From Candidatus Woesearchaeota archaeon (GTDB taxonomy: Archaea; Nanobdellota; Nanobdellia; Woesearchaeales; SKGA01), in assembly GCA_016926395.1 (NCBI GenBank), contig JAFGOT010000014.1, forward strand, positions 1 to 64,000: a stretch of 64,000 bases of DNA. Direction: 5' to 3'. Each line of letters begins with the position of its first letter. Within the stretch, counting starts at the first letter, position 1. Positions 1-64,000 of the stretch are shown here, in pieces. A program made the translations under genes and the position numbers. Under the pieces are notes generated by a model. It was not told where the DNA came from. It saw only the letters and a program-made list of their open reading frames with translations, and ran no database searches.

Positions 1-2643
1 AATGTTAATAATACTGTAACTACAAACTTTACGGTTAGAGATAGTATTGCTCCAGTAATTAACGACTATAATGCAACACCTCAAACTAATTATTACAATG
101 AAAACATTACTATTTTTGCTAACGTAACTGATAACGTTATGGTTAGTTCTGTTCTAGTTGAAATTTTAGGAATTAACTATAGTATGCAAAATATTAGTGA
201 TCAGATTTACAGATTTACATTCAATACAAACATTACTGTTCCTGGAACTTACAATTACACAATTTATGCTAATGATACTAGTGTCCCTGATAACTGGGCT
301 ATTTCACAAACTGGTAATTTTACAATTATAAAAGCAATTTCAGACATCCATCTTTTCTTGGATGGCTTCGAAGGCGACTACAGCATTAACGAAGATGTTC
401 TTTTGAACATTACATCTGTGCTAAACATCCCACCACTGCCTTCGGAGTTTATCCAACTTTACATCAATGGAACACTTAGCGGTAATGGAAGTAGTCCTGT
501 AACGAATACCACCACTTTCCAACCAGGATATTATAATGTGACTGCTGTTTATGTTGGAAACGAAAACTACACTGGAAGTAATGTAACTTACTTCATGCAA
601 ATTAATGACACCACAAATCCAAATGTGACAGTATTACTTCCAATAAATGGAACCATAATAAACGAATTAGATAATATCACCTTAGAACTTAACGTTACTG
701 ATAATGTTGCTGTTGATACTGTTCTTGCTAATGTAAGCTGGCACAACGGTTTAGAATTTGAAATTGTAATTTTATCAAATATTGGCGATATTTACAATTT
801 CACTTTCAGTAATACTAGTTTTATTGGTCTTTACAATATTACTTTTATCGCAAACGATACAACTGGAAATATAAATAATACTCAAATGGCTTATTTTATA
901 GTAAGAGACTCAACACCTCCAGTAATAAACAATTATAATGCAAGTCCAAATAGTACTGAATATGAGAACAACATCACTATCTTTGCTAATGTAACTGATA
1001 ATGTTAATGTTAGTGGTGTTTGGGTAGAGATTGAAGGATTAAATCATACGATGACTAATGTTGGAGATATTTATAGTTATGAATTTAACACAACAGATTA
1101 CAATGCAGGAAATTATACTTATTTCATATATGCTAATGATACTAGTGTTCCTGATAATTGGGCAATTAATGTAACAGGCAACTTTGAAATACAAAGAGCA
1201 ACAAGCATAATGCACTTATACTTAAATGGAACTGAAGATAATTATACAGTTAATGAAGATACTGACTTTAACATAACTGCAATATTACAAAAACCAAGTT
1301 TCCCACAAAACGTTCAAATTTATAAGAATGGATCTTTAATTGCAAATAGCAGTAGTCCTGTAACAAATATTTCACAACACCAACCAGGATTATATAACAT
1401 CACTGCAATTTACTTAGGAAACATAAATTATAGAAGCGTTATGATATCTTACTTCTTAGATGTATTAGATATTACTAATCCGGATGTTATTGCAGTCTTA
1501 CCAATATTAAATGACACTATTAATGAAACACTAAATGTGACAATACAAGCAAATGTTACTGATAATGTTGCTGTTGATAAAGTATTTGCGAATATCTCTT
1601 GGAATGGAACTTGGGAATGGTTAGAATTAGAACACCAAGGAGGAGAAATATATAATGGAACATTTAATAGAACTACTTGGATTGGACCATATCATGTACA
1701 ATTCTTTGCAAATGATACTAGTGGTAATATTAATGATACTGCTTGGACTAATTTCACAATTAAAAAAAGAAATGCTTACAACTTAACAGTTCAAGATATA
1801 ATATTTGATCCTGCAAATATAATTGAAGGACAAAATGTTACTATAAATTTACGAGTGAATAACTCAGGAGAATTAGATGCTAAAAACTTCACCGTTCAAT
1901 TAAACATAAGTTTCTTTAATGGAACAGTAACTCAAGTTCAAACATTAAATTATACTCATCTGAATTTAAGTGCATTTAGTGAAATGGATGTTAACTTTAC
2001 GTGGATTGCAAAACTGGGAACATATATTTTTGATGCTTACGCAGATGCGGAAGATAATGTAACAGAAGAGAATGAATTGGACAACAATAGAACTGAAAAT
2101 TATACTGTAAGTATTTGGCACACTCTTTATGGTGATTATGATTATGACTTTGTTTTAACTGCATCTCCAAAAGGAGATGTGATGGTTTGGAACGGAACTA
2201 TTCCTATGGGTGTTGCTTATTACTCTGATGCTGATGCAAATTATAGTCTTGATGATCTAGAACCTCTAGAAGCTAACACTTTCATATATGCCGATATGGC
2301 ATTAGGTGTTCAAGGATTCCTAGATTCAATAAGTAAAACTTATGATGTTAATAATAATGGTATTGCTGATCAAATGAAAACAATTGTTGTCGATGGTCGA
2401 ACAGTAAATAATGTACCTTACGTTCTTTCAACCAACTCAACTAATTTCATAACTGCGGTAATGTATGATAGTGCGGATGGAGTTGGTTTTAATGGAACTC
2501 AAGATTTAGTGTTTGTAACTGAGATAAATGCTGAAGCAGCGGGTGCTTATGGAACATATGACTTTGAAATAAAAATACCAACCGTACTACAAAATGTAAC
2601 AGGAGGAACAAATGCAGTTAGACGAATTGATGACGTTTATTAA
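1..2643 (+). CDS. Large surface glycoprotein, 5'-truncated: tandem Ig-like repeats + CARDB-like domain + C-terminal putative filament-subunit domain
   Basis: Frame 1 is open from base 1, so the ORF-track start at 139 is internal. Repeated ANVTDNV and IYANDTSVPDNWAI motifs, very dense N-x-S/T sequons, a CARDB-like segment (YNLTVQDIIFDP...GQNVTINLRVNNSG...DAEDNVTEENELDNN), and a C-terminal ~175 aa clearly homologous to the C-terminus of 14386-18237. Confidence 0.8.
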   Translation, partial: NVNNTVTTNFTVRDSIAPVINDYNATPQTNYYNENITIFANVTDNVMVSSVLVEILGINYSMQNISDQIYRFTFNTNITVPGTYNYTIYANDTSVPDNWAISQTGNFTIIKAISDIHLFLDGFEGDYSINEDVLLNITSVLNIPPLPSEFIQLYINGTLSGNGSSPVTNTTTFQPGYYNVTAVYVGNENYTGSNVTYFMQINDTTNPNVTVLLPINGTIINELDNITLELNVTDNVAVDTVLANVSWHNGLEFEIVILSNIGDIYNFTFSNTSFIGLYNITFIANDTTGNINNTQMAYFIVRDSTPPVINNYNASPNSTEYENNITIFANVTDNVNVSGVWVEIEGLNHTMTNVGDIYSYEFNTTDYNAGNYTYFIYANDTSVPDNWAINVTGNFEIQRATSIMHLYLNGTEDNYTVNEDTDFNITAILQKPSFPQNVQIYKNGSLIANSSSPVTNISQHQPGLYNITAIYLGNINYRSVMISYFLDVLDITNPDVIAVLPILNDTINETLNVTIQANVTDNVAVDKVFANISWNGTWEWLELEHQGGEIYNGTFNRTTWIGPYHVQFFANDTSGNINDTAWTNFTIKKRNAYNLTVQDIIFDPANIIEGQNVTINLRVNNSGELDAKNFTVQLNISFFNGTVTQVQTLNYTHLNLSAFSEMDVNFTWIAKLGTYIFDAYADAEDNVTEENELDNNRTENYTVSIWHTLYGDYDYDFVLTASPKGDVMVWNGTIPMGVAYYSDADANYSLDDLEPLEANTFIYADMALGVQGFLDSISKTYDVNNNGIADQMKTIVVDGRTVNNVPYVLSTNSTNFITAVMYDSADGVGFNGTQDLVFVTEINAEAAGAYGTYDFEIKIPTVLQNVTGGTNAVRRIDDVY

Positions 2644-2742
2644 ACGACTGGATTGTAGAACTCCCTTAGATAGTGGTAACAACATATTTATAAACGAAAA
2701 AAGGCAGATAGAATGTTAACTTTACTAAAAAAGAGGCGCAGG

Positions 2743-3414
2743 ATGACAAATTTACTTAGAAGCGACTTTATTCGGCGATTTTTAATAACTTCACTAATTA
2801 TTATGCTTCTTTTAACTTCATTCCCTTTAGTAATGGGAGAGGATCCCACAACTATTTCTACAAACAGTTTAGATGTTCAAATAGGCACTATACATCAACT
2901 ACAAGTAACGATTGGAGAACCTGTTATAATGTATCAAGAGATACATGTTAGTAATATAAAAAACAAAACAATAAACTCAACAATTGTGCTATCTGATTAT
3001 CCTGACTTAATACCTGAAGTTTATTTGAATGAATATATTTCTTTATCAATAAGTTCTGTTGGTACGATTCAATCTGCGCAACCAGTGTTACCAATCGTCT
3101 TAGGTCCATATCAAAGTAAAGATTTCATACTAGAATATGAGTTTGTCCCTGTTTACAAGGATGTAATTTGTAAAGAAACAACTATACAAGATTATCTTCC
3201 AGAAGATGCAATAATTCTGCCTTCATCACTACCTCCCGAAACAGTAATTGAAAAAAAATGTAATGTAAAAATACACCACGATGGAGATATTCATTATTAC
3301 AATATAGAAATTACTCTGGAAGAATTTGAAGGAGAACAAATAAAATCAATATACTATGTCGAGGGAGATGAATACTTAAAATTAGAAAATGGAGTTATAT
3401 CTTTAACAAAATGA
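2743..3414 (+). CDS. Secreted/membrane-anchored hypothetical protein
   Basis: Hydrophobic N-terminal segment (FLITSLIIMLLLTSFPLVMG). The second ATG (2743) follows a GAGG motif; the ORF track starts at 2713. The stop overlaps the next start (ATGA). Confidence 0.65.
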   Translation: MTNLLRSDFIRRFLITSLIIMLLLTSFPLVMGEDPTTISTNSLDVQIGTIHQLQVTIGEPVIMYQEIHVSNIKNKTINSTIVLSDYPDLIPEVYLNEYISLSISSVGTIQSAQPVLPIVLGPYQSKDFILEYEFVPVYKDVICKETTIQDYLPEDAIILPSSLPPETVIEKKCNVKIHHDGDIHYYNIEITLEEFEGEQIKSIYYVEGDEYLKLENGVISLTK

Positions 3415-5036
3415 AACTAAATAACTACTTCAAAATAACTTTTATGTTTTTAGTAGTTCTAACTCTAGTTCCTTTTGTTTTAGCGGCTGCTCCTGTTGAT
3501 ATTGAAGCAGGGCATTCTTATTATGTCGAACTTGATGCAACGATGGGAACTCTAAATTGGGCAGGAGCAGAAGTTTCTCTTAGTAGCGTTCAAATTCCAG
3601 AAAGTCGTTTCCCTATAACTGCTCCAATGACTCTGGCAACACCTATGATATGGAAACCAACATTTCCAGGTGGAAATTTTGCTGATGATCACCATTATTT
3701 TGCAGCGATGTTTCCAAACCAATTTGATTTAAACAATGTACACGATATGACGCCGGCAGACTTAGCAATAAACGGAATATTCTCTGCAGCTGATTATCCT
3801 CAATTTTATCCAGATTATTTGACTAAGAAAGATGCTCCAGATAAAACATTAGTTGAACAGTCAACAATAATGATTGGAGGTCAAAATTATACATCTTATA
3901 GGGTTCTTCTTGTAAACAATATTTATATGCACGTCTTAAAATATGAAGAAAGTCCAGGAGTTTTTAGTCCTCTGTTTTTAGTGAAGTTAGAACCGGCTAC
4001 TTGTTTTACAGGAGCTTCATGTTTTAGCGAGTTCCTGCTGCCGGTTTCTTCTCGATCATACAATTTTTATGCATTAAGCGATTTACCCCAATATAGTTAT
4101 AGGGTTTGGATTGATGGTGTTGAAACAAATTATTTCCCTCAAACAGGATTGCCTCACGAATTAACTTTTGAGGTTACAAATATTTTTACTGACTCTGCTC
4201 AGCCAAATGCGAAAATTTTTGTAGGTGAAGAAGATGGCCAAAACTTATTCTTACCAAAAAGATTAAGCGGATATGTTACTGAAGCATTTTCTGTTGGCTC
4301 GACAGATGCTTCTGGAATGGAAACATTTATTGTAACGCCAACAAAATACGGAACAATTGATGATTACAAAATACATTATGGGGTGTTCTTTGGAACTGCA
4401 ATAACTAGTCCTAGAGAATTGAATATTACTTCATCAACTACTTTAGTGCAGCAGAAAAAAACATTCACACAACCAGGCCTTACAAATAATCTAAAAGTTG
4501 CAGTTAATGCAATGAACTCTATATCTGATTATCTTTACAGGTGGGCTGATTCAAACAAAGCTTTGATGTGGGGAATAAATTATGATGTTGGATCAGGAGT
4601 ATTTACAACTTATGATGATGGATCTCCAGGTCCTATCACTCTAAAAACAGGAGCAGTAAATGTTATTGACTTTGATGTTAAACTAGGTGCTGCTTCACTT
4701 CCAAATTATCAAGTAAGAGTAAAAGAAGGAGATGGTTATTTAGTTATGAATCCTTACACTGGTTCATCGCCATTAACACAAAAAACAAGATCTCATTATC
4801 AAGTAGTTGACAGTCCAACACAACTAATAGTCACGCCTACTACTTACAATGATGTATCATCAACAATATCTGTGGATATAATTGATCCCTCATTTCAAGT
4901 AATTAATACGTATGTATTTGCAGTAGATGCAAATTTAGAAGATCCTGTAGGGAGTTTCTTTAGCAACAACTTACTAAAAACAATATCTGTTGCAATGAAA
5001 CAAATACTAAGTTCGATGTTTTACTCATTGAACTAA
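3411..5036 (+). CDS. Secreted protein: N-terminal diverged filament-subunit-like domain + module shared with the next gene
   Basis: Sec signal peptide. IEAGHSYYVELDATMGTLNWAG and EFLLP...YNFY resemble the 236/227-aa proteins. IDG..FP..P..F.V.N..NA..E..G..L..P..TD..G..F..PT is shared with 5091-6881. Confidence 0.7.
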   Translation: MKLNNYFKITFMFLVVLTLVPFVLAAAPVDIEAGHSYYVELDATMGTLNWAGAEVSLSSVQIPESRFPITAPMTLATPMIWKPTFPGGNFADDHHYFAAMFPNQFDLNNVHDMTPADLAINGIFSAADYPQFYPDYLTKKDAPDKTLVEQSTIMIGGQNYTSYRVLLVNNIYMHVLKYEESPGVFSPLFLVKLEPATCFTGASCFSEFLLPVSSRSYNFYALSDLPQYSYRVWIDGVETNYFPQTGLPHELTFEVTNIFTDSAQPNAKIFVGEEDGQNLFLPKRLSGYVTEAFSVGSTDASGMETFIVTPTKYGTIDDYKIHYGVFFGTAITSPRELNITSSTTLVQQKKTFTQPGLTNNLKVAVNAMNSISDYLYRWADSNKALMWGINYDVGSGVFTTYDDGSPGPITLKTGAVNVIDFDVKLGAASLPNYQVRVKEGDGYLVMNPYTGSSPLTQKTRSHYQVVDSPTQLIVTPTTYNDVSSTISVDIIDPSFQVINTYVFAVDANLEDPVGSFFSNNLLKTISVAMKQILSSMFYSLN

Positions 5037-5090
5037 AAAGATATAAATGAATCACGCTCACAAAATCACGCGAAAAAGGTTGAGGAAAAA

Positions 5091-6881
5091 ATGAAATTTA
5101 AAAAAATGTTTGGAGTCTTTTTGATAGCAATATTAACTTTGTTATCGTTGTCGTTAGTTATAGCAGATACGTCAGCATTTAAGAACAATGCTGGAGCAAC
5201 ACAATCGTTGTATTATACAGGAACTAGTCTAAACCCAGGTAACCTTTTCGCAGATGCTATCACTCCAAACCAAGATATAAAAATAGAAGTATGTGATTTT
5301 GATCCTCAATTTGTTGGTGGTTTTTATGCATTAAATGCAAGCGGAACATGGTATAATGCTTTAGTATCTTATTCTACAAGTACGAATGCTTTAGCAGCAA
5401 CAACAAACAGCGGCGGTGCTTGTTATCAAACACTGCCTAGTGCTTTAACAGTTTCTCCTTCTAACTTAGTTCCATTTGGGGGACAACCAGATCCTGAAGT
5501 ATTCAAAGCAGCACTTCCAGGAAATTTATTTATTGGTTATGCTGGAAGCGTTAATCCGGGGGCTGCAATAAATGGATTTGTTACGCCATCAGGTAACACA
5601 AGACTTTTAGGAAGTTATAATATTGATAGACAGTTTGACCAAGTAACTCGAGTTATAAGTTTTCAAGGAACCCCGCAAGTAACATTTCAAACAAATCCTG
5701 GATCTTTTTCAAAACCAATAAATGATCCTGTTTATGGGATAAGTGCTGAAAGACCTGCAGTATTTGGTGTTTGTGATGATAGTTATGGGGTAGAATGTTC
5801 AGATGGGGCTCTTCTTAATTCTGCAACATTTAACGATATGGATACTGGGCTTAATCCATCACAAGTAAATGATCAAAGTGTTCACACAAAATATGTTGTA
5901 TTAAATGGACTTGGTTATGATGTTTGTATTGGAGCTAATCTAGGTCCTCAAATAAATACAATCGATCCTGATCCTGTATATTATAGTCAAGATTTAGAAG
6001 TGAATATTACTTTAACAAACAATAGAATTGGAACAAAAGATCAATATGGTGGAAATGTTGATGTGACAAATAACTTTGATGTTTTATTTGAAATTTATCC
6101 GCAAGGGCAACCATCCAATTTAACATTTAATGCAACTTTTAGAGTTAGTGATAATTTAGTTCCAATGGGAAGTTATTTTGCAAGTTTAATTTGGCCAGCA
6201 TATGCTCACAGTGGTATGTATACTGCAAGAATTACTGTTGATGTTGCAGATGAAATTGCTGAATGTGTTGAAACTGATAATATTGTAACGATGAATTTTG
6301 AGCTAAGACCAATAACGATACCAACATTTGTAATTGATGGAATTTCAAGAACTAATTTTCCTGTAGCAAATGTTCCTTATAATGTGTCTTTTCATGTAGA
6401 AAACTCTGATGGAGATGTATTAAACAATGCTGAAGTGATAATGAAGGAAGTAAATGGTTTAACACTAAGTGCACCAACACAAATATTTAATCGAACAACA
6501 GATGAATTTGGTTCAATAGAAAAATCTGGTGTAATTGCAACAAATGAAGCAAAATTCTACACTGATTATTACGGTAATGCTAACTTTGTTTATATTCCAA
6601 CATATAACAAATTATATTTGCCACAATATGGTTACACAAATATTGGTGATTATATAGGGCCTTATAGTTTATCAATGTATGGAACACAAGGCGATGGAAC
6701 GCCTTTTAAATTCGTTGTGAGTGGGGATTTGCTTGATGAGTTTCCATTAGGAATACAAGATTACACTGCAACACAACCTTATAGTTTCAAAGGAATAATG
6801 AACTCAAGAATTGTTTCTCAAGTAATGGACTTTATGTACCAAACATACTCTCATTTCTTGAAAGTAATAAAGATAAACTAG
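5091..6881 (+). CDS. Secreted protein with CARDB-like domain and C-terminal module paralogous to 3411-5036
   Basis: Signal peptide, Cys pairs, CARDB-like motif (SGMYTARITVDVADEIAECVETDN), amphipathic C-terminal helix. Confidence 0.7.
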   Translation: MKFKKMFGVFLIAILTLLSLSLVIADTSAFKNNAGATQSLYYTGTSLNPGNLFADAITPNQDIKIEVCDFDPQFVGGFYALNASGTWYNALVSYSTSTNALAATTNSGGACYQTLPSALTVSPSNLVPFGGQPDPEVFKAALPGNLFIGYAGSVNPGAAINGFVTPSGNTRLLGSYNIDRQFDQVTRVISFQGTPQVTFQTNPGSFSKPINDPVYGISAERPAVFGVCDDSYGVECSDGALLNSATFNDMDTGLNPSQVNDQSVHTKYVVLNGLGYDVCIGANLGPQINTIDPDPVYYSQDLEVNITLTNNRIGTKDQYGGNVDVTNNFDVLFEIYPQGQPSNLTFNATFRVSDNLVPMGSYFASLIWPAYAHSGMYTARITVDVADEIAECVETDNIVTMNFELRPITIPTFVIDGISRTNFPVANVPYNVSFHVENSDGDVLNNAEVIMKEVNGLTLSAPTQIFNRTTDEFGSIEKSGVIATNEAKFYTDYYGNANFVYIPTYNKLYLPQYGYTNIGDYIGPYSLSMYGTQGDGTPFKFVVSGDLLDEFPLGIQDYTATQPYSFKGIMNSRIVSQVMDFMYQTYSHFLKVIKIN

Positions 6882-6893
6882 AGGATTTGCTAA

Positions 6894-9452
6894 ATGAACA
6901 AAAAAATTAAAATCTTTTTATTTTTGTCAGTTTTACTATTGTTAAATATATCTTTAGCAAGTGCTCTTATTAGTTCAAGATTTGTTGATGTAAATGGAAA
7001 CCCAGTTGATAACCTGATTTATGATCGATCTAACACTTCATATAATACAACTGAAAATAATGTTTCTTTTGTAGCTGGTTATTATGGGAGTGATTCATAC
7101 ATGGATGATTCTGGTTCAAATCCAAATTTATTTTTAGAAGTTTGTCATCCAAATTTAACTTTAAATGACAAGATTGATTTGGTTTATGCAACTGAGGATC
7201 GAAAGAAATTAACTTCTGTATTAACCATGTTACCTGAAATTAGCTCTTATAATTCTTATGGCATAGGTAATGACACATATCAATGTGCAACTGTAGATGT
7301 TGATTTATCAGGAATGTTTGCTTTATACCCGGGTCATGTACTAACTCATATTATTCCTAATGGGACTGTTTATGACTATAATAATTTTGATAGTAGTTTT
7401 GGAACTTATCTTTTACCATTAAATGATTTGTTTTTTAATGGAAGTTACAAAGTAGGTGTGAGTATTCAAGGACCTCCAAAAGTTTATTATTTTTCTGTAG
7501 TTGAAACATTTGATCAATATGGTATTCCATTTACAAGGTCAGCTAATCAATTAATGACTAGTTTTTTAAGAGGAAATGGGTCTGTAATATCAACTAATAA
7601 ATTAACTCCTTCAGAAACATTTACGTATCCTGGAGAGATTGTAGGTGGAGAAACGGTTTATGTAAATGGCTTATTGGCTTTGGAATTGAAAGTATATGAT
7701 CCTTGTTCGCCAATAAATGATACGGGTTACTACATATTAAATAGTTCTGAGTTTTCTTTAACTGAAGATTGTATTCTTGTTAATAGAACAGATAATGTTG
7801 TAATTAACTTTGCAGGAGAAGTTATTGATGGAGATGGCGATGAAACCAACGGAAGTAAAGTTGATGAAAAGTGTTCTGTAAGAATAGAAGATTCTCAAAA
7901 TGTTACTTTAGAAAATTTCTTCGTACAAGATTTTTATTATGGTCTTTGTGTAAAAAACAGTACAGTGCTTGTATATGGAACGGGTGCTTACAATAACTAT
8001 CAAGGTGCTAAAATTTATCTTGGAAGTAATGTAAAATTAGTTGATTTAGATTTGATGAATAATGATTCTGAAATAAAATCATTTTATAATTCAACAGTTG
8101 AACTAGTGGATGTTAACTTTACAACAGCTCATCTAAAAGCAGATATACGAGATGCTATGGTTAAAGCTGTTCCTGTGCCTCCGCCAAGTTTACAACAACT
8201 AAATATATCTACTAATAGTCGAGACATAAACCAATATATTCAAGTAAGTAACATGAGTGTTAACAACTCTTATGCACAAATAAGTTTTTATTATACTGAT
8301 CCTATGCCTAATAAAGTAACAGTTAACAATATTAGTATTTACAAATATAATGGTTCATTTTACAAACAAAACGACACTGTTTACATCGTTAATGGAACTC
8401 CTTACCTCGCAAATGGAGATATGTGGGCAAATGGTAATTGGACAAAACTATTCACAACAATTTCTCCATCTGAGAGCTTAATATTAGGTCCAATGTTAAC
8501 CAGTTTTTCTGTATTTGCACCATTTGGGTATTCTACTCTATCAGAAGGAGAAGACCAGCCTGGTGATGGAACAACAGCTGGAACAGTGCCAAAACCAGAA
8601 CCTGATCCTCAACCAAAACCAGAAGCAGGTTCAACACAAGGTGGTGGAGGAACTCCTGCTAAGACTCAATATAGAGATATATTTGAAGTTGGTCCATTAA
8701 AACCTATTGTTATACAACTTGACATCCCAAAAAACGTTACTTTAATGCAAGGAGAAGCAGGCGAGGTTATATTTAATATATCTAACTTGGGAGATGGTGT
8801 TCCTGATATTTTAACTGTAGGTCCAAAAGTCTTGAATGGTTGGGAACATACAAACAGCACCATATATGAGCTGTTACCTGATGAAACTCGAATGGGTTCA
8901 TTTATGATTGCACCTTATGAAAAACAAAAACCAGGAACGTATCAAGTTCCAATACATGTTTGGCTTCCATCTGATGGTGAAGATGTAACTTTAGTAAAAC
9001 AATTTATGGATGTAACTGTCATACCAAGAGGGGACTTGAAACGAATTAGGGTTGAGGAGTATCCTCCAGAAATTCAAGCTACACCTTTCTCTGAGCAAGA
9101 AATATCCTTTAACATAAAAAACATTGGAGACGCTCCACTAGATCACATTATTGTAAAATTAGATAGTTCAAATTGTTTACTTGATATACAAGGAAATGAA
9201 CAAAAAATAAAAGTAGGTTCATCTGGGCAAGTAACTTACAAGTTCTCATTTGCTGATAAAGGAGATTGTGATTATAACTTAAAATTCTATGATGGATCGG
9301 ATTTGATTGGTTTTGTACCTTTAAAAATCAGTGTTAGTGATAAATTCACAAAAGAAGAATTGATTAAAATATCTATAATGACTATAATTGTTATTGGATG
9401 GACTGCATTAAGTGTCCTAATAATCTCAAGAAGAAGAAAACAGGTGGCTTAA
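6894..9452 (+). CDS. Membrane-anchored surface glycoprotein (beta-helix-like segment, PGF-pre-PGF-like domain, Pro-rich linker, Ig-like domains, C-terminal TM)
   Basis: Signal peptide; beta-helix-like stretch (VRIEDSQNVTLENFFVQDFYYGLCVKNS); SFSVFAPFG motif; PKPEPDPQPKPE linker; C-terminal hydrophobic helix followed by SRRRK. Confidence 0.7.
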   Translation: MNKKIKIFLFLSVLLLLNISLASALISSRFVDVNGNPVDNLIYDRSNTSYNTTENNVSFVAGYYGSDSYMDDSGSNPNLFLEVCHPNLTLNDKIDLVYATEDRKKLTSVLTMLPEISSYNSYGIGNDTYQCATVDVDLSGMFALYPGHVLTHIIPNGTVYDYNNFDSSFGTYLLPLNDLFFNGSYKVGVSIQGPPKVYYFSVVETFDQYGIPFTRSANQLMTSFLRGNGSVISTNKLTPSETFTYPGEIVGGETVYVNGLLALELKVYDPCSPINDTGYYILNSSEFSLTEDCILVNRTDNVVINFAGEVIDGDGDETNGSKVDEKCSVRIEDSQNVTLENFFVQDFYYGLCVKNSTVLVYGTGAYNNYQGAKIYLGSNVKLVDLDLMNNDSEIKSFYNSTVELVDVNFTTAHLKADIRDAMVKAVPVPPPSLQQLNISTNSRDINQYIQVSNMSVNNSYAQISFYYTDPMPNKVTVNNISIYKYNGSFYKQNDTVYIVNGTPYLANGDMWANGNWTKLFTTISPSESLILGPMLTSFSVFAPFGYSTLSEGEDQPGDGTTAGTVPKPEPDPQPKPEAGSTQGGGGTPAKTQYRDIFEVGPLKPIVIQLDIPKNVTLMQGEAGEVIFNISNLGDGVPDILTVGPKVLNGWEHTNSTIYELLPDETRMGSFMIAPYEKQKPGTYQVPIHVWLPSDGEDVTLVKQFMDVTVIPRGDLKRIRVEEYPPEIQATPFSEQEISFNIKNIGDAPLDHIIVKLDSSNCLLDIQGNEQKIKVGSSGQVTYKFSFADKGDCDYNLKFYDGSDLIGFVPLKISVSDKFTKEELIKISIMTIIVIGWTALSVLIISRRRKQVA

Positions 9453-9453
9453 A

Positions 9454-9765
9454 ATTAGTAGAGATGATTTATTTGATCCTTTCCTTGATGATGTGAAGGG
9501 TGTCAAAACAAAAAAAGACAAGAAAAAAGAGAAAACAGAAGAGTCTCTTTATGGTCCTGCTAGTTTTGACTTTGGTGATGATAAGGATGATGATGATTCT
9601 TATAGTTCTAAATCTTTTAATAAAAAAGGAAATGATGAACAAGAAAAAGTCACCATCCAAACTCTTTTTGAATTTAAACCATGGGAAATTGGTGTTTTAG
9701 TGGTTGAGTTATTATTGGTTTTATATTTAGTTTTAGTAGTACTAAGAATTATTCCTATATTCTAG
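9454..9765 (+). CDS. Small C-terminally anchored membrane protein
   Basis: Charged D/K-rich N-terminus and one C-terminal TM helix. The ORF track starts at GTG 9493, but the frame is open to an ATT at 9454 that lies 7 nt after AGGTG. Confidence 0.6.
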   Translation: MSRDDLFDPFLDDVKGVKTKKDKKKEKTEESLYGPASFDFGDDKDDDDSYSSKSFNKKGNDEQEKVTIQTLFEFKPWEIGVLVVELLLVLYLVLVVLRIIPIF

Positions 9766-9789
9766 ATAAAATTTTATTTAATAAAAAAA

Positions 9790-10218
9790 TTAAGCTCGTT
9801 GAAGAGAAAGAATAATTGTTCTGATTCTTTTTTGAAGTTCACTAATTTCTTCTTTGTTTAAATCTTGACCACGATAAGATATTTTAATCATATCTTCAAA
9901 GAAATCCATTAATATTTTTCTAAAGTTTTTATCCATATTAACATGGTTAAGTTCATTAGCTATTTCTGCAAAAGAATCTGCTTCAATATTAAACTTCATC
10001 TTTGTTTTTTCAAAAATTTGCTTAGCTAATTTGTCAAGGTTGTGAAGAGAACCATCTGCAAAAGCATTGTTTAATTTGTTGTCTATAACTACATCTGAAA
10101 TTTCATGACTTAATTTATCAAACGATTCCTCTAATTGATTCATACGTTTCCAAAAATAATACCCGATACCACCTGCAGCACCAAGCGCTACGATGGAAAT
10201 TACAGTTGCAATAGACAC
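9790..10218 (-). CDS. Hypothetical single-pass membrane protein (helical cytoplasmic domain)
   Basis: GTG start 5 nt after GGTG; N-terminal TM helix; last gene of the MoxR-DUF58-vWA run. Confidence 0.65.
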   Translation of the reverse strand: MSIATVISIVALGAAGGIGYYFWKRMNQLEESFDKLSHEISDVVIDNKLNNAFADGSLHNLDKLAKQIFEKTKMKFNIEADSFAEIANELNHVNMDKNFRKILMDFFEDMIKISYRGQDLNKEEISELQKRIRTIILSLQRA

Positions 10219-10313
10219 AATCTCACCTTAAAACAGACTTCAGCTTGCTGATAAACTGCAATACTGATTTCTGTGTTTGTATTTTAATTGACTTTTATCC
10301 TTTAAAAACGTTT

Positions 10314-11300
10314 CTACAATGCTCCAACTCGAGCAAAGATAACTAATTCAAGGATTGACATGAACGCAATAAATAATGTAACGTAGTATGCGCTGTTAAT
10401 TCTGACGCTAATCTGTTCTAAAGTTGCGTCCTGGAAGCTTTCTTCAAGTTGCATCTCGTTGGAGATTAAATATGCTTGTCCTCCAGTTTGTTCAGCAATA
10501 CTCTTAAGGATACTGATGTTAAGGTTTAAGTCACTATATGTGTTTCTAAGTTCTTCAGGAATATCTGTGTAATCAATAGTTCTAGCTTCTTGGAGCTCAG
10601 AACCAATACCGAAAATAGTAATTTTAACTTCTTGGTCGATTGCATTTTGAATTGTGCTTTCACTTACATTTTGCGTACCGTCAGTAAACAAAAGAATATT
10701 CTTTTTTTTGTTAGAGCTATCTTTAAACATGTTAATTCCATAACCGATTGCAAAATCAAGATTAGTTCCACTTTTTTTATAATCTATTTCCATGGAATTT
10801 AAAGCAGCATAAATTGGTTTTTTATCTACACTCAAAGGAGCTTCAACATCAATATTATTCGAAAATCCAATGACTCCAATTTGTGTGCTGTTAGGAACAA
10901 TAGCAAGCCAACGCGAAGCTATATTTTTAGCAGAAGCAAGTCTGTTAGGTTGGAAATCTGTTGCACTCATACTTGAAGAATCATCAACTAATAATATAAA
11001 ATCTGTATCTCCGATTGGTTTATATTCAGCAATTTCAACGGAGTTTGTTGCAACCATGTAAAGTAAAATAATTAAAATCATTTTTACAACAAGAATCCAA
11101 GTACTTACATGAAATATTCTAAAACCATGGGTTCTTTCAAGAGTTTTTAAGTTACCAAAATAAGTAGCACGCTTAGCACGAAGATATTTCATAAAAAAAT
11201 ACGCGCCTACAGTAATAACTAACAAAAGCAATAGCAAAACAGAATCCTGCAAAGGATTTTGTAAGCTGACAGTTAATTTACCAATATGTAGCGCTAATAT
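10314..11300 (-). CDS. vWA-domain membrane protein (BatA-like)
   Basis: MIDAS motif DDSSSM, T and LFTDG; N-terminal TM helices and C-terminal TM. The ORF track starts at TTG 11252; the frame is open upstream to an ATA at 11300 behind GGTG. Confidence 0.85.
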   Translation of the reverse strand: MLALHIGKLTVSLQNPLQDSVLLLLLLVITVGAYFFMKYLRAKRATYFGNLKTLERTHGFRIFHVSTWILVVKMILIILLYMVATNSVEIAEYKPIGDTDFILLVDDSSSMSATDFQPNRLASAKNIASRWLAIVPNSTQIGVIGFSNNIDVEAPLSVDKKPIYAALNSMEIDYKKSGTNLDFAIGYGINMFKDSSNKKKNILLFTDGTQNVSESTIQNAIDQEVKITIFGIGSELQEARTIDYTDIPEELRNTYSDLNLNISILKSIAEQTGGQAYLISNEMQLEESFQDATLEQISVRINSAYYVTLFIAFMSILELVIFARVGAL

Positions 11301-12199
11301 ATTTCCACCGTCTCTCCACCAAGGGCTTTAATAAATGCAGTTCCGAACTCTTCACCTGTAGTGATTTTAAAGCAAACTTGTCCGTACTGTTGGAATGTGT
11401 CTTTAATGTATTTTTCTTGAGCTTTAGCCATAACCTCATATTCTTTTCTAACTTTATCAACATCAGAAAGAATAACTCTGCCTGTATGAGGATCTTTAAG
11501 ATACATTTTACCAACTCCTTTAGGAAGTTGACTGTCGGTTGGATCTCGAACCATTATACCAAAAACTTTTGTGAATTGACTTGCTAGTTCTGGAAGGAAT
11601 CTTTCAGGATGTGTATCAACAAAGTCAGACACAATAAATATGATTGAATCGTTTTTGTAATTTGCTAACAGCTCATCACTTAAATTATCCCAATCTTTAA
11701 TTCCACCATATTGTTTGGAATCAGTAAGTCTGTTAATTAGTTGAACGTAATCTCCATCCGCTTCAGTAAGATTTGCTTTGTTTTTAGCAAATGTTCCTCC
11801 ACCTACTTGATCGCCAGCATCAACTGCGGCATATGCAAGAGTTCCTGCAACCAAAGCACCAAATTCATTCTTTGTCATTTTATGCGTTCCAAGAAGCATT
11901 GAATTAGAAACATCGAGAATAATAATAATATCAAATACCCTTTCTTCTTTGAAAATTCTAGTGTATAATTTTCCAGTTCTTGCGAAAACTTTCCAATCAA
12001 GACGTCTTACATCATCTCCGGGAACGTATCTTTTCATATCGTAGAATTCTAAACCTCGACCAGAAATAAGTTGATAATAAAGAAGATTTAGACGAAAAAA
12101 CTCTGCTAGAAGACCTGCTTGTTTAGCAACTTCTTTCATAAGACCGTCAAAACTAAACGTATTAACAATAGGTTGATTACTTTTAGTGCCGGACGCCAT
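11294..12199 (-). CDS. DUF58 family protein (vWA-like MoxR partner)
   Basis: GRGLEFYDMKRYVPGDDVRRLDWKVFAR signature; LDVSNSM; adjacent to MoxR. Confidence 0.9.
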   Translation of the reverse strand: MASGTKSNQPIVNTFSFDGLMKEVAKQAGLLAEFFRLNLLYYQLISGRGLEFYDMKRYVPGDDVRRLDWKVFARTGKLYTRIFKEERVFDIIIILDVSNSMLLGTHKMTKNEFGALVAGTLAYAAVDAGDQVGGGTFAKNKANLTEADGDYVQLINRLTDSKQYGGIKDWDNLSDELLANYKNDSIIFIVSDFVDTHPERFLPELASQFTKVFGIMVRDPTDSQLPKGVGKMYLKDPHTGRVILSDVDKVRKEYEVMAKAQEKYIKDTFQQYGQVCFKITTGEEFGTAFIKALGGETVEIY

Positions 12200-12253
12200 T
12201 CTTCATCTTAAAACATCAATGACAAAAATACTTTGTCTTGATTTTATACTTTT

Positions 12254-14089
12254 TTATAGAGCTTTAACTTTGCTAAGGATTTCCTCAACAATTTTTTCAG
12301 GAGTTATGTTGTGTGCTTTACCCCTATAGTTAACAACAACACGATGCCTTAAAACGCTGTGAGCAATTGCATCAACATCGTCTGGGAGAACATAATTTCG
12401 TCCTTCAAATACAGCGTTTGCCTGAGCTGCCAGACATAAATAAATACTCGCCCTTACGCCTGCACCGTACTTAACGAACTTCATACCTTCGATGTTTTTG
12501 TTAACACCTCTTGTTGCTTCAACTAAATCCATAATGTATTCTCTTATCTTATCTGAAATGTAAACTTTTTTTACTTTTGATTGGATGTTAAGAACATCTT
12601 GCTTTGTAAGTACTGGTTTAACATTTTTCTTAAGATCTTTTGTTGTTGCGTTTTCTGTGATAATTGCTAATTCATATTTACGTTCAGGATAATCTAAAAT
12701 TAACTTAAACATAAACCGATCTAAAACTGCTTCTGGAAGTTCGTATGTACCTTTGTTTTCAAGTGGGTTTTGAGTTGCAAGAACGAAAAATGGTTTATCA
12801 AGGATGAATGTTTCATTCTCGATGTTAATCTTTTTCTCCTGCATCGCTTCCATAATTGCTGCGTGAGTTTTAGGAGGTGCCCTGTTAATCTCGTCTGCTA
12901 AAACAAAGTTTGCGAAAATAGGCCCTTTGTAAATAGTATACTCTGCAGTCTTTGGATTAAAAACTTGACCACCAATAATGTCTGATGGAAGAAGATCTGG
13001 AAGGAACTGAATACGTTTGAATGTTGTTCCATCAATAACTAAACCTAATGTTTCAATAAGAAGTGTTTTTGCAAGACCTGGAACTCCTTCAAGAAGAGAA
13101 TGGGCACTACAAAGAACAGAAATTAAAACACCTTTAACTGCTTGTTCTTGACCGATAAAAACTTTATTAATTTCAAATTCCATATCTTTAAGCTTTTGAG
13201 AATACTCTTGAGCTTCTTCAATAGTAATAACTCCTCGTTTAGTTGTAGCTTGATATTTTTCTTTATCTACTTCTTTCTTTTCTTCGATTTCTGCCATTTT
13301 CTGTTCAATTACTTCTTTAGCGTCAACTTCAGGTAGTTGTGTTACTTCTTGAGAATCATCATCTTCATCTGCTGTTGAGGTAATGGTTTTATTATTTTTG
13401 TTAGTTGTTTGTTTTACCTCTTGAGTAATTGTAGGTGTTGATTCTTCAACTTCAACTTCAATTGGTTTTGCTTCATCCCAATTAGAATCAACACTTCCTG
13501 GATATGTATGTTTTAAATTTTCTAAAGGTGGTGTTGTTTCAATTTCTGGTTCGGATGGAACATCGTAATAACTACTGCCTTGTTTTCCAGAAATTAATGA
13601 TTTTAATTTAGAAATTAATTTGTCTTTGTTGTTTGCTCTTTCCTGAGCTTGTTGTAATTGTTTACTTGTTTCCTCAATTGTTCGTTGAGTTGGGGTATAA
13701 AGATTATTGTTGCTAGAATTGTTTCCTCTTAAATCAGCAAGGTATGATTTTAATTCAGTAATTATTTCTCTTTTAGTTTGTGCATTTTGAAGTTGTTGAG
13801 CTAATTGATAGTTATTTTGTTCTAAAGATCTGATTTCTCTTATTAGTTTATCAATTGTTTCTTGTTCAATCATTTCAGTAGTTCGAAATGTTGCAGGAGC
13901 TTTAGTTTGGGAGGATGTGATCTTCTTTTTAGTGTTTGATTTTTTAACCGGTTTGCTTTGTTTTTTAGAAACTACTTTTTTAGGAGTTGTTCTTTTGACA
14001 ACTTTTTTGGTTGTGTTCTTTTTAGTAACTTTTTTAGTGGTTTTTTTGGCGTTTGATGTTTTCTTTTTCGTACTCTTTCTAGTTGCCAC
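12254..14089 (-). CDS. moxR: MoxR-family AAA+ ATPase with ~290-aa N-terminal Lys-rich/coiled-coil/acidic extension
   Basis: Walker A EGVPGLAKT, RIQFLPDLLPSDIIG, Walker B LADEINRAPPKT, ATQNPLE, PEAVLDRF. GTG start behind GGAGGTGA. Confidence 0.92.
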   Translation of the reverse strand: MATRKSTKKKTSNAKKTTKKVTKKNTTKKVVKRTTPKKVVSKKQSKPVKKSNTKKKITSSQTKAPATFRTTEMIEQETIDKLIREIRSLEQNNYQLAQQLQNAQTKREIITELKSYLADLRGNNSSNNNLYTPTQRTIEETSKQLQQAQERANNKDKLISKLKSLISGKQGSSYYDVPSEPEIETTPPLENLKHTYPGSVDSNWDEAKPIEVEVEESTPTITQEVKQTTNKNNKTITSTADEDDDSQEVTQLPEVDAKEVIEQKMAEIEEKKEVDKEKYQATTKRGVITIEEAQEYSQKLKDMEFEINKVFIGQEQAVKGVLISVLCSAHSLLEGVPGLAKTLLIETLGLVIDGTTFKRIQFLPDLLPSDIIGGQVFNPKTAEYTIYKGPIFANFVLADEINRAPPKTHAAIMEAMQEKKINIENETFILDKPFFVLATQNPLENKGTYELPEAVLDRFMFKLILDYPERKYELAIITENATTKDLKKNVKPVLTKQDVLNIQSKVKKVYISDKIREYIMDLVEATRGVNKNIEGMKFVKYGAGVRASIYLCLAAQANAVFEGRNYVLPDDVDAIAHSVLRHRVVVNYRGKAHNITPEKIVEEILSKVKAL

Positions 14090-14385
14090 AAACTCACCTC
14101 CCTTTTTTTCACGTATTAATGTAAAATTAATACTTATAACTTCGATTATTCGTTTATAAATCTTTCCGTTATTTTTTTGTTTGTTAATTTTTTTGTTACT
14201 CTTGCGTGCCCGTATTTTTTTTCTACTGAAAAGTTGTGTTCGTAAAGTTTATAAATAATTTTTATCCCATTTAGTGTTAGCGGGTTGGTTTAGTTACGAA
14301 TAATACCATACTCTGATAGTTGGGGTGAGGTCTTTTCTAATTAAACACTTATAGCAATCGGTCTCCACATGAGGGGTGGGGTTAG

Positions 14386-17300
14386 ATTCGTCAAAAAAGA
14401 GCAGGTAAATTATTTAGTAGTCTGTTGTTAGCTTTAGCGTTATATCTTTTGATATTCGCTCCAATAACAACAGCGACACAACTTGGCAATTCTTCTAATC
14501 AGACTTATCAATATTCAAATTTAACTCTTTCTCCAATCCTTGGAATGGTGGTCGATTGGCCAACATTAAACAACGCGCTAAACAACAATGAATTAGAACC
14601 AACCCAAATAATTCTAAACAATACTAATCAAACAGTTATGTGGTCAAGTAGTGGCACACTAACAACTACTTCTGTAGAAGAAATCTTAGCATCAATAGAA
14701 AACTATGAAAGTTTAACTTATTATGTGGACTATGATCAAAGAATTCTCTTAAACCAACCTAGCTATGTAATTACAACAGAAGATGTTTATGTGCCATTAA
14801 CCACGGACTTAAAAAAAGAAATTTTCAAAGATGGAAACACAACCCTTGAAGTTTCCTTAATTGAAAATGAAACACAAATAGTAATCGAGGCTAATTTTAG
14901 TGATGAAAATGGATTAATCTCTGGTCTTAATTCTTTTTGTGAATTACGAGAAAACTCAACTGGTCAATGGGATAGTAATTTCATGAACGTTAAAGATGTT
15001 TATTTCTACCAACTCGCAATTGGAGACTCTTTTATGTATGAAGTTACTTGCCAAGACTTGAATACAGAAAAAAAACTCTCTGCAGTATCAACTTACCAGA
15101 AGAACATTGTTTCTTCTGGTGAGGGGGAGTTACAATCAAAAACAATCGAAGAAGAATTTGATTTAGGTGATAATTCTAAACCTATACTTGTTGAAGATTT
15201 GTATATTAATTTAACTGATGATTACTTTAATAATGCTGATACGAATGTAACAAAGCCAAGAGAAAATAAGACAAGTTTAGATGTTACTTACGTTTTCGAT
15301 GATTCCAATGTCGTGCTAAGCGCGGAATATTTAAATTCTGATGGTACTTCTTTGGTTGGATTAAATTCTTTTTGTGAAATAAGAGAAAATTCAACTAATG
15401 TTTGGAGTTCGCCATATTACTTATTCTATGATGATCTGGTAAAAAAATATCAAACAAGCATATCCAAACAAAATGATTTCTGGGCACAAGTGAGTTGTTT
15501 TACAAACAATGTTGGAGAAGAAAATCTAAGTACAATTAAAATAATTGAAACCAAAACAAACAAAATAGAAGAATCCTATTTATCAGAAGAGTTAATTGGA
15601 TTTACAAATGATACAAACCACAGTTCTCAAACACGTTTTGGAATATTTAATTTAGAAACTCCAAGCGGAATAATATCTGACTTTACAGTTGATGAAGATT
15701 TGAACATTGCATTTAGAATTGATAATTTAACTCATGGGCAAAAATTATCTGTAGATTTAACTCTTCCAATTCCAATTCCACAAAATCAACATATTTACAT
15801 TTGGAAAAAATTAAGTGGAACATACAAAGAAGTTCCTTATGATATTTCTGATTCTAGAAAAAAATTAACACTCCATCTTCAAGATGGACTAATTGATGAT
15901 GACGAAGAAGTAAATGGCGTTATCGTTGATCCTTTCCAACTAATTTTTACGGATGAAAGCACAGAAGTGACAGCGACATCTTCCCAAAGCTCCCTCATAG
16001 CTTTGGAGTCTAACCAACTGGATGTCGTAATTAACAAAGGGGTTTTAGGGGAGGTACTTGTGGTGGATCCAAATAACCTGCCGGTGACACCGCTCCCTCC
16101 TCGCTCTTTTGTTACCAACCTGCTAAAACTTAACATATCTAGTTTTGATAGCGAAGGTGTCGATGTTACTTTCAAACACAGCGGTCCACTTGTGGACCCT
16201 GTAGTTTGGAAATTCAATCCGAACAAATTTGAATGGTATGTGATGCCACACACAAGAATAGATGATTCAACAATTTCAATTCACATCGTGGATGGTGGAC
16301 TTGGAGATGATGATGGACTTAAGAATGGAGTAATAATCGATGATGTTGGTATAGTTCAATCAGAAACAAGACTTAACATAAGTGATGATTCAGATGCTCA
16401 AACAATATTACAAAATGAAACGATTGGTTTCTATGCAAACTACACTAATGCAACATCTGATGCGCCTTATCTTGGAGCTAATTGTGTGTATGCAGAAAAC
16501 ATTACTGGAACTTGGAATGCAAGTTCAATGACATATAATCTTACAAGTGGATTATATGAATACTATTCAAACTTTAGTAATTTTGGAACTTATTATTACA
16601 AAATAAACTGTTCACAAGAAAACGCAACAACGATAGAACTAAATGAAACATTCACAATAAGTCGAACACCTCTTGCAACCGATGCAAATTATTCAAGTTT
16701 CTCTGGAAGTACAACAGAATTTAATTTGGAGAGTGATATTTCAAATGTTTCTGGAGCAATAATTGAAAATGTTGGTTTTGGAAAAATAGAATGGAACAAC
16801 CCAATAAATGCAACGAGTCAAGACTTTAATAATAATATAGTGATAAGTAATAATTATGTGTTTGTAAATAGTAGTGCACTAAACTCTAATATTAATTCAT
16901 CGGCAAATGTAACGATGAGTGGTCTTACTTGGACAATCCCTATCATATATAGAGATGGAGTTGAATGCTCGACTTGTAATGTTTTAAGTTACTCTGCAGG
17001 AACTTTGGTCTTTAATGTAACTGGATTTTCAACTTACACGACTGGACCTCAAACAAATCTAAGTATAAATGATACAACCGATATAACTTCCAGATATGAA
17101 GGTCAAAACATAACATTCTATGCTTATTATACAAATATAACTTCAGGTCTTCCAATAACGGGAGCTGGAAGTGAATGTAATTTCACAGAAAATAGTTCTG
17201 GTTCTTGGTCTGCAGATCAGACTATGAGTTACAACAATAATGGTTATTACGAATTAAACAAAACGTTTGCAACAAATGGAACTTTCAACTTTAATGTAAG

Positions 17301-18237
17301 TTGCGTTAACACACAAGGATATGCAAACCTTACAACAACAGATACATTTACTGTTGAACCTCGCCCAACAAGAGAATTATATATTACAGATGTAACTTAC
17401 TCTAATAATAATCCAAATGAAAACGAACTTGTAACTGTAACAGTAAACATGTCTAATATTGAAACTGCAAATGCAACTAATTTTACTGTAGAGATGAATG
17501 TAAGCTTATGGAATGGAACTGATAAAATTTATGTGGGAACAAACACTAGTTTACTTGTAGATGTTAATGCAAGTTCTTGGAATACTGTTGACTTTACATG
17601 GAATGCGAGTTTAGGACTTACAATCTTTGACTTTTATATTGATACTCAAAACAACGTAACTGAATTAGACGAAACAAACAATATTTTTACTAAAAACATC
17701 TCAACAAATTCATGGGTGACTTTCTATGGAAATCTATCGACTAATGTTGTTCTTGGTGATTCATCAAATAAAGTAATGAAAAATTGGACTGCTACTCCTT
17801 GGGGAGTGATGTTGGTGTCTGATGTTGATGCAAGTTATGTCGTGGGTGACTTAGTTGCATTAGATGCTACCGGTGATTTGGCAAAGCTTGATATTGCCCT
17901 GAAAATGACTGGATTTGAAGATAGCATCTCAAAACTTTATGATTCAAATGATGATGGAGATGCTGATTTAACAACAACTATTAATCTAGTTGGAAATACT
18001 ATAAACAATGTCCCTGCGTATAAAATTGGTTCTAGTGATTTTATAACAGGAATACTTTACGATTCATCAGATGGAGCTCCTTATGATGGTAGTCAAGATG
18101 TTGTATTTGTTGTAGAAATTAATTCAACAGGTACTGGAGCTTATGCGAATGTTGATTATGAGCTTTACTTCCCTGCGCTTCTTAGAAGTTCAAAAGTTGG
18201 TTCTGATATTGTCGAGTACCAAATAAACTTTGACTAA
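14386..18237 (+). CDS. Giant surface glycoprotein: Cys-pair Ig-like modules, two choice-of-anchor-U-like domains, CARDB-like domain, C-terminal putative filament-subunit domain
   Basis: Four modules with C-x(3-4)-EN-x-(T/S)G/N-x-W. Two DG(L/G)xxDxD(E/G)xxNGVI(V/I)D motifs. C-terminal domain homologous to that of ORF 1-2643. The ORF track starts at TTG 14425; ATT 14386 gives a complete signal peptide. Confidence 0.8.
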   Translation: MRQKRAGKLFSSLLLALALYLLIFAPITTATQLGNSSNQTYQYSNLTLSPILGMVVDWPTLNNALNNNELEPTQIILNNTNQTVMWSSSGTLTTTSVEEILASIENYESLTYYVDYDQRILLNQPSYVITTEDVYVPLTTDLKKEIFKDGNTTLEVSLIENETQIVIEANFSDENGLISGLNSFCELRENSTGQWDSNFMNVKDVYFYQLAIGDSFMYEVTCQDLNTEKKLSAVSTYQKNIVSSGEGELQSKTIEEEFDLGDNSKPILVEDLYINLTDDYFNNADTNVTKPRENKTSLDVTYVFDDSNVVLSAEYLNSDGTSLVGLNSFCEIRENSTNVWSSPYYLFYDDLVKKYQTSISKQNDFWAQVSCFTNNVGEENLSTIKIIETKTNKIEESYLSEELIGFTNDTNHSSQTRFGIFNLETPSGIISDFTVDEDLNIAFRIDNLTHGQKLSVDLTLPIPIPQNQHIYIWKKLSGTYKEVPYDISDSRKKLTLHLQDGLIDDDEEVNGVIVDPFQLIFTDESTEVTATSSQSSLIALESNQLDVVINKGVLGEVLVVDPNNLPVTPLPPRSFVTNLLKLNISSFDSEGVDVTFKHSGPLVDPVVWKFNPNKFEWYVMPHTRIDDSTISIHIVDGGLGDDDGLKNGVIIDDVGIVQSETRLNISDDSDAQTILQNETIGFYANYTNATSDAPYLGANCVYAENITGTWNASSMTYNLTSGLYEYYSNFSNFGTYYYKINCSQENATTIELNETFTISRTPLATDANYSSFSGSTTEFNLESDISNVSGAIIENVGFGKIEWNNPINATSQDFNNNIVISNNYVFVNSSALNSNINSSANVTMSGLTWTIPIIYRDGVECSTCNVLSYSAGTLVFNVTGFSTYTTGPQTNLSINDTTDITSRYEGQNITFYAYYTNITSGLPITGAGSECNFTENSSGSWSADQTMSYNNNGYYELNKTFATNGTFNFNVSCVNTQGYANLTTTDTFTVEPRPTRELYITDVTYSNNNPNENELVTVTVNMSNIETANATNFTVEMNVSLWNGTDKIYVGTNTSLLVDVNASSWNTVDFTWNASLGLTIFDFYIDTQNNVTELDETNNIFTKNISTNSWVTFYGNLSTNVVLGDSSNKVMKNWTATPWGVMLVSDVDASYVVGDLVALDATGDLAKLDIALKMTGFEDSISKLYDSNDDGDADLTTTINLVGNTINNVPAYKIGSSDFITGILYDSSDGAPYDGSQDVVFVVEINSTGTGAYANVDYELYFPALLRSSKVGSDIVEYQINFD

Positions 18238-18310
18238 AAAGGTCATTTTGACCTTGTTTGCCTTCACATTCTCTAAAAAACCTGTTAGCCCTCAAGAGTG
18301 AAACAACATC

Positions 18311-18424
18311 TTTATATACTAATGTGTTCAGGTATAGACATATCTACACTAGTATGTAGATATTTATGATAATTCGAGTGATCAACACAATTACTCGATA
18401 TCGTTTTGCAAAACAAACGAGGTG
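18311..18424 (+). promoter_or_regulatory. TATA box, two inverted repeats and GAGGTG RBS upstream of the 236-aa gene
   Basis: TTTATATA at 18311-18318; ATATCTACA-N6-TGTAGATAT at 18340-18363; TCGAGTGAT-N7-ATTACTCGA at 18374-18398; GAGGTG at 18419-18424. Confidence 0.6.
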
Positions 18425-18433
18425 TGTACAACA

Positions 18434-19132
18434 ATGAAAAAATTAGTAATTTTGATGGCGCTTATTGCAGTGTTATCAATAGCTACTGCTTTAGCTCTAG
18501 AGCCTGGGCAAGCATCTATCTCCACAACAGATTTAGGGGAATATGTTAACGCAACAGCAGATACTTTAGACGCAACTGGCGGTACAATATTTGACGTAGA
18601 TGTAAGTGCAACAACAGGTACAATCCGATGGTCTGGTATCTCGGGTACAGTAACTGGTAACATTGTATTAGGGGATAACACTGGTACAATTATGTACGAT
18701 TGGGGTTCTGCAACTCCTATAGCAGTTTATGCTACATTAAACACAGATGCTATTAACTGGGACTCTGGTTTAGTGGCAGGTAACGAAGTTAATTTCTTAA
18801 CTGACTTCCCATACTTAACTGCAGCAAACGCTCCAAACGACAATTACAATACTACCTTCACAGGTACTTTAAGTATGGACACAGATGTTAATTCTAACAT
18901 GTTCACGCCTACTTGTCCTTCTGTATTAACAGATGACAACTCTGCGGCTTACTGGCCTACTTTACACTGTGAAGACGCTACAGGTCAACCAGTAATGGTT
19001 GGTGAAGTTGATTCAGCAGTTCACGCTAACTATGCAGGTGTGAATGTTAATTACCAAATGATTGTTCCAGAACTTGGCGGTCAGGGTAATGAAGCAGCAA
19101 CTTCATGGGACCTATGGGTTGAACTAGAATAA
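18434..19132 (+). CDS. Secreted putative major filament subunit (uncharacterised family)
   Basis: ATG 18434 lies 9 nt after GAGGTG; signal peptide. Motifs GGTIFDV, RWSGISGTVTGNIVLGD..G..MYDW, NYQMIVP, WDLWVELE. Has its own promoter and terminator. Confidence 0.75.
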   Translation: MKKLVILMALIAVLSIATALALEPGQASISTTDLGEYVNATADTLDATGGTIFDVDVSATTGTIRWSGISGTVTGNIVLGDNTGTIMYDWGSATPIAVYATLNTDAINWDSGLVAGNEVNFLTDFPYLTAANAPNDNYNTTFTGTLSMDTDVNSNMFTPTCPSVLTDDNSAAYWPTLHCEDATGQPVMVGEVDSAVHANYAGVNVNYQMIVPELGGQGNEAATSWDLWVELE

Positions 19133-19168
19133 GCCGATTATTGGCTTTTATTTTTCTTTTATTTTTTT
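19131..19168 (+). terminator. Hairpin + long T tract after the 236-aa gene
   Basis: AAGCCGA-TTA-TTGGCTT stem followed by about 20 nt that are almost all T. Confidence 0.6.
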
Positions 19169-19240
19169 AATTCTTTTACAAAAGGTTTTTAAAAAGCCAA
19201 GTTACAATAAATATATATTTTAAGCTCAAGGTGTGATTGA

Positions 19241-19924
19241 ATGAATAAATACGGATTGTTAGCATTGATTTTGACGGTGTTAATAATTTCAACATCAATA
19301 GCAATCGCAGCTCCAACAGGAGGATTGCTTACCATTCTATCCACTGAAAGAGGATCTGATTCTGAAGCACAATCATTTACCACACAAGGAGGTAATGTGA
19401 CTGAAGCAACGATTGTAGGACGTGTAATAACTGATAGATGGGCTGGTTTTTATGGTTCTGCAACAGGACAAATATTTGCAGGAGACGGTTCTGGTAATAC
19501 TTATTTTCAATGGACTACAGTTGATATGACTGATGGTGTAATCTACGCAAGCGATGGCCAAGTTAATGATTGGTTAAATCTAAGACCTGCTGTAGTTGGC
19601 GATATGCCTGGATTTGTGCAAGGCGTCGCAACAGATAACTTTGCAGCAACATTTTCCTCAACAGAAGTTTTTGATAGTGCATCACTAACAATTCCTGCAA
19701 CTCCTTACGCTCTTTCTTGGCAGAATATCTCTGGAACAGCAGGTGTAGGTAATCTAAGGACATACGCTCTTCATGATGATAGTGATGGAAATAATATCTT
19801 TGCAGGTAAAATAATTGATGATGCTGCTTCTTTTGCAGGTGGAGAAACTGTCGATTACCAAATAATTGTTCCAGCACAAACTGCGGTTGACACAACTTAC
19901 TGGTTCTATTTAGAGATGCCTTAA
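19241..19924 (+). CDS. Secreted paralogue of the 236-aa protein (second subunit)
   Basis: Signal peptide; GGNVTEA, RWAGFYGSATGQIFAGDGSG..YFQW, VDYQIIVP, YWFYLEMP; GGTG RBS. Confidence 0.75.
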   Translation: MNKYGLLALILTVLIISTSIAIAAPTGGLLTILSTERGSDSEAQSFTTQGGNVTEATIVGRVITDRWAGFYGSATGQIFAGDGSGNTYFQWTTVDMTDGVIYASDGQVNDWLNLRPAVVGDMPGFVQGVATDNFAATFSSTEVFDSASLTIPATPYALSWQNISGTAGVGNLRTYALHDDSDGNNIFAGKIIDDAASFAGGETVDYQIIVPAQTAVDTTYWFYLEMP

Positions 19925-20017
19925 TATGTTTTAATGCTTATTTTATGATTGTTATTTTTAACGAAACGTTTATAAATTAGGTTTCTTCTTTTCAAACATA
20001 GGGGAAAGGTAATTAAC

Positions 20018-21763
20018 ATGGTTAATAAATTAGGTTTTATTCTATCAATTCTAGTCTTAATTCTACTATCATCAAGCTTTGCATTAGCAGAAGATGTTTA
20101 TTTGGTAAATTCTGAAAATTGGGTTGATGTTTATAGTGGGATGTTATCTTCAGGACTTGAAGGTGGAAGAGGATTTTTTATTAACTCAGAAACAATAACT
20201 GGACTAACTCAAGTAATATCCGAAGATGATACAATCCACCTTTACCAATCAGAACTGGCTCCTTTTATTCCTAATCTTGATTCTCAACTAAGTTCCTTAG
20301 GATATGATGTTGAAGAGAGATTAATTTCTAATAATATGAACAGAGACTTGGACCCAAAAACAGGTAATTATTATTTAGTATCTCTTGACAATCCAAGAAT
20401 AACTTCTAGTCTTGCACCTCTGGCAATAAAAGAGAATGCATGGGTTTTAGTTGTTGATATTGAAAATGTTGATGAAATAGTAAACAAAATATCAAATGCA
20501 CAAGATGTAGTTGCAGTGGGTAAATTTCCACGAGACGTTCTTGTAAAAATACAACCATATCTTGATGAACACATTGTTAATGACGATATTTACAAAGACA
20601 GTCAAGCAATAGCTGACAAGTTAGGAGATTCGCAAAATTATGTGTTAACTGACGGGGCTTTCATTGAATCCGAATTTTTCTTAACAAAAAATCCTGTTCT
20701 TCTAACTGGAACAAATAAAATATTAACTCACACATTCAACTATTTACAATCAAAAGACGCAAAAGCAGTTGTATTAGTTGGAAACGAACTTAGTGTTGTA
20801 GGCGAACAAATAAGAACACAAAGTAACAAAGAGATTAGCGTGTTTGTTAAATTCGGTCAAGGCGACACCGGAGAATCTGGAAAGGTTTATGCTCTTTCAA
20901 CATTCCCTCTGCCTGGTTTAAGAATTGGTCTTGTCGCTCAACAAGCAATATATGATCCATCAACTAAAGAATTAATTGTTACATTCAAAAACATTGGTAA
21001 CTCTGGAATTTATGAGTTAACAAATTTACAGATAAAAAATGACGAGGAAGAGTTAGCAACAACTGCAGGAAACGAAATAACCTTTATTGCTGCAGGAGAA
21101 TTACTTCCAATGGTATTTCCAATGGATATTGATTTAGCTTATGTTACTGACGAAACAACAGTTGATCTTTACACCACATTTGGATTAAGCCCAAAAGAGC
21201 TTGATACTTTCTTAACAATGCCTAATCGTTACACTCCGCCTTACACAATGCCTCTAACAGTAAAAGAAATAGAAGATGATGATTCTGTATTATATGTTGA
21301 AGACTCTTCATATTATCAAAATCTAAACAGAGTAGGTGTTGCTATAACAAATCCAGGAGACAAAGAAGTTTATTTCACTATAAAAGTTCAAGACATAATA
21401 GTTAACGGTCTAAAAACAACATTATCAAAAGAAGATTCTATAAAACCAGGAGAAACAAAAAAAGTTTATCTACCTGCAAAATTGGATCCAATAGACTTAG
21501 ATGATAACAGCATATTTGATATAGTAATTAATTATGGAAAACAACCAGAATTCCAATTCAAAGCGATAAGGGTAGAGCAACCATTTAAAGTAGTGAGTGG
21601 TGGTAGAATAACTGGCTTTGTAACTGGCCTTGGCGATGGCAAACCAGGAAATTGGGTTGCAATAATCGCTGCAGTGTTGGTTTTATTTGTACTTATTAGA
21701 ATTGTAAAACATAAGTCAAAAAAAGAAGAAATTAAAACTTCCACCAAAAAAAGTAGAAAGTAA
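20018..21763 (+). CDS. Membrane-anchored surface protein with cell-wall-binding-repeat-2-like N-terminal region
   Basis: Signal peptide; three alpha/beta units ending in motifs such as VVAVGKFP, PVLLTG and AVVLVGNELSVVG; Ig-like C-terminal half; TM helix and basic tail. The CWB2 resemblance is by eye only. Confidence 0.55.
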   Translation: MVNKLGFILSILVLILLSSSFALAEDVYLVNSENWVDVYSGMLSSGLEGGRGFFINSETITGLTQVISEDDTIHLYQSELAPFIPNLDSQLSSLGYDVEERLISNNMNRDLDPKTGNYYLVSLDNPRITSSLAPLAIKENAWVLVVDIENVDEIVNKISNAQDVVAVGKFPRDVLVKIQPYLDEHIVNDDIYKDSQAIADKLGDSQNYVLTDGAFIESEFFLTKNPVLLTGTNKILTHTFNYLQSKDAKAVVLVGNELSVVGEQIRTQSNKEISVFVKFGQGDTGESGKVYALSTFPLPGLRIGLVAQQAIYDPSTKELIVTFKNIGNSGIYELTNLQIKNDEEELATTAGNEITFIAAGELLPMVFPMDIDLAYVTDETTVDLYTTFGLSPKELDTFLTMPNRYTPPYTMPLTVKEIEDDDSVLYVEDSSYYQNLNRVGVAITNPGDKEVYFTIKVQDIIVNGLKTTLSKEDSIKPGETKKVYLPAKLDPIDLDDNSIFDIVINYGKQPEFQFKAIRVEQPFKVVSGGRITGFVTGLGDGKPGNWVAIIAAVLVLFVLIRIVKHKSKKEEIKTSTKKSRK

Positions 21764-21818
21764 ATAGCTGCTGTTCCCAAACGGTAACTTTTTATTTTGG
21801 TTTATTTTTCTTATTCTC

Positions 21819-22829
21819 ATGTTATTAAAAGAAAATTCTAGTGATTTTTGTGTCTACGAAATTATTGATGAAAGCTTATTCAGTGATGAACCTACAAGAA
21901 CTCATCTTTACATTCTAAAAAAAACAAACTATACAACAGAACGTGCTGTATCTCAAATAGCAAGAAGCCTTGGAGTTCCAAGAAAATTTATTGGTTATGC
22001 AGGAACAAAAGACAAAAATGCAGTAACAGAGCAATTAATATCAATAAAAGGAACAAACAAAGAGAAAGTTGAAAATCTAGAACTAAAGGATATAGAACTA
22101 AAATTTGCAGGCTATTCACATCATTCATTGGCTCTTGGAGATTTGATAGGTAATCGATTTGAAATAGTTATAAAAGAGTTAAGTAAAATTCCTGAAAACA
22201 TTCCTGAACAGTTCATTGTTCCAAACTATTTTGATGAACAAAGATTCTCAACAAATAATGTTCAGGTAGGTTTATCTCTGATAAAAAAAGATTTTAAAGG
22301 TGCAGTGGAGCAAATAGCTGAGACCGACGAGGATTTTAGAGACGGAATAAAAGCACACTTAGAAAAGCAACCAAATGACTTTGTGGGTGCTTTTAGACTA
22401 CTGCCAAGAAAAATAACTTTATTTTATATTCACGCACTTCAAAGCAAACTATTTAATGATTTACTGGCAAAAAGAATTGACGGAGTGTCTTGGAAATATA
22501 GTCAAGGTGAATTCAAATTCTTTAAAGAAGTGGTAAATAAAAAGCCATTTGATAAACTTCCTTTAATTGGGTACTTATCTAAATTAGATGAAGAGGACAA
22601 AAAAGTATTAGAACAATTTGATATTGTTGCAAGAAACTTTTTAATCACTTCTTTGCCCGACTTAAGCTTAGAGGGAAGTGAGAGAGAAGCTTTTTTAGAA
22701 GTTAAAAACTGCAAAGAAATTTCTAGAACTGATGATTCGATAACTCTTTCTTTTGAACTTGGAAAAGGAAGCTACGCTACTATTGTAATAAAACAAATAC
22801 TAGCGATGAATGGGATTAAAGATGATTAA
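21819..22829 (+). CDS. truD: tRNA pseudouridine(13) synthase TruD
   Basis: GYAGTKDKNAVTEQ (catalytic Asp), GNRFEI, PNYFDEQRF, FELGKGSYAT. Confidence 0.93.
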   Translation: MLLKENSSDFCVYEIIDESLFSDEPTRTHLYILKKTNYTTERAVSQIARSLGVPRKFIGYAGTKDKNAVTEQLISIKGTNKEKVENLELKDIELKFAGYSHHSLALGDLIGNRFEIVIKELSKIPENIPEQFIVPNYFDEQRFSTNNVQVGLSLIKKDFKGAVEQIAETDEDFRDGIKAHLEKQPNDFVGAFRLLPRKITLFYIHALQSKLFNDLLAKRIDGVSWKYSQGEFKFFKEVVNKKPFDKLPLIGYLSKLDEEDKKVLEQFDIVARNFLITSLPDLSLEGSEREAFLEVKNCKEISRTDDSITLSFELGKGSYATIVIKQILAMNGIKDD

Positions 22830-23529
22830 AGGATTACTATTTGATATGGATGGCGTAATAATTGATAGCGAAAGATACAATGACAAATCTTGCGAAGAAC
22901 TTTTAGCAAGTTTTGGAAAACCATATGATCGAGATTATTTGAAACCATTAATGACTGGGAAGTCTGATGTGGAAGGGATGGAAATATTAGCTAAACATCA
23001 TAATTTACCAATAAGTGGAGCAGAGTTTAACCGAATAAGACTTGAAACAAAAGAGAAAGCATACGAAAGTCACATCCCTTTTGTAGATGGATTTGAAAAT
23101 TTCTTTAAAAAAATAGTTGATTATTTTAATTGTCCAAAATGCATAGTTACTGCGGCTAATGAAAATTTTGTAAATCATATAGATAAACGACTTGGAATAG
23201 GAAAATTATTTGACAATAATTTATTTAGAAGTGATATGGTTGAACATCATAAACCTGCACCTGATCCCTATATTTATGGAGCAAAACAACTTGGTGTTGA
23301 TTGTAAAGATTGTTTGGTTTTTGAAGATTCTCCTTCAGGAATTGTTTCGGGGTGTAGAGCAGGTTCTAGAGTGATTGCGATAACAACAACATTTTCAAAA
23401 GAAGTAATACTAAACAATATTGAAAAAATAGATCGTTCTGTAAATGTAAATAATATATTATTTATTGATGATTTTAGCGATGAATCTTTAACGAAAGTAA
23501 TTAAATTTGCAGAAACTACAAATTCTTAA
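22810..23529 (+). CDS. HAD-superfamily phosphatase (beta-phosphoglucomutase-like)
   Basis: FDMDGVIIDSE, KPAPDPY, VFEDSPSG. Confidence 0.9.
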   Translation: MGLKMIKGLLFDMDGVIIDSERYNDKSCEELLASFGKPYDRDYLKPLMTGKSDVEGMEILAKHHNLPISGAEFNRIRLETKEKAYESHIPFVDGFENFFKKIVDYFNCPKCIVTAANENFVNHIDKRLGIGKLFDNNLFRSDMVEHHKPAPDPYIYGAKQLGVDCKDCLVFEDSPSGIVSGCRAGSRVIAITTTFSKEVILNNIEKIDRSVNVNNILFIDDFSDESLTKVIKFAETTNS

Positions 23530-24154
23530 CCTGATTAACAATAAATTCTCTCTGTGTATTAAGGTCTAAATCTCCACGAAGCTGGAGATATGAAATTCCT
23601 TTTTCTTTGAAGAAATTTATAATTGGAGCAGTATGCTCATGATAGGTCTCTAATCTTTCTTTGATTACTTCAGGTTTATCATCTTCACGATGAATAAGTG
23701 CGTGAGAACAAACATCGCAAACGTTTTCTTGTTTTGGCTTTTTACTAACCAAATGAAATGTTTCCCCACAATTAGGGCAAACTCTTCTATCAGATAATCT
23801 TTTAATAATAACTTCATCTTCTAAAAAAACTTCAATTAAACCTTCAATTTCAACATTTTTAACAAGGTCGTTTGATTGAGGGATATTTCTAGGATATCCA
23901 TCAAGCATAGCACCACTTGATTTGATATCTTCTTTAACAAGTCTATTATCAACAATCTTTTCGATCATTTCATCAGAAACAAATTTTCCTGCATCAATTA
24001 AAGCTTTAATCTCTTGTCCTAACTGGTCACCCTTTTGAATTTGAGCACGAAGAATATCGCCAGTAGAAACGTGAATTAAGCCTAAATCACTCTCAACAAT
24101 TTTTGAAATAGTTCCTTTACCCGCTCCTGGAGCACCTGTGATAATATAAATCAT
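23516..24154 (-). CDS. adk: Adenylate kinase (Zn-lid type)
   Basis: GAPGAGKGT P-loop, HVSTGDILR, LDGYPRN, CxxC...CxxC lid, REDD. Confidence 0.95.
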   Translation of the reverse strand: MIYIITGAPGAGKGTISKIVESDLGLIHVSTGDILRAQIQKGDQLGQEIKALIDAGKFVSDEMIEKIVDNRLVKEDIKSSGAMLDGYPRNIPQSNDLVKNVEIEGLIEVFLEDEVIIKRLSDRRVCPNCGETFHLVSKKPKQENVCDVCSHALIHREDDKPEVIKERLETYHEHTAPIINFFKEKGISYLQLRGDLDLNTQREFIVNQVKNL

Positions 24155-24217
24155 GAATTACACCTATGTATCTAAATAGAAAGAGCTACTTTTTAAAATT
24201 AATCATCTTTAGGGGCA

Positions 24218-24410
24218 AATGCGTTCCTCCATGCGTGGTCGTTTTTTGCTTTAACACCAAATTATTTCTCTATGCACCTTTTCACGCAAAAGCTGCACCA
24301 AAATCGTGTGTAGAGAAGTAAGTGCACCGTTGGTAGCACTTTTTTTATTGTTAGTTGAATGTGTTTCTCCATGCGTGGTCGTTTTTTGCTTTAACACCAA
24401 AAAACTTCTC
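24218..24410. repeat. Direct repeat (~53 bp, period 140) duplicating the 3' end of the XPD gene
   Basis: 24227-24261 is identical to 24367-24401 (35 nt CTCCATGCGTGGTCGTTTTTTGCTTTAACACCAAA), with near-identical flanks. Confidence 0.9.
24272..24339. repeat. Dispersed structured intergenic motif, copy 1
   Basis: 27-nt core ATGCACCTTTTCACGCAAAAGCTGCAC matches 47054-47080 at 26/27 positions; both copies are followed by GGTAGCAC. Confidence 0.8.
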
Positions 24411-26306
24411 AATCATTTCAGGATATTTATCAACGCTTATTTTCATCTTCCAAGTTGGAGGGAAACAACGATAATAATTTTGCCAAGTAAAACGTTCATC
24501 AATGAAAATTATAACTCCTTTATCTGTTTCGCTTCTAATACATCGACCAGCGCTTTGAATTAACAGATTAAACGCGGGATACACATAACCATAGTCCCAA
24601 CCAGCACCAAATTTTTTATCATAATAATCAATTAAAGCTTTGGTTTCTAGGTCTGGACGTGATAATGGAAGACCAATCATGGCAACAACTTTTAATTCGT
24701 CGCCTGGGAGATCAATACCTTCGCTGAAATTTCCACCAATAACTCCTAAAAGAACTGCGCCTGTTTTTTTATACTTTTTAAAATTCGCAATTGTTTCTTC
24801 TTTCTCAGAACCATTCATTTCTTGACGTTCATGAAAAACGGTTTTTTCAATCTTTGAAAGATATTTATCAATTTCATCTTTTAGATGATAGCTTGGAAAG
24901 AATATTGCACTATTACCTGGAGTTGTATTTGCAATATTAGTAACTATTTCTGCAATTTCTCTATATTGACTTTCTGAACGTTTAGTGAATTTGGTTGAAG
25001 TTTTGGCAATAACCATATTAAGACGATTTTCCTCAGGGAAAGGAGATGGAAACGTCTCTTCACGAGCTTCTTTTGGAAATCCAAGAAGTTCTTTGTACAT
25101 AGTAGTGGGGGTTAAAGTTCCGCTCATAACAATGGTTGAGTGAGCTTGATCAATAACTTCTTTAGAAATAAGGGATGGATCTAAACAACGATAGGATAGG
25201 GTGATGTTCTCTTGACCGTTTCTTTTTTCACGACTAATAATTCTTGTAAAACCTAAATCGTCACCAAGCCAAGCATCAAGAAAAGAAGCAATACTGCCAA
25301 TAGCGGATTGTTTTTGTTCTTCACGAATATTATCGGCAACATTATAGAACTCTTCAATAATCTCTTGATAGTTAATTATTTCATTAATGCGTTTTATGAA
25401 AATTTCTTTATTAACATAAATTTCATCTTCTCCATCAGGCATCATGTTTGCAAGAACAGAAGCAATACGTTCGATAACAGTTCCAACATTTTCATAGTTA
25501 TATTTCTTAGCTTCTCCCATTGCACGTTTTAAAATTCCCATCGATATTTTTTCGGAAGCTAAATCTTTAATACGGCTTGGGAGATTATGACCTTCATCAA
25601 TAATTATTATTGAGTCATGAAGATTAATGTCATTTTTTTTAAGAAAATTTTCTCTAATCTTAGGATGGAACAAATAATAATAATCGGTAATAATAACATT
25701 TGACTTTGCAGCAAGAAGCATGGCAATCTCATAGGGACAAACTTTATGATTCCCTCCAATTTCAACAATCTCTTCAACAGTAACTGGACTTAGGTTGTCA
25801 AGTTCAGACATTGCAACCTGTGAATCAGCACTTAGAGCTTCGCCGTTTTTTAAATTTTCAAAATATTCGCACTTTTTATCTTCACGCATAGCACGACAAT
25901 ATTCATTAAACTCATTAGTTGCAAGAATAGAAACGCCTGGTTGAATACACATCCATTTCTTACCAACAATATCTGTGCCCTTAATTTTAATATTCTGTTT
26001 TGAAGAAATTTCTTTAAGAGTTTGAATGGCAATACGATGTTGAGTGTTTCTTGGAGTTAGAAAAAAAACTACTTTATTATTATCGAGAGCATACTTTAGA
26101 GTTGGAGCAATACTTGCAGCAGTTTTACCAAGGCCTGTTGGAGCGTGAATGATTGCATTTCCTTTTTTCTCAATTTCCTTAAGGATAGATTTAATCATTT
26201 CTTCCTGAATTGGACGCATAGAATCATAAGGAAAAAGAATGTTATGTTCAAGTTTTTTAGAAGGTTCTTTAATAAGTCCTGTATCTGGATCACGCTGTTC
26301 AAACAT
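24351..26306 (-). CDS. xpd: XPD/Rad3-family Fe-S 5'-3' DNA helicase
   Basis: Q motif (MRPIQ), APTGLGKT, Fe-S Cys set (C..C..C..CPYE), DEGH, MSGTL, FSEGID, QSAGRCIRSETDKG. Confidence 0.93.
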   Translation of the reverse strand: MFEQRDPDTGLIKEPSKKLEHNILFPYDSMRPIQEEMIKSILKEIEKKGNAIIHAPTGLGKTAASIAPTLKYALDNNKVVFFLTPRNTQHRIAIQTLKEISSKQNIKIKGTDIVGKKWMCIQPGVSILATNEFNEYCRAMREDKKCEYFENLKNGEALSADSQVAMSELDNLSPVTVEEIVEIGGNHKVCPYEIAMLLAAKSNVIITDYYYLFHPKIRENFLKKNDINLHDSIIIIDEGHNLPSRIKDLASEKISMGILKRAMGEAKKYNYENVGTVIERIASVLANMMPDGEDEIYVNKEIFIKRINEIINYQEIIEEFYNVADNIREEQKQSAIGSIASFLDAWLGDDLGFTRIISREKRNGQENITLSYRCLDPSLISKEVIDQAHSTIVMSGTLTPTTMYKELLGFPKEAREETFPSPFPEENRLNMVIAKTSTKFTKRSESQYREIAEIVTNIANTTPGNSAIFFPSYHLKDEIDKYLSKIEKTVFHERQEMNGSEKEETIANFKKYKKTGAVLLGVIGGNFSEGIDLPGDELKVVAMIGLPLSRPDLETKALIDYYDKKFGAGWDYGYVYPAFNLLIQSAGRCIRSETDKGVIIFIDERFTWQNYYRCFPPTWKMKISVDKYPEMIEKFFGVKAKNDHAWRNTFN

Positions 26307-26411
26307 AGAATAAAACAGAAAAGAGCTTAGTTTAAAAAGGTTATGAGGGTTCGACCACTGTATTCTTAGGATGTTTTACATATTTGGGAAAAGAACGAGG
26401 GGCGAGATAAT

Positions 26412-27119
26412 TTACTTTTTCTCTTTTAATTTTTGATTGTATTTGTCTACGTGGGTTTTGATTTGTTTTTGAGCGTTCTCAAACCATTTACTTGCGTTAC
26501 TTTTCGCTTTTTTTGTATCTTCTTCTATTTTAGAAAGATGTTGTTGAAGTTTGATAGAATAATCGTTATTCGCAGCCACGGGGTCCTCAAGAGTTTGACC
26601 ATATTTTTGAAAAAACATTGAGGCAGTAAGGGGTTGTTCGCTCTTAGGATCAGGTTTTTCAGCAGCATAACCAACAGTTATAATGGCTTCAACACGAGCT
26701 TTACCTTCCGCACCAAATAATTTATCAACGCCTTCTTGATTAAATCCTCCAACCCAACAAGTATCTAGATTCATATCTTTTGCAGCCAAGAGTATGTTTT
26801 GAGTTGCAGCTGCAGCATTTTGAGTTGAAAAAACATGACGACCACGTTCACCAAACCATTTAGCTTGAACTTGTGGTTGTGAACAAACAACAATAACTGC
26901 AGGAGCTGTTGCAATCCAGTATTGGTCCATGCAAAGCTCTGGAAGTTTGTTAATTATTCCTTGTTCAGTGCAAACAATAAATCTTAAGTCTTGCAGGTTA
27001 CCTGCAGTAGGAGCTTTAATGCCCATTTCAACAAGAATCATCAAATCTTCTTTATCAATAGTCTTTGATTTATACGAACGAATACTACGACGAGAAACAA
27101 TTGCTTTAATTACATCCAT
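26412..27119 (-). CDS. Nitroreductase-family flavoprotein with C-terminal coiled coil
   Basis: IVSRRSIRSY, APTAGNLQ, AATQNILLAA...LDTCWVGGF. ATG 27119 overlaps the upstream TAA; the ORF-track start at 27149 is probably too early. Confidence 0.9.
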   Translation of the reverse strand: MDVIKAIVSRRSIRSYKSKTIDKEDLMILVEMGIKAPTAGNLQDLRFIVCTEQGIINKLPELCMDQYWIATAPAVIVVCSQPQVQAKWFGERGRHVFSTQNAAAATQNILLAAKDMNLDTCWVGGFNQEGVDKLFGAEGKARVEAIITVGYAAEKPDPKSEQPLTASMFFQKYGQTLEDPVAANNDYSIKLQQHLSKIEEDTKKAKSNASKWFENAQKQIKTHVDKYNQKLKEKK

Positions 27120-27481
27120 TATCGCAACCTCGCACCACACATATGGCAAAAATTAGATGTTGAATAATTTCTAGAACGACATTTAGAGCAAAGGATTATT
27201 GTTTTTTCACCGACAGGGGGATTAGTAACAGAAATATTTGTGAATTGATTAGCAACCTGTTCTTCTTCTTTTTTTAAACTTGGCTTATCTTTGCTCATTA
27301 AATGTTTAATAAGACCAACAACGAAGAATAAAAAACCAATGGCTGCAAAAACATACATAAGGTCTTTGTTAGTATCTGGAACTGTCCAAGTAATGAATAA
27401 AGCGTAGAGAGCGATAGCTAAACCTAAAACGATGAAAACGATTGGATTGATTGGTCTTTTAGGTCTAGGAGGTTTATCCAT
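27119..27481 (-). CDS. Small two-TM protein with C-terminal zinc ribbon
   Basis: Two hydrophobic helices; CSKC...NFCHMCG. Confidence 0.75.
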   Translation of the reverse strand: MDKPPRPKRPINPIVFIVLGLAIALYALFITWTVPDTNKDLMYVFAAIGFLFFVVGLIKHLMSKDKPSLKKEEEQVANQFTNISVTNPPVGEKTIILCSKCRSRNYSTSNFCHMCGARLR

Positions 27482-27491
27482 TTTATTTCTC

Positions 27492-28151
27492 TTATGCGGC
27501 TTTTTTTATTTTTTCAAGGCCTTCTTCTAGCTCTTGTTCTTCTTTTTTGATTTTAACTTCAAGTTGAATGATTGCTTGTGTTATTAAATAAACTTGTTTA
27601 AGTTGAATCAATGCTCGTCCAACCATTGCTAAAGCGTCCATTATTTGAGATTTATTGTTGAATTTACTATCTGAAAGAATAGTTAGATGGTATAATGCTT
27701 GTTTAATTGTGTGCTTGTTATTTTCAATAAGTTCAATAACTCTTTCTTCGTCCCTAGTGATTTCTTTTTCTTCAACAGTGAGGATTGTTATTTTTTTAGC
27801 TTCGTCACCAGAAGCGTCTTTAGTTATTTTTAGACGATGGTCTTTAAATCGAGAGATTGTTTTTTCACCTAATTTTTTTATTTTAGCATCTTTATCTGTG
27901 ATGTGTGCTAAATCCCTGATTATGTGTTTTGCTTCGTTTTGAACATGTTCCATTTGGCCAATTTGTTCAATGTTTTGAATATTTTTGCTTAGGTTCTCAA
28001 GAAGTCGAGAGTTGTGAAATAATTCAGCAGCTGGTTCTTTAAGTTCATTAGCAACATCAATTTGACTTTCAATTGAACTTAACGCTTTTTTATTTATTTC
28101 AATAATTCTTTTAAGCATTTTTTCCATAAACAATACTTTATACCTTTTCAT
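27492..28151 (-). CDS. Coiled-coil hypothetical protein
   Basis: 219-aa helical, charged ORF; start may be the downstream ATG (MEKMLK). Confidence 0.6.
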   Translation of the reverse strand: MKRYKVLFMEKMLKRIIEINKKALSSIESQIDVANELKEPAAELFHNSRLLENLSKNIQNIEQIGQMEHVQNEAKHIIRDLAHITDKDAKIKKLGEKTISRFKDHRLKITKDASGDEAKKITILTVEEKEITRDEERVIELIENNKHTIKQALYHLTILSDSKFNNKSQIMDALAMVGRALIQLKQVYLITQAIIQLEVKIKKEEQELEEGLEKIKKAA

Positions 28152-28259
28152 TTAAAAACGTTTCCAGTTTGAAACGAGGGCTAATTTATATTTAACAATA
28201 ATTTTAAATACTTCAAATTACCAGAAACACTAAGAATTAAGGCTTATGAGGGATTTTAG

Positions 28260-28634
28260 ATGGGAATCGATTTAACTCCAAGGTGCGTGAAATGCGGACG
28301 AGAATTAGACGTTACACAAATGAGAGCTTTACCAGACAATAAAGGGTTTGTTTGTAAAAGCTGTTACGAACAAGGATCTGCCCCCCCCTCGCCATTTACT
28401 GTTAACAAAGACAGATTAAGACCTATTCCCAATGAACCAACTACTTCTAGAAAAAGAGATGATGACTATGTTGCTAGGGGAGATGACATATTTAACCAAA
28501 AAGAGTATGTTTGTAATTCTTGTGGTTATCAATTCAAAAAAAGCTCTGACTTTGTGGTAAAAGTTTGTCCCTACTGTGGAAAACGAGATGTAGGACAAAA
28601 AATAGAACAAAACGCAGACATATTATTGGATTGA
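28260..28634 (+). CDS. Double zinc-finger protein
   Basis: CVKC...CKSC and CNSC...CPYC. Confidence 0.75.
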   Translation: MGIDLTPRCVKCGRELDVTQMRALPDNKGFVCKSCYEQGSAPPSPFTVNKDRLRPIPNEPTTSRKRDDDYVARGDDIFNQKEYVCNSCGYQFKKSSDFVVKVCPYCGKRDVGQKIEQNADILLD

Positions 28635-28720
28635 GGAAAACTTAATCTGCAACGGTTATACCGCGTATATTCTTTTTTTTTATAAAAACATTTATATATA
28701 GAATTTATTAGATTTAAAGC

Positions 28721-29497
28721 ATGGTGTGCGGTAAAAAAGGTCAAATTACTTTGTTTGTAATAATTGGAATAATTATTCTATTAGTTGCTGGTGTATTTAT
28801 TTATACTGGGAATCGTGTTAATGGTTCTGACTTTGTTGATAGTATTCTTGATGGTAGAAACGATCGAAGTTTAGAAGGGTATGTGCAAAGTTGCATGTCG
28901 ACCGTTGGAAAAGATGCTGTGATGCAGATAACACTCCAAGGGGGGTATTATGAATTAGAACTGCCATATTTCAATGCATACTTACTAAGTTCTCCTTATT
29001 ATCTAAACGAAGGTTTAGTTGAAAACATACCTAGTATAGACACTGTAGAAAGTAACCTTGCAAAATACGTTTTTGCAAACCTTCACTCTTGTGTTGGCGA
29101 ATTTACAGGAGTAAAAAATTATGAACTGATAAACATGACTGCACCAACAATTGATGTGCACATCGAAGCTGATGGAGTAACTTTTGTAGTTGATTATGAT
29201 GCATATTTTAATGATGGAGATAATATTAAAGAAATACAAGCAGTAACTTATAAATATCCCGTTAGAATACCAACATATCTTAATATATCTAAATTATTGG
29301 TTGAAAGTTATCTTTATGATCGAGAAGTAAATTATGATGATTTACTTGAAATTTCTGGAGAATATAATATTGACATATTAACATTTGACTATGGAAATAG
29401 CATGTCGTTTGTTTTAGTAGACAAAAATAAAGAATACTATTTTGAGGATGATAAACCAGTGATATATACCTTTGCAATAGAAGGAGGGATGATATAA
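28721..29497 (+). CDS. Pilin-like protein with class III signal peptide
   Basis: KKGQ^ITLFVIIGIIILL N-terminus; TATA-like TTTATATA just upstream. Confidence 0.75.
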   Translation: MVCGKKGQITLFVIIGIIILLVAGVFIYTGNRVNGSDFVDSILDGRNDRSLEGYVQSCMSTVGKDAVMQITLQGGYYELELPYFNAYLLSSPYYLNEGLVENIPSIDTVESNLAKYVFANLHSCVGEFTGVKNYELINMTAPTIDVHIEADGVTFVVDYDAYFNDGDNIKEIQAVTYKYPVRIPTYLNISKLLVESYLYDREVNYDDLLEISGEYNIDILTFDYGNSMSFVLVDKNKEYYFEDDKPVIYTFAIEGGMI

Positions 29498-29498
29498 A

Positions 29499-32400
29499 AT
29501 GAAAAAACTAATTGTGTTAATATTAATGTTCCTTCTTAGTTTGGCGATTGTCAATGCAGCTGTTCAAACACCTGAGATTACAACCCCTCTTAATGTAATT
29601 CCTTTCACTGTTTTTAGTGCTCAACTGGTTGAATCTGGATTGGTAACGCCCATTATAACTGAAGTTGAAAGTCCAAAATTAGGATATGGTCCAGTTGGTG
29701 CTGTAGTTGATGATTTTTATGTTAATAATATTGCATTTTCAATAACTGATTTATTATCTTCAGGATTTGTGTCGATGGAAGTTTATGAAAACGAAATAAT
29801 TCTAAAAACATCTGATTCAAAATCTCTAACTTTAATTAGTCACACTCAAAAACCAATAAAAATATCTAACTTTCAAGGTTTTGGAGATTTTACGCTTGGT
29901 GAAAAAACATTTGGTTTAAAGTCCGGAGTAACTAACATATTAGTTGACGTGTTTGATGAAAATAAGTTTGTAACTTTAGTTGTTGATAAAGATAAGAATA
30001 TTTATGCGATGCCTTTAGAACTTTCTAAATCTATTTATTTAGGTGAAGCATTAAAACAAGGTGAATATTATTTTATTAATATATTTGTGGATGAAAAGTA
30101 TTCGTTTAAGACAAAATCAGAAGATATCTTAGCTGATCCAACAAATTCTTCTAGTCTTTTGAATTATTACTTTGCTTTCAAAAGTTCTTTTGAAAATGAG
30201 AATGCAGGCGAATATATGTCAACAGTTCCTTTTCTAAAATCAGATGGAACTGTTTTTGGTTTTGCAAATGGAAACAAAAAAATAAATAATGAACTAGTAA
30301 TCTCATCTGATGGGGGGAATAAACCTGATTATGTTTTTAATCCAATAGATAAATCTGTTTATTTGATTGAAGATAATTATCCAACTTCAATATTTGCTGT
30401 GAAATTTCCTGATGGTGTAGATTCTAAAGCATCTCTAATTGATGTTAGTGATAACAATTATTATTTAGCACAACTAGAAACAAACGTACAAAAAGAAGAG
30501 GGCTATACTTTTAGTCCAAGACTAACATTACAATTTTCTAATTTTCCAGGAGTGGAAATGTTAAGTGCGTCATTTGTAAGAGAAAAAGATGGAAAATTAT
30601 ACAATGATCCTTACTCTTCATGGAAAGGGGAATTCTGTGAGAATCAAGTAGAGTTAAAAAATAAAGCAGTATCTTCAATAGGTGTAACTTACTTAGCAAA
30701 TGAGTGTGAAGGTTCAATATTTAGTTTGACTCCCTCCAACACAATAGAAAACGGCGATTTAACGAGTTCTCTAAGAGATAAAAAAACTGAAACTATTGCT
30801 TTTGGAAGCAGTGCATTTAGATTATTAAGATATGACTTATTGTCTTTTCAAAAAGGAGTAGTTAAACATGAACCGATGGGTTTTACAAAACCTCTTCTTG
30901 TCTGGGGAGCTCCTGATAAAATATTAACATATTATGATGGTGCTGGAAACTTAGCTTGTTTAGTGGTTCCTCCAATGAGAAGTTCTGTTATGAAACTAAC
31001 GGGAAAGGGAGGACAACTTGATACTAGTTCAAAAGTTCCTGTTGTATTAGCATTTTCACAAGATGCAGTAAAAGTGTGTTCAAGTAAAAAAATTGTAGAT
31101 GACTTAATTAGTGTTGGTTATAGTGTAGATATAAAAGATTCAAGATCTTTGCCTTATGTTTCTTATAGTTTAACATCAGAAACACTAAACCCAAACAATA
31201 TTCCTGCAATAGATACTTCTGTTAAACAAGCATCAACAAAATTAAATGAATTGATGTTAAAACAACAACTACCAATAGTTCTTGTGAAAGAAAATTTTGA
31301 AATTACTCCTTTATCAGGTCCAATTTATATTGAAACCACTCTTAATGGCTTTGATGGGGTAATAAATACTATTACTGATCCTAAGGTTGTTAAAGAGCTT
31401 AACAAAGAAAAAACAACTGGTGAAACAGGAAATATACTAAATGATTTTAAACAAAAAAATCCTGATGTAGTTAACTATTTTAATCAAAAGGAAGAACCTA
31501 TTGTAAATCAAAATTCTAATAATAAAAAAGAAGATTTATCCGATAAAGAAGTTGTAAAAGAAAAAACTGAAGAATTCAAAAAACCAAAAAATGAAGAAGC
31601 ATCAACAAAAGAAAAATACACTCAAGCATCTAATGTTATAACTTCTTCTCTTCCAGGAAATAGTGTTAATTTAAATGATGGTTTAAATAAACTCTTAAAC
31701 GATCCTGCTTTGTTTTCTGATATTAATAAAATGGCGGATTTGCTTGGTTTGCTTGAATCAACAAATAACGAACAAAAAATAAAAACTGCTACGATAGATG
31801 AAAACACTAATGTAATAACTAATGGAAAAAATGTTGTAGTCTCAAAAAAAGTAAAATCCAAACAAGAAATGATAAATGATCAACACAAAGAAATACTTAC
31901 TAATGTTGCTAATAAACGAGGTGTTGATTACGAAGTTGTAAGAAAGGAATGGAAAGAAGGAAAAATTAATGCTTTTGATTTGAAAGGTGATGATGTTTAT
32001 GATAATTACAAAAATGATGTTAAACAATTAAACGATATTGTGAATGAAAATTATGAAGAAGTAGAAGCAGAAGTGGATAATTATGTTCAAAGAACAGAAC
32101 GTGAAAAAGTAATTCCAATCCAAGCGAGAGGAAATGCTCTTGTTGTAGCTTATGTTTCCGAAAATGAAGCGAAAAAACACGGGGCTAATTTTGCTTTTGA
32201 ACTTGAAAACATGATTAATCTAATAAAAAAAGCAAATGATTTGAATATTCCTGTGTTTATTATTGAACAAGAATCTCAGAATGTAACTATCAAAAATGAC
32301 GGCAAAAATAAAGTCGTGCAATGGCAAGAATTTGATGTTCTAAAAGAAATAAATGCTTTAATGGTTCCTGAAACATGGACTTTTGTAAGTTCTAAAAACG

Positions 32401-33527
32401 ATGTTGGTTCCATATTTGATAATTCAAATCTTGGAGAATTATTAAAAGAAAACAACATTGATACTATTACTTTAGCTGGTTGGGATCAACAATTTGCACT
32501 AAGAGAAACAATAATTGACGCTAAAGAAAAAGGCTATAGAATATTTACTAGTTTTGATATCATACAAGGTTCAATAATTGGTGAACAAGAAAAAGTACGA
32601 GATCGAAAAGAAAAACAAAGATGGGAAGATAGTCAGCTAACACCTTTTGAAAAAGGAACGAGTGAATATGTTTCTGTTAATAAAGGAAAAACATTATTTA
32701 AAACAATAGACAGTGATGCAAGAAACGGAAACACAGGAGAAATAGTGGAGAGATACAGTCCTGAGTCATTACTTAAATTTTATGAACAAAATACTAACTT
32801 AGTTGATTCATACAAGCAAATTCCTTTCTACTCTTTAGAACCAACTTATGAAGATGTTGTAATAAGAGAAGAGAAAATAAAACCAAAAACTTCAAGCACA
32901 ACAACGGCTGCTGACAAACCAACTCCAAAAGTTGATGAAAAAGAAGTTTTAAAACAAAAACAAGACTTAATACGTCAAGAACAAGAGAAAAATCTAAAGA
33001 AAATAAAAATTCAAAGAGACTTGATGACAGAAAGAATTGAAGCAGTATGTTATGGTTATGAATTAAAGGGAATTGGTAAAAACCAAATAGCTGTTCAAGC
33101 ATATCCTGATTTTAGTTCGGACCCAAAAATAGAACGAGAATGTGATAATTGGAAATCAATAAACGGTGGTCGAAGAAGTGTTAGTGATGTTCCTTCTAAT
33201 TTGCAATATGCTGGTTATGATGCTGATTTAGCAGAATGGAACTCTTTACTAGCTGAACGAGATAATTTGATGAAACAAGCAAGGGATCCTTCTAAAGTTT
33301 TAGCTTATACTGATGGCGACTATGAAATTATTGAATGTACTTGCAGTCCAACTGGAAAATGTTCTTATCCAAGCAATCTTTTGGGAGTGACTTGCGAGAC
33401 TTGTTGCGCTTCCGGAGACCAATTTGGTGATTATAAAATTATAGAATGTACTTGTGCTTCAGGAAGTAAATGTTCTTATCCAAGCAATTTACTTGGTGGC
33501 TCATGTGAAAAATGCTGCAAAGCATAA
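29499..33527 (+). CDS. 1342-aa secreted multidomain protein with inactive isochorismatase-like domain and tandem Cys-rich C-terminal repeats
   Basis: Sec signal peptide; KNDVGSIF..LGELLKENNIDTITLAG...ETIIDAKEKGYRI; two CTCxxxxKCSYPSNLLGxxCExCC repeats. Confidence 0.7.
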   Translation: MKKLIVLILMFLLSLAIVNAAVQTPEITTPLNVIPFTVFSAQLVESGLVTPIITEVESPKLGYGPVGAVVDDFYVNNIAFSITDLLSSGFVSMEVYENEIILKTSDSKSLTLISHTQKPIKISNFQGFGDFTLGEKTFGLKSGVTNILVDVFDENKFVTLVVDKDKNIYAMPLELSKSIYLGEALKQGEYYFINIFVDEKYSFKTKSEDILADPTNSSSLLNYYFAFKSSFENENAGEYMSTVPFLKSDGTVFGFANGNKKINNELVISSDGGNKPDYVFNPIDKSVYLIEDNYPTSIFAVKFPDGVDSKASLIDVSDNNYYLAQLETNVQKEEGYTFSPRLTLQFSNFPGVEMLSASFVREKDGKLYNDPYSSWKGEFCENQVELKNKAVSSIGVTYLANECEGSIFSLTPSNTIENGDLTSSLRDKKTETIAFGSSAFRLLRYDLLSFQKGVVKHEPMGFTKPLLVWGAPDKILTYYDGAGNLACLVVPPMRSSVMKLTGKGGQLDTSSKVPVVLAFSQDAVKVCSSKKIVDDLISVGYSVDIKDSRSLPYVSYSLTSETLNPNNIPAIDTSVKQASTKLNELMLKQQLPIVLVKENFEITPLSGPIYIETTLNGFDGVINTITDPKVVKELNKEKTTGETGNILNDFKQKNPDVVNYFNQKEEPIVNQNSNNKKEDLSDKEVVKEKTEEFKKPKNEEASTKEKYTQASNVITSSLPGNSVNLNDGLNKLLNDPALFSDINKMADLLGLLESTNNEQKIKTATIDENTNVITNGKNVVVSKKVKSKQEMINDQHKEILTNVANKRGVDYEVVRKEWKEGKINAFDLKGDDVYDNYKNDVKQLNDIVNENYEEVEAEVDNYVQRTEREKVIPIQARGNALVVAYVSENEAKKHGANFAFELENMINLIKKANDLNIPVFIIEQESQNVTIKNDGKNKVVQWQEFDVLKEINALMVPETWTFVSSKNDVGSIFDNSNLGELLKENNIDTITLAGWDQQFALRETIIDAKEKGYRIFTSFDIIQGSIIGEQEKVRDRKEKQRWEDSQLTPFEKGTSEYVSVNKGKTLFKTIDSDARNGNTGEIVERYSPESLLKFYEQNTNLVDSYKQIPFYSLEPTYEDVVIREEKIKPKTSSTTTAADKPTPKVDEKEVLKQKQDLIRQEQEKNLKKIKIQRDLMTERIEAVCYGYELKGIGKNQIAVQAYPDFSSDPKIERECDNWKSINGGRRSVSDVPSNLQYAGYDADLAEWNSLLAERDNLMKQARDPSKVLAYTDGDYEIIECTCSPTGKCSYPSNLLGVTCETCCASGDQFGDYKIIECTCASGSKCSYPSNLLGGSCEKCCKA

Positions 33528-33577
33528 TTTTTATTTTTTTTAATTCTTTTTTAGAAATAAATAATAAAAATAAAAAC

Positions 33578-34852
33578 CTATTTACTAGGTCTTATTTCTG
33601 TTATTCCCATCATGTAAGGATGAAGGACTTTAGGAATAGAAACACTGCCATCTTCGTTTTGGAAAGTTTCAAGAATAGTAACTAAACCACGAGATGTTGC
33701 AATAGCGGTATTGTTAAGAGTGTGAGGAGTAAACTTCTCGCCCTTATCCTCAGCTCTAATTCCAAGACCTCTAGCTTGATGAGTGGTAAGATTAGAACAA
33801 CTACCAACTTCAATCCATTCATCTCGACGAGGAGAATAAACTTCAACATCATATTGTATGTGTTTTAGAACTCCAAGGTCGCCAGTACAAATTTGAAGAG
33901 TACGAGTAGGAAGACCAAGAGAAGTAAAAATCTCAACAGTAATTCCCCACATTTCATCAAAGAACTTCATAGATTCTTCAGGCTTACAAATAACAACCAT
34001 CTCAACCTTATTGAACTGGTGAGTTCTGAATAATCCTTTTTCGTCAAGGCCATGACTGCCTTTTTCTCGACGGAAACACATAGAGTAAGAAGTGTGCTTT
34101 ATAGGAAGTTTCTGTGCCGGGATAAGTTGACCAACATAACGACCAATAAGAGCATGTTCAGAAGTACCTATTAAGTATAAGTCTTCATCTTCAATCTTGT
34201 AAATCATAGCTTCCTGGTCATTAAGATCAGTAACAAAGTCAATGATATTTTTTCTAAGCATCAGAGGAGTTTCAACATAGTGAAAACCTTTTTTATGCAT
34301 AGTTTCAATAGCATAACGAATAAGAGCCTGATTTAGCAAAGCAAGTTCACCTTCCAAATAATAAAAACCAGCACCAGAAGTCTTAGCAGAAGATTCAAAA
34401 TCAGCAACGCCTAAATCTTCAGCAAGAATTTGATGAGGTTTAACTTCTTTTTTAACAGGCTCAGGTCCAAAACGTTTAACTTCAACATTTTCACTATCGT
34501 CTTTTCCTTGAGGAACAGATTCATGCATAAGATTAGGGATTTTCTTTAACTGAAGCTTGATTTCTTCGTATAATTTGTCAGCCTTATCTTCAATATCCTT
34601 AATTTCTTGAGGGATGGACTTAGCTCTCTCTAAAGCTTCACTAGCATCTTTACCCGCTTTTTTAAGATCGTTAATCTCTTTAGAGACTTTATTACGTTCA
34701 GAACGAAGGTCGTCAGCTTGTTTTTTAAGAGTACGCCATTCTTGATCGGAAGAAGAGACTACATCGACTATGGAGGTATCTGCATAGCCCTTCCTAATCA
34801 TGTTGTCTTTAACTACTTGAGGTTCTTCTCGAATCAAGTTTATATCCATCAT
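33578..34852 (-). CDS. serS: Serine--tRNA ligase
   Basis: N-terminal coiled-coil arm, IPNL..SVP.GKDD, GTSEH, CFRRE.G, QFNKVE, EVGSCSN, HTLNNTAIA. Confidence 0.96.
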   Translation of the reverse strand: MMDINLIREEPQVVKDNMIRKGYADTSIVDVVSSSDQEWRTLKKQADDLRSERNKVSKEINDLKKAGKDASEALERAKSIPQEIKDIEDKADKLYEEIKLQLKKIPNLMHESVPQGKDDSENVEVKRFGPEPVKKEVKPHQILAEDLGVADFESSAKTSGAGFYYLEGELALLNQALIRYAIETMHKKGFHYVETPLMLRKNIIDFVTDLNDQEAMIYKIEDEDLYLIGTSEHALIGRYVGQLIPAQKLPIKHTSYSMCFRREKGSHGLDEKGLFRTHQFNKVEMVVICKPEESMKFFDEMWGITVEIFTSLGLPTRTLQICTGDLGVLKHIQYDVEVYSPRRDEWIEVGSCSNLTTHQARGLGIRAEDKGEKFTPHTLNNTAIATSRGLVTILETFQNEDGSVSIPKVLHPYMMGITEIRPSK

Positions 34853-34906
34853 TGTAATACTTGTAAAATCAGAGGAGATTTATAAATATGGGGGTTTGAA
34901 TGCTTT

Positions 34907-35395
34907 TTATTGTTCGTATATGTTGAATTCTATTGAGCTTGTTATGAAGCTTATTCTTGTTATTATCAATGAATATTCTTTATTCTCTATTTTGAATGTT
35001 GTTGAATCTCCCACATAAACTTCGCTAAAATTTTTTTCTAGATTGAAGTTTATTTTCGCTTGTTGATTAACATTAACATCAATAAGTCCCAATATGAATT
35101 TTCCATTAAATAGTGTTTTGCTATTGCCTTTTGTTATGATTCATGGTTCGTTGTTTGGGACTCTTAGTTCACTTATTTGTTTAATTTCTTTTTCTTCAGT
35201 TATATTTTCTTCTAATAGTGTTTGTGTTATGATGTTACCGGTGTTAATTGAGTTGTTAATTCCATTAATAATTATTTGATTGTTTTCGTTATTTGTTGTT
35301 TTTCCTATGTTGCTATTCATTAATCCTATTATTGCTGCTATAAAGAGGATGATTGCTGTAATAAGACTTATTGTTTTTGTTGTTTTTATTTTCAC
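34907..35395 (-). pseudogene. Membrane-anchored hypothetical gene with one in-frame TGA
   Basis: The 84-aa ORF (35141-35395) continues in the same frame after TGA through IITKGNSKTLFNGKFILGLIDV... to TAA at 34907. Confidence 0.6.
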
Positions 35396-35414
35396 TTTTG
35401 TTTTTTCCTATTCT

Positions 35415-35717
35415 TTATTTTTTACTTAATGCCGAAAGTAACCAAATAAGTCCTAATCCTATTAATGCTCCTTGACTAACTTTTAACTTTGCAGATTGTT
35501 CTGCTAATTCTCGTTGCATGTTGTTGTTCATCTGAACGTATTTTACTCGTTCGTTTCTTTCTTGTTCTAGTTGTTGGTTCGCTTTATGCGCTTCTTGGTC
35601 GCTAGTTAAAAGAATTTTTAGCAGTTCTGGTTGGTTTTTTAGTTCGTCAATAACTTTTTGAGGGTCTTTCTCAAAATGTTCCATTAATTGTTTTCTTAAT
35701 TCATTTGTTAATGTCAT
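35415..35717 (-). CDS. Coiled-coil, tail-anchored hypothetical protein
   Basis: Heptad-like Q/E/L pattern; C-terminal GALIGLGLIWLLSAL helix. Confidence 0.6.
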   Translation of the reverse strand: MTLTNELRKQLMEHFEKDPQKVIDELKNQPELLKILLTSDQEAHKANQQLEQERNERVKYVQMNNNMQRELAEQSAKLKVSQGALIGLGLIWLLSALSKK

Positions 35718-35944
35718 ATTTGATATATTTGTTTATTATTTTATAAATTTTTCTGTTTATGTTTATAAATAAATTAAAATTTGAGAATGAATTGGGTAAA
35801 TTGAGAAAATTTTCAGGACACCTTTTTTGGTGTTTAATGGGCGTGTCTGGTGTAATGTTCGTGGTAGTTTAATTAAGCTGAGCTGTTGGCTAAAAGTCCA
35901 TCTCTAATCTCATTCTATCGAAACGATATTAATGCTTAACTAAT

Positions 35945-36064
35945 TTATTTTGTTTTATTTTTAGTTCCTGGAGTTTTTCGCTTTGGTTCGTATCTTTTTT
36001 CGTGTTCTTGTTTACTTTGTCTTTTTCGATCTCGAGGACCTTTTTTTGTTAAATCATCTGGCAT
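35945..36064 (-). CDS. 39-aa basic micro-protein, DUF3606-like N-terminus (missed by ORF track)
   Basis: MPDDLTKKGPRDRKRQSKQEHEKRYEPKRKTPGTKNKTK; GGTGA RBS 6 nt upstream. Confidence 0.5.
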   Translation of the reverse strand: MPDDLTKKGPRDRKRQSKQEHEKRYEPKRKTPGTKNKTK

Positions 36065-36189
36065 TTTTTATCACCAGTTTATTTTGGTCATTTTTTTGAT
36101 TTAAACTTTATTCTTGTTTTAGGATATTTTTCATTGGTTATCCCAAACTCTAAATAAAGTATTTAAATTGGATTTTCCCTATTTTATTT

Positions 36190-37539
36190 ATGGATGTTCC
36201 TTTAGTGCAAATAAGTCCTGACTTAATTTCTTTTGACCCTCAAAATCCCCGGTCAGAATCTTCTGAGAAAATAGAGACGGATTATAAATTCACTCAACTT
36301 AAAAAATCAATTGAGTTATTTGGTGTTTTTGTTCCTCTAATTGTAAGACAAGTAAAATCAAAAACAAAACCTTATCGTTTGGTTGATGGAGAAAGACGTT
36401 TGAGAGCTGCTTTAGCATGTAACAAGCCCTTTGTTCCTGTTCACATAATTGATGGTAATGGTGAGCGGGCTAAGGTTTTGGCTTATCAAATACATATGAA
36501 CAGAAAAGATTGGACCAAATTAGCGGAACTAAAATCAATAAAGGATATTGTTCATGAAATAAAACTTAAGAATGATGATGATGATTTTGTTCGTAAAGAG
36601 CTTTGTGATAAAACCAGCATGGACTTAGCTCATGCTACTGATATTTTAACAATTTTGAAGTATGATTCTGAAACTATAAAAAAAGTTGAAGAGGGTTTAA
36701 TTTATAGAAGTTATTTTATAGAATTAGAACGTTATTTTATACCTGCTTTAAAAACTGATTTTCTTTCTTTGTATAACCATTATGGAGAAAAGAGATTAAG
36801 GAAGATTTTATCAAAAAAAGCTGAAGAAATAAAATTGGGAAAAACAAGTTTTTTAAGAAATAATTTTATTAAACCTTATTTTGAAAATATTATTGACAAG
36901 CCTAAGTTGAGGCGTGTTATTAAAGATTTTCTTGATAATCCTGATCGTGATTTACGAGATAGTGTTAAGAAATTGGAACGTCGATCAAGTAAAGTTAAGA
37001 AAGCTTCTAAGAAAAAGTCTTCTAAACAAAGACCGGTTGTTGATGTTATTGAGGTTCCAGATGAAATTGACCACTTAGTCAAGCTTTTCGATATTGAGAA
37101 GCTCTTAATTTCTTCTAATGTTTTTGATTCTATATTTAATAATTTAAAACAAGCCATTGTCGAATTTGAAAGGAGAACAGGATATTTAGTGACTAATGAA
37201 ATAAAACTTCAAAATGTTATTTACACTGTTTTAAGATCTTTGTTTAAGTCAACAGAGTTTGAGAATCCTACTGGTAAAGTTTGTTCTACAAGCAGTAAAG
37301 TAGATTTTATTTTAAAAAAGCATGGCATTGTAATAGAGATTAAGTATGTTAGAGATCGTCGTCATGCTAAAAATATTCATGATGAATTAGCTATTGATTA
37401 TGCCAGATATAGGCTTTCTCCTGATTGTAATAAAATAATTAATTATGTTTATGACCCAAATAATTTTATTACCAATCCTGATTTGACTGTTTCGGAATTG
37501 AAAAAGTCTCTTCCGGAAGCTAATCATTATGTTCAGTAG
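36190..37539 (+). CDS. ParB/Srx-domain protein fused to a C-terminal PD-(D/E)xK restriction-endonuclease domain (REase_DpnII-MboI-like)
   Basis: N-terminus QNPR..LKKSI..FGVFVPLIVR..LVDGERRLRA. C-terminus NEIKLQNVIY..SSKVDFILKKHGIVIEIKY..ELAIDYARY..PDC..YVYDP. Confidence 0.8.
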   Translation: MDVPLVQISPDLISFDPQNPRSESSEKIETDYKFTQLKKSIELFGVFVPLIVRQVKSKTKPYRLVDGERRLRAALACNKPFVPVHIIDGNGERAKVLAYQIHMNRKDWTKLAELKSIKDIVHEIKLKNDDDDFVRKELCDKTSMDLAHATDILTILKYDSETIKKVEEGLIYRSYFIELERYFIPALKTDFLSLYNHYGEKRLRKILSKKAEEIKLGKTSFLRNNFIKPYFENIIDKPKLRRVIKDFLDNPDRDLRDSVKKLERRSSKVKKASKKKSSKQRPVVDVIEVPDEIDHLVKLFDIEKLLISSNVFDSIFNNLKQAIVEFERRTGYLVTNEIKLQNVIYTVLRSLFKSTEFENPTGKVCSTSSKVDFILKKHGIVIEIKYVRDRRHAKNIHDELAIDYARYRLSPDCNKIINYVYDPNNFITNPDLTVSELKKSLPEANHYVQ

Positions 37540-37547
37540 TTATTAAA

Positions 37548-38678
37548 ATGAAAAACATTCTTTTAGTCGAACCTGATTTTCCTGTTTCTAAGAAAAGTAA
37601 GAATCATTCTAATTTTCTTCCTATTGGTCTACTTAAATTAGCATCTTATCATCGTAAGCAAGGCAATAAAGCAAAACTTATTCGAGGTTTGAAAAAAGCA
37701 CATTTTACGCCTGATAGAATTTTGATAACTTCTTTGTTTACTTATTGGTCTGATTATGTTAGAGATGCAGTGCAATTTTACAAACAAGCTTATCCTTCTG
37801 CTAAAGTCGAAGTTGGTGGAATTTATGCAAGTTTAATGCCGAAGCATTGCAAATATTTTACTGGTTGCGATAAAGTTGTTGTTGGTCAATTAAAAATGGC
37901 AGATAAGTGTAAACCTGCTTATGATTTAGTTAATGTTGATTATCAAATTATTCATGGGATGAGAGGTTGTATTAGACAGTGTTCTTTTTGTGGTATTTGG
38001 AGACTTGAAAAGAACTCTTTCAAAACTGCAGAAGAAATTAAAAAAGAGATTTGTTTTAATAAGTTAGTTTTTTATGATAATAATATGTTAGTTAATCCTC
38101 ATATTGAAGAAATTCTTGAAATGTTAGCAACAACAACTTATAATGGTAAAGTTCTTAATTGTGAGTGTCAAAGTGGTTTTGATGGTAGAATTCTTGCCGA
38201 AAAACCTCATTTGGCAGAATTATTAAAAAAAGCTAGATTTAAAGATATTCGTTTGGCTTGGGATTGGGGTGTTAAAACTTATCCGGTTGTTGAAAAGTGG
38301 TTAACTATTCTTGATAATGCTGGTTTTAGTAGAAAATCGGTTTTCTTATTTATGATTTATAATTGGGATTTTAAATTTGAAGAAATGGAAGAAAAAAGAA
38401 AAAAATGCTATGAATGGGGGGTGCAAATTGCTGATTGTAGGTTTAGACCCCTTAATCAATTATTTGACAGATATAATGGTCGTATAAAACAAACAAATAT
38501 TGATTATTTTATTCATAAATATTGGACCGATTATCAAGTAAAGAGATTTAGAAAGAATGTTCGTTTGCAAAATATTTGTATACGTTATAACATTCCTATT
38601 GAAAATTATCGAAAGGAGTTGGAGGGTACTCGCTCTTCTTCAAAAAAATTAGTTGAATTTGGTTCTATGGTTTCTTAG
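37548..38678 (+). CDS. Radical SAM protein with N-terminal cobalamin-binding-like domain
   Basis: LPIGLLKLASY, ITSLFTY, VEVGGIYASL (B12-binding-like); RGCIRQCSFC (CxxxCxxC); FYDNNML. Confidence 0.85.
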   Translation: MKNILLVEPDFPVSKKSKNHSNFLPIGLLKLASYHRKQGNKAKLIRGLKKAHFTPDRILITSLFTYWSDYVRDAVQFYKQAYPSAKVEVGGIYASLMPKHCKYFTGCDKVVVGQLKMADKCKPAYDLVNVDYQIIHGMRGCIRQCSFCGIWRLEKNSFKTAEEIKKEICFNKLVFYDNNMLVNPHIEEILEMLATTTYNGKVLNCECQSGFDGRILAEKPHLAELLKKARFKDIRLAWDWGVKTYPVVEKWLTILDNAGFSRKSVFLFMIYNWDFKFEEMEEKRKKCYEWGVQIADCRFRPLNQLFDRYNGRIKQTNIDYFIHKYWTDYQVKRFRKNVRLQNICIRYNIPIENYRKELEGTRSSSKKLVEFGSMVS

Positions 38679-38736
38679 AGTGTGCACTGGTCAGTTGATG
38701 ATCCATTTTTTAAGTTTTAATCTTACTATCTTTGTT

Positions 38737-38943
38737 ATGAGTCGATATATTATTCTCGAAATTGGTAAGTCCGCATATACTGAGTTTAAGAAAAAATCAG
38801 GAGATTTTGAAGAAACTTGTGATGCTATTCTTGTTGATGATTTGGATGCTGATTCAAAAGAAGATGCTTATAATCAAATGTTTTCAAAAGAAGAGCATTC
38901 TGATAAAGATTTTGACCAATTAGTTGTTCTTGAGGTTGTTTGA
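38737..38943 (+). CDS. Small acidic hypothetical protein (68 aa)
   Basis: ATG 38737 starts MSRYIILEIG...; the upstream part of the ORF-track call overlaps the radical SAM gene. Confidence 0.55.
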   Translation: MSRYIILEIGKSAYTEFKKKSGDFEETCDAILVDDLDADSKEDAYNQMFSKEEHSDKDFDQLVVLEVV

Positions 38944-38985
38944 TATTCTAAACATTTATTAACTAACGAGTCAAATTTTTATTTT

Positions 38986-39755
38986 ATGGATTTGCATATG
39001 TTTCAGCAATCAGTCTTGGATTCATATACTAGTAATTCTCAAAAAGCTCGAGTATTAACGGAAAATTGGTTTGCTTCTCAAATGTACTGTCCTTGTTGTT
39101 TGAAACCTAAGATTTCTGTTTACAATAATAATAAAAAAGTAAGTGACTTTTTTTGTGATTCTTGTAGAAATGATTTTCAATTAAAAAGTTCTAAAAACCG
39201 TTCGGGCGTAAAGTTTTAGATGGGGAGTATAATACTATGATTTCTGCTGTTGATTCGGGTTCATCTCCTAGCTTTTTTATTCTTCACTACTCTTCCGAGG
39301 ATTGGGTGGTTAAATCACTTTCTTTGATTCCTAAATTTTTTGTAACACATTCGATGATTGAAAAACGAAAACCTTTGTCTTCTACTGCTAGAAGAGCGGG
39401 TTGGACTGGTTGTAATTTTTTGTTAGACAAACTTCCTTTAGAGGGGAATATTCCTATTGTTATTAACGAGAAAATTCAAGATAAAACAAAAGTTAATGCA
39501 CTTTGGAATAAAATGTTTTTTATGAATTCTAAGAGACCTTCTTTTAGGGGTTGGACTTCTGATGTGCTGAAAGTTGTTCAAGAACAAGATTCGTCCTTTT
39601 CTTTATCCGACATTTATTTGTATGACTCCTACTTTAAAGAATTACATCCTGAAAATAATAATATTAGAGCGAAGATAAGGCAACAGTTACAAATTCTTAG
39701 AGATAATAAAATTATTAGATTTAAAGGAAATGGTATTTATGAGAAATTAAAATAA
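38986..39755 (+). pseudogene. dpnI: DpnI-like (Dam-replacing family) methyl-directed endonuclease, split by a one-base deletion
   Basis: YTSNSQKARVLTENW..MYCPCC..DFFC..C..FQLKS in one frame; PFGRKVLDGEYNTMI..RKPL..TARRAGWTGC..RGWT..KIRQQLQILRD in the next. One extra A in the A5 run at 39193-39197 joins them. Confidence 0.9.
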
Positions 39756-39760
39756 TGTTT

Positions 39761-40354
39761 TTAATCAAATAATCCTTTTATTCCGCTAACAATATCTTTA
39801 CCAACATCTGAAATTGTGTCTACAACATTGTTTACAACTTGTTTTACACTTTCGACAGCTTCTTTTACTTCTTCAACAATAAAATTTCTGACTATTTCTG
39901 TTAGTTCAATTTGTTGAGAAAAATGTTTTTTGATAAGAATTGGTTTTTCCATTATTATTATGTCGCCTTCCAGAGTTGCATAAGTTTTCTTCATAGTAAT
40001 AAGGTTTTTGGCAACTTCACTGCTCATGTGCCAATCTAATCTTTGACTAACTTTTATTATTGTCATATCCCGAGGTCTTAATGTTGTTTTACCTATTTCT
40101 CCTTCTGAACGATATTCATTAAAACTCACTGAATAGTCAACTCTTTTAGCAGATATTCTAAAAATGCTTGGATTGTAAACATAAACATCAGCATGAATTG
40201 TGAAGCCATCTAGAGAAACGTCTGTTATGTCTGTTATTTCCGTATTCTTAACTTCTATATTTTTTATTGATTGAATGTAAAATATTCCAAAACTAATTAA
40301 GATAATAGTTATTGGTATTAAAATACTAAAAATTATTGTTGTTGTTTTACTCAT
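39761..40354 (-). CDS. LEA_2/WHy-domain membrane protein
   Basis: N-terminal TM, then DVYVYNPSIFRISAKRVDYSV; probable ATG at 40354. Confidence 0.7.
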   Translation of the reverse strand: MSKTTTIIFSILIPITIILISFGIFYIQSIKNIEVKNTEITDITDVSLDGFTIHADVYVYNPSIFRISAKRVDYSVSFNEYRSEGEIGKTTLRPRDMTIIKVSQRLDWHMSSEVAKNLITMKKTYATLEGDIIIMEKPILIKKHFSQQIELTEIVRNFIVEEVKEAVESVKQVVNNVVDTISDVGKDIVSGIKGLFD

Positions 40355-41093
40355 CGGACATAAATCTCCAACCACTATTTTTTGGCTCTAGTTCTGCGTA
40401 TAGTTCTTGTCCCCACTCTTGGATATCCGTAAATGCTAAACCCGCATTTTTGTAAACCCAGTCAATTTCTTCAGAGATTTTTTTTACTGCTTGTTTATCA
40501 TCTGTTTTTATTGCTGATTCATAACTATTGGAGAAACCATTATTTGTGAAATTTATCGAACCTAGAAATGCGTGTTCATTATCTATGACATAAACTTTAG
40601 AATGAATTAAATATCCTCGCCCTCCATTTTCATCTTCTCTACTACTAAATATTTTTAGTTTGAATATTGGTTTGTATTTGTATTCGTTTGTTCTCATAGT
40701 AAAGAATATTATTGCTGATATTATTGCTCCTAAAACTAGAATTAATAATGCTGGTGCTGCGAAAGATAAAAATAACATAAACATACCTATTCCTGAGCTT
40801 ATCCAGAATCCGTTTTTTCGAGTTTGAACTTTTTGGTCATGGATGATTTGTTCTTGTTCTATAATTTCTGTAGGATCAAAACTATTATCTCTGTTATTTG
40901 CAAGATTATCAGATGTTATTAATGTAATTTTAACCCCTTTTTTGTGGAGTTTAATTAATTCTCTTATATAATTTGTCGACAAATATGGAGAAACTATTTT
41001 AACTTCTTTTTTGGCTCTTTGTATTACATTGAGGCAATGAGAACCCGCGTCTCGACCTAAGAAGATTGAACAGTTGGCTTTGTTTATGAACAT
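40347..41093 (-). CDS. Phospholipase D-like (single HKD) protein with inserted TM hairpin
   Basis: IQRAKKEVKIVSPYL...GVKITLIT; two TM helices; IHSKVYVID...GSINFT..G...SYE. Confidence 0.8.
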   Translation of the reverse strand: MFINKANCSIFLGRDAGSHCLNVIQRAKKEVKIVSPYLSTNYIRELIKLHKKGVKITLITSDNLANNRDNSFDPTEIIEQEQIIHDQKVQTRKNGFWISSGIGMFMLFLSFAAPALLILVLGAIISAIIFFTMRTNEYKYKPIFKLKIFSSREDENGGRGYLIHSKVYVIDNEHAFLGSINFTNNGFSNSYESAIKTDDKQAVKKISEEIDWVYKNAGLAFTDIQEWGQELYAELEPKNSGWRFMSDE

Positions 41094-41150
41094 ATGTGAA
41101 CTTTTGACTTTTCCTTATTTAAGGTTTTTGTTCAGAATGGGATAACCCCT

Positions 41151-41645
41151 TTAATAATCATCATCGGGGTAGAAGTCATCATCGTCTTGGAATTTGTTTA
41201 ATCTGAAATTGTTAATCTTTGGGATTATTGGAGGGATTATTGGTGGTAGTGGTTTGTTAAACGAGCTGTTGAATTTGTTATTAAATCCATCATCATAATC
41301 ATCATCGAACTGTTTATTTCCAAAATTAGTATTTATTGGTGGGATGTATGGTTTATTGTATGAGCTGTTAAATGAATCATGTAGATCTCTTCGTCTGTCT
41401 TCTTCCATTCTGTCAAACATTTCTTGTTGTTGTATTCTTTGTTCTTCTTTTCTGTCTAGTTCTCTTTGTCTTGCTTTTTCTTGTTGACCTTTAACTAAAT
41501 TATCGTATTCTCTGCAGGCTCCTTCCCATTGTTTAATAAAAAAATAACTACCTGCGCCTGTTCCTGGATGTCTTCCTGGTCCGCTTCTAAGAAGATTTCT
41601 TTGATATGGTGTCAAACCATCATCGTCATCATCAAAATAGCTCAT
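41151..41645 (-). CDS. Low-complexity, probably disordered hypothetical protein
   Basis: D-, N-, P- and Q-rich; internal repeat FNSS(Y/F)NKP..PP..NK..DDD. Confidence 0.55.
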   Translation of the reverse strand: MSYFDDDDDGLTPYQRNLLRSGPGRHPGTGAGSYFFIKQWEGACREYDNLVKGQQEKARQRELDRKEEQRIQQQEMFDRMEEDRRRDLHDSFNSSYNKPYIPPINTNFGNKQFDDDYDDGFNNKFNSSFNKPLPPIIPPIIPKINNFRLNKFQDDDDFYPDDDY

Positions 41646-41687
41646 AATAGACCTATTTGGTTTAGAATTTATAATATTTGTGTCTTT

Positions 41688-43898
41688 TTAAGGCTGATAC
41701 TTAAGCTCTTTCTTTGTGCCTGAGGCTTTGTTTGCTTTCTTCTTTTTCTCTATTTCTTTTGAGAAGTCGTGATTTTCATAATCTGGATACTTTGGCTCTT
41801 TTGTGCTTAGTCTTAATGCAATTTTTTTTATTGTGGATATTATTATTTTAAGAATAATTATAATCATAATTACTAAACTCACAACAGATATTATGGTTGC
41901 AACTTCCATTGTTGAATCATTCTCGTCAAGTCCTAAAACTCTAGCAATAAACTTTGTGACTTTTGCGTTGACTACGTTTGTTGCAACCATTGCCTTTTGA
42001 ACTGGTGTTAAGTTAACGAGCTTTGTGGTTTCTACTGCCTCAATTACTTGTCGCTCTCCATAACTATCAGTGTATTCTATTTCTATTACTATGTCATTTT
42101 CATTAAAACCAAGATTACTTCCTGCTAATGTAAATTCAAACTGTTTGTTTTCATCAAAAACAGGAAAATTCCATTCTTGAATAAATAGAGGATGTTTAAC
42201 TCTAACAATCGCATCCTTAGCCGAAGCAAATGATTCTTTATTTACTTGAATTGTTAATGCTTTTTGATCTTTAAATCCTATTGTGTCATCAATGCTAACA
42301 TTTCCTATACTCAGTTTTGCATTATCAATTGCTTTAAATGTTACATAAATATCTGCGCTAGTGCCTTTTTTGGTTTGGGTTAAAGTTAATGTTCTAACAC
42401 CTATTTTCTCAGCACTATAAGTAAATGTAACTTCATCATTTAGGTTTTCGATCTTTTTACAATTAACATCAAGACAGACACGAAGTGGAAGCTGTGCATC
42501 AAGGAAAGGAGAGCAGGTTATTTCAATAGTATCATTAATCATAACTTGACCAGGAGAAGAACAATAAACTTCAACAGGAATTTTTTGGTCTTCACTGATT
42601 AAAAATTGACTCATATAATTCTTGCCATAAATTTCTCCTCTATCAAGAACGGTAACTTTTGTCGTTGCTGGTCCTCCTTCAACATATGCTGTGAACGGAT
42701 ATGTATAAATCATGTATGGGTCAAGATTAGAGCTTGACTTGATTAAGAAAGGTATTGTCTTAACCTCATATGGTTCTAAAAAAATAAATTGTGTAAGTGG
42801 TCCTTCTTGTTCTATTTCTAAAGTGTTGGCCATCTGAACAAATTCAACAATATAATGGTTGGCAGTATTTTTAATCTCTAAATAAATAACATCATATGAT
42901 CCAAAACCAATTGCTTCCTCTTCAGCATAAAGACGAGTCTTTGTAGCTTTATCTTTGAAAGGTCCTGTTTTTATAACGTCTGTTGCGAATTCTAAACTTC
43001 CTGTGTTAACATCGTATGTGTCTTGTTGACCTTTATGAGAATACTTTATGCTATTGCTTGAACCATCAACATCTTTACGAAGAGAAATGTGACTTGCATC
43101 AACATAACCTAACTGTCTATATGTGATATCAAATGGAACCCAACCAACATCGGGGAAATAAACTTCAGCCCAACCATGATTGCCCCAAGGATAATCAAAC
43201 AAATCAGAATCAGTATATGCGACGCCTGAAACGAAACGAGCAGGAACGCCAAGTTCTCTGTTAAACGAGATGAACAAATTAGTTATTTCATCACAAACAC
43301 CCCGTCTCTCTTTCATAACCCACGAAGAAGGTTCATTAGCATCGGCAGTTACTGAACTAAGATTGTATTGAATGTTATCTTCAACCCAAGTTGCAAGAAA
43401 AAACTCAAGCTCAAACAAATCATCGATTCCATTTGCTAGATTACTTGCTTGTTGTCGGATATCATTATTAGAATCAATACTTTCTGTGAACTCAGTATAT
43501 TTAGCAACATCATTAGGGATGTCGGTTATTGGAAAAGGTATTTTTTTAGTTATTGGAGTTCTTGTTCCTTGAGTTTGAATTACAGATTCAATATTAAAAC
43601 CAATATAGTTCTTAGAATAACCCTCTTCTCTAAATGTTATTTTGTCATCTTCAATTTTATATGGTGTTGGTTTGAATGCAGAAGAAATAACTTCCTGACG
43701 ATACGTATTTTGAGGAACTAAATAAAGAGTAGAATCAAAATATTCCATAACAACAGGAATTTTAAGAGGAATGATGTTGATATCATTTTCAATAGTCTGC
43801 TTTAAGGTCATAGACTCATATTGAGTATATTCATTAGCACTTGCTAGAGAAATCAATAGTAAGAATATAATAAAAATAAACAAACCTCTTTTCATCAA
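41688..43898 (-). CDS. Secreted, C-terminally anchored transglutaminase-like protein
   Basis: GVCDEITNLF..LGVPARFVSG, HGWAEVYFPDVGWVPFDIT (Cys-His-Asp triad); signal peptide; C-terminal TM. Confidence 0.88.
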   Translation of the reverse strand: MMKRGLFIFIIFLLLISLASANEYTQYESMTLKQTIENDINIIPLKIPVVMEYFDSTLYLVPQNTYRQEVISSAFKPTPYKIEDDKITFREEGYSKNYIGFNIESVIQTQGTRTPITKKIPFPITDIPNDVAKYTEFTESIDSNNDIRQQASNLANGIDDLFELEFFLATWVEDNIQYNLSSVTADANEPSSWVMKERRGVCDEITNLFISFNRELGVPARFVSGVAYTDSDLFDYPWGNHGWAEVYFPDVGWVPFDITYRQLGYVDASHISLRKDVDGSSNSIKYSHKGQQDTYDVNTGSLEFATDVIKTGPFKDKATKTRLYAEEEAIGFGSYDVIYLEIKNTANHYIVEFVQMANTLEIEQEGPLTQFIFLEPYEVKTIPFLIKSSSNLDPYMIYTYPFTAYVEGGPATTKVTVLDRGEIYGKNYMSQFLISEDQKIPVEVYCSSPGQVMINDTIEITCSPFLDAQLPLRVCLDVNCKKIENLNDEVTFTYSAEKIGVRTLTLTQTKKGTSADIYVTFKAIDNAKLSIGNVSIDDTIGFKDQKALTIQVNKESFASAKDAIVRVKHPLFIQEWNFPVFDENKQFEFTLAGSNLGFNENDIVIEIEYTDSYGERQVIEAVETTKLVNLTPVQKAMVATNVVNAKVTKFIARVLGLDENDSTMEVATIISVVSLVIMIIIILKIIISTIKKIALRLSTKEPKYPDYENHDFSKEIEKKKKANKASGTKKELKYQP

Positions 43899-43944
43899 TC
43901 AAAAAAGAGGGATTTGACTTTAAAAACCTTATGTTAAACCAGTT

Positions 43945-44640
43945 TTAATCAAGAAGATTAATACCAACAAATTCACCGTCTGATGTGAATCTATCTATTT
44001 CTTTAAACTCTAAAGGTCCGTCACCTAGCATCTGAGCGGTGAAAAACTCAACATCTGGGTAAACTTTATCTTTAAGAGCTTCATCTCTGGTCATAAACAA
44101 ATTCTCTCCTTCTCTGTCCTTAGATTTTAACTCTCCAGATAATCCTGTTGCTAAGAAGAAGAATCCTATAACATGATGGGTTAATTCATTTGTTTCTTTA
44201 TCATAAGTTCTAAAATTAGTAATAAGACGAAGTTCAAATTTTTCTGCGCTCATTCCTGTTTCTTCAAGTAATTCTCTGGCTGCTTCTTCGGGCAGACGAG
44301 AACCAAATTCTACTTTTCCACCTGGAATTCCTACATAATTTAGAAATGGTTGTTTAGCACGACGATTCATAAGAAGTTTATCGCCATCTTTTCCAAGGAC
44401 AAAAGTGCAAACAATCGGTTTTTTCTTCTGGACAATATCAACACCATCAATGCTAGCAATTAAGTGTATGCCTTCGCTTGTAAGTTCGTAAATATCTTCG
44501 TTTTTCTTAACAATGTCCTCTTCAACAAGTTTGTTTAGATAATATGCAAACTTATTAGAAGGAACTTCATCTCGAAGCTTATTATAGCTCATGCCCTTAT
44601 TGTACATTAATTTTTTTAGTATTTGTTGTGATATGTCCAT
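43945..44640 (-). CDS. Winged-helix + Nudix hydrolase fusion
   Basis: N-terminal MSYNKL..SNKFAYYLNKLVEEDIV..YELT; Nudix box GGKVEFGSRLPEEAARELLEETG. Confidence 0.85.
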   Translation of the reverse strand: MDISQQILKKLMYNKGMSYNKLRDEVPSNKFAYYLNKLVEEDIVKKNEDIYELTSEGIHLIASIDGVDIVQKKKPIVCTFVLGKDGDKLLMNRRAKQPFLNYVGIPGGKVEFGSRLPEEAARELLEETGMSAEKFELRLITNFRTYDKETNELTHHVIGFFFLATGLSGELKSKDREGENLFMTRDEALKDKVYPDVEFFTAQMLGDGPLEFKEIDRFTSDGEFVGINLLD

Positions 44641-44760
44641 CTTAAAGTTAGAAAACACTAGCTAGTATAAAAAGATAAATGTCTAATAATTTTGACAAAG
44701 AATTACTAAACTTAAAAATCTATGGAAAGGTATAAAAACTACTAAAACAAGATTTTTTGT

Positions 44761-45438
44761 ATGGGGGCAATTGCAGGTATAGATGAGGCTGGTCGAGGAC
44801 CGGTTTTAGGGCCTATGGTTATGGCGATAGTAGCTTGCGAACCAAAAGACAAAATACTTTTACAAAAAATGGGTGTAAAAGACTCCAAACTCTTAACTCC
44901 TAAGAAAAGAAATGATTTATTTCGTTTAATACGAAAACACTTTGCTCATGCAATAATAAACGTTCCTGTGGATGAAATCGACAAACACGTTGATGGAAAA
45001 ACATCCTCCCTAAACAGACTTGAAGCAATAACAAGCGGGAAACTAATACGTCGAATATGTGAAAAAACTTCTGTTTCTAAAGTAATACTTGATCTTCCAA
45101 GTAAGAATAAAGAAAGCTACATAAAAGATGTGAGAGAAAAATTATCCTTTCCAGAAAATGCTATTCCTATAACTGCAGAATACAAGGCAGACCTTAATCA
45201 CATAGAAGTATCTGCTGCGTCAATTCTTGCAAAAGTAACAAGAGATAAAGCGCTTAAAACAATGGAGAAAAAAATAGGTGTGCAAATTGGTTCAGGATAC
45301 CCTGCAGATCCAAATACAATAAAATCATTGGATGAAAATTTTAAATTATTAGTTAAAGAAAAATTAGTTAGAATGAGTTGGAAGACTACAAAAGAACTAA
45401 TTGAAAAACATGCTCAAAGGAGACTTGGAGATTTTTAG
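44761..45438 (+). CDS. rnhB: Ribonuclease HII
   Basis: GIDEAGRGPVLGPMV, DSKLL, KAD..VSAASILAKVTRD, GSGYP.DP. Confidence 0.96.
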   Translation: MGAIAGIDEAGRGPVLGPMVMAIVACEPKDKILLQKMGVKDSKLLTPKKRNDLFRLIRKHFAHAIINVPVDEIDKHVDGKTSSLNRLEAITSGKLIRRICEKTSVSKVILDLPSKNKESYIKDVREKLSFPENAIPITAEYKADLNHIEVSAASILAKVTRDKALKTMEKKIGVQIGSGYPADPNTIKSLDENFKLLVKEKLVRMSWKTTKELIEKHAQRRLGDF

Positions 45439-46064
45439 TTTTGCTTTTTTCTAAAAATAAATATTATTGATAAAAATAAATATATTGCTACAGTGCTTAC
45501 TATATAATTTATTATTTGAAAAGAATATTTTCCTTCTTTAACTTCGGGTATTTTATTAGAACCAAGCATGACAAATGAAGATTTTGAATCAGCTTCTATT
45601 TTTAAAATAAGTTTTGTTGCTTTTTCTTCAGGTGTAACTTGAAATGTGCACCTTGCTTCATCTAGGACGTATTCATAATTAAATAATAATGACATTTCAC
45701 AAGGTATTGGAAAAACATTTAATTTGAATAATTTTAACTCAACATAAGGATAATTAAGATCTGTTAGAAAAACCACTTTATTTGCGATTTTAGTGGCGTT
45801 TTGATTAAGTTTCGTCCATATTTCTGTTTTCTGTTTTTCAAGACTAGAAACAATATCTGGATTAGGTTGAATTTCGATTTTGTCGTTGATTTGTTTTATT
45901 TCATTTATTTTTTCTGTAAATACTATTTGAGCATCAATATAATTTTTAATTATCGGAGGAAAAACCAAGAAAGATATTAAGAATAGAATAAAGAAAATCC
46001 CTGTAATTATTAATTTTAATTTAGTTGGCTTAAAAATTTCAATAATCTTTTTTTTAAAGCTCAT
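45435..46064 (-). CDS. Two-TM membrane protein with extracellular loop domain
   Basis: FKPTKLKLII N-terminal TM and a C-terminal TM. Confidence 0.6.
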   Translation of the reverse strand: MSFKKKIIEIFKPTKLKLIITGIFFILFLISFLVFPPIIKNYIDAQIVFTEKINEIKQINDKIEIQPNPDIVSSLEKQKTEIWTKLNQNATKIANKVVFLTDLNYPYVELKLFKLNVFPIPCEMSLLFNYEYVLDEARCTFQVTPEEKATKLILKIEADSKSSFVMLGSNKIPEVKEGKYSFQIINYIVSTVAIYLFLSIIFIFRKKQN

Positions 46065-46100
46065 AATAATTTTTTTGACATTGTAGATATTTAAATATAT

Positions 46101-47024
46101 TTAATTAAGAACAGAATTTATCGCATCAAATAACTCTTCTTGATTCTTTGCGTCATTAAGCATCAAACGTGCTTTTGATCCTCCTTCTATTCCTTTAGTG
46201 ACGTGCTGTGCCTGAAGCTTTTGATGAAGAAAAGGAATGTCGTATTCTTTTGCCAACTCAAGATAGCGTTTGAAAAGAACAGATCTCTTTTGATTTGTAA
46301 GAGGTTCATAATTGCCATTAGATAAAAAATCTTTAACTTGAGAAAACAAATAAGGATTACCTGAAGCGCCTCGACCAATTGCAACACCTGAAATATAATC
46401 TTTATCAAGTCTTTGTTTTGCAATCTCTGGAGAATTAATATCACCATTACCAATAATAGGAATAGAAACTTCTTTAGCAACATTTTTTATGACTTCCCAA
46501 TCTGCAAGACCACTGTAACCTTGCTTTTGAGTTCGACCATGAATTGTAATAAATGACGCGCCTGCTTTTTCAAGTTCTTTTGAAACAACTAATGCTTTGT
46601 CTGGCTTGTCAATACCTAAACGAATTTTAGCACTCACAGGAATTGAAACAGAATCAACAATTTCTCTAACGATTTCTCCGGCCAGTTTTGGATTTCCTGT
46701 TAATTCACAACCGGCACCAACATCCATAACTTTAGTTACTGGGCAACCCATATTAACATCAATAATATTACATTTACTTTCAACAAGACTTGCAGCTTTA
46801 GTCATTGAATCAGGTTTAGAACCAAAAAGTTGGATAGCAAAATTATTTTCATTACTAGCTTTTATTATTTGTTTCCAAGAATTTTCTTGATGACGAATTA
46901 AACCTTCTGCACTAGTTAATTCACTAACAGTCATATCTGCTCCATTCTCAACACAAAGAGAACGAAAAGCAACATCTGTAATACGTGCCATTGGTGCGAG
47001 ATTAACTTTATACTTAAAAGCCAT
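46101..47024 (-). CDS. dus: tRNA-dihydrouridine synthase (DusB-like)
   Basis: LAPMARITD, IQLFGS, IDVNMGCP, AKIRLG, IHGRT, IGNGDI, IGRGASGNP. Confidence 0.93.
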   Translation of the reverse strand: MAFKYKVNLAPMARITDVAFRSLCVENGADMTVSELTSAEGLIRHQENSWKQIIKASNENNFAIQLFGSKPDSMTKAASLVESKCNIIDVNMGCPVTKVMDVGAGCELTGNPKLAGEIVREIVDSVSIPVSAKIRLGIDKPDKALVVSKELEKAGASFITIHGRTQKQGYSGLADWEVIKNVAKEVSIPIIGNGDINSPEIAKQRLDKDYISGVAIGRGASGNPYLFSQVKDFLSNGNYEPLTNQKRSVLFKRYLELAKEYDIPFLHQKLQAQHVTKGIEGGSKARLMLNDAKNQEELFDAINSVLN

Positions 47025-47053
47025 AAAAAAAGAACTATTTTTTTTATTTATAA

Positions 47054-47234
47054 ATGCATCTTTTCACGCAAAAGCTGCACAAAATTGGTGGAGTAAATTT
47101 GGTAGCACAAAAAAGTTAGAATGAATATTAAAAAAGAAAAAGAAGCGAGGAAATGGCTCCTCGCTCTTTGGTGTGTTTTTAGATCAAAAGAGGGCGTGAG
47201 CTCTTTTGACCTGAGGGCAGGTGTGTGTGAGGTC
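47054..47234. repeat. Dispersed structured motif, copy 2, followed by two further hairpins
   Basis: Core 47054-47080 and GGTAGCAC at 47101-47108; stems AGCGAGG/CCTCGCT (47144-47165) and TCAAAAGAG/CTCTTTTGA (47184-47209). Confidence 0.7.
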
Positions 47235-47260
47235 GAAAAAAACAAAATTGTTTTTTATGA

Positions 47261-47434
47261 CTATAACTGAAAATCTCTATATCCTTTAAGAAATGCCACT
47301 TCGGCAGTTTCCAAAGCATCATCTTCAAGTAGTTGTTGGGCGTAATCTTCTTGATATATATCCAGAGCATCGCCCAGCTCTAAATACTCATCAAATTCTC
47401 TATCTAAATCTTGTTGCAACGTTTTTAGATTCAT
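47261..47434 (-). CDS. Small acidic protein (57 aa), paralogue of 53294-53446
   Basis: GGAGG RBS before ATG 47434; C-terminal EDDALETAEVAFLKGY motif. Confidence 0.7.
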   Translation of the reverse strand: MNLKTLQQDLDREFDEYLELGDALDIYQEDYAQQLLEDDALETAEVAFLKGYRDFQL

Positions 47435-47582
47435 TAAAACCCCCTCCACGAAGTATGTTAATTTGTTGTATAGTAATTATAGGTTGCTTTCTTTTTAAAT
47501 GGTGTTAAGAATAGTTACAGACTCTGTATCTGTATTTTTAATCCGTAAAGCTTAAAAGTCAATCATCATCTTACTTTTTCTT

Positions 47583-48260
47583 ATGAGGATATTAAATGTA
47601 GATGCTCCGCTATGGTTTATACAGTGTGAGATAGGAATTCAACTAATTTTTGCCATCGTAACGCTTCTAGTGGCTTTTTATGCATACAGAGTGTATAGAA
47701 TTGCTAGACAAAAAAATTCTTTTTATCTTGGCGCCGGATTCTTAAGCATAAGCATCGCATACTTCATACAAGCTTTTTTTAACTTTTTATTACTAAGACG
47801 AGTGACGACTTGTGGTTTCTTAAGTTTCATGGCAGGACACCCTGTTCAGTCAACAATGACTTTAAGTGTATTGGTGGTTTTTTTACACATGGTGTTTATG
47901 GTGGCAGGATTTTCAGTACTATCATATATAACACTAAAAGAAAGAAACATAAAATCATTTTACTTAATACTTGCATTATCTATTGCATCGCTTGTTTTTG
48001 CAGCAAATATGTCGATAATGTTTTATGTCTTACTAACAATAATGTTAGCATTTATTACAATACAGTATAGTTTAAGGTTTAACAAAAAACCAACTACAGA
48101 TACATTCATCGTGTTCTTAGGTTTTGGCATGGTGTTTTTAGGAACAATACAACTAGCACTGGCATCAGCTCTTGGTGCACTTTACGTTTCAGGTCACATA
48201 GTAACTTTAGCAGGTTATTTTTTACTATTAATCAATTTAATGAGAGTGGTTAGAAAATAA
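47583..48260 (+). CDS. Multi-pass (~7 TM) membrane protein, putative sensor
   Basis: About seven hydrophobic segments; directly upstream of a winged-helix gene. Confidence 0.7.
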   Translation: MRILNVDAPLWFIQCEIGIQLIFAIVTLLVAFYAYRVYRIARQKNSFYLGAGFLSISIAYFIQAFFNFLLLRRVTTCGFLSFMAGHPVQSTMTLSVLVVFLHMVFMVAGFSVLSYITLKERNIKSFYLILALSIASLVFAANMSIMFYVLLTIMLAFITIQYSLRFNKKPTTDTFIVFLGFGMVFLGTIQLALASALGALYVSGHIVTLAGYFLLLINLMRVVRK

Positions 48261-48356
48261 TTGTTGTTAATTTTTTTTAGGTGAGTTTATCTTTTTTATT
48301 TGAGGTCAAAGTGTGCAAAAATAAATCATTTTTGAACATTTTAACAGGAGTTAAAA

Positions 48357-48650
48357 GTGAGTAAAAAACGAGGTCGTTTACAAATAATTTATGACATATT
48401 ACAGGCAGTTCGAGCTAAAGGCGGAACTATAAAACCAACTCACTTATTATACAAATCAAACTTATCTCATCAAATGATGGGTGAATACTTAAAAGAATTA
48501 ATGGGGAAAAACTTCATAAAAGAAGAAGTGGGACCTAAAGGAAAATCAAAAGTTTATGTTCTAGCACCAAAAGGTTATGACTATCTAACTGAATACAAAA
48601 CAGTAACTAGATTTGTAGAATCATTTGGATTAGAAGATGAAGAAGTTTAA
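48357..48650 (+). CDS. Archaeal winged-helix DNA-binding protein (HTH_45-like)
   Basis: RGRLQIIYDILQAV..KPTHLLYKSNLSHQMMGEYLKELM..Y.L..KG. Confidence 0.85.
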   Translation: MSKKRGRLQIIYDILQAVRAKGGTIKPTHLLYKSNLSHQMMGEYLKELMGKNFIKEEVGPKGKSKVYVLAPKGYDYLTEYKTVTRFVESFGLEDEEV

Positions 48651-50647
48651 ACCATAACAACATCGTGTTCTGATTTTATACCATAAATAAATACATAATT
48701 CCAAAATATTCCTTTCCATCGACCAATTTTTACAGCAAAACCTGCACGACGAAATTCTGCTCTTAGTTGATCAAGGTTATTAGACCAAGAAGAGTTAGGA
48801 ATAAAACCAAAGAAGTCACTGAATTCAACAAAACAAATTTCTCCATGTTCAGGAAGGGTTTGAGCCATATCTTTTAAGACTAGATGAATATTTTGAATAT
48901 AATCAAGAGAACCGATTGAAATGATAGCATCAACTTCGTGAATACTTGGATGAAGACGACTAATAAGATGTTCATCATGGATTGGTTCAATATTTACTAT
49001 TCCTTTTTTCTTAGCACGCTTCTTGATAATTTCAACATTTCCTTCGGATAAATCAACAGGAATAACTTTACCTTGAGGGCCAACAACATTTGCTAAGTCA
49101 AGACTTAAAGTTCCAACAGTAGCATGAAAATCAACAACTGTCTTGCCATGTAAATCTTTAAACTCTCCAATAATTTTTTTACGAAGACTTCTTGGAAGAT
49201 TATACTCCTCAAAGAAAACCGCGAATCGAGCAAAACGATTATTCATTTTTCTAGTCGCTTCAGGATTATAAAATAAAATAAGCAATACGTAAACAGGAAT
49301 ACCAACAGCAATTAAACTAACTGCTTTCCAAATAAGATGAACTTCTCCAGTCAAACGCATATATGAGAAAATAAGTAACCCAAAGATACCAACAAGAATA
49401 AACGGTCCAATACTTCCAAAAGGGAGTTTGAAAGGACGTTCAAGTTCTACATACTTTTTTCTAAAAATAGGGATGGTTATCATTGTCAAACTAAGAACCA
49501 CAAGAACCAAAAGTAAGAAAACTTCATGAATTAATTTGTATGGATCATGATGATGTCTCATGTATAAAAAAAACATGAAAGCAGTAAAAATGGAGATTGC
49601 TATGCTTTGAAATAAAATACTTCGGTGAGGGGTTTTGAATTTTTTGTGAAGCTCTGTAAAACTTTCAAGTAAAAGACGGTCTCTTGCTAAACTTCTAAGA
49701 AGGTTAGGACCGATGAAAATCCAGACTAGAGCGGGTGTGATAATCATAAATGCAGTGCCTAAAAATAGTGCTTGCTGAGCTATAGTTCCGTGCCAAAGAG
49801 TACTTAGAATATCTTTGTGAGGTATTAGGGCTGAAGAATATTTATTAATTGGAAACATACCAATAGAACCAATAACGTAGATTAAAGTGGTTACTGCTGC
49901 AACTGATAGTGCTGCTATGATTGCTTTAGGAATGGTTCGTCTAGATTTTGCTTCTTCTGATAAGAATGTGATAATTTCCATTCCCATAAAGGCCTCAGAA
50001 ATAATAAATGTTGTAGCAAATAAAATAAGAAGACTAAACCCTGAGGTCTGACCAAACAAACTAAAAAAATTACTAACCGCACCAGTTGAACTAAGAGAGA
50101 TTGCTTCGATATTAAAAAATAACGGAAGAATCTGAAGGACTACTACGGACACTGTAATTATTGATAGAATGACAAGAACTAACTTGTTTAAAGTTAATCC
50201 TCTAAAAACTAGGAAGTTAAGAAGAGCAATGATTGCAATACCAACTGCAAGTTTAAACAAATAATCCATCATGGTATTTGCAGGATAAAAATATTCTAAA
50301 GCCCAAACAACAGCTAAACTAGCACTGATGTTTCCTGCAATCCAAGAAGTCCAACCAACAATGAATGCCGTGAAGTGACCGTATGCTTTTTTTGCATAAA
50401 CATACAGGTCGCCTGCTTTTGGAAACATAGAAACCAGTTCTGCTAACGCCATAGCAATATAAAGACCAATACCAAAAGTTACAAGCCAAGCAATAAGCGA
50501 TCTAGCGCCCATCATTTGAACACCAAGACCTGGAAGATATGTTAACGAGCTTGCAAAAATAGCGTTAAGAGTGATAAGAAAAATAACTCCAAAACCAACT
50601 TTTCTTCTAGTTGGCACTCCTTCAACTACGCCCTCGTTTTCAATCAT
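48647..50647 (-). CDS. APC-family amino acid permease fused to a C-terminal class I methyltransferase-like domain (copy 1)
   Basis: AELVSMFPKAGDLYVY, AFMGME, RSLARDRLL..LHKKFKTP. C-terminal VVDFHATVG...VDLSEG...DEHLISRLHP..DAIISIG. Confidence 0.82.
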   Translation of the reverse strand: MIENEGVVEGVPTRRKVGFGVIFLITLNAIFASSLTYLPGLGVQMMGARSLIAWLVTFGIGLYIAMALAELVSMFPKAGDLYVYAKKAYGHFTAFIVGWTSWIAGNISASLAVVWALEYFYPANTMMDYLFKLAVGIAIIALLNFLVFRGLTLNKLVLVILSIITVSVVVLQILPLFFNIEAISLSSTGAVSNFFSLFGQTSGFSLLILFATTFIISEAFMGMEIITFLSEEAKSRRTIPKAIIAALSVAAVTTLIYVIGSIGMFPINKYSSALIPHKDILSTLWHGTIAQQALFLGTAFMIITPALVWIFIGPNLLRSLARDRLLLESFTELHKKFKTPHRSILFQSIAISIFTAFMFFLYMRHHHDPYKLIHEVFLLLVLVVLSLTMITIPIFRKKYVELERPFKLPFGSIGPFILVGIFGLLIFSYMRLTGEVHLIWKAVSLIAVGIPVYVLLILFYNPEATRKMNNRFARFAVFFEEYNLPRSLRKKIIGEFKDLHGKTVVDFHATVGTLSLDLANVVGPQGKVIPVDLSEGNVEIIKKRAKKKGIVNIEPIHDEHLISRLHPSIHEVDAIISIGSLDYIQNIHLVLKDMAQTLPEHGEICFVEFSDFFGFIPNSSWSNNLDQLRAEFRRAGFAVKIGRWKGIFWNYVFIYGIKSEHDVVMV

Positions 50648-50666
50648 ATGCTAATCAGAATTCAGT

Positions 50667-51626
50667 ATGAAATCTTTTATTTATAAATACTATGCTAAGA
50701 AATATAAGAGAAACCAAATTTTGAACCTTTGTTGGGGACTAAGGGTAACATTTGATAGAGAACAAGCAAAAAAAGTCTTAATAAAACCTTTCAAAGAAAA
50801 AGGACGGACATTTATTGAAGAAAATGGTGATTTACAATATCCAAGATTGTTTTTTAACAAATTATCAAAGTCAGAAACTCAAGAAAGATTAACATTACTA
50901 ACTTATTTCTATGTGTTATTTGATACGCAAAAACAATCAAGATATCACTATAGAGATATGCTTAAATTATATGTTGCTGATAATAATTTTCTCACACTAG
51001 AAAATATATTGAAAAGAAACCATGAACAAGCTAAAAAATTTGTAACCAATAATTTAGGGACGATGGCAAAAAAAGGCGTTTATCTTATTGATGGTTACAC
51101 CCGAATAAAAACCGAGTATGATTCGAACATCATGAATCTTGTTGATAAAGATGTAGCAATAACACAAAAAAGAATAGAAGCAATGCCAGGATTTGGAGAT
51201 CAAGTAGCGGGATTGTTCTTACATACTTTACGTGATAATAAAATATTCAAATTTGAAAATGAGGAAGACTTATGTCCGAAAGTGGATTTTCATGATTATA
51301 ATTTAGGAGTTTCAACAGGAATAATAAAAGATCTCCATGGAGAAACACCCCAAACAAGAAAAACATTATACTCTCAATTTTTAAGAGACTTAGCAAAAGA
51401 AGAAAACATAAATATTTTTGATTTGGATTCTTACATGTGGGCAATAGGACAAATATGTGTTCAAAAAAATATTTCTCTTTGTGAATATCAATGTCCTTTA
51501 TCTAGTTTGTATGAAGGACCAAGAACATTCTATCTAAAAAATGATTACAGCGAAAAAGCAACAACAAAAAAGAATAAAAAAATTGCAGATGAACTACAAG
51601 TAAAATTAGGATTTAAGTTTGATTGA
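50667..51626 (+). CDS. HhH-GPD superfamily DNA glycosylase-like protein
   Basis: HhH IEAMPGFGDQVA; CPKVDFH; LDSYMWAIGQIC..C.YQCPL. Start uncertain: only 19 bp from the divergent start, with a TATA-like sequence inside the first codons. Confidence 0.65.
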   Translation: MKSFIYKYYAKKYKRNQILNLCWGLRVTFDREQAKKVLIKPFKEKGRTFIEENGDLQYPRLFFNKLSKSETQERLTLLTYFYVLFDTQKQSRYHYRDMLKLYVADNNFLTLENILKRNHEQAKKFVTNNLGTMAKKGVYLIDGYTRIKTEYDSNIMNLVDKDVAITQKRIEAMPGFGDQVAGLFLHTLRDNKIFKFENEEDLCPKVDFHDYNLGVSTGIIKDLHGETPQTRKTLYSQFLRDLAKEENINIFDLDSYMWAIGQICVQKNISLCEYQCPLSSLYEGPRTFYLKNDYSEKATTKKNKKIADELQVKLGFKFD

Positions 51627-51628
51627 TC

Positions 51629-52180
51629 TCATCTATTCTTATAGAGAATTTTTGCGAAATCATGCAAGTCAACTATTCTATTTGCAAACAATTCAAAACC
51701 TTCATACCCTTCTAAATTTTGATTAACCAAACCAACAGGTTGATACTTTGCAAGCTCAATTAATTTATTTCCATTTTTTGGAGAACAAAAACCCCAAACA
51801 TAAGGATGGTGTTCAGGGAGTGTGCTATTAAGACCAACAGAACTAGAAACCGTAACATACCCTGAGGCATTAAGAGCAGTAACAAGACTAACAATACCAA
51901 TTTCGGCAGGGATAGAAAAATCAATCTCATCTGCGAACTCTTCTAGTATTGATTCAAAATCAACAGGATTGGAAGAGAATTTAGCTGCTTCTATAAGAAA
52001 TTCCTTTTCTTTATCAACCATTAAATGATAATCAAACCAATCATAACCACGAGCATCATTATAATCTTCATTAATAACAATACCTTTACTTTCCAAAAAA
52101 CTCTCGGGAGGAATTTTTAATTTGCTTGTTTTAAGAGATTGTTCTAAATTAATATCAAAATAAGGATACCACATAATCAA
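51629..52180 (-). CDS. Hypothetical protein
   Basis: 183-aa ORF coupled (ATGA overlap) to the upstream gene; no motif recognised. Confidence 0.55.
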   Translation of the reverse strand: MIMWYPYFDINLEQSLKTSKLKIPPESFLESKGIVINEDYNDARGYDWFDYHLMVDKEKEFLIEAAKFSSNPVDFESILEEFADEIDFSIPAEIGIVSLVTALNASGYVTVSSSVGLNSTLPEHHPYVWGFCSPKNGNKLIELAKYQPVGLVNQNLEGYEGFELFANRIVDLHDFAKILYKNR

Positions 52181-52851
52181 TCACCAATCCTTCTAACTCT
52201 AGCACCAATGTTAAAAAGTTGAAGAATTTTAGTTTTAGCATCAACAGATTTAGGAATAAAATATTCTCCCTTTCGTTCACTAAAAACAACTAATCCATCT
52301 TCGAGCAAAAATTTATCTTTTTCATCTTGAGCATAAGGAAGAATATTTCCTTTGTAAAATAAATTAAAATAATTATTCTCTTCTTCTTCCATAAAAATAT
52401 TATATGAAAGACCAAAATTAACCATTTTATTAGTATCGGCAACTCTATTGCTAATTAAATTTTCAAGAGTCTCAATTGGTGTAAGAACATCTTTGTTATA
52501 TGTTGTTTTTTCTAAAGCAACTTTATCCAAACGAGACTCTCCTTTGATAACAACGTAGTTATCAAGATGCCAACAAGAATCCTTTTTTGAATAAAAAAAC
52601 TTTTCAAGCAAATCATCATTTTCACTAGTTTCAATATATGTAGAATCATTAGGCATAAAATATGTATAAGATATATCAACAAAACGATTAATATCAATCG
52701 ATAATTTACGTTCTTCTTGATTATAAGAAATATCTCCAAGATGAGTGTTAAACATCCCAAAACGAATATCATAATTAAAAGTTTGAGCAAAACCAGACTG
52801 GAGAGTAAAAACTGTAGCCGCTGTAATAAGAGACTTCTTTAACCAATTCAT
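52177..52851 (-). CDS. Secreted hypothetical beta-rich protein
   Basis: Signal peptide ending GFA^Q; aromatic beta-strand pattern. Confidence 0.55.
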   Translation of the reverse strand: MNWLKKSLITAATVFTLQSGFAQTFNYDIRFGMFNTHLGDISYNQEERKLSIDINRFVDISYTYFMPNDSTYIETSENDDLLEKFFYSKKDSCWHLDNYVVIKGESRLDKVALEKTTYNKDVLTPIETLENLISNRVADTNKMVNFGLSYNIFMEEEENNYFNLFYKGNILPYAQDEKDKFLLEDGLVVFSERKGEYFIPKSVDAKTKILQLFNIGARVRRIGD

Positions 52852-53064
52852 TAAAGAGAGAAGAATAAATTAGGGTTTTTAAGGGTGTTGATTGAGTTAA
52901 AAAGAGGCTTTATTTTATTATATGTTGGAGAGAAGATTCATTTTACTACAAATATCAAAAACTTGTTTTTGTTAGATTTGTTAAAATGTCCCAATAATCT
53001 TTGATTATTGAGGATGAACTGTTGAGGTTCACTCTATACGTTATTACGTTTCAAAGAAATGGGA

Positions 53065-53139
53065 TAGCGGAGAGAGGATTTGAACCTCCGACCTCGGGGT
53101 TATGAGCCCCGCGAGCACTCCTGACTGCTCCACCCCGCT
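53065..53139 (-). tRNA. Initiator tRNA-Met(CAT)
   Basis: AGCGGGGTGGAGCAGTCAGGAGTGCTCGCGGGGCTCATAACCCCGAGGTCGGAGGTTCAAATCCTCTCTCCGCTA: cloverleaf, CAT anticodon, A1-U72 pair, consecutive G-C pairs in the anticodon stem. No intron; CCA not encoded. Confidence 0.96.
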
Positions 53140-53293
53140 ATAAAAAGGATAAATCTAGGAAGGAGAGGGCTATTTAAAAAGCTTTGCTTGAAAAGGGCTT
53201 TATTTGTCGCTTTTTTAACTTTTTTAGAATTAGATATTACTAAGAAAAAAGAAAAGAAAGGAAAAAGAGTTTGCGCGAAGTTTTGAGTTGTTC

Positions 53294-53446
53294 TTAGGCT
53301 AGTGCGTCTAGGTAACCTCTCATGAACGCTTCTTCTTCAGGATCTATCTCGTCGTTATAGATCTCCTCTTCTATGATTTGCAAGTCATAGAAGTCCTCTT
53401 CATCTATTTCTCGTTTTAACTCTTGAAGCTCTGATTGGAATTTCAT
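53294..53446 (-). CDS. Small acidic protein (50 aa, missed by ORF track), paralogue of 47261-47434
   Basis: MKFQSELQELKREIDEEDFYDLQIIEEEIYNDEIDPEEEAFMRGYLDALA; GGAGGTG RBS 7 nt upstream. Confidence 0.75.
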   Translation of the reverse strand: MKFQSELQELKREIDEEDFYDLQIIEEEIYNDEIDPEEEAFMRGYLDALA

Positions 53447-53531
53447 CCCATACCACCTCCTGAGCTTTTATAATATTTATACTACAAAAACTGATATAAA
53501 TAGTTTGCGAAGGACTAATTTTCACGCTATT

Positions 53532-53855
53532 TTAGTGCAATTTTTTATTAAAATAAACCTTGCTTATTTTGACGTTAAAATAGTCTCCATCTTTTAATTG
53601 TAAAACGTTTTTTACAAATGGATTTACAGAAATCCTATTTGAAGAATCAATTTGTTGATAGTCATAAATTCCTTCGTATGTTGTTTTATTATTTTCTGGA
53701 AGGATGTATTCAAGATGGATGTAGTCATTGGTTTTTAGACTTAAAAGCTCTCTTGTTGTAATTGGTATTGTTGCACGTTTGGTATTGTCTGTAACTTTAA
53801 GAGTTATTTTTTCTGTTCGAGGAGAATGCATTAAACCTTCAAGATCTTCATTCAT
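53532..53855 (-). CDS. Tandem AbrB/MraZ-like swapped-hairpin DNA-binding protein
   Basis: Two units: KVTDNTKRATIP..RELLSLKTNDYIHL and QIDSSNRISV..KNVLQLKDGDYFNV. Confidence 0.7.
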   Translation of the reverse strand: MNEDLEGLMHSPRTEKITLKVTDNTKRATIPITTRELLSLKTNDYIHLEYILPENNKTTYEGIYDYQQIDSSNRISVNPFVKNVLQLKDGDYFNVKISKVYFNKKLH

Positions 53856-53964
53856 AGAACGATGAAAATTAAAATAGAAATAAAAAGGTGAGCATTATTG
53901 CTCTTTATCAAAAAAAGCTTTTTGCTCTTTTAGATAAAAATGGAAGAGGAAGTCATCCCATTCA

Positions 53965-54315
53965 TCAGAAGACATATCCTTCCTCCTCCACTGTCCTAGT
54001 GTATCCAAGTCGTTCACCATCGAAATCAAAGTGGGTGAAATACTCTTTGATTGTGCTCCAGTCCGGTTTAGTGCTTAAGAGCCATTTTAGAACGTGTTCT
54101 GTATAACAATAAGCACAAACATTCATACGATTATTACTGACGATGCAAAAGTCGTCTCCACTAACCTTCAGTGGAATAATCTCAGCAGATGCTTCGTAAA
54201 AAGATTCTAACATCTGTGGTCTTGACTCTTGTAGCCAAGTCGCTATTTGTTCTTCTATCCTCTGGGGTGACAGAGGGTTTGTTATTTGTTCTTCACATAG
54301 AACACAGGCTCCCAT
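53965..54315 (-). CDS. Hypothetical Cys-rich (Zn-binding) protein
   Basis: CVLC at the N-terminus, C..CAYC centrally; GAGGT RBS. Confidence 0.65.
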   Translation of the reverse strand: MGACVLCEEQITNPLSPQRIEEQIATWLQESRPQMLESFYEASAEIIPLKVSGDDFCIVSNNRMNVCAYCYTEHVLKWLLSTKPDWSTIKEYFTHFDFDGERLGYTRTVEEEGYVF

Positions 54316-54784
54316 TTTTTTTTACCTCATTTTGTTTAGCTTATTTATGGGTTCTTAGAAATTGTTTGTCGATATGCAAAAAACCAGAAGCGGACTGTCT
54401 TCTATAGAAATCGAATTTCAACTTTAGAATTAGTTTTTGCTTTCCTTGGTTGTCGTTCGATTTCCGGTTTTTCGGTTCGATTTACAACATCCAAGGATTC
54501 ATAAACGCTTTATTATCAATGGATAGCTTACTAACTACATCAAAGACCACGCAGGTTAGCCGATAATGTAGATTCATATCCATTATAATTTATTTTTTGT
54601 GATGGTCATATTTAAACATTTCGTAAATATTGTTTTTTTCAATTAACTTTTCTTCGTTATTTTTTACTATCTTAGTATACAAAAAAGGCCAAAAAATAGA
54701 AATGTTTATAAACTATTTTTCCCAGTTTCCAATCAATCCTATTAATAAACGCTAGTTTAGCGCGAAATTGAGGTGTGAATTAAC

Positions 54785-55324
54785 ATGATGAAAAATATGA
54801 AAGGACAAGCAGCTATGGAGTTCTTAATGACCTATGGTTGGGCAATTCTTGTTGTACTATTAGCAATTGGTGCTCTAGCAGCATTCGGTGTATTTAATTT
54901 AGACAAATACGCAGCATCAACTTCAGGTTTTGAAGGACAAAAAATGGCTGCAGTAAACGATGGTATGGTAATTAGTTTATCTGGCAATTACGTTGAAATC
55001 GCTTTAACAAACCAAGTTGGAACATCTGTAACATTACCTTTAACAGGTACTTTAGTTCCTGAACCAGGTACTGTTTGTACATTAAATCCTGCTGGTGCTG
55101 TTACTGCAACTTACAAAGATCCTGCAACAGGAAACTATACTGCTTTGGATTCAGCTACTATTCTTAGACAAGGAGATACTTTTGTAGTGCGATGGTCTTG
55201 TAATGGTGCAGCAAGTGCATCTCAAGGAGACGCATTCGAAGCAACTTTAACATTCGATTACATCAACGTTGAAACTGGTCAATCTAGAACAATGACTGGA
55301 ACAACTAGAGGACGATACGAATAA
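54785..55324 (+). CDS. Probable major type IV-like pilin
   Basis: KGQ^AAMEFLMTYGWAILVV class III signal; Cys pair; GAGGTG RBS; own TATA box and downstream terminator. Confidence 0.85.
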   Translation: MMKNMKGQAAMEFLMTYGWAILVVLLAIGALAAFGVFNLDKYAASTSGFEGQKMAAVNDGMVISLSGNYVEIALTNQVGTSVTLPLTGTLVPEPGTVCTLNPAGAVTATYKDPATGNYTALDSATILRQGDTFVVRWSCNGAASASQGDAFEATLTFDYINVETGQSRTMTGTTRGRYE

Positions 55325-55390
55325 ACCTTAACAGGTTAACTGTGATCAGAAATCTGTGATCAGTTACTTTTTTTCTTTTTCTTTTTTCTA
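55324..55390 (+). terminator. Hairpins + T tract after the major pilin
   Basis: AACCT-TAAC-AGGTT; AACTG...CAGTT enclosing a direct repeat CTGTGATCAG (55340, 55354); long T run. Confidence 0.55.
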
Positions 55391-55434
55391 ATTCTTAATA
55401 ACATTTAAAAATAGGTGATTTGATTTTTGACTTT

Positions 55435-57343
55435 ATGGAAGAAGGAGCACAATTATCATTTCCAGTAATATTGCTAATCACAATAAATAGTATACTGGGG
55501 ACTGGAATATTTTTTCTTACCTGCAGTAGGTGCTAGAGAGGCAGGTTTGTTTGCTATTATTTCTTGGCTTATAATGGGTTTGATTGCTATAATGTATAGT
55601 ATGGTTTTTGGTGAATTGGTTAGTCGTTATCCAAAAGAAGGTGGTGTTTTTGAATATGCAAAGGAGGCGTTTGGATTCTTCCCTAGTTTTTTGCTTGGTT
55701 GGATGACTTTAATTGCAGCTAATGTAACTATTGCAATGCTTATGGTTGGGGCAATAAAATATGTCGGTCCAAACTTGAGTAATTTATTCATAGCAGGAAT
55801 AAGTATTCTATTTATTTTGGCATTTAATTTTGTTGCTTTTAAGGGGTTGAAAACGGGCAAAGTAATGTTATTAACTTTTGCAGGCATAACATTAGTTGCT
55901 GTTTTGGGAATATTAATTCCTGGACTAATAAACTTTAATCCTGCTAATTTCACTAATTGGTTATCTCATGAAAGTTTTGCTGGTTTTGGATTTAATGTTT
56001 CAGGGTTAGTAGGTGGCTCAGTGATTATTTTTGGAACTATTTTTTTTATTGCAGAAACTTTTTTCGGTTGGGAAACTGTTACTTTTTTAGCAGAGCAAGT
56101 TAAAAACCCAAAAAAAATAATGCCTAATGCATTAGTCAAAGGAACTGTTTTGATTTCGATTTTTTCATTATTATTCGTGATTGCAAGTAAAAGTATTTTA
56201 CATTGGAGTGTTTTAGCAAATTCTTCAACTCCTTTAGCTGATCTTGCAAGTGCTGTTTATGGACCTGCAATGATTCCTGTGTACAGCATCTTAGTTTATC
56301 TAGCGATAATTGGTAGTGTGGCGGGGTGGATAGTTGCGGCTCCAAATCTACTTGTAGCTTTGGCAAAAGATAAATTATTTATTCCTTCTTTTGCAAAAAA
56401 GCACCCTAAAACAGGAACTCCTTACAAAGCAATATTATTTCAAACAATTGTAACTTCTGTATTGGTAATAATTGGAGCTGGAAGTTATGAAACTCTTCTT
56501 CACTTATTAGTTCCTTTAGTTTTGGTTTTATATGGCAGTGTTGTCTTAAGTTTATTATATATTAGAAAGAAAAACAAAGAGTTTGATGGATATAAAGCTC
56601 CTGGTGGTTTAGTATTGCCCATTTTTCTTTTACTATTCACTTTAGCTTTGGTTTTGATGTGGGGTTTTCAAGAGCATAATGCTATAGAAACTGTTGAAGT
56701 ATTAATCACTTTTCTAGTTTTAGGAATTCCTGTATTTTTGTTGATGAATTTCCATCACAATCCTCATGCAAGTGTTACTTTTCAGAATAAAACAGTTGGA
56801 CTTTCGAAATTTCTGGAAAGGTTATTTTTGCCTAAAAAAATACGAGTTAGACTTCTTGAAAAAATGGAGAATCACCACAAGGTGTTGTTTTTAGGGGCCG
56901 GATCTGGAATTTTAATAAAAGAATCTTCTATTCCCAAAGAGAACATAATTGTGATTGAACATTCTGAAAGTTTAGCTAATCATTTAAAAAACCGTTTTCC
57001 GACAATAGCGGTTATTCATGATGAACACGCAGTATCAAGATTACACCCTGACATAAAAAAAGCTGATGTTGTTGTTAGTGTAGGGATGCTTGCTCATATA
57101 CAAAGTTTATCGATGCATCTAAAACAGTTACATAATATCCTTCCAGAGAATGCTTTGATACGTTTTTTTGACTATTCAAAATTTTATAAAGTAATATCTA
57201 ATAATATTCCCGAAATTGATGAGCTAAAGAAAGTTTTTAGAGAAAACGGATTTTCAGTTAGGGTTGAAGAAATAAAAGGTATTTTTTGGAATTATTTGAT
57301 AATAGAAGGCGTTAAAACTGATTTAGATGTTGTTTATATGTGA
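55435..57343 (+). pseudogene. APC permease-methyltransferase-like fusion (copy 2) with one extra base in a T6 tract at the 5' end
   Basis: MEEGAQLSFPVILLITINSILGTGIF runs into TAG at 55534; removing one T at 55510-55515 gives GTGIFFLPAVG continuous with the 598-aa ORF. C-terminal VLFLGAGSG, DEHAVSRLHP. Confidence 0.85.
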
Positions 57344-57392
57344 TTTTTATTAATCGTTACTTTTAAATAATCTCTCGCTTCAAAACAATCTA

Positions 57393-57812
57393 ATGAGGAG
57401 GGTGAGATCTAGTTCTGGTCAGGTGGCAATGGAGTACTTGATAGTATTCTTGATGGCTTTTTTTATGACCATGCCTCTTATAATAATCTTTTACACGCAA
57501 TCAAATAACTTTGAAGACGATATTTCTGTGGCTCAAGCAAATAAATTAACTTCAGAACTAATCGATGCTGCAGAAGAAGTTTATTTTCTTGGGAGTCCAT
57601 CTCAAAAAACGGTTGATGTGACGTTTCCAAATGGATTGCAAGAAATAACCATTGAATCAAATTCGCTCATATTAAACATGACATCAAAAGGAGATGACTA
57701 TTTGGTTTATGGAGATACTTTGGTTAATTTAACGGGTATTTTACGAACAAGCCCGGGAAGAAGACCGGTAAAAGTTGTTGCGACAGGAACTGGAGTTCAA
57801 ATAACTGATTAA
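57393..57812 (+). CDS. Minor pilin-like protein
   Basis: SGQ^VAMEYLIVF class III signal. Confidence 0.82.
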   Translation: MRRVRSSSGQVAMEYLIVFLMAFFMTMPLIIIFYTQSNNFEDDISVAQANKLTSELIDAAEEVYFLGSPSQKTVDVTFPNGLQEITIESNSLILNMTSKGDDYLVYGDTLVNLTGILRTSPGRRPVKVVATGTGVQITD

Positions 57813-57842
57813 TGAAATGCTCTTCTTCCAAGTTTTAAGAAA

Positions 57843-58253
57843 ATGATACATACTAAAAAAGCACAAGTTTCGATAGAATTTATCATTCTTTTAACGATGA
57901 GTGTCTTTATGATAATAACTTTTATGATTGCAATAAAACATGTATCTGATCAAAAATTATTAAAAAAAACATTAAACGAACTAGATGACTTGGGCAAGAG
58001 TGTTCAACAAGAATTGATGCTTGCATCACAATTAAATGATGGTTATGTTCGAGAAATATACATTCCAGCAAGGCTTTATGGAGTGGATTATTCTCTAAAT
58101 ACAAGCGCAGTCTCTGGAACGGTGATGTATCTAAATATTTACTACGAAGGTGTTGAATTATTTTATTTAATTCCCTACATACAAGGAGATGTAAAAACAG
58201 GACTTAACACAATATCAAAAAATAACAATACGGTAATGGTATCTCAAACATGA
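57843..58253 (+). CDS. Minor pilin-like protein
   Basis: KKAQ^VSIEFIILL class III signal. Confidence 0.82.
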   Translation: MIHTKKAQVSIEFIILLTMSVFMIITFMIAIKHVSDQKLLKKTLNELDDLGKSVQQELMLASQLNDGYVREIYIPARLYGVDYSLNTSAVSGTVMYLNIYYEGVELFYLIPYIQGDVKTGLNTISKNNNTVMVSQT

Positions 58254-58759
58254 TGAAACGAAAAGGACAAGTGTTTACACTGGATTTTTTTATTGGCTTA
58301 TTTGCATTCATTGTATTATTAGTTATAGGTTTTACACAATTATTTTCTTTCTTACCAAATTCTGATTTTAAACAATTATATGGTGATGCAACTTATTTAT
58401 CAAATGTTTTAGTCGATTCAGGTTATCCTACTTATTGGAATTCAACAAACGTTCTTCTTCCAGGACTCGCTGACAATCATCGATTAAATGTTACTAAATT
58501 ACACGAGTTCGAAAATATTTCTTATACTAACAGTAAATTATTATTTCATATCACTTCTGAATATGTTTTCTTTTTCAAGAATCAAACGGATTATTTGAAT
58601 TTATCAAATTGTACTTATGGCTATCCAATATCTGTTAACATAACTAGTTGTGAGCCTAATTTATTATCTTTTAATTATAAAAACTTAGTAAAAACTCAAA
58701 GACTATTGGCTTATGATGGGAACATTGTGACAATGGTGATTTACACGTGGAAAAGATGA
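58250..58759 (+). CDS. Minor pilin-like protein
   Basis: RKGQ^VFTLDFFIG class III signal. Confidence 0.8.
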   Translation: MMKRKGQVFTLDFFIGLFAFIVLLVIGFTQLFSFLPNSDFKQLYGDATYLSNVLVDSGYPTYWNSTNVLLPGLADNHRLNVTKLHEFENISYTNSKLLFHITSEYVFFFKNQTDYLNLSNCTYGYPISVNITSCEPNLLSFNYKNLVKTQRLLAYDGNIVTMVIYTWKR

Positions 58760-61428
58760 ATAATAAAGGAATATACTACTCAATGGATGCTTTATTAGCA
58801 GGACTTCTATTTGTAGGTGTAATTTTATTATTATTTCAAAACAGTTTTTATGAACCAAATACTGATCAACAAAATTTCTTGTCCCAGGATTTATTAGCAT
58901 CACTTGGATCGATAACTTTAGGAGAATCAAATTATCCGATGATTACTGCAGAATTATCTTCAGGGCAATATGTTGATGCTAACAACACCGTACTTGAGCT
59001 TATTGGAATTTATTGGGCATTAAATCAAACGCAAAATGCAACAAAGATTATAACTCGCTTTGTAAATGGAACCGTTCCAGATCAACTTTACTTACAACTA
59101 AATCTCGATGGTGATGACTTGTATCCATACCAAAACTCAACAACTCCAACAAACATAATTGGTGGGCGGAGAATGATAACTGGAATCGCGCAAGGAAAAC
59201 CTTTAACTGGTTTTAGTTCTTCAGCATATTTAAAAAAAGTACGAAACAAAAAAACATCTTCTTATGCTTATTTTGGAGGATATTATGCTCAAGGAAATAT
59301 TTCAACAACACTAAATCTTCCAAGTGACTTTTCATCATCAAGAATAATTTCTGCTCGAATAAATATTGAAACTCCTGGAACATTTGATTTGCTGATAAAT
59401 GGCAATGTTTGCTTAAATGACGTAACTGGTTTAACAACAACTGTTACGTCATGGGATTTAATAAATTGTAATTCTAGCTTTAAACCAAACAAAAATAATA
59501 TTTCATTTATTTATTCAAGTGAACTTAATGTATCTGCAATATCTGGTGGTTTAATAAAAGTAACATACACAACAGACACCTTAAAAGAAATAATTCCAAC
59601 AGGGTATAAAAGATATTACTTGCCAGAAATTCAAGGATTCATAAACGTTTATGACGCTTTCTCTGCGCAAGGATTAATTGATTCTTGGAATTTGAATATG
59701 ACTTTTTACAACGAATACGATACTTTTGTGACTATAGGAAATGAAACCATTTTTATCGCACCTGGAAGTAATACAACACAAAACATATTTTTCTCAAGAA
59801 ATAATGCATCCTTGCCACCAACAGAAATTCCACTAAGGGTTGGAACAACAAATCTTTCAAACATAACAATTGTTCAATCAGGTGATCCATCTGACTCGTT
59901 TTTAGTAACTGATGTATCTGGAAGTATGGATGATTGTGGATTATATTATACAGAAAATGTTACCTATTGTGGTTATGATTATAAATTTTGGTTCTGGTGG
60001 ACTTACACTGAGTGTCCTTATACAGGATCATGTGTTTCAAATGAATGTGGAGGATCTACAACGACTCAAAACCATGTTATTTATGATAAAACAGTTTCAA
60101 CTTGTAACAAAACTTTGATGGAGTTAGCAAAAGAAGCTGATGATTTATTTGTTGATGTGGTTCTTGGAAACTCAACGTTAAATGAAATTGGATTGATAGA
60201 TTTTTCAACTAATGCTAATACTCCAACTGATCTTACAAACATTCCAGGTGTATTGCACAGCGAAATATCAACTTATTCTGCAGGAGGAAATACTTGTACT
60301 TGTTGTGGTATAAATAGAGCAAAAGATTTGCTTTTATCTTCAGATGATGATAAGTTTATGGTTGTACTAAGTGATGGAGAGCCAACCGCTTACTGTAATG
60401 GATTTAGTGATTATACTGGTTCAACTGGAGATAACACTCAGGCAAGAAATGATGCTATTGCGTCTGGACAAGAAGCTTGTGCAAATAACATAACTGTTTA
60501 TACAATTGGATTTGGAGAGGGAATGTCTGCTCAAGGACATGATATAATGAGACAAATAGCTTGTAATGATTCATTATATTATAATGCTTCTAATGCTGGA
60601 GACTTAGCAGAAATTTATGAAAATATTTCTCAAGATATTTTAGTTGCAGCAAATTATTCATCACAAACAATAAACATAGTTGGAAATTTTACAATCGCAA
60701 ATTTATCAAAAGATTCATACATTGATTTGTACTACACACCTATTGTCCAAGAAGATAATCAAGGTAAATTATCGATGGTGTTTGAATCAGCTCCATTTGG
60801 TGGTTGCACATCGTCTGTAAGCATACCAGGAGGGGTGTTAATTGAGGATGCATATGTAACCTCTTTCTCAAGTAATCATTGGACGAAAAAATTAGATGTA
60901 AATGGTATTAATGTATTTAATTTATCGGAGTATGGATCTGATTATACTTTACTTGGGGATCCTTTCATCATACAAGTTCCATCTGCAGTTTTAATTCCTG
61001 GAGCAACGAATAACTTTACACTTGAAGTTGGCGATAACCCTGTTAACATTTCAAGTTGTTCACCAAATAATACTTTTATCTACACTGCTTTAATTAATGC
61101 TTCAACACCGCGAGGAGAAACTTATGAAGAACATGAAGGTTGTACTTGGATTGTAGAATCTGAAACAGGAAAAAATTCCACTATAAAAATTCCTAAAGAT
61201 TATTCAGGTCCAAATAATTGTTCGTATACTTCCGCAAGCATTAGTTATAATGTATTAGATGCATACGACTCTGCGACTCACTTCTTATTATCGCAATTAG
61301 ATCCTGACAATAATGGAAAAATAATTGTTGACTTAGCAGAATCAGATTTAGAAATAACAATAACTTTGGTTAGTGGAATTCCATATCTTTGGGGTCCCAC
61401 TCTTGTAGGAACTCAAGTAGGTAGTTAA
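58756..61428 (+). CDS. Large pilin-like protein with vWA domain (putative pilus tip adhesin)
   Basis: KG^IYYSMDALL class III-type signal; MIDAS DVSGSM, T, LSDGEP; ATG 58756 overlaps the upstream TGA. Confidence 0.82.
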   Translation: MNNKGIYYSMDALLAGLLFVGVILLLFQNSFYEPNTDQQNFLSQDLLASLGSITLGESNYPMITAELSSGQYVDANNTVLELIGIYWALNQTQNATKIITRFVNGTVPDQLYLQLNLDGDDLYPYQNSTTPTNIIGGRRMITGIAQGKPLTGFSSSAYLKKVRNKKTSSYAYFGGYYAQGNISTTLNLPSDFSSSRIISARINIETPGTFDLLINGNVCLNDVTGLTTTVTSWDLINCNSSFKPNKNNISFIYSSELNVSAISGGLIKVTYTTDTLKEIIPTGYKRYYLPEIQGFINVYDAFSAQGLIDSWNLNMTFYNEYDTFVTIGNETIFIAPGSNTTQNIFFSRNNASLPPTEIPLRVGTTNLSNITIVQSGDPSDSFLVTDVSGSMDDCGLYYTENVTYCGYDYKFWFWWTYTECPYTGSCVSNECGGSTTTQNHVIYDKTVSTCNKTLMELAKEADDLFVDVVLGNSTLNEIGLIDFSTNANTPTDLTNIPGVLHSEISTYSAGGNTCTCCGINRAKDLLLSSDDDKFMVVLSDGEPTAYCNGFSDYTGSTGDNTQARNDAIASGQEACANNITVYTIGFGEGMSAQGHDIMRQIACNDSLYYNASNAGDLAEIYENISQDILVAANYSSQTINIVGNFTIANLSKDSYIDLYYTPIVQEDNQGKLSMVFESAPFGGCTSSVSIPGGVLIEDAYVTSFSSNHWTKKLDVNGINVFNLSEYGSDYTLLGDPFIIQVPSAVLIPGATNNFTLEVGDNPVNISSCSPNNTFIYTALINASTPRGETYEEHEGCTWIVESETGKNSTIKIPKDYSGPNNCSYTSASISYNVLDAYDSATHFLLSQLDPDNNGKIIVDLAESDLEITITLVSGIPYLWGPTLVGTQVGS

Positions 61429-61429
61429 G

Positions 61430-62413
61430 ATGAAATTAAAGATTAAAAAAATGAACAACAAGGGATTCACATATTTAATCGCTGTATCTTTTCTAATTGC
61501 CACACTTATAGTTGTATATTTAAGCGCTACTGATTATGGATTTCAAGATCAACAAGAATTGTACAAGAACCGAATTGTTGCAATGGATAATTTTGTGAGT
61601 GACTTTAATCAAGACGTGCATCGAGCAAGTTATATTGCTTCATTTAGAACTTTACTTTCTTTAGAAGATTATGTTGCTGTCAATGGAGAATTCTTTAACA
61701 ATACTGAAGATCAATTCAAAGAAACATTTTATTATGGTCAAATAAACAGATCTGAAGCTGAACTTATGAATGGTTCTAGTTTTGAAGATTATTTATCCAG
61801 GGTTAATGTTGTGGCTGAAAAAATTGGAATACACTCAAATGTTACTGTTACAGATATAACTCTTTCACAATCTGATTTTTGGTCCATAGATGTGGTGATA
61901 ACTGCTCTTGTTAATATTACTGATAACCATAACATTGCATCTTGGAGTTTTGAAAAAAATTATTCAACAAACGTTCCAATATATGATTTAAGAGATCCTC
62001 TTTATAGTACTTTTACATTCAATCGAGTTCCAAACACAATAAGAAAACTAGATGTTCCTTACTTGGTTAATGGAACAGACACTTTTAACTTAGAAACGCA
62101 CATTAATGGTTCTTATTATCTAGAATCAACTGATGCGCCAAGTTTCCTACAAAGATTTGAAAATAATTTGAGTCCAAGTCCTTATGGTATAGAAAGTATT
62201 GTTAATGTTGGTTTAATCTCAGCCCAAGAAGTTGGTGTTTGCGAAGATTGTATCAAAGTTGATTATATGTATTTTAATGGTTTAACCGATACCAAACTTT
62301 GTGATGTTCAAAACATTAATCCAAATACTTACTTTGTAATTCCTCTAAATCAAAACGAAACTTATGAAGTTTCTAATTTGACTTTTTCTACTGGTGGAAG
62401 TTGTAATACTTAA
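61430..62413 (+). CDS. Pilin-like protein
   Basis: NKG^FTYLIAVSFL class III-type signal; C-terminal Cys residues. Confidence 0.75.
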   Translation: MKLKIKKMNNKGFTYLIAVSFLIATLIVVYLSATDYGFQDQQELYKNRIVAMDNFVSDFNQDVHRASYIASFRTLLSLEDYVAVNGEFFNNTEDQFKETFYYGQINRSEAELMNGSSFEDYLSRVNVVAEKIGIHSNVTVTDITLSQSDFWSIDVVITALVNITDNHNIASWSFEKNYSTNVPIYDLRDPLYSTFTFNRVPNTIRKLDVPYLVNGTDTFNLETHINGSYYLESTDAPSFLQRFENNLSPSPYGIESIVNVGLISAQEVGVCEDCIKVDYMYFNGLTDTKLCDVQNINPNTYFVIPLNQNETYEVSNLTFSTGGSCNT

Positions 62414-62533
62414 TTATTTTTGATAAAACCTGTTAATTTGATTTAAAGTTAGAAATAAAGAAAAATTCATTTGAACTATTGTATAGTAGTTACGCAAGAT
62501 ATATAAGAGTAATTTATCCCTTTTTTTATTAGT

Positions 62534-63679
62534 ATGAAGAATATAACGACAGGTATTGACAGATTGCTCCAGTTAGTAGAAGAGCGTAAAAAGATATCTG
62601 CTGAAACTGCCGCAAAAGAATTGAATCTTGGTAAAGATGTGATTGAAGAATGGGCAGAAATATTAGAACAAGAAAAAATAGTAAATTTATCATTCAAATT
62701 CTCAAAAATGCATATTGAAGCGAAAAAAATAACTGAGAGAACAGTATTTGATTCTGCAAAACAAATATCTTCACAAAAAGAAGCATTTCATAGAAAGATT
62801 GAGTCGACAATAAAATCAATCGACAACGAATCGGCAGGTTTTGAAGAAATAAGATCTGAGTTTGAAAAAATCCAAGGTCACATTAAAGACGAACTAGAAA
62901 CCGTAAGGAAAGAAATGAAAGAGCTAGAACATTTCGATGCCCTGAAAAAAAATATTGAGAAAGACATTCAGACACAAAAAAAAGATTACGAATTATTTAC
63001 TAAAGCTTATGATGAAGAGATGAAGACGTTTGAAAAAAATTATTCATCTTCAATTGAAAAACTAAAAAAAGAACAAGACACACTAAAAAAACTTCAGGAT
63101 TCAATAGTAGGTCTTAGAAGCGATAAACAAGAAATTGAAAAAATAATAAAAGAATCTTTACAACGATTAAAAGACGTTGAAAAGAAAGCAGATGAACAAA
63201 TAGTTGATATGAAACAAACAGAAAAAACTATTGATAAATTGAAAAAAGAAATTGATGGTCTGTCAACAAATATTAAAGTTTCACGTGCTAAGAACCTAAA
63301 AACACTTGCTAAAATTGTTGGTGAAGGAAGAGAGAGAATAACTAAAGATCATGAAAACCTTCTAAAGAATGCACAATCCAAAGTTACTGAATTAAAAGAC
63401 TATGCTGATGCTGGAGAAAAAATATACAAAAAATTCTCTGATAAATTTATGAAAAAAATCGAAACAGGAGATTTAATCTCTGAAATCGAAAAAGAAAAAA
63501 ACGACTTAAAAGATGAATTGATTGAACTTGATAAAAAAGTTCAAACTTTTAATGCACTTAAGGGGAGTGTTGAAGTAAAAGATCAATTCAAAGAAATTGA
63601 AGCAAAAATATTTTCTTATGAAGAAAAAAGACACAAACTAAGCGATAAAATAAACAAATTGCTTGGGATGATGAAGTAA
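62534..63679 (+). CDS. N-terminal winged-helix + long coiled-coil protein
   Basis: ITTGIDRLLQLV..AAKELNLG..IEEWAEILEQEKIV, then ~300 aa of K/E-rich heptads. Confidence 0.75.
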   Translation: MKNITTGIDRLLQLVEERKKISAETAAKELNLGKDVIEEWAEILEQEKIVNLSFKFSKMHIEAKKITERTVFDSAKQISSQKEAFHRKIESTIKSIDNESAGFEEIRSEFEKIQGHIKDELETVRKEMKELEHFDALKKNIEKDIQTQKKDYELFTKAYDEEMKTFEKNYSSSIEKLKKEQDTLKKLQDSIVGLRSDKQEIEKIIKESLQRLKDVEKKADEQIVDMKQTEKTIDKLKKEIDGLSTNIKVSRAKNLKTLAKIVGEGRERITKDHENLLKNAQSKVTELKDYADAGEKIYKKFSDKFMKKIETGDLISEIEKEKNDLKDELIELDKKVQTFNALKGSVEVKDQFKEIEAKIFSYEEKRHKLSDKINKLLGMMK

Positions 63680-63722
63680 TAAGAAAAGACTTAATTTATT
63701 TTTTAAAAGGGGTGGATGGTAA

Positions 63723-64000
63723 TTGCCAACTAATAAAAAAACTAAAGCTGTTAAAAAATCTACAAAGAAAACCGCTAAAAAAAGTGTTAGCAAAAATTCT
63801 AAATCAAAATCATTAGCTTCAAAAAGTAAAGCTAAACAAAAGACATCTAAGTTAGAAACAGAACACGTTGGAACTCAAACGCATGAAATTGATGACTATA
63901 AATACTTATCTGGCGATATACCTATTCGAATAACAATAAAAAAACACCCTCACGAATTTGTTCCGATATATGACTTAGAAATAGCATCTATTAGTGATAC
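63723..64000 (+). CDS. 3'-truncated gene with Lys-rich N-terminus, probably the type II/IV secretion (pilus assembly) ATPase
   Basis: TTG 8 nt after GGGGTG; MPTNKKTKAVKKSTKK...DIPIRITIKK..EFVPIYDLEIASIS. Identity inferred from position after the pilins and recalled similarity to such ATPase N-termini; the catalytic motifs lie outside the window. Confidence 0.5.
   Translation, partial: MPTNKKTKAVKKSTKKTAKKSVSKNSKSKSLASKSKAKQKTSKLETEHVGTQTHEIDDYKYLSGDIPIRITIKKHPHEFVPIYDLEIASISD

Follow-up and report, generated by a model that had tools for sequence, protein, structure and literature searches.

One secreted domain shared by small proteins and giant surface proteins of a Woesearchaeota locus: a candidate Sec-dependent assembly held by strand complementation

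Host attachment in DPANN archaea is, to our knowledge, largely unknown, and most DPANN surface proteins are unannotated. A cluster of genes for secreted proteins at one end of a 64,000-nucleotide stretch of a Candidatus Woesearchaeota contig (the window) raises the question of what such proteins might build together. A preliminary description of this DNA had proposed a 22-kb locus for an extracellular filament in which one secreted domain recurs five times. The ORFs and motifs that it quoted were all found at their given positions (Table 1). The left edge required correction: the locus continues beyond the start of the window onto contig C11, which carries the first 5841 codons of giant A and a p581 paralog, and the ORF at the window start is the tail of giant A.

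Table 1. Positions of the locus features in the window, with strand and evidence or remarks
Feature	Position (nt)	Strand	Evidence or remark
Giant A, C-terminal 880 aa	1-2643	+	Pfam, sequon count, continuity with contig C11
Shared domain copy 1 (end of giant A)	2065-2640	+	A2 profile E 8.5e-7; hhalign 98.4%
p233, small secreted or membrane-tethered protein	2713-3414	+	Translation, genus comparison
p541	3411-5036	+	hhalign 92.5%, E 4.8e-7, controls 3-28%
p596, secreted, central CARDB	5091-6881	+	Pfam CARDB E 4e-5
p852, secreted	6894-9452	+	Translation; orthologs in genomes G002, G003, G008
MoxR module, opposite strand	9790-14089	-	Pfam
142-aa protein of MoxR module	9790-10218	-	
BatA-like VWA membrane protein	10314-11252	-	Pfam VWA 4.8e-20
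DUF58 protein	11294-12199	-	Pfam DUF58 4.3e-35
Long-form MoxR AAA+	12254-14089	-	Pfam AAA_3 1.4e-55
Giant B, 1270 aa	14425-18237	+	Pfam/NCBIfam
Shared domain copy 2 (end of giant B), acceptor-type	17653-18234	+	A2 profile E 4.9e-13; hhalign; co-fold
Small subunit p236 (232 aa from ATG 18434)	18434-19132	+	Sec signal, N-terminal extension, core
p236 N-terminal extension	18497-18628	+	
Small subunit p227, p236 paralog	19241-19924	+	
p581, conserved partner	20018-21763	+	Sec signal, CWB2-like x3, Ig, Ig, TM, basic tail
p581 CWB2-like triple alpha/beta module	20090-20833	+	
p581 Ig-like 1	20915-21277	+	
p581 Ig-like 2	21278-21592	+	
p581 TM helix	21647-21724	+	Basic tail after

The two small proteins, p236 and p227, are paralogs (BLASTP E 8e-12, 226 columns) of one large unannotated archaeal family, which comprised 400 representative clusters (50% identity) at E ≤ 1e-3, mostly of 215-260 aa. 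A profile built from 74 family members (A2) was searched against the 171 ORFs of the window, and it matched the C-termini of giant B (E 4.9e-13, profile 61-210) and of the giant A fragment (E 8.5e-7, profile 62-211). Profile-to-profile alignment (hhalign) of A2 with eight giant C-termini gave 98.4% (E 9e-15) and reached the last strand. The N-terminal copy in p541 (nt 3486-4046) was weak by HMM search alone (27 residues, E 0.013); hhalign of aa 26-212 with profile positions 48-213 gave 92.5% (E 4.8e-7), against 3-28% for four neighbouring families (p233, p596, p852 and p581) that served as controls and in which additional copies were thereby ruled out. Two long proteins matched by phmmer over 11-13 stretches (P0079 and P0143) were missed by the family profile, and these matches were treated as compositional. 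At the level of sequence comparison (BLASTP, A2 and hhalign), the homology of five copies, in p236, p227, both giant C-termini and the diverged p541 N-terminus, was confirmed, as had been claimed. The signal peptides were Sec-like by inspection; N-termini of class III (KGQ, SGQ or KAQ, then a hydrophobic helix) were seen in the pilin-like ORFs at 54785-58759.

The most conserved residues of the small family include G54, I/V56, T67, W70, G72 and G75, and p227 bears the GGN(V/I)T sequon common in the family. Every small gene comes with a separate Shine-Dalgarno (SD) sequence and a T-rich terminator-like tract, which in p236 lies past the stop; the p236 SD (GAGGTG at 18420) favours the ATG at 18434.

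Database searches upheld the view that the domain is unassigned, mapping it neither to an enzyme nor to any known lattice protein. The small-family profile matched nothing in the PDB, the small proteins, p541, p233 and p581 matched nothing in Pfam or NCBIfam, and the subunit structure model matched no solved structure, Ig-like structures included. Structure search of the Atlas returned the family itself only (TM 0.76-0.86), followed by unrelated enzymes (TM ≤ 0.30), and no WxL clusters; in the Atlas feature search WxL was the nearest named cluster, at 0.75, a value inside the chance range. The WxL model PF13731 gave no match to the 74 members with the cutoff relaxed to E ≤ 10, and none in the whole genome.

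Each small subunit has a core of about 170 aa and, in front of it, a conserved N-terminal extension some 40 aa long. Small proteins covered profile positions 1-230, and the giants began to match at about 46-67 and continued to the end; the terminal domains of giants A and B are of an acceptor type, without the small-subunit extension. In other genomes some large proteins hold the full domain plus extension at the C-terminus, so that acceptor-only giants are not universal. Fusion proteins of 602 aa and 629 aa, from genomes G120 and G198, contained no ATPase domain, and a KaiC-type ATPase gene stood close by in G262 only. Upstream of the shared domain, giant A has Ig-like/Big_7/DUF4625 repeats and a CARDB domain at aa 594-698 of the fragment (Pfam), which carries 8.4 N-glycosylation sequons per 100 aa. 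Giant B has a Sec signal, two choice-of-anchor-U domains, a weak Nup98-type S59-like segment and a CARDB domain at aa 985-1090, with the shared domain last.

Co-folding of the giant B C-terminus with mature p236 gave an ipSAE of 0.69 (0.67-0.70 in three runs that shared at least 94% of contacts, with a partner pLDDT of at least 74), and the best of three controls reached 0.00. Of 80 solved complexes 58 attain this ipSAE mark, as do 2 of 110 mismatched pairs; the calibration is rough, with counts that are only approximate because our own alignments were used for the co-fold. The score expresses model confidence rather than a measurement, and the predicted complex is 1:1. The predicted interface comprised p236 aa 38-72 (the extension) and core patches against positions 110-140 (first strands) and 277-286 (last strand) of the giant (A7 numbering), with p236 residues 60-71 paired in register with giant residues 119-126. 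Conservation in both the small family and the giants is highest in these segments, the conserved giant residues at the interface being W113, G118, L126 and W137. The model thus predicts that p236 binds the giant B terminal domain via its N-terminal extension. Donor strands of known systems have roughly 15 residues, whereas the extension has about 40 and its predicted pairing is parallel. Furthermore, the AF2 monomer gives the extension a confident placement (pLDDT about 90), so that it may lie in cis instead of being free to donate.

The partner protein p581 has the three tandem alpha/beta repeats of a CWB2-like triple module, although PF04122 (CWB2) did not match it. Genome-wide, the WxL, WxLIP and CWB2 Pfam models gave nothing relevant, and no match was obtained in the genome for the DUF916 (PF06030) plus DUF3324 (PF11797) chaperone. 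Generic tandem-Ig Foldseek matches of p581 (transglutaminases, integrins, RbmA) were dismissed as functional leads, and its Ig match to WxLIP is indistinguishable from generic Ig domains. Glycan or wall binding is suggested by the CWB2-like module and would suit an anchor as well as a chaperone. Of the two proteins formerly taken as membrane anchors, p581 is a TM protein and the universally linked partner, but p852 was detected in one genus only.

Co-occurrence and synteny of the genes were found well beyond the source genome. Among 301 sampled genomes of the phylum, the small-subunit family occurred in 88, 82 of them together with p581; 6 had the small family only, 2 had p581 only and 211 had neither. 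A small gene and p581 lay no more than 2.5 kb apart in at least 34 genomes.

We consider it an even call that these proteins form a Sec-dependent surface assembly of Woesearchaeota-type DPANN archaea, held by strand complementation. The extension of a small subunit would slot onto the first strands and last strand of the giant core, and, because every small subunit has both extension and core, more could join head-to-tail. This would yield a thin fibre, or a short stalk, that bears the giant adhesin at its distal end and into which p541, with its domain at the N-terminus, may be incorporated as a payload-carrying subunit. p581 would remain in the membrane as assembly chaperone and/or base anchor, a role that WxL and Pam pili give to membrane-tethered two-Ig-domain proteins. 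The cells would likely use the structure to attach to hosts or surfaces. Polymerisation, polarity, the role of p581 and the biological function are what we infer. The earlier proposal of subunits and an adhesin-bearing filament gains from the reuse of the domain in small proteins and giant ends and from the predicted p236-giant binding; its homopolymeric "filament" stays inferential.

The co-fold, showing a 1:1 pair only, would also suit a stoichiometric display complex in which one small subunit completes the giant terminus and docks the giant on p581, the shared domain being an anchoring module, as WxL, SLH and CWB2 were viewed. CWB2 is known to serve as an anchor in surface proteins of Clostridioides, p581 is usually a single-copy gene that adjoins the small ones, and the choice-of-anchor domains of giant B typify proteins with interchangeable anchors. 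However, genomes have 2-14 tandem small paralogs against few giants, many loci consist of small genes and p581 without an obvious giant close by, and a simple cap would not need the donor-like and acceptor-like parts present in each small subunit; we regard this explanation as rather unlikely. An S-layer-type two-dimensional envelope is considerably less probable in our judgement. There p581 would be a C-terminally anchored canopy, its CWB2-like tiles making up the lattice in the manner of the SlpA HMW subunit, with the small proteins as partners and the giants plugged in by the shared domain. Against it, the small family and p581 pair was present in only about 28% of sampled phylum genomes (7-8 of 10-13 of the same genus), p581 has no N-glycosylation sequon in its 581 aa, and the small subunits are many divergent paralogs.

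The absence of enzymatic or structural annotation and the separate SD and terminator-like tract of each small gene could be expected of independent, lectin-like secreted binding proteins, which share a domain with adhesins by chance and are neighbours through co-regulation only, with no assembly. The near-perfect co-occurrence with p581 (82 genomes with both, 8 with one) and the strongly predicted, asymmetric interface with the giant domain, for which controls scored zero, make this the most improbable of the explanations. Strand complementation can also be read more boldly, and we hold this version tentatively, at somewhat short of even: about a quarter of Woesearchaeota-type DPANN archaea would build a new class of usher-free, strand-complemented pilus, with a fold without solved relative, assembled and held by the CWB2-Ig-Ig-TM protein and bearing adhesin tips of up to more than 6000 aa. 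It would be the organelle for reaching and holding the host and a third independent counterpart of WxL and Pam pili.

Small pilins of WxL/Elr pili carry the domain together with a donor strand; the large adhesin ends in the domain but has no donor strand, and a two-Ig protein anchored in the membrane serves as chaperone (bioRxiv 10.64898/2026.10.17.759780). The system was reported to be confined to Bacillota, with Elr of Enterococcus faecalis and the Csc/WxL clusters (bioRxiv 10.64898/2026.10.17.759780; PMC10599100; PMC9772566; PMC1534035). The present locus resembles it in its small proteins of domain plus N-terminal strand and large adhesins with a shorter terminal domain (with exceptions elsewhere), in a membrane-anchored two-Ig protein with a C-terminal TM helix (p581), and in a constant core of pilin and putative chaperone with variable tips, all Sec-exported. 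It differs in the additional CWB2-like module of p581, the longer extension and the archaeal host. No LPxTG-type protein was noticed among the locus translations, and archaea are not expected to anchor proteins to peptidoglycan by sortase.

Pam pili of CPR bacteria have membrane-anchored chaperones, an RbmA-like two-domain protein proposed as base, and pilins of two domains (a nine-strand sandwich and a truncated Ig domain), and were reported as CPR-exclusive (PMC13278184). They share with our model an ultrasmall, probably host-attached organism and Sec-exported subunits joined by usher-free donor-strand exchange; RbmA, resembling the Pam base, was among the p581 fold matches. The two-domain pilins set Pam apart from the single-domain model here, by description. 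In the searches run, neither sequence nor fold membership of the WxL or Pam families was found for the locus, Pam being compared by description. The label "undescribed" holds for the unnamed family, but WxL/Elr and Pam pili, both published in 2026, show the same division of labour.

Chaperone-usher pili (Fim/Pap/Caf1) likewise complete an incomplete fold with the neighbour's N-terminal strand and have an acceptor-only adhesin tip, whereas here there is no outer membrane and the subunit was non-Ig in the searches run. An usher is not expected in a single-membrane cell. No locus protein matched PapD-like chaperone or usher families of Pfam at E ≤ 0.1, and chaperone-usher chaperones were absent among the listed p581 fold matches. 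Sulfolobus threads, Pyrobaculum bundling pili (TasA-like AbpA) and cannulae (CanA) are similar as archaeal, Sec-exported, non-type-IV fibres based on strand donation. Unlike CWB2 in Cwp/SlpA of Clostridioides difficile, the module here belongs to an archaeon, which has neither peptidoglycan nor PSII polymer, and two Ig domains lie between it and the TM anchor.

The locus offers a testable kit: a widespread small family, an almost obligatory membrane partner, and giants that plug in via the same domain. If a strand-complemented fibre is real, archaea would join Gram-positive and CPR bacteria as bearers of usher-free chaperone-type pili, with a different subunit fold, pointing to convergent solutions in single-membrane cells. 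Hundreds of "hypothetical proteins" would gain names and roles, and the CWB2 module an archaeal use.

The remaining genes appeared more restricted. MoxR, DUF58 and VWA genes are contiguous on the minus strand in the usual operon order; the local MoxR, whose N-terminus is lengthened by about 290 Lys-rich residues, is linked to the locus as a second paralog, and a generic MoxR lies on contig C9. Within the genus the local MoxR is a dedicated long-form paralog. The module was confined to one genus: the loci of four other families lacked it, as did that of genome G008. The p541, p596 and p852 genes were detected in one genus only, save one partial match inside a 4108-aa protein. This restricts the adaptor role once given to p541 and p596, although p541 does open with the shared domain, followed by about 330 aa of other domains. 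p541 and p596 have a module of about 70 aa in common (BLASTP 5.6e-5), and p852 has a Pro-rich linker, a C-terminal TM helix, a basic tail and 3.4 sequons per 100 aa. p233 is kept after giant A within the genus, and its stop overlaps the p541 start.

The small secreted proteins p236 and p227 (236 and 227 aa) aligned over their full lengths (BLASTP, E 8e-12), and the sequence motifs quoted for them in the preliminary description were present in both. Neither matched any Pfam, NCBIfam or PDB sequence. An exhaustive phmmer search yielded a small family of 400 representative clusters at E<=1e-3, nearly all 215–260 aa in length. A profile from 74 of its members (A2) matched 4 of the 171 window ORFs, namely p236, p227 and, over the last ~165 residues in each case, the giant protein g1270 (giant B; E 4.9e-13) and the 880-aa fragment of giant A (E 8.5e-7). 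Profile-profile comparison of the small family with eight giant C-termini gave 98.4% (E 9e-15), reaching the last strand. At the N-terminus of p541, the fifth copy put forward earlier was weak by HMM; its profile-profile score was 92.5% (E 4.8e-7, p541 aa 26–212). The p233, p596, p852 and p581 families reached only 3–28% in the same test and were rejected as carriers of the domain. Given the four firm copies and the p541 score against these low controls, the earlier count of five was therefore right, with four copies firm and that in p541 probable. The signal peptides also looked Sec-type, as described, whereas the pilin-like ORFs at 54785–58759 have N-termini of class III.

The AlphaFold2 model of p236, based on a 74-sequence alignment, was confident (pLDDT 90.3, pTM 0.83). 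Foldseek found no match to this model in the PDB (best E 0.54) or among viral models (best E 0.34), and an ESM Atlas structure search returned its own archaeal family at TM 0.76–0.86, followed by unrelated enzymes at TM <= 0.30. The domain, previously called unassigned, had no relative among TasA, CanA, thread subunits or capsid jelly rolls in these searches. The predicted p236 fold is thus one with no structural relative found in the sets searched, and novelty is not claimed for it.

Matches of the giants to the small-family profile began only at about position 46–67, and the giants lacked the mature N-terminal ~40 residues, which are the best-conserved stretch of the small subunits. This extension carries the pattern P-G-G-A-T..., then A-G-N-(I/V)-T...L.....T-x-R-W-A-G. 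When the giant B terminus (CARDB + domain, 286 aa, 8-row alignment) was co-folded with mature p236, ipSAE was 0.69 (runs 0.67–0.70) versus 0.00 in all three controls, with contact agreement of at least 94% and partner pLDDT of at least 74. Of 80 solved complexes 58 attained this mark, as did 2 of 110 mismatched pairs, rates that apply only roughly to co-folds using our own alignments. Confident contacts joined p236 aa 38–72 (the extension) and some core patches to giant positions 110–140 and 277–286, where the conserved W...YG...LGD...W strands and the final strand lie, and p236 residues 60–71 were paired in register with giant 119–126. Because the giants lack the extension and the co-fold places it on the giant strands, the small subunit is predicted to supply the giant's missing piece in trans. 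The equivalent p236 surface (aa 75–97 and 225–236) lay outside the interface in the same co-fold, and a further subunit could dock on it. Proteins of 602, 629 and 2359 aa in other genomes had, as their C-terminal domain, the whole small-subunit sequence with its extension (profile 27–229, E about 1e-56), and a donor-like segment can therefore be internal.

The membrane-anchored partner p581 was modelled in four parts (pLDDT 87.7), and was found in 13 of the 14 small-family genomes among 41 relatives examined. A conserved p581 segment, G-x-V-Y-A-L-T-x-F-P-L-P (aa 288–300), was modelled at low confidence. Of 301 evenly sampled genomes from the phylum, 88 had the small family and 84 had p581; these tallies include an unpublished genome (G258) on which no conclusion rests. 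Both occurred together in 82 genomes, compared with 8 carrying a single one (small only, 6; p581 only, 2) and 211 carrying neither, so that the expected co-occurrence of locus genes in related genomes was borne out for this pair. Positive genomes were scattered across 59 genera. In at least 34 genomes a small gene and p581 were no more than 2.5 kb apart, often as direct neighbours; small paralogs numbered 2–14 per genome, mostly in tandem, and p581 was usually single-copy.

Bacillota WxL clusters include small WxL proteins that consist of the domain alone, large adhesins whose C-terminal WxL domain is shorter, and a DUF916-DUF3324-TM protein (PMC9772566, PMC10599100). According to an October 2026 preprint, these clusters produce a pilus by donor-strand exchange, with a membrane-anchored protein as chaperone and a large protein as tip, and the system is reported as Bacillota-confined (10.64898/2026.10.17.759780). 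The Pam pilus of CPR bacteria, reported in 2026, has membrane-anchored chaperones and an RbmA-like base (PMC13278184). The division of labour in the archaeal locus is like that of both. Every sequence test of membership failed, and fold searches gave no sign of shared ancestry; the nearest named cluster in an Atlas feature search was WxL at 0.75, within the chance range. The locus was therefore classed as working like WxL and Pam pili, not as a member. We give about an even chance to a strand-complemented surface fibre or stalk that would display the giant adhesins and have p581 as its chaperone and/or base. A 1:1 anchoring complex is possible but rather unlikely, an S-layer-like lattice appears improbable, and binding proteins that stay unassembled very improbable.

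Features of the locus, its proteins and the rest of the window
Feature	Location	Strand	Remark
Giant A tail ORF	1–2643	+	
p233, p541, p596, p852	between giant A tail and minus-strand module, within 1–21763	+	
MoxR-DUF58-VWA-p142 module	9790–14089	-	between plus-strand genes of locus
MoxR	12254–14089	-	
g1270 (giant B)	14425–18237	+	
Choice-of-anchor U domains, two	16105–16356		g1270 aa 561–644
PF04096 match	16732–16923		g1270 aa 770–833
p236, p227, p581	after g1270, up to 21763	+	
Terminator-like tract after p236	19133–19180		
Terminator-like tract after p227	19925–19960		
Pilin-like ORFs, VWA protein	54785–62413		
Permease-methyltransferase ORF	55547–57343		
p581 alpha/beta module	aa 25–272		model
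p581 beta-sandwiches, two	aa 300–420, 421–525		model
p581 TM helix	aa 544–569		then basic tail
Assembly break in giant gene	G000 C11:44190–63760 + window 1–2643		
Full-domain fusion, 602 aa	L030:4392–6197		G120
Full-domain fusion, 629 aa	L031:2316–4202		G198
Full-domain fusion, 2359 aa	L032:1010–8086		G262
p541-like segment	G039:C1:491955–492869		in 4108-aa protein

The source genome of the window contig (C19) is AT-rich, 1.0 Mb in size and 82% complete, and the database relatives of its proteins carry the label Candidatus Woesearchaeota. The giant A ORF was incomplete in the window, and contig C11 of the same genome ended in an ORF that stayed open over 5841 codons, its last repeats sharing 50–54% identity with those that begin the window ORF. 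The assembly break thus fell inside a repetitive giant gene, and the complete giant A protein probably exceeds 6700 aa. A p581 paralog (593 aa) preceded the giant ORF on C11, and gene order in relatives matched: p581-like, giant, p233, p541, p596, p852, (MoxR module), (giant), p236, p227, p581. The locus therefore extends ~20 kb past the window and is made up of two modules, both of which include a p581-type gene; its right border is TruD at 21819. The p236 and p227 genes each had their own TATA-like box and SD, and each was followed by a T-rich terminator-like tract, that of p236 behind a short GCC...GGC hairpin. These sequence signals suggest separate, possibly strong transcription of each small gene.

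For MoxR, earlier proposed as a chaperone of the system, an association held only within the genus. The MoxR encoded here is a long-form paralog with a Lys-rich, coiled-coil-like N-terminal extension of ~290 aa, and differs from the generic MoxR of 34 of the 41 genomes, including the 374-aa protein on contig C9 of the source genome. Copies 72–78% identical occurred in G002, G003 and G005 only, all of the same genus; G006 (69% over 90 aa) and G009 (35%) had weaker or fragmentary MoxR matches beside small genes. G008 had no such module at its locus, and neither did the distant loci examined. The association of MoxR with the system is thus real, though genus-confined. Likewise, p541 was found in this genus only, plus one partial match of its C-terminal two thirds (aa 224–542) within a 4108-aa protein from a different family in the order (E 2.6e-63). 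Profiles of p596 and p852 built within the genus had no match in four distant loci.

Giant B showed weak similarity to PF04096, the Nup98-type S59 autopeptidase domain (E 0.02), and the 629-aa fusion protein matched that family with a score exceeding the Pfam cut-off (E 5e-7, 30.4 bits). In these adhesins the segment may act as a self-cleaving module. Two 'choice-of-anchor U' domains were also detected in g1270 (NF041766, E 1.4e-29). Domains of the choice-of-anchor class typically occur in bacterial surface proteins whose C-terminal anchors are interchangeable; here they were in an archaeal giant protein. Elsewhere in the window, four small ORFs with class III (type IV pilin-like) N-termini were followed by an 893-aa VWA protein, and an ORF within this stretch encoded a fusion of an amino-acid permease and a methyltransferase domain.
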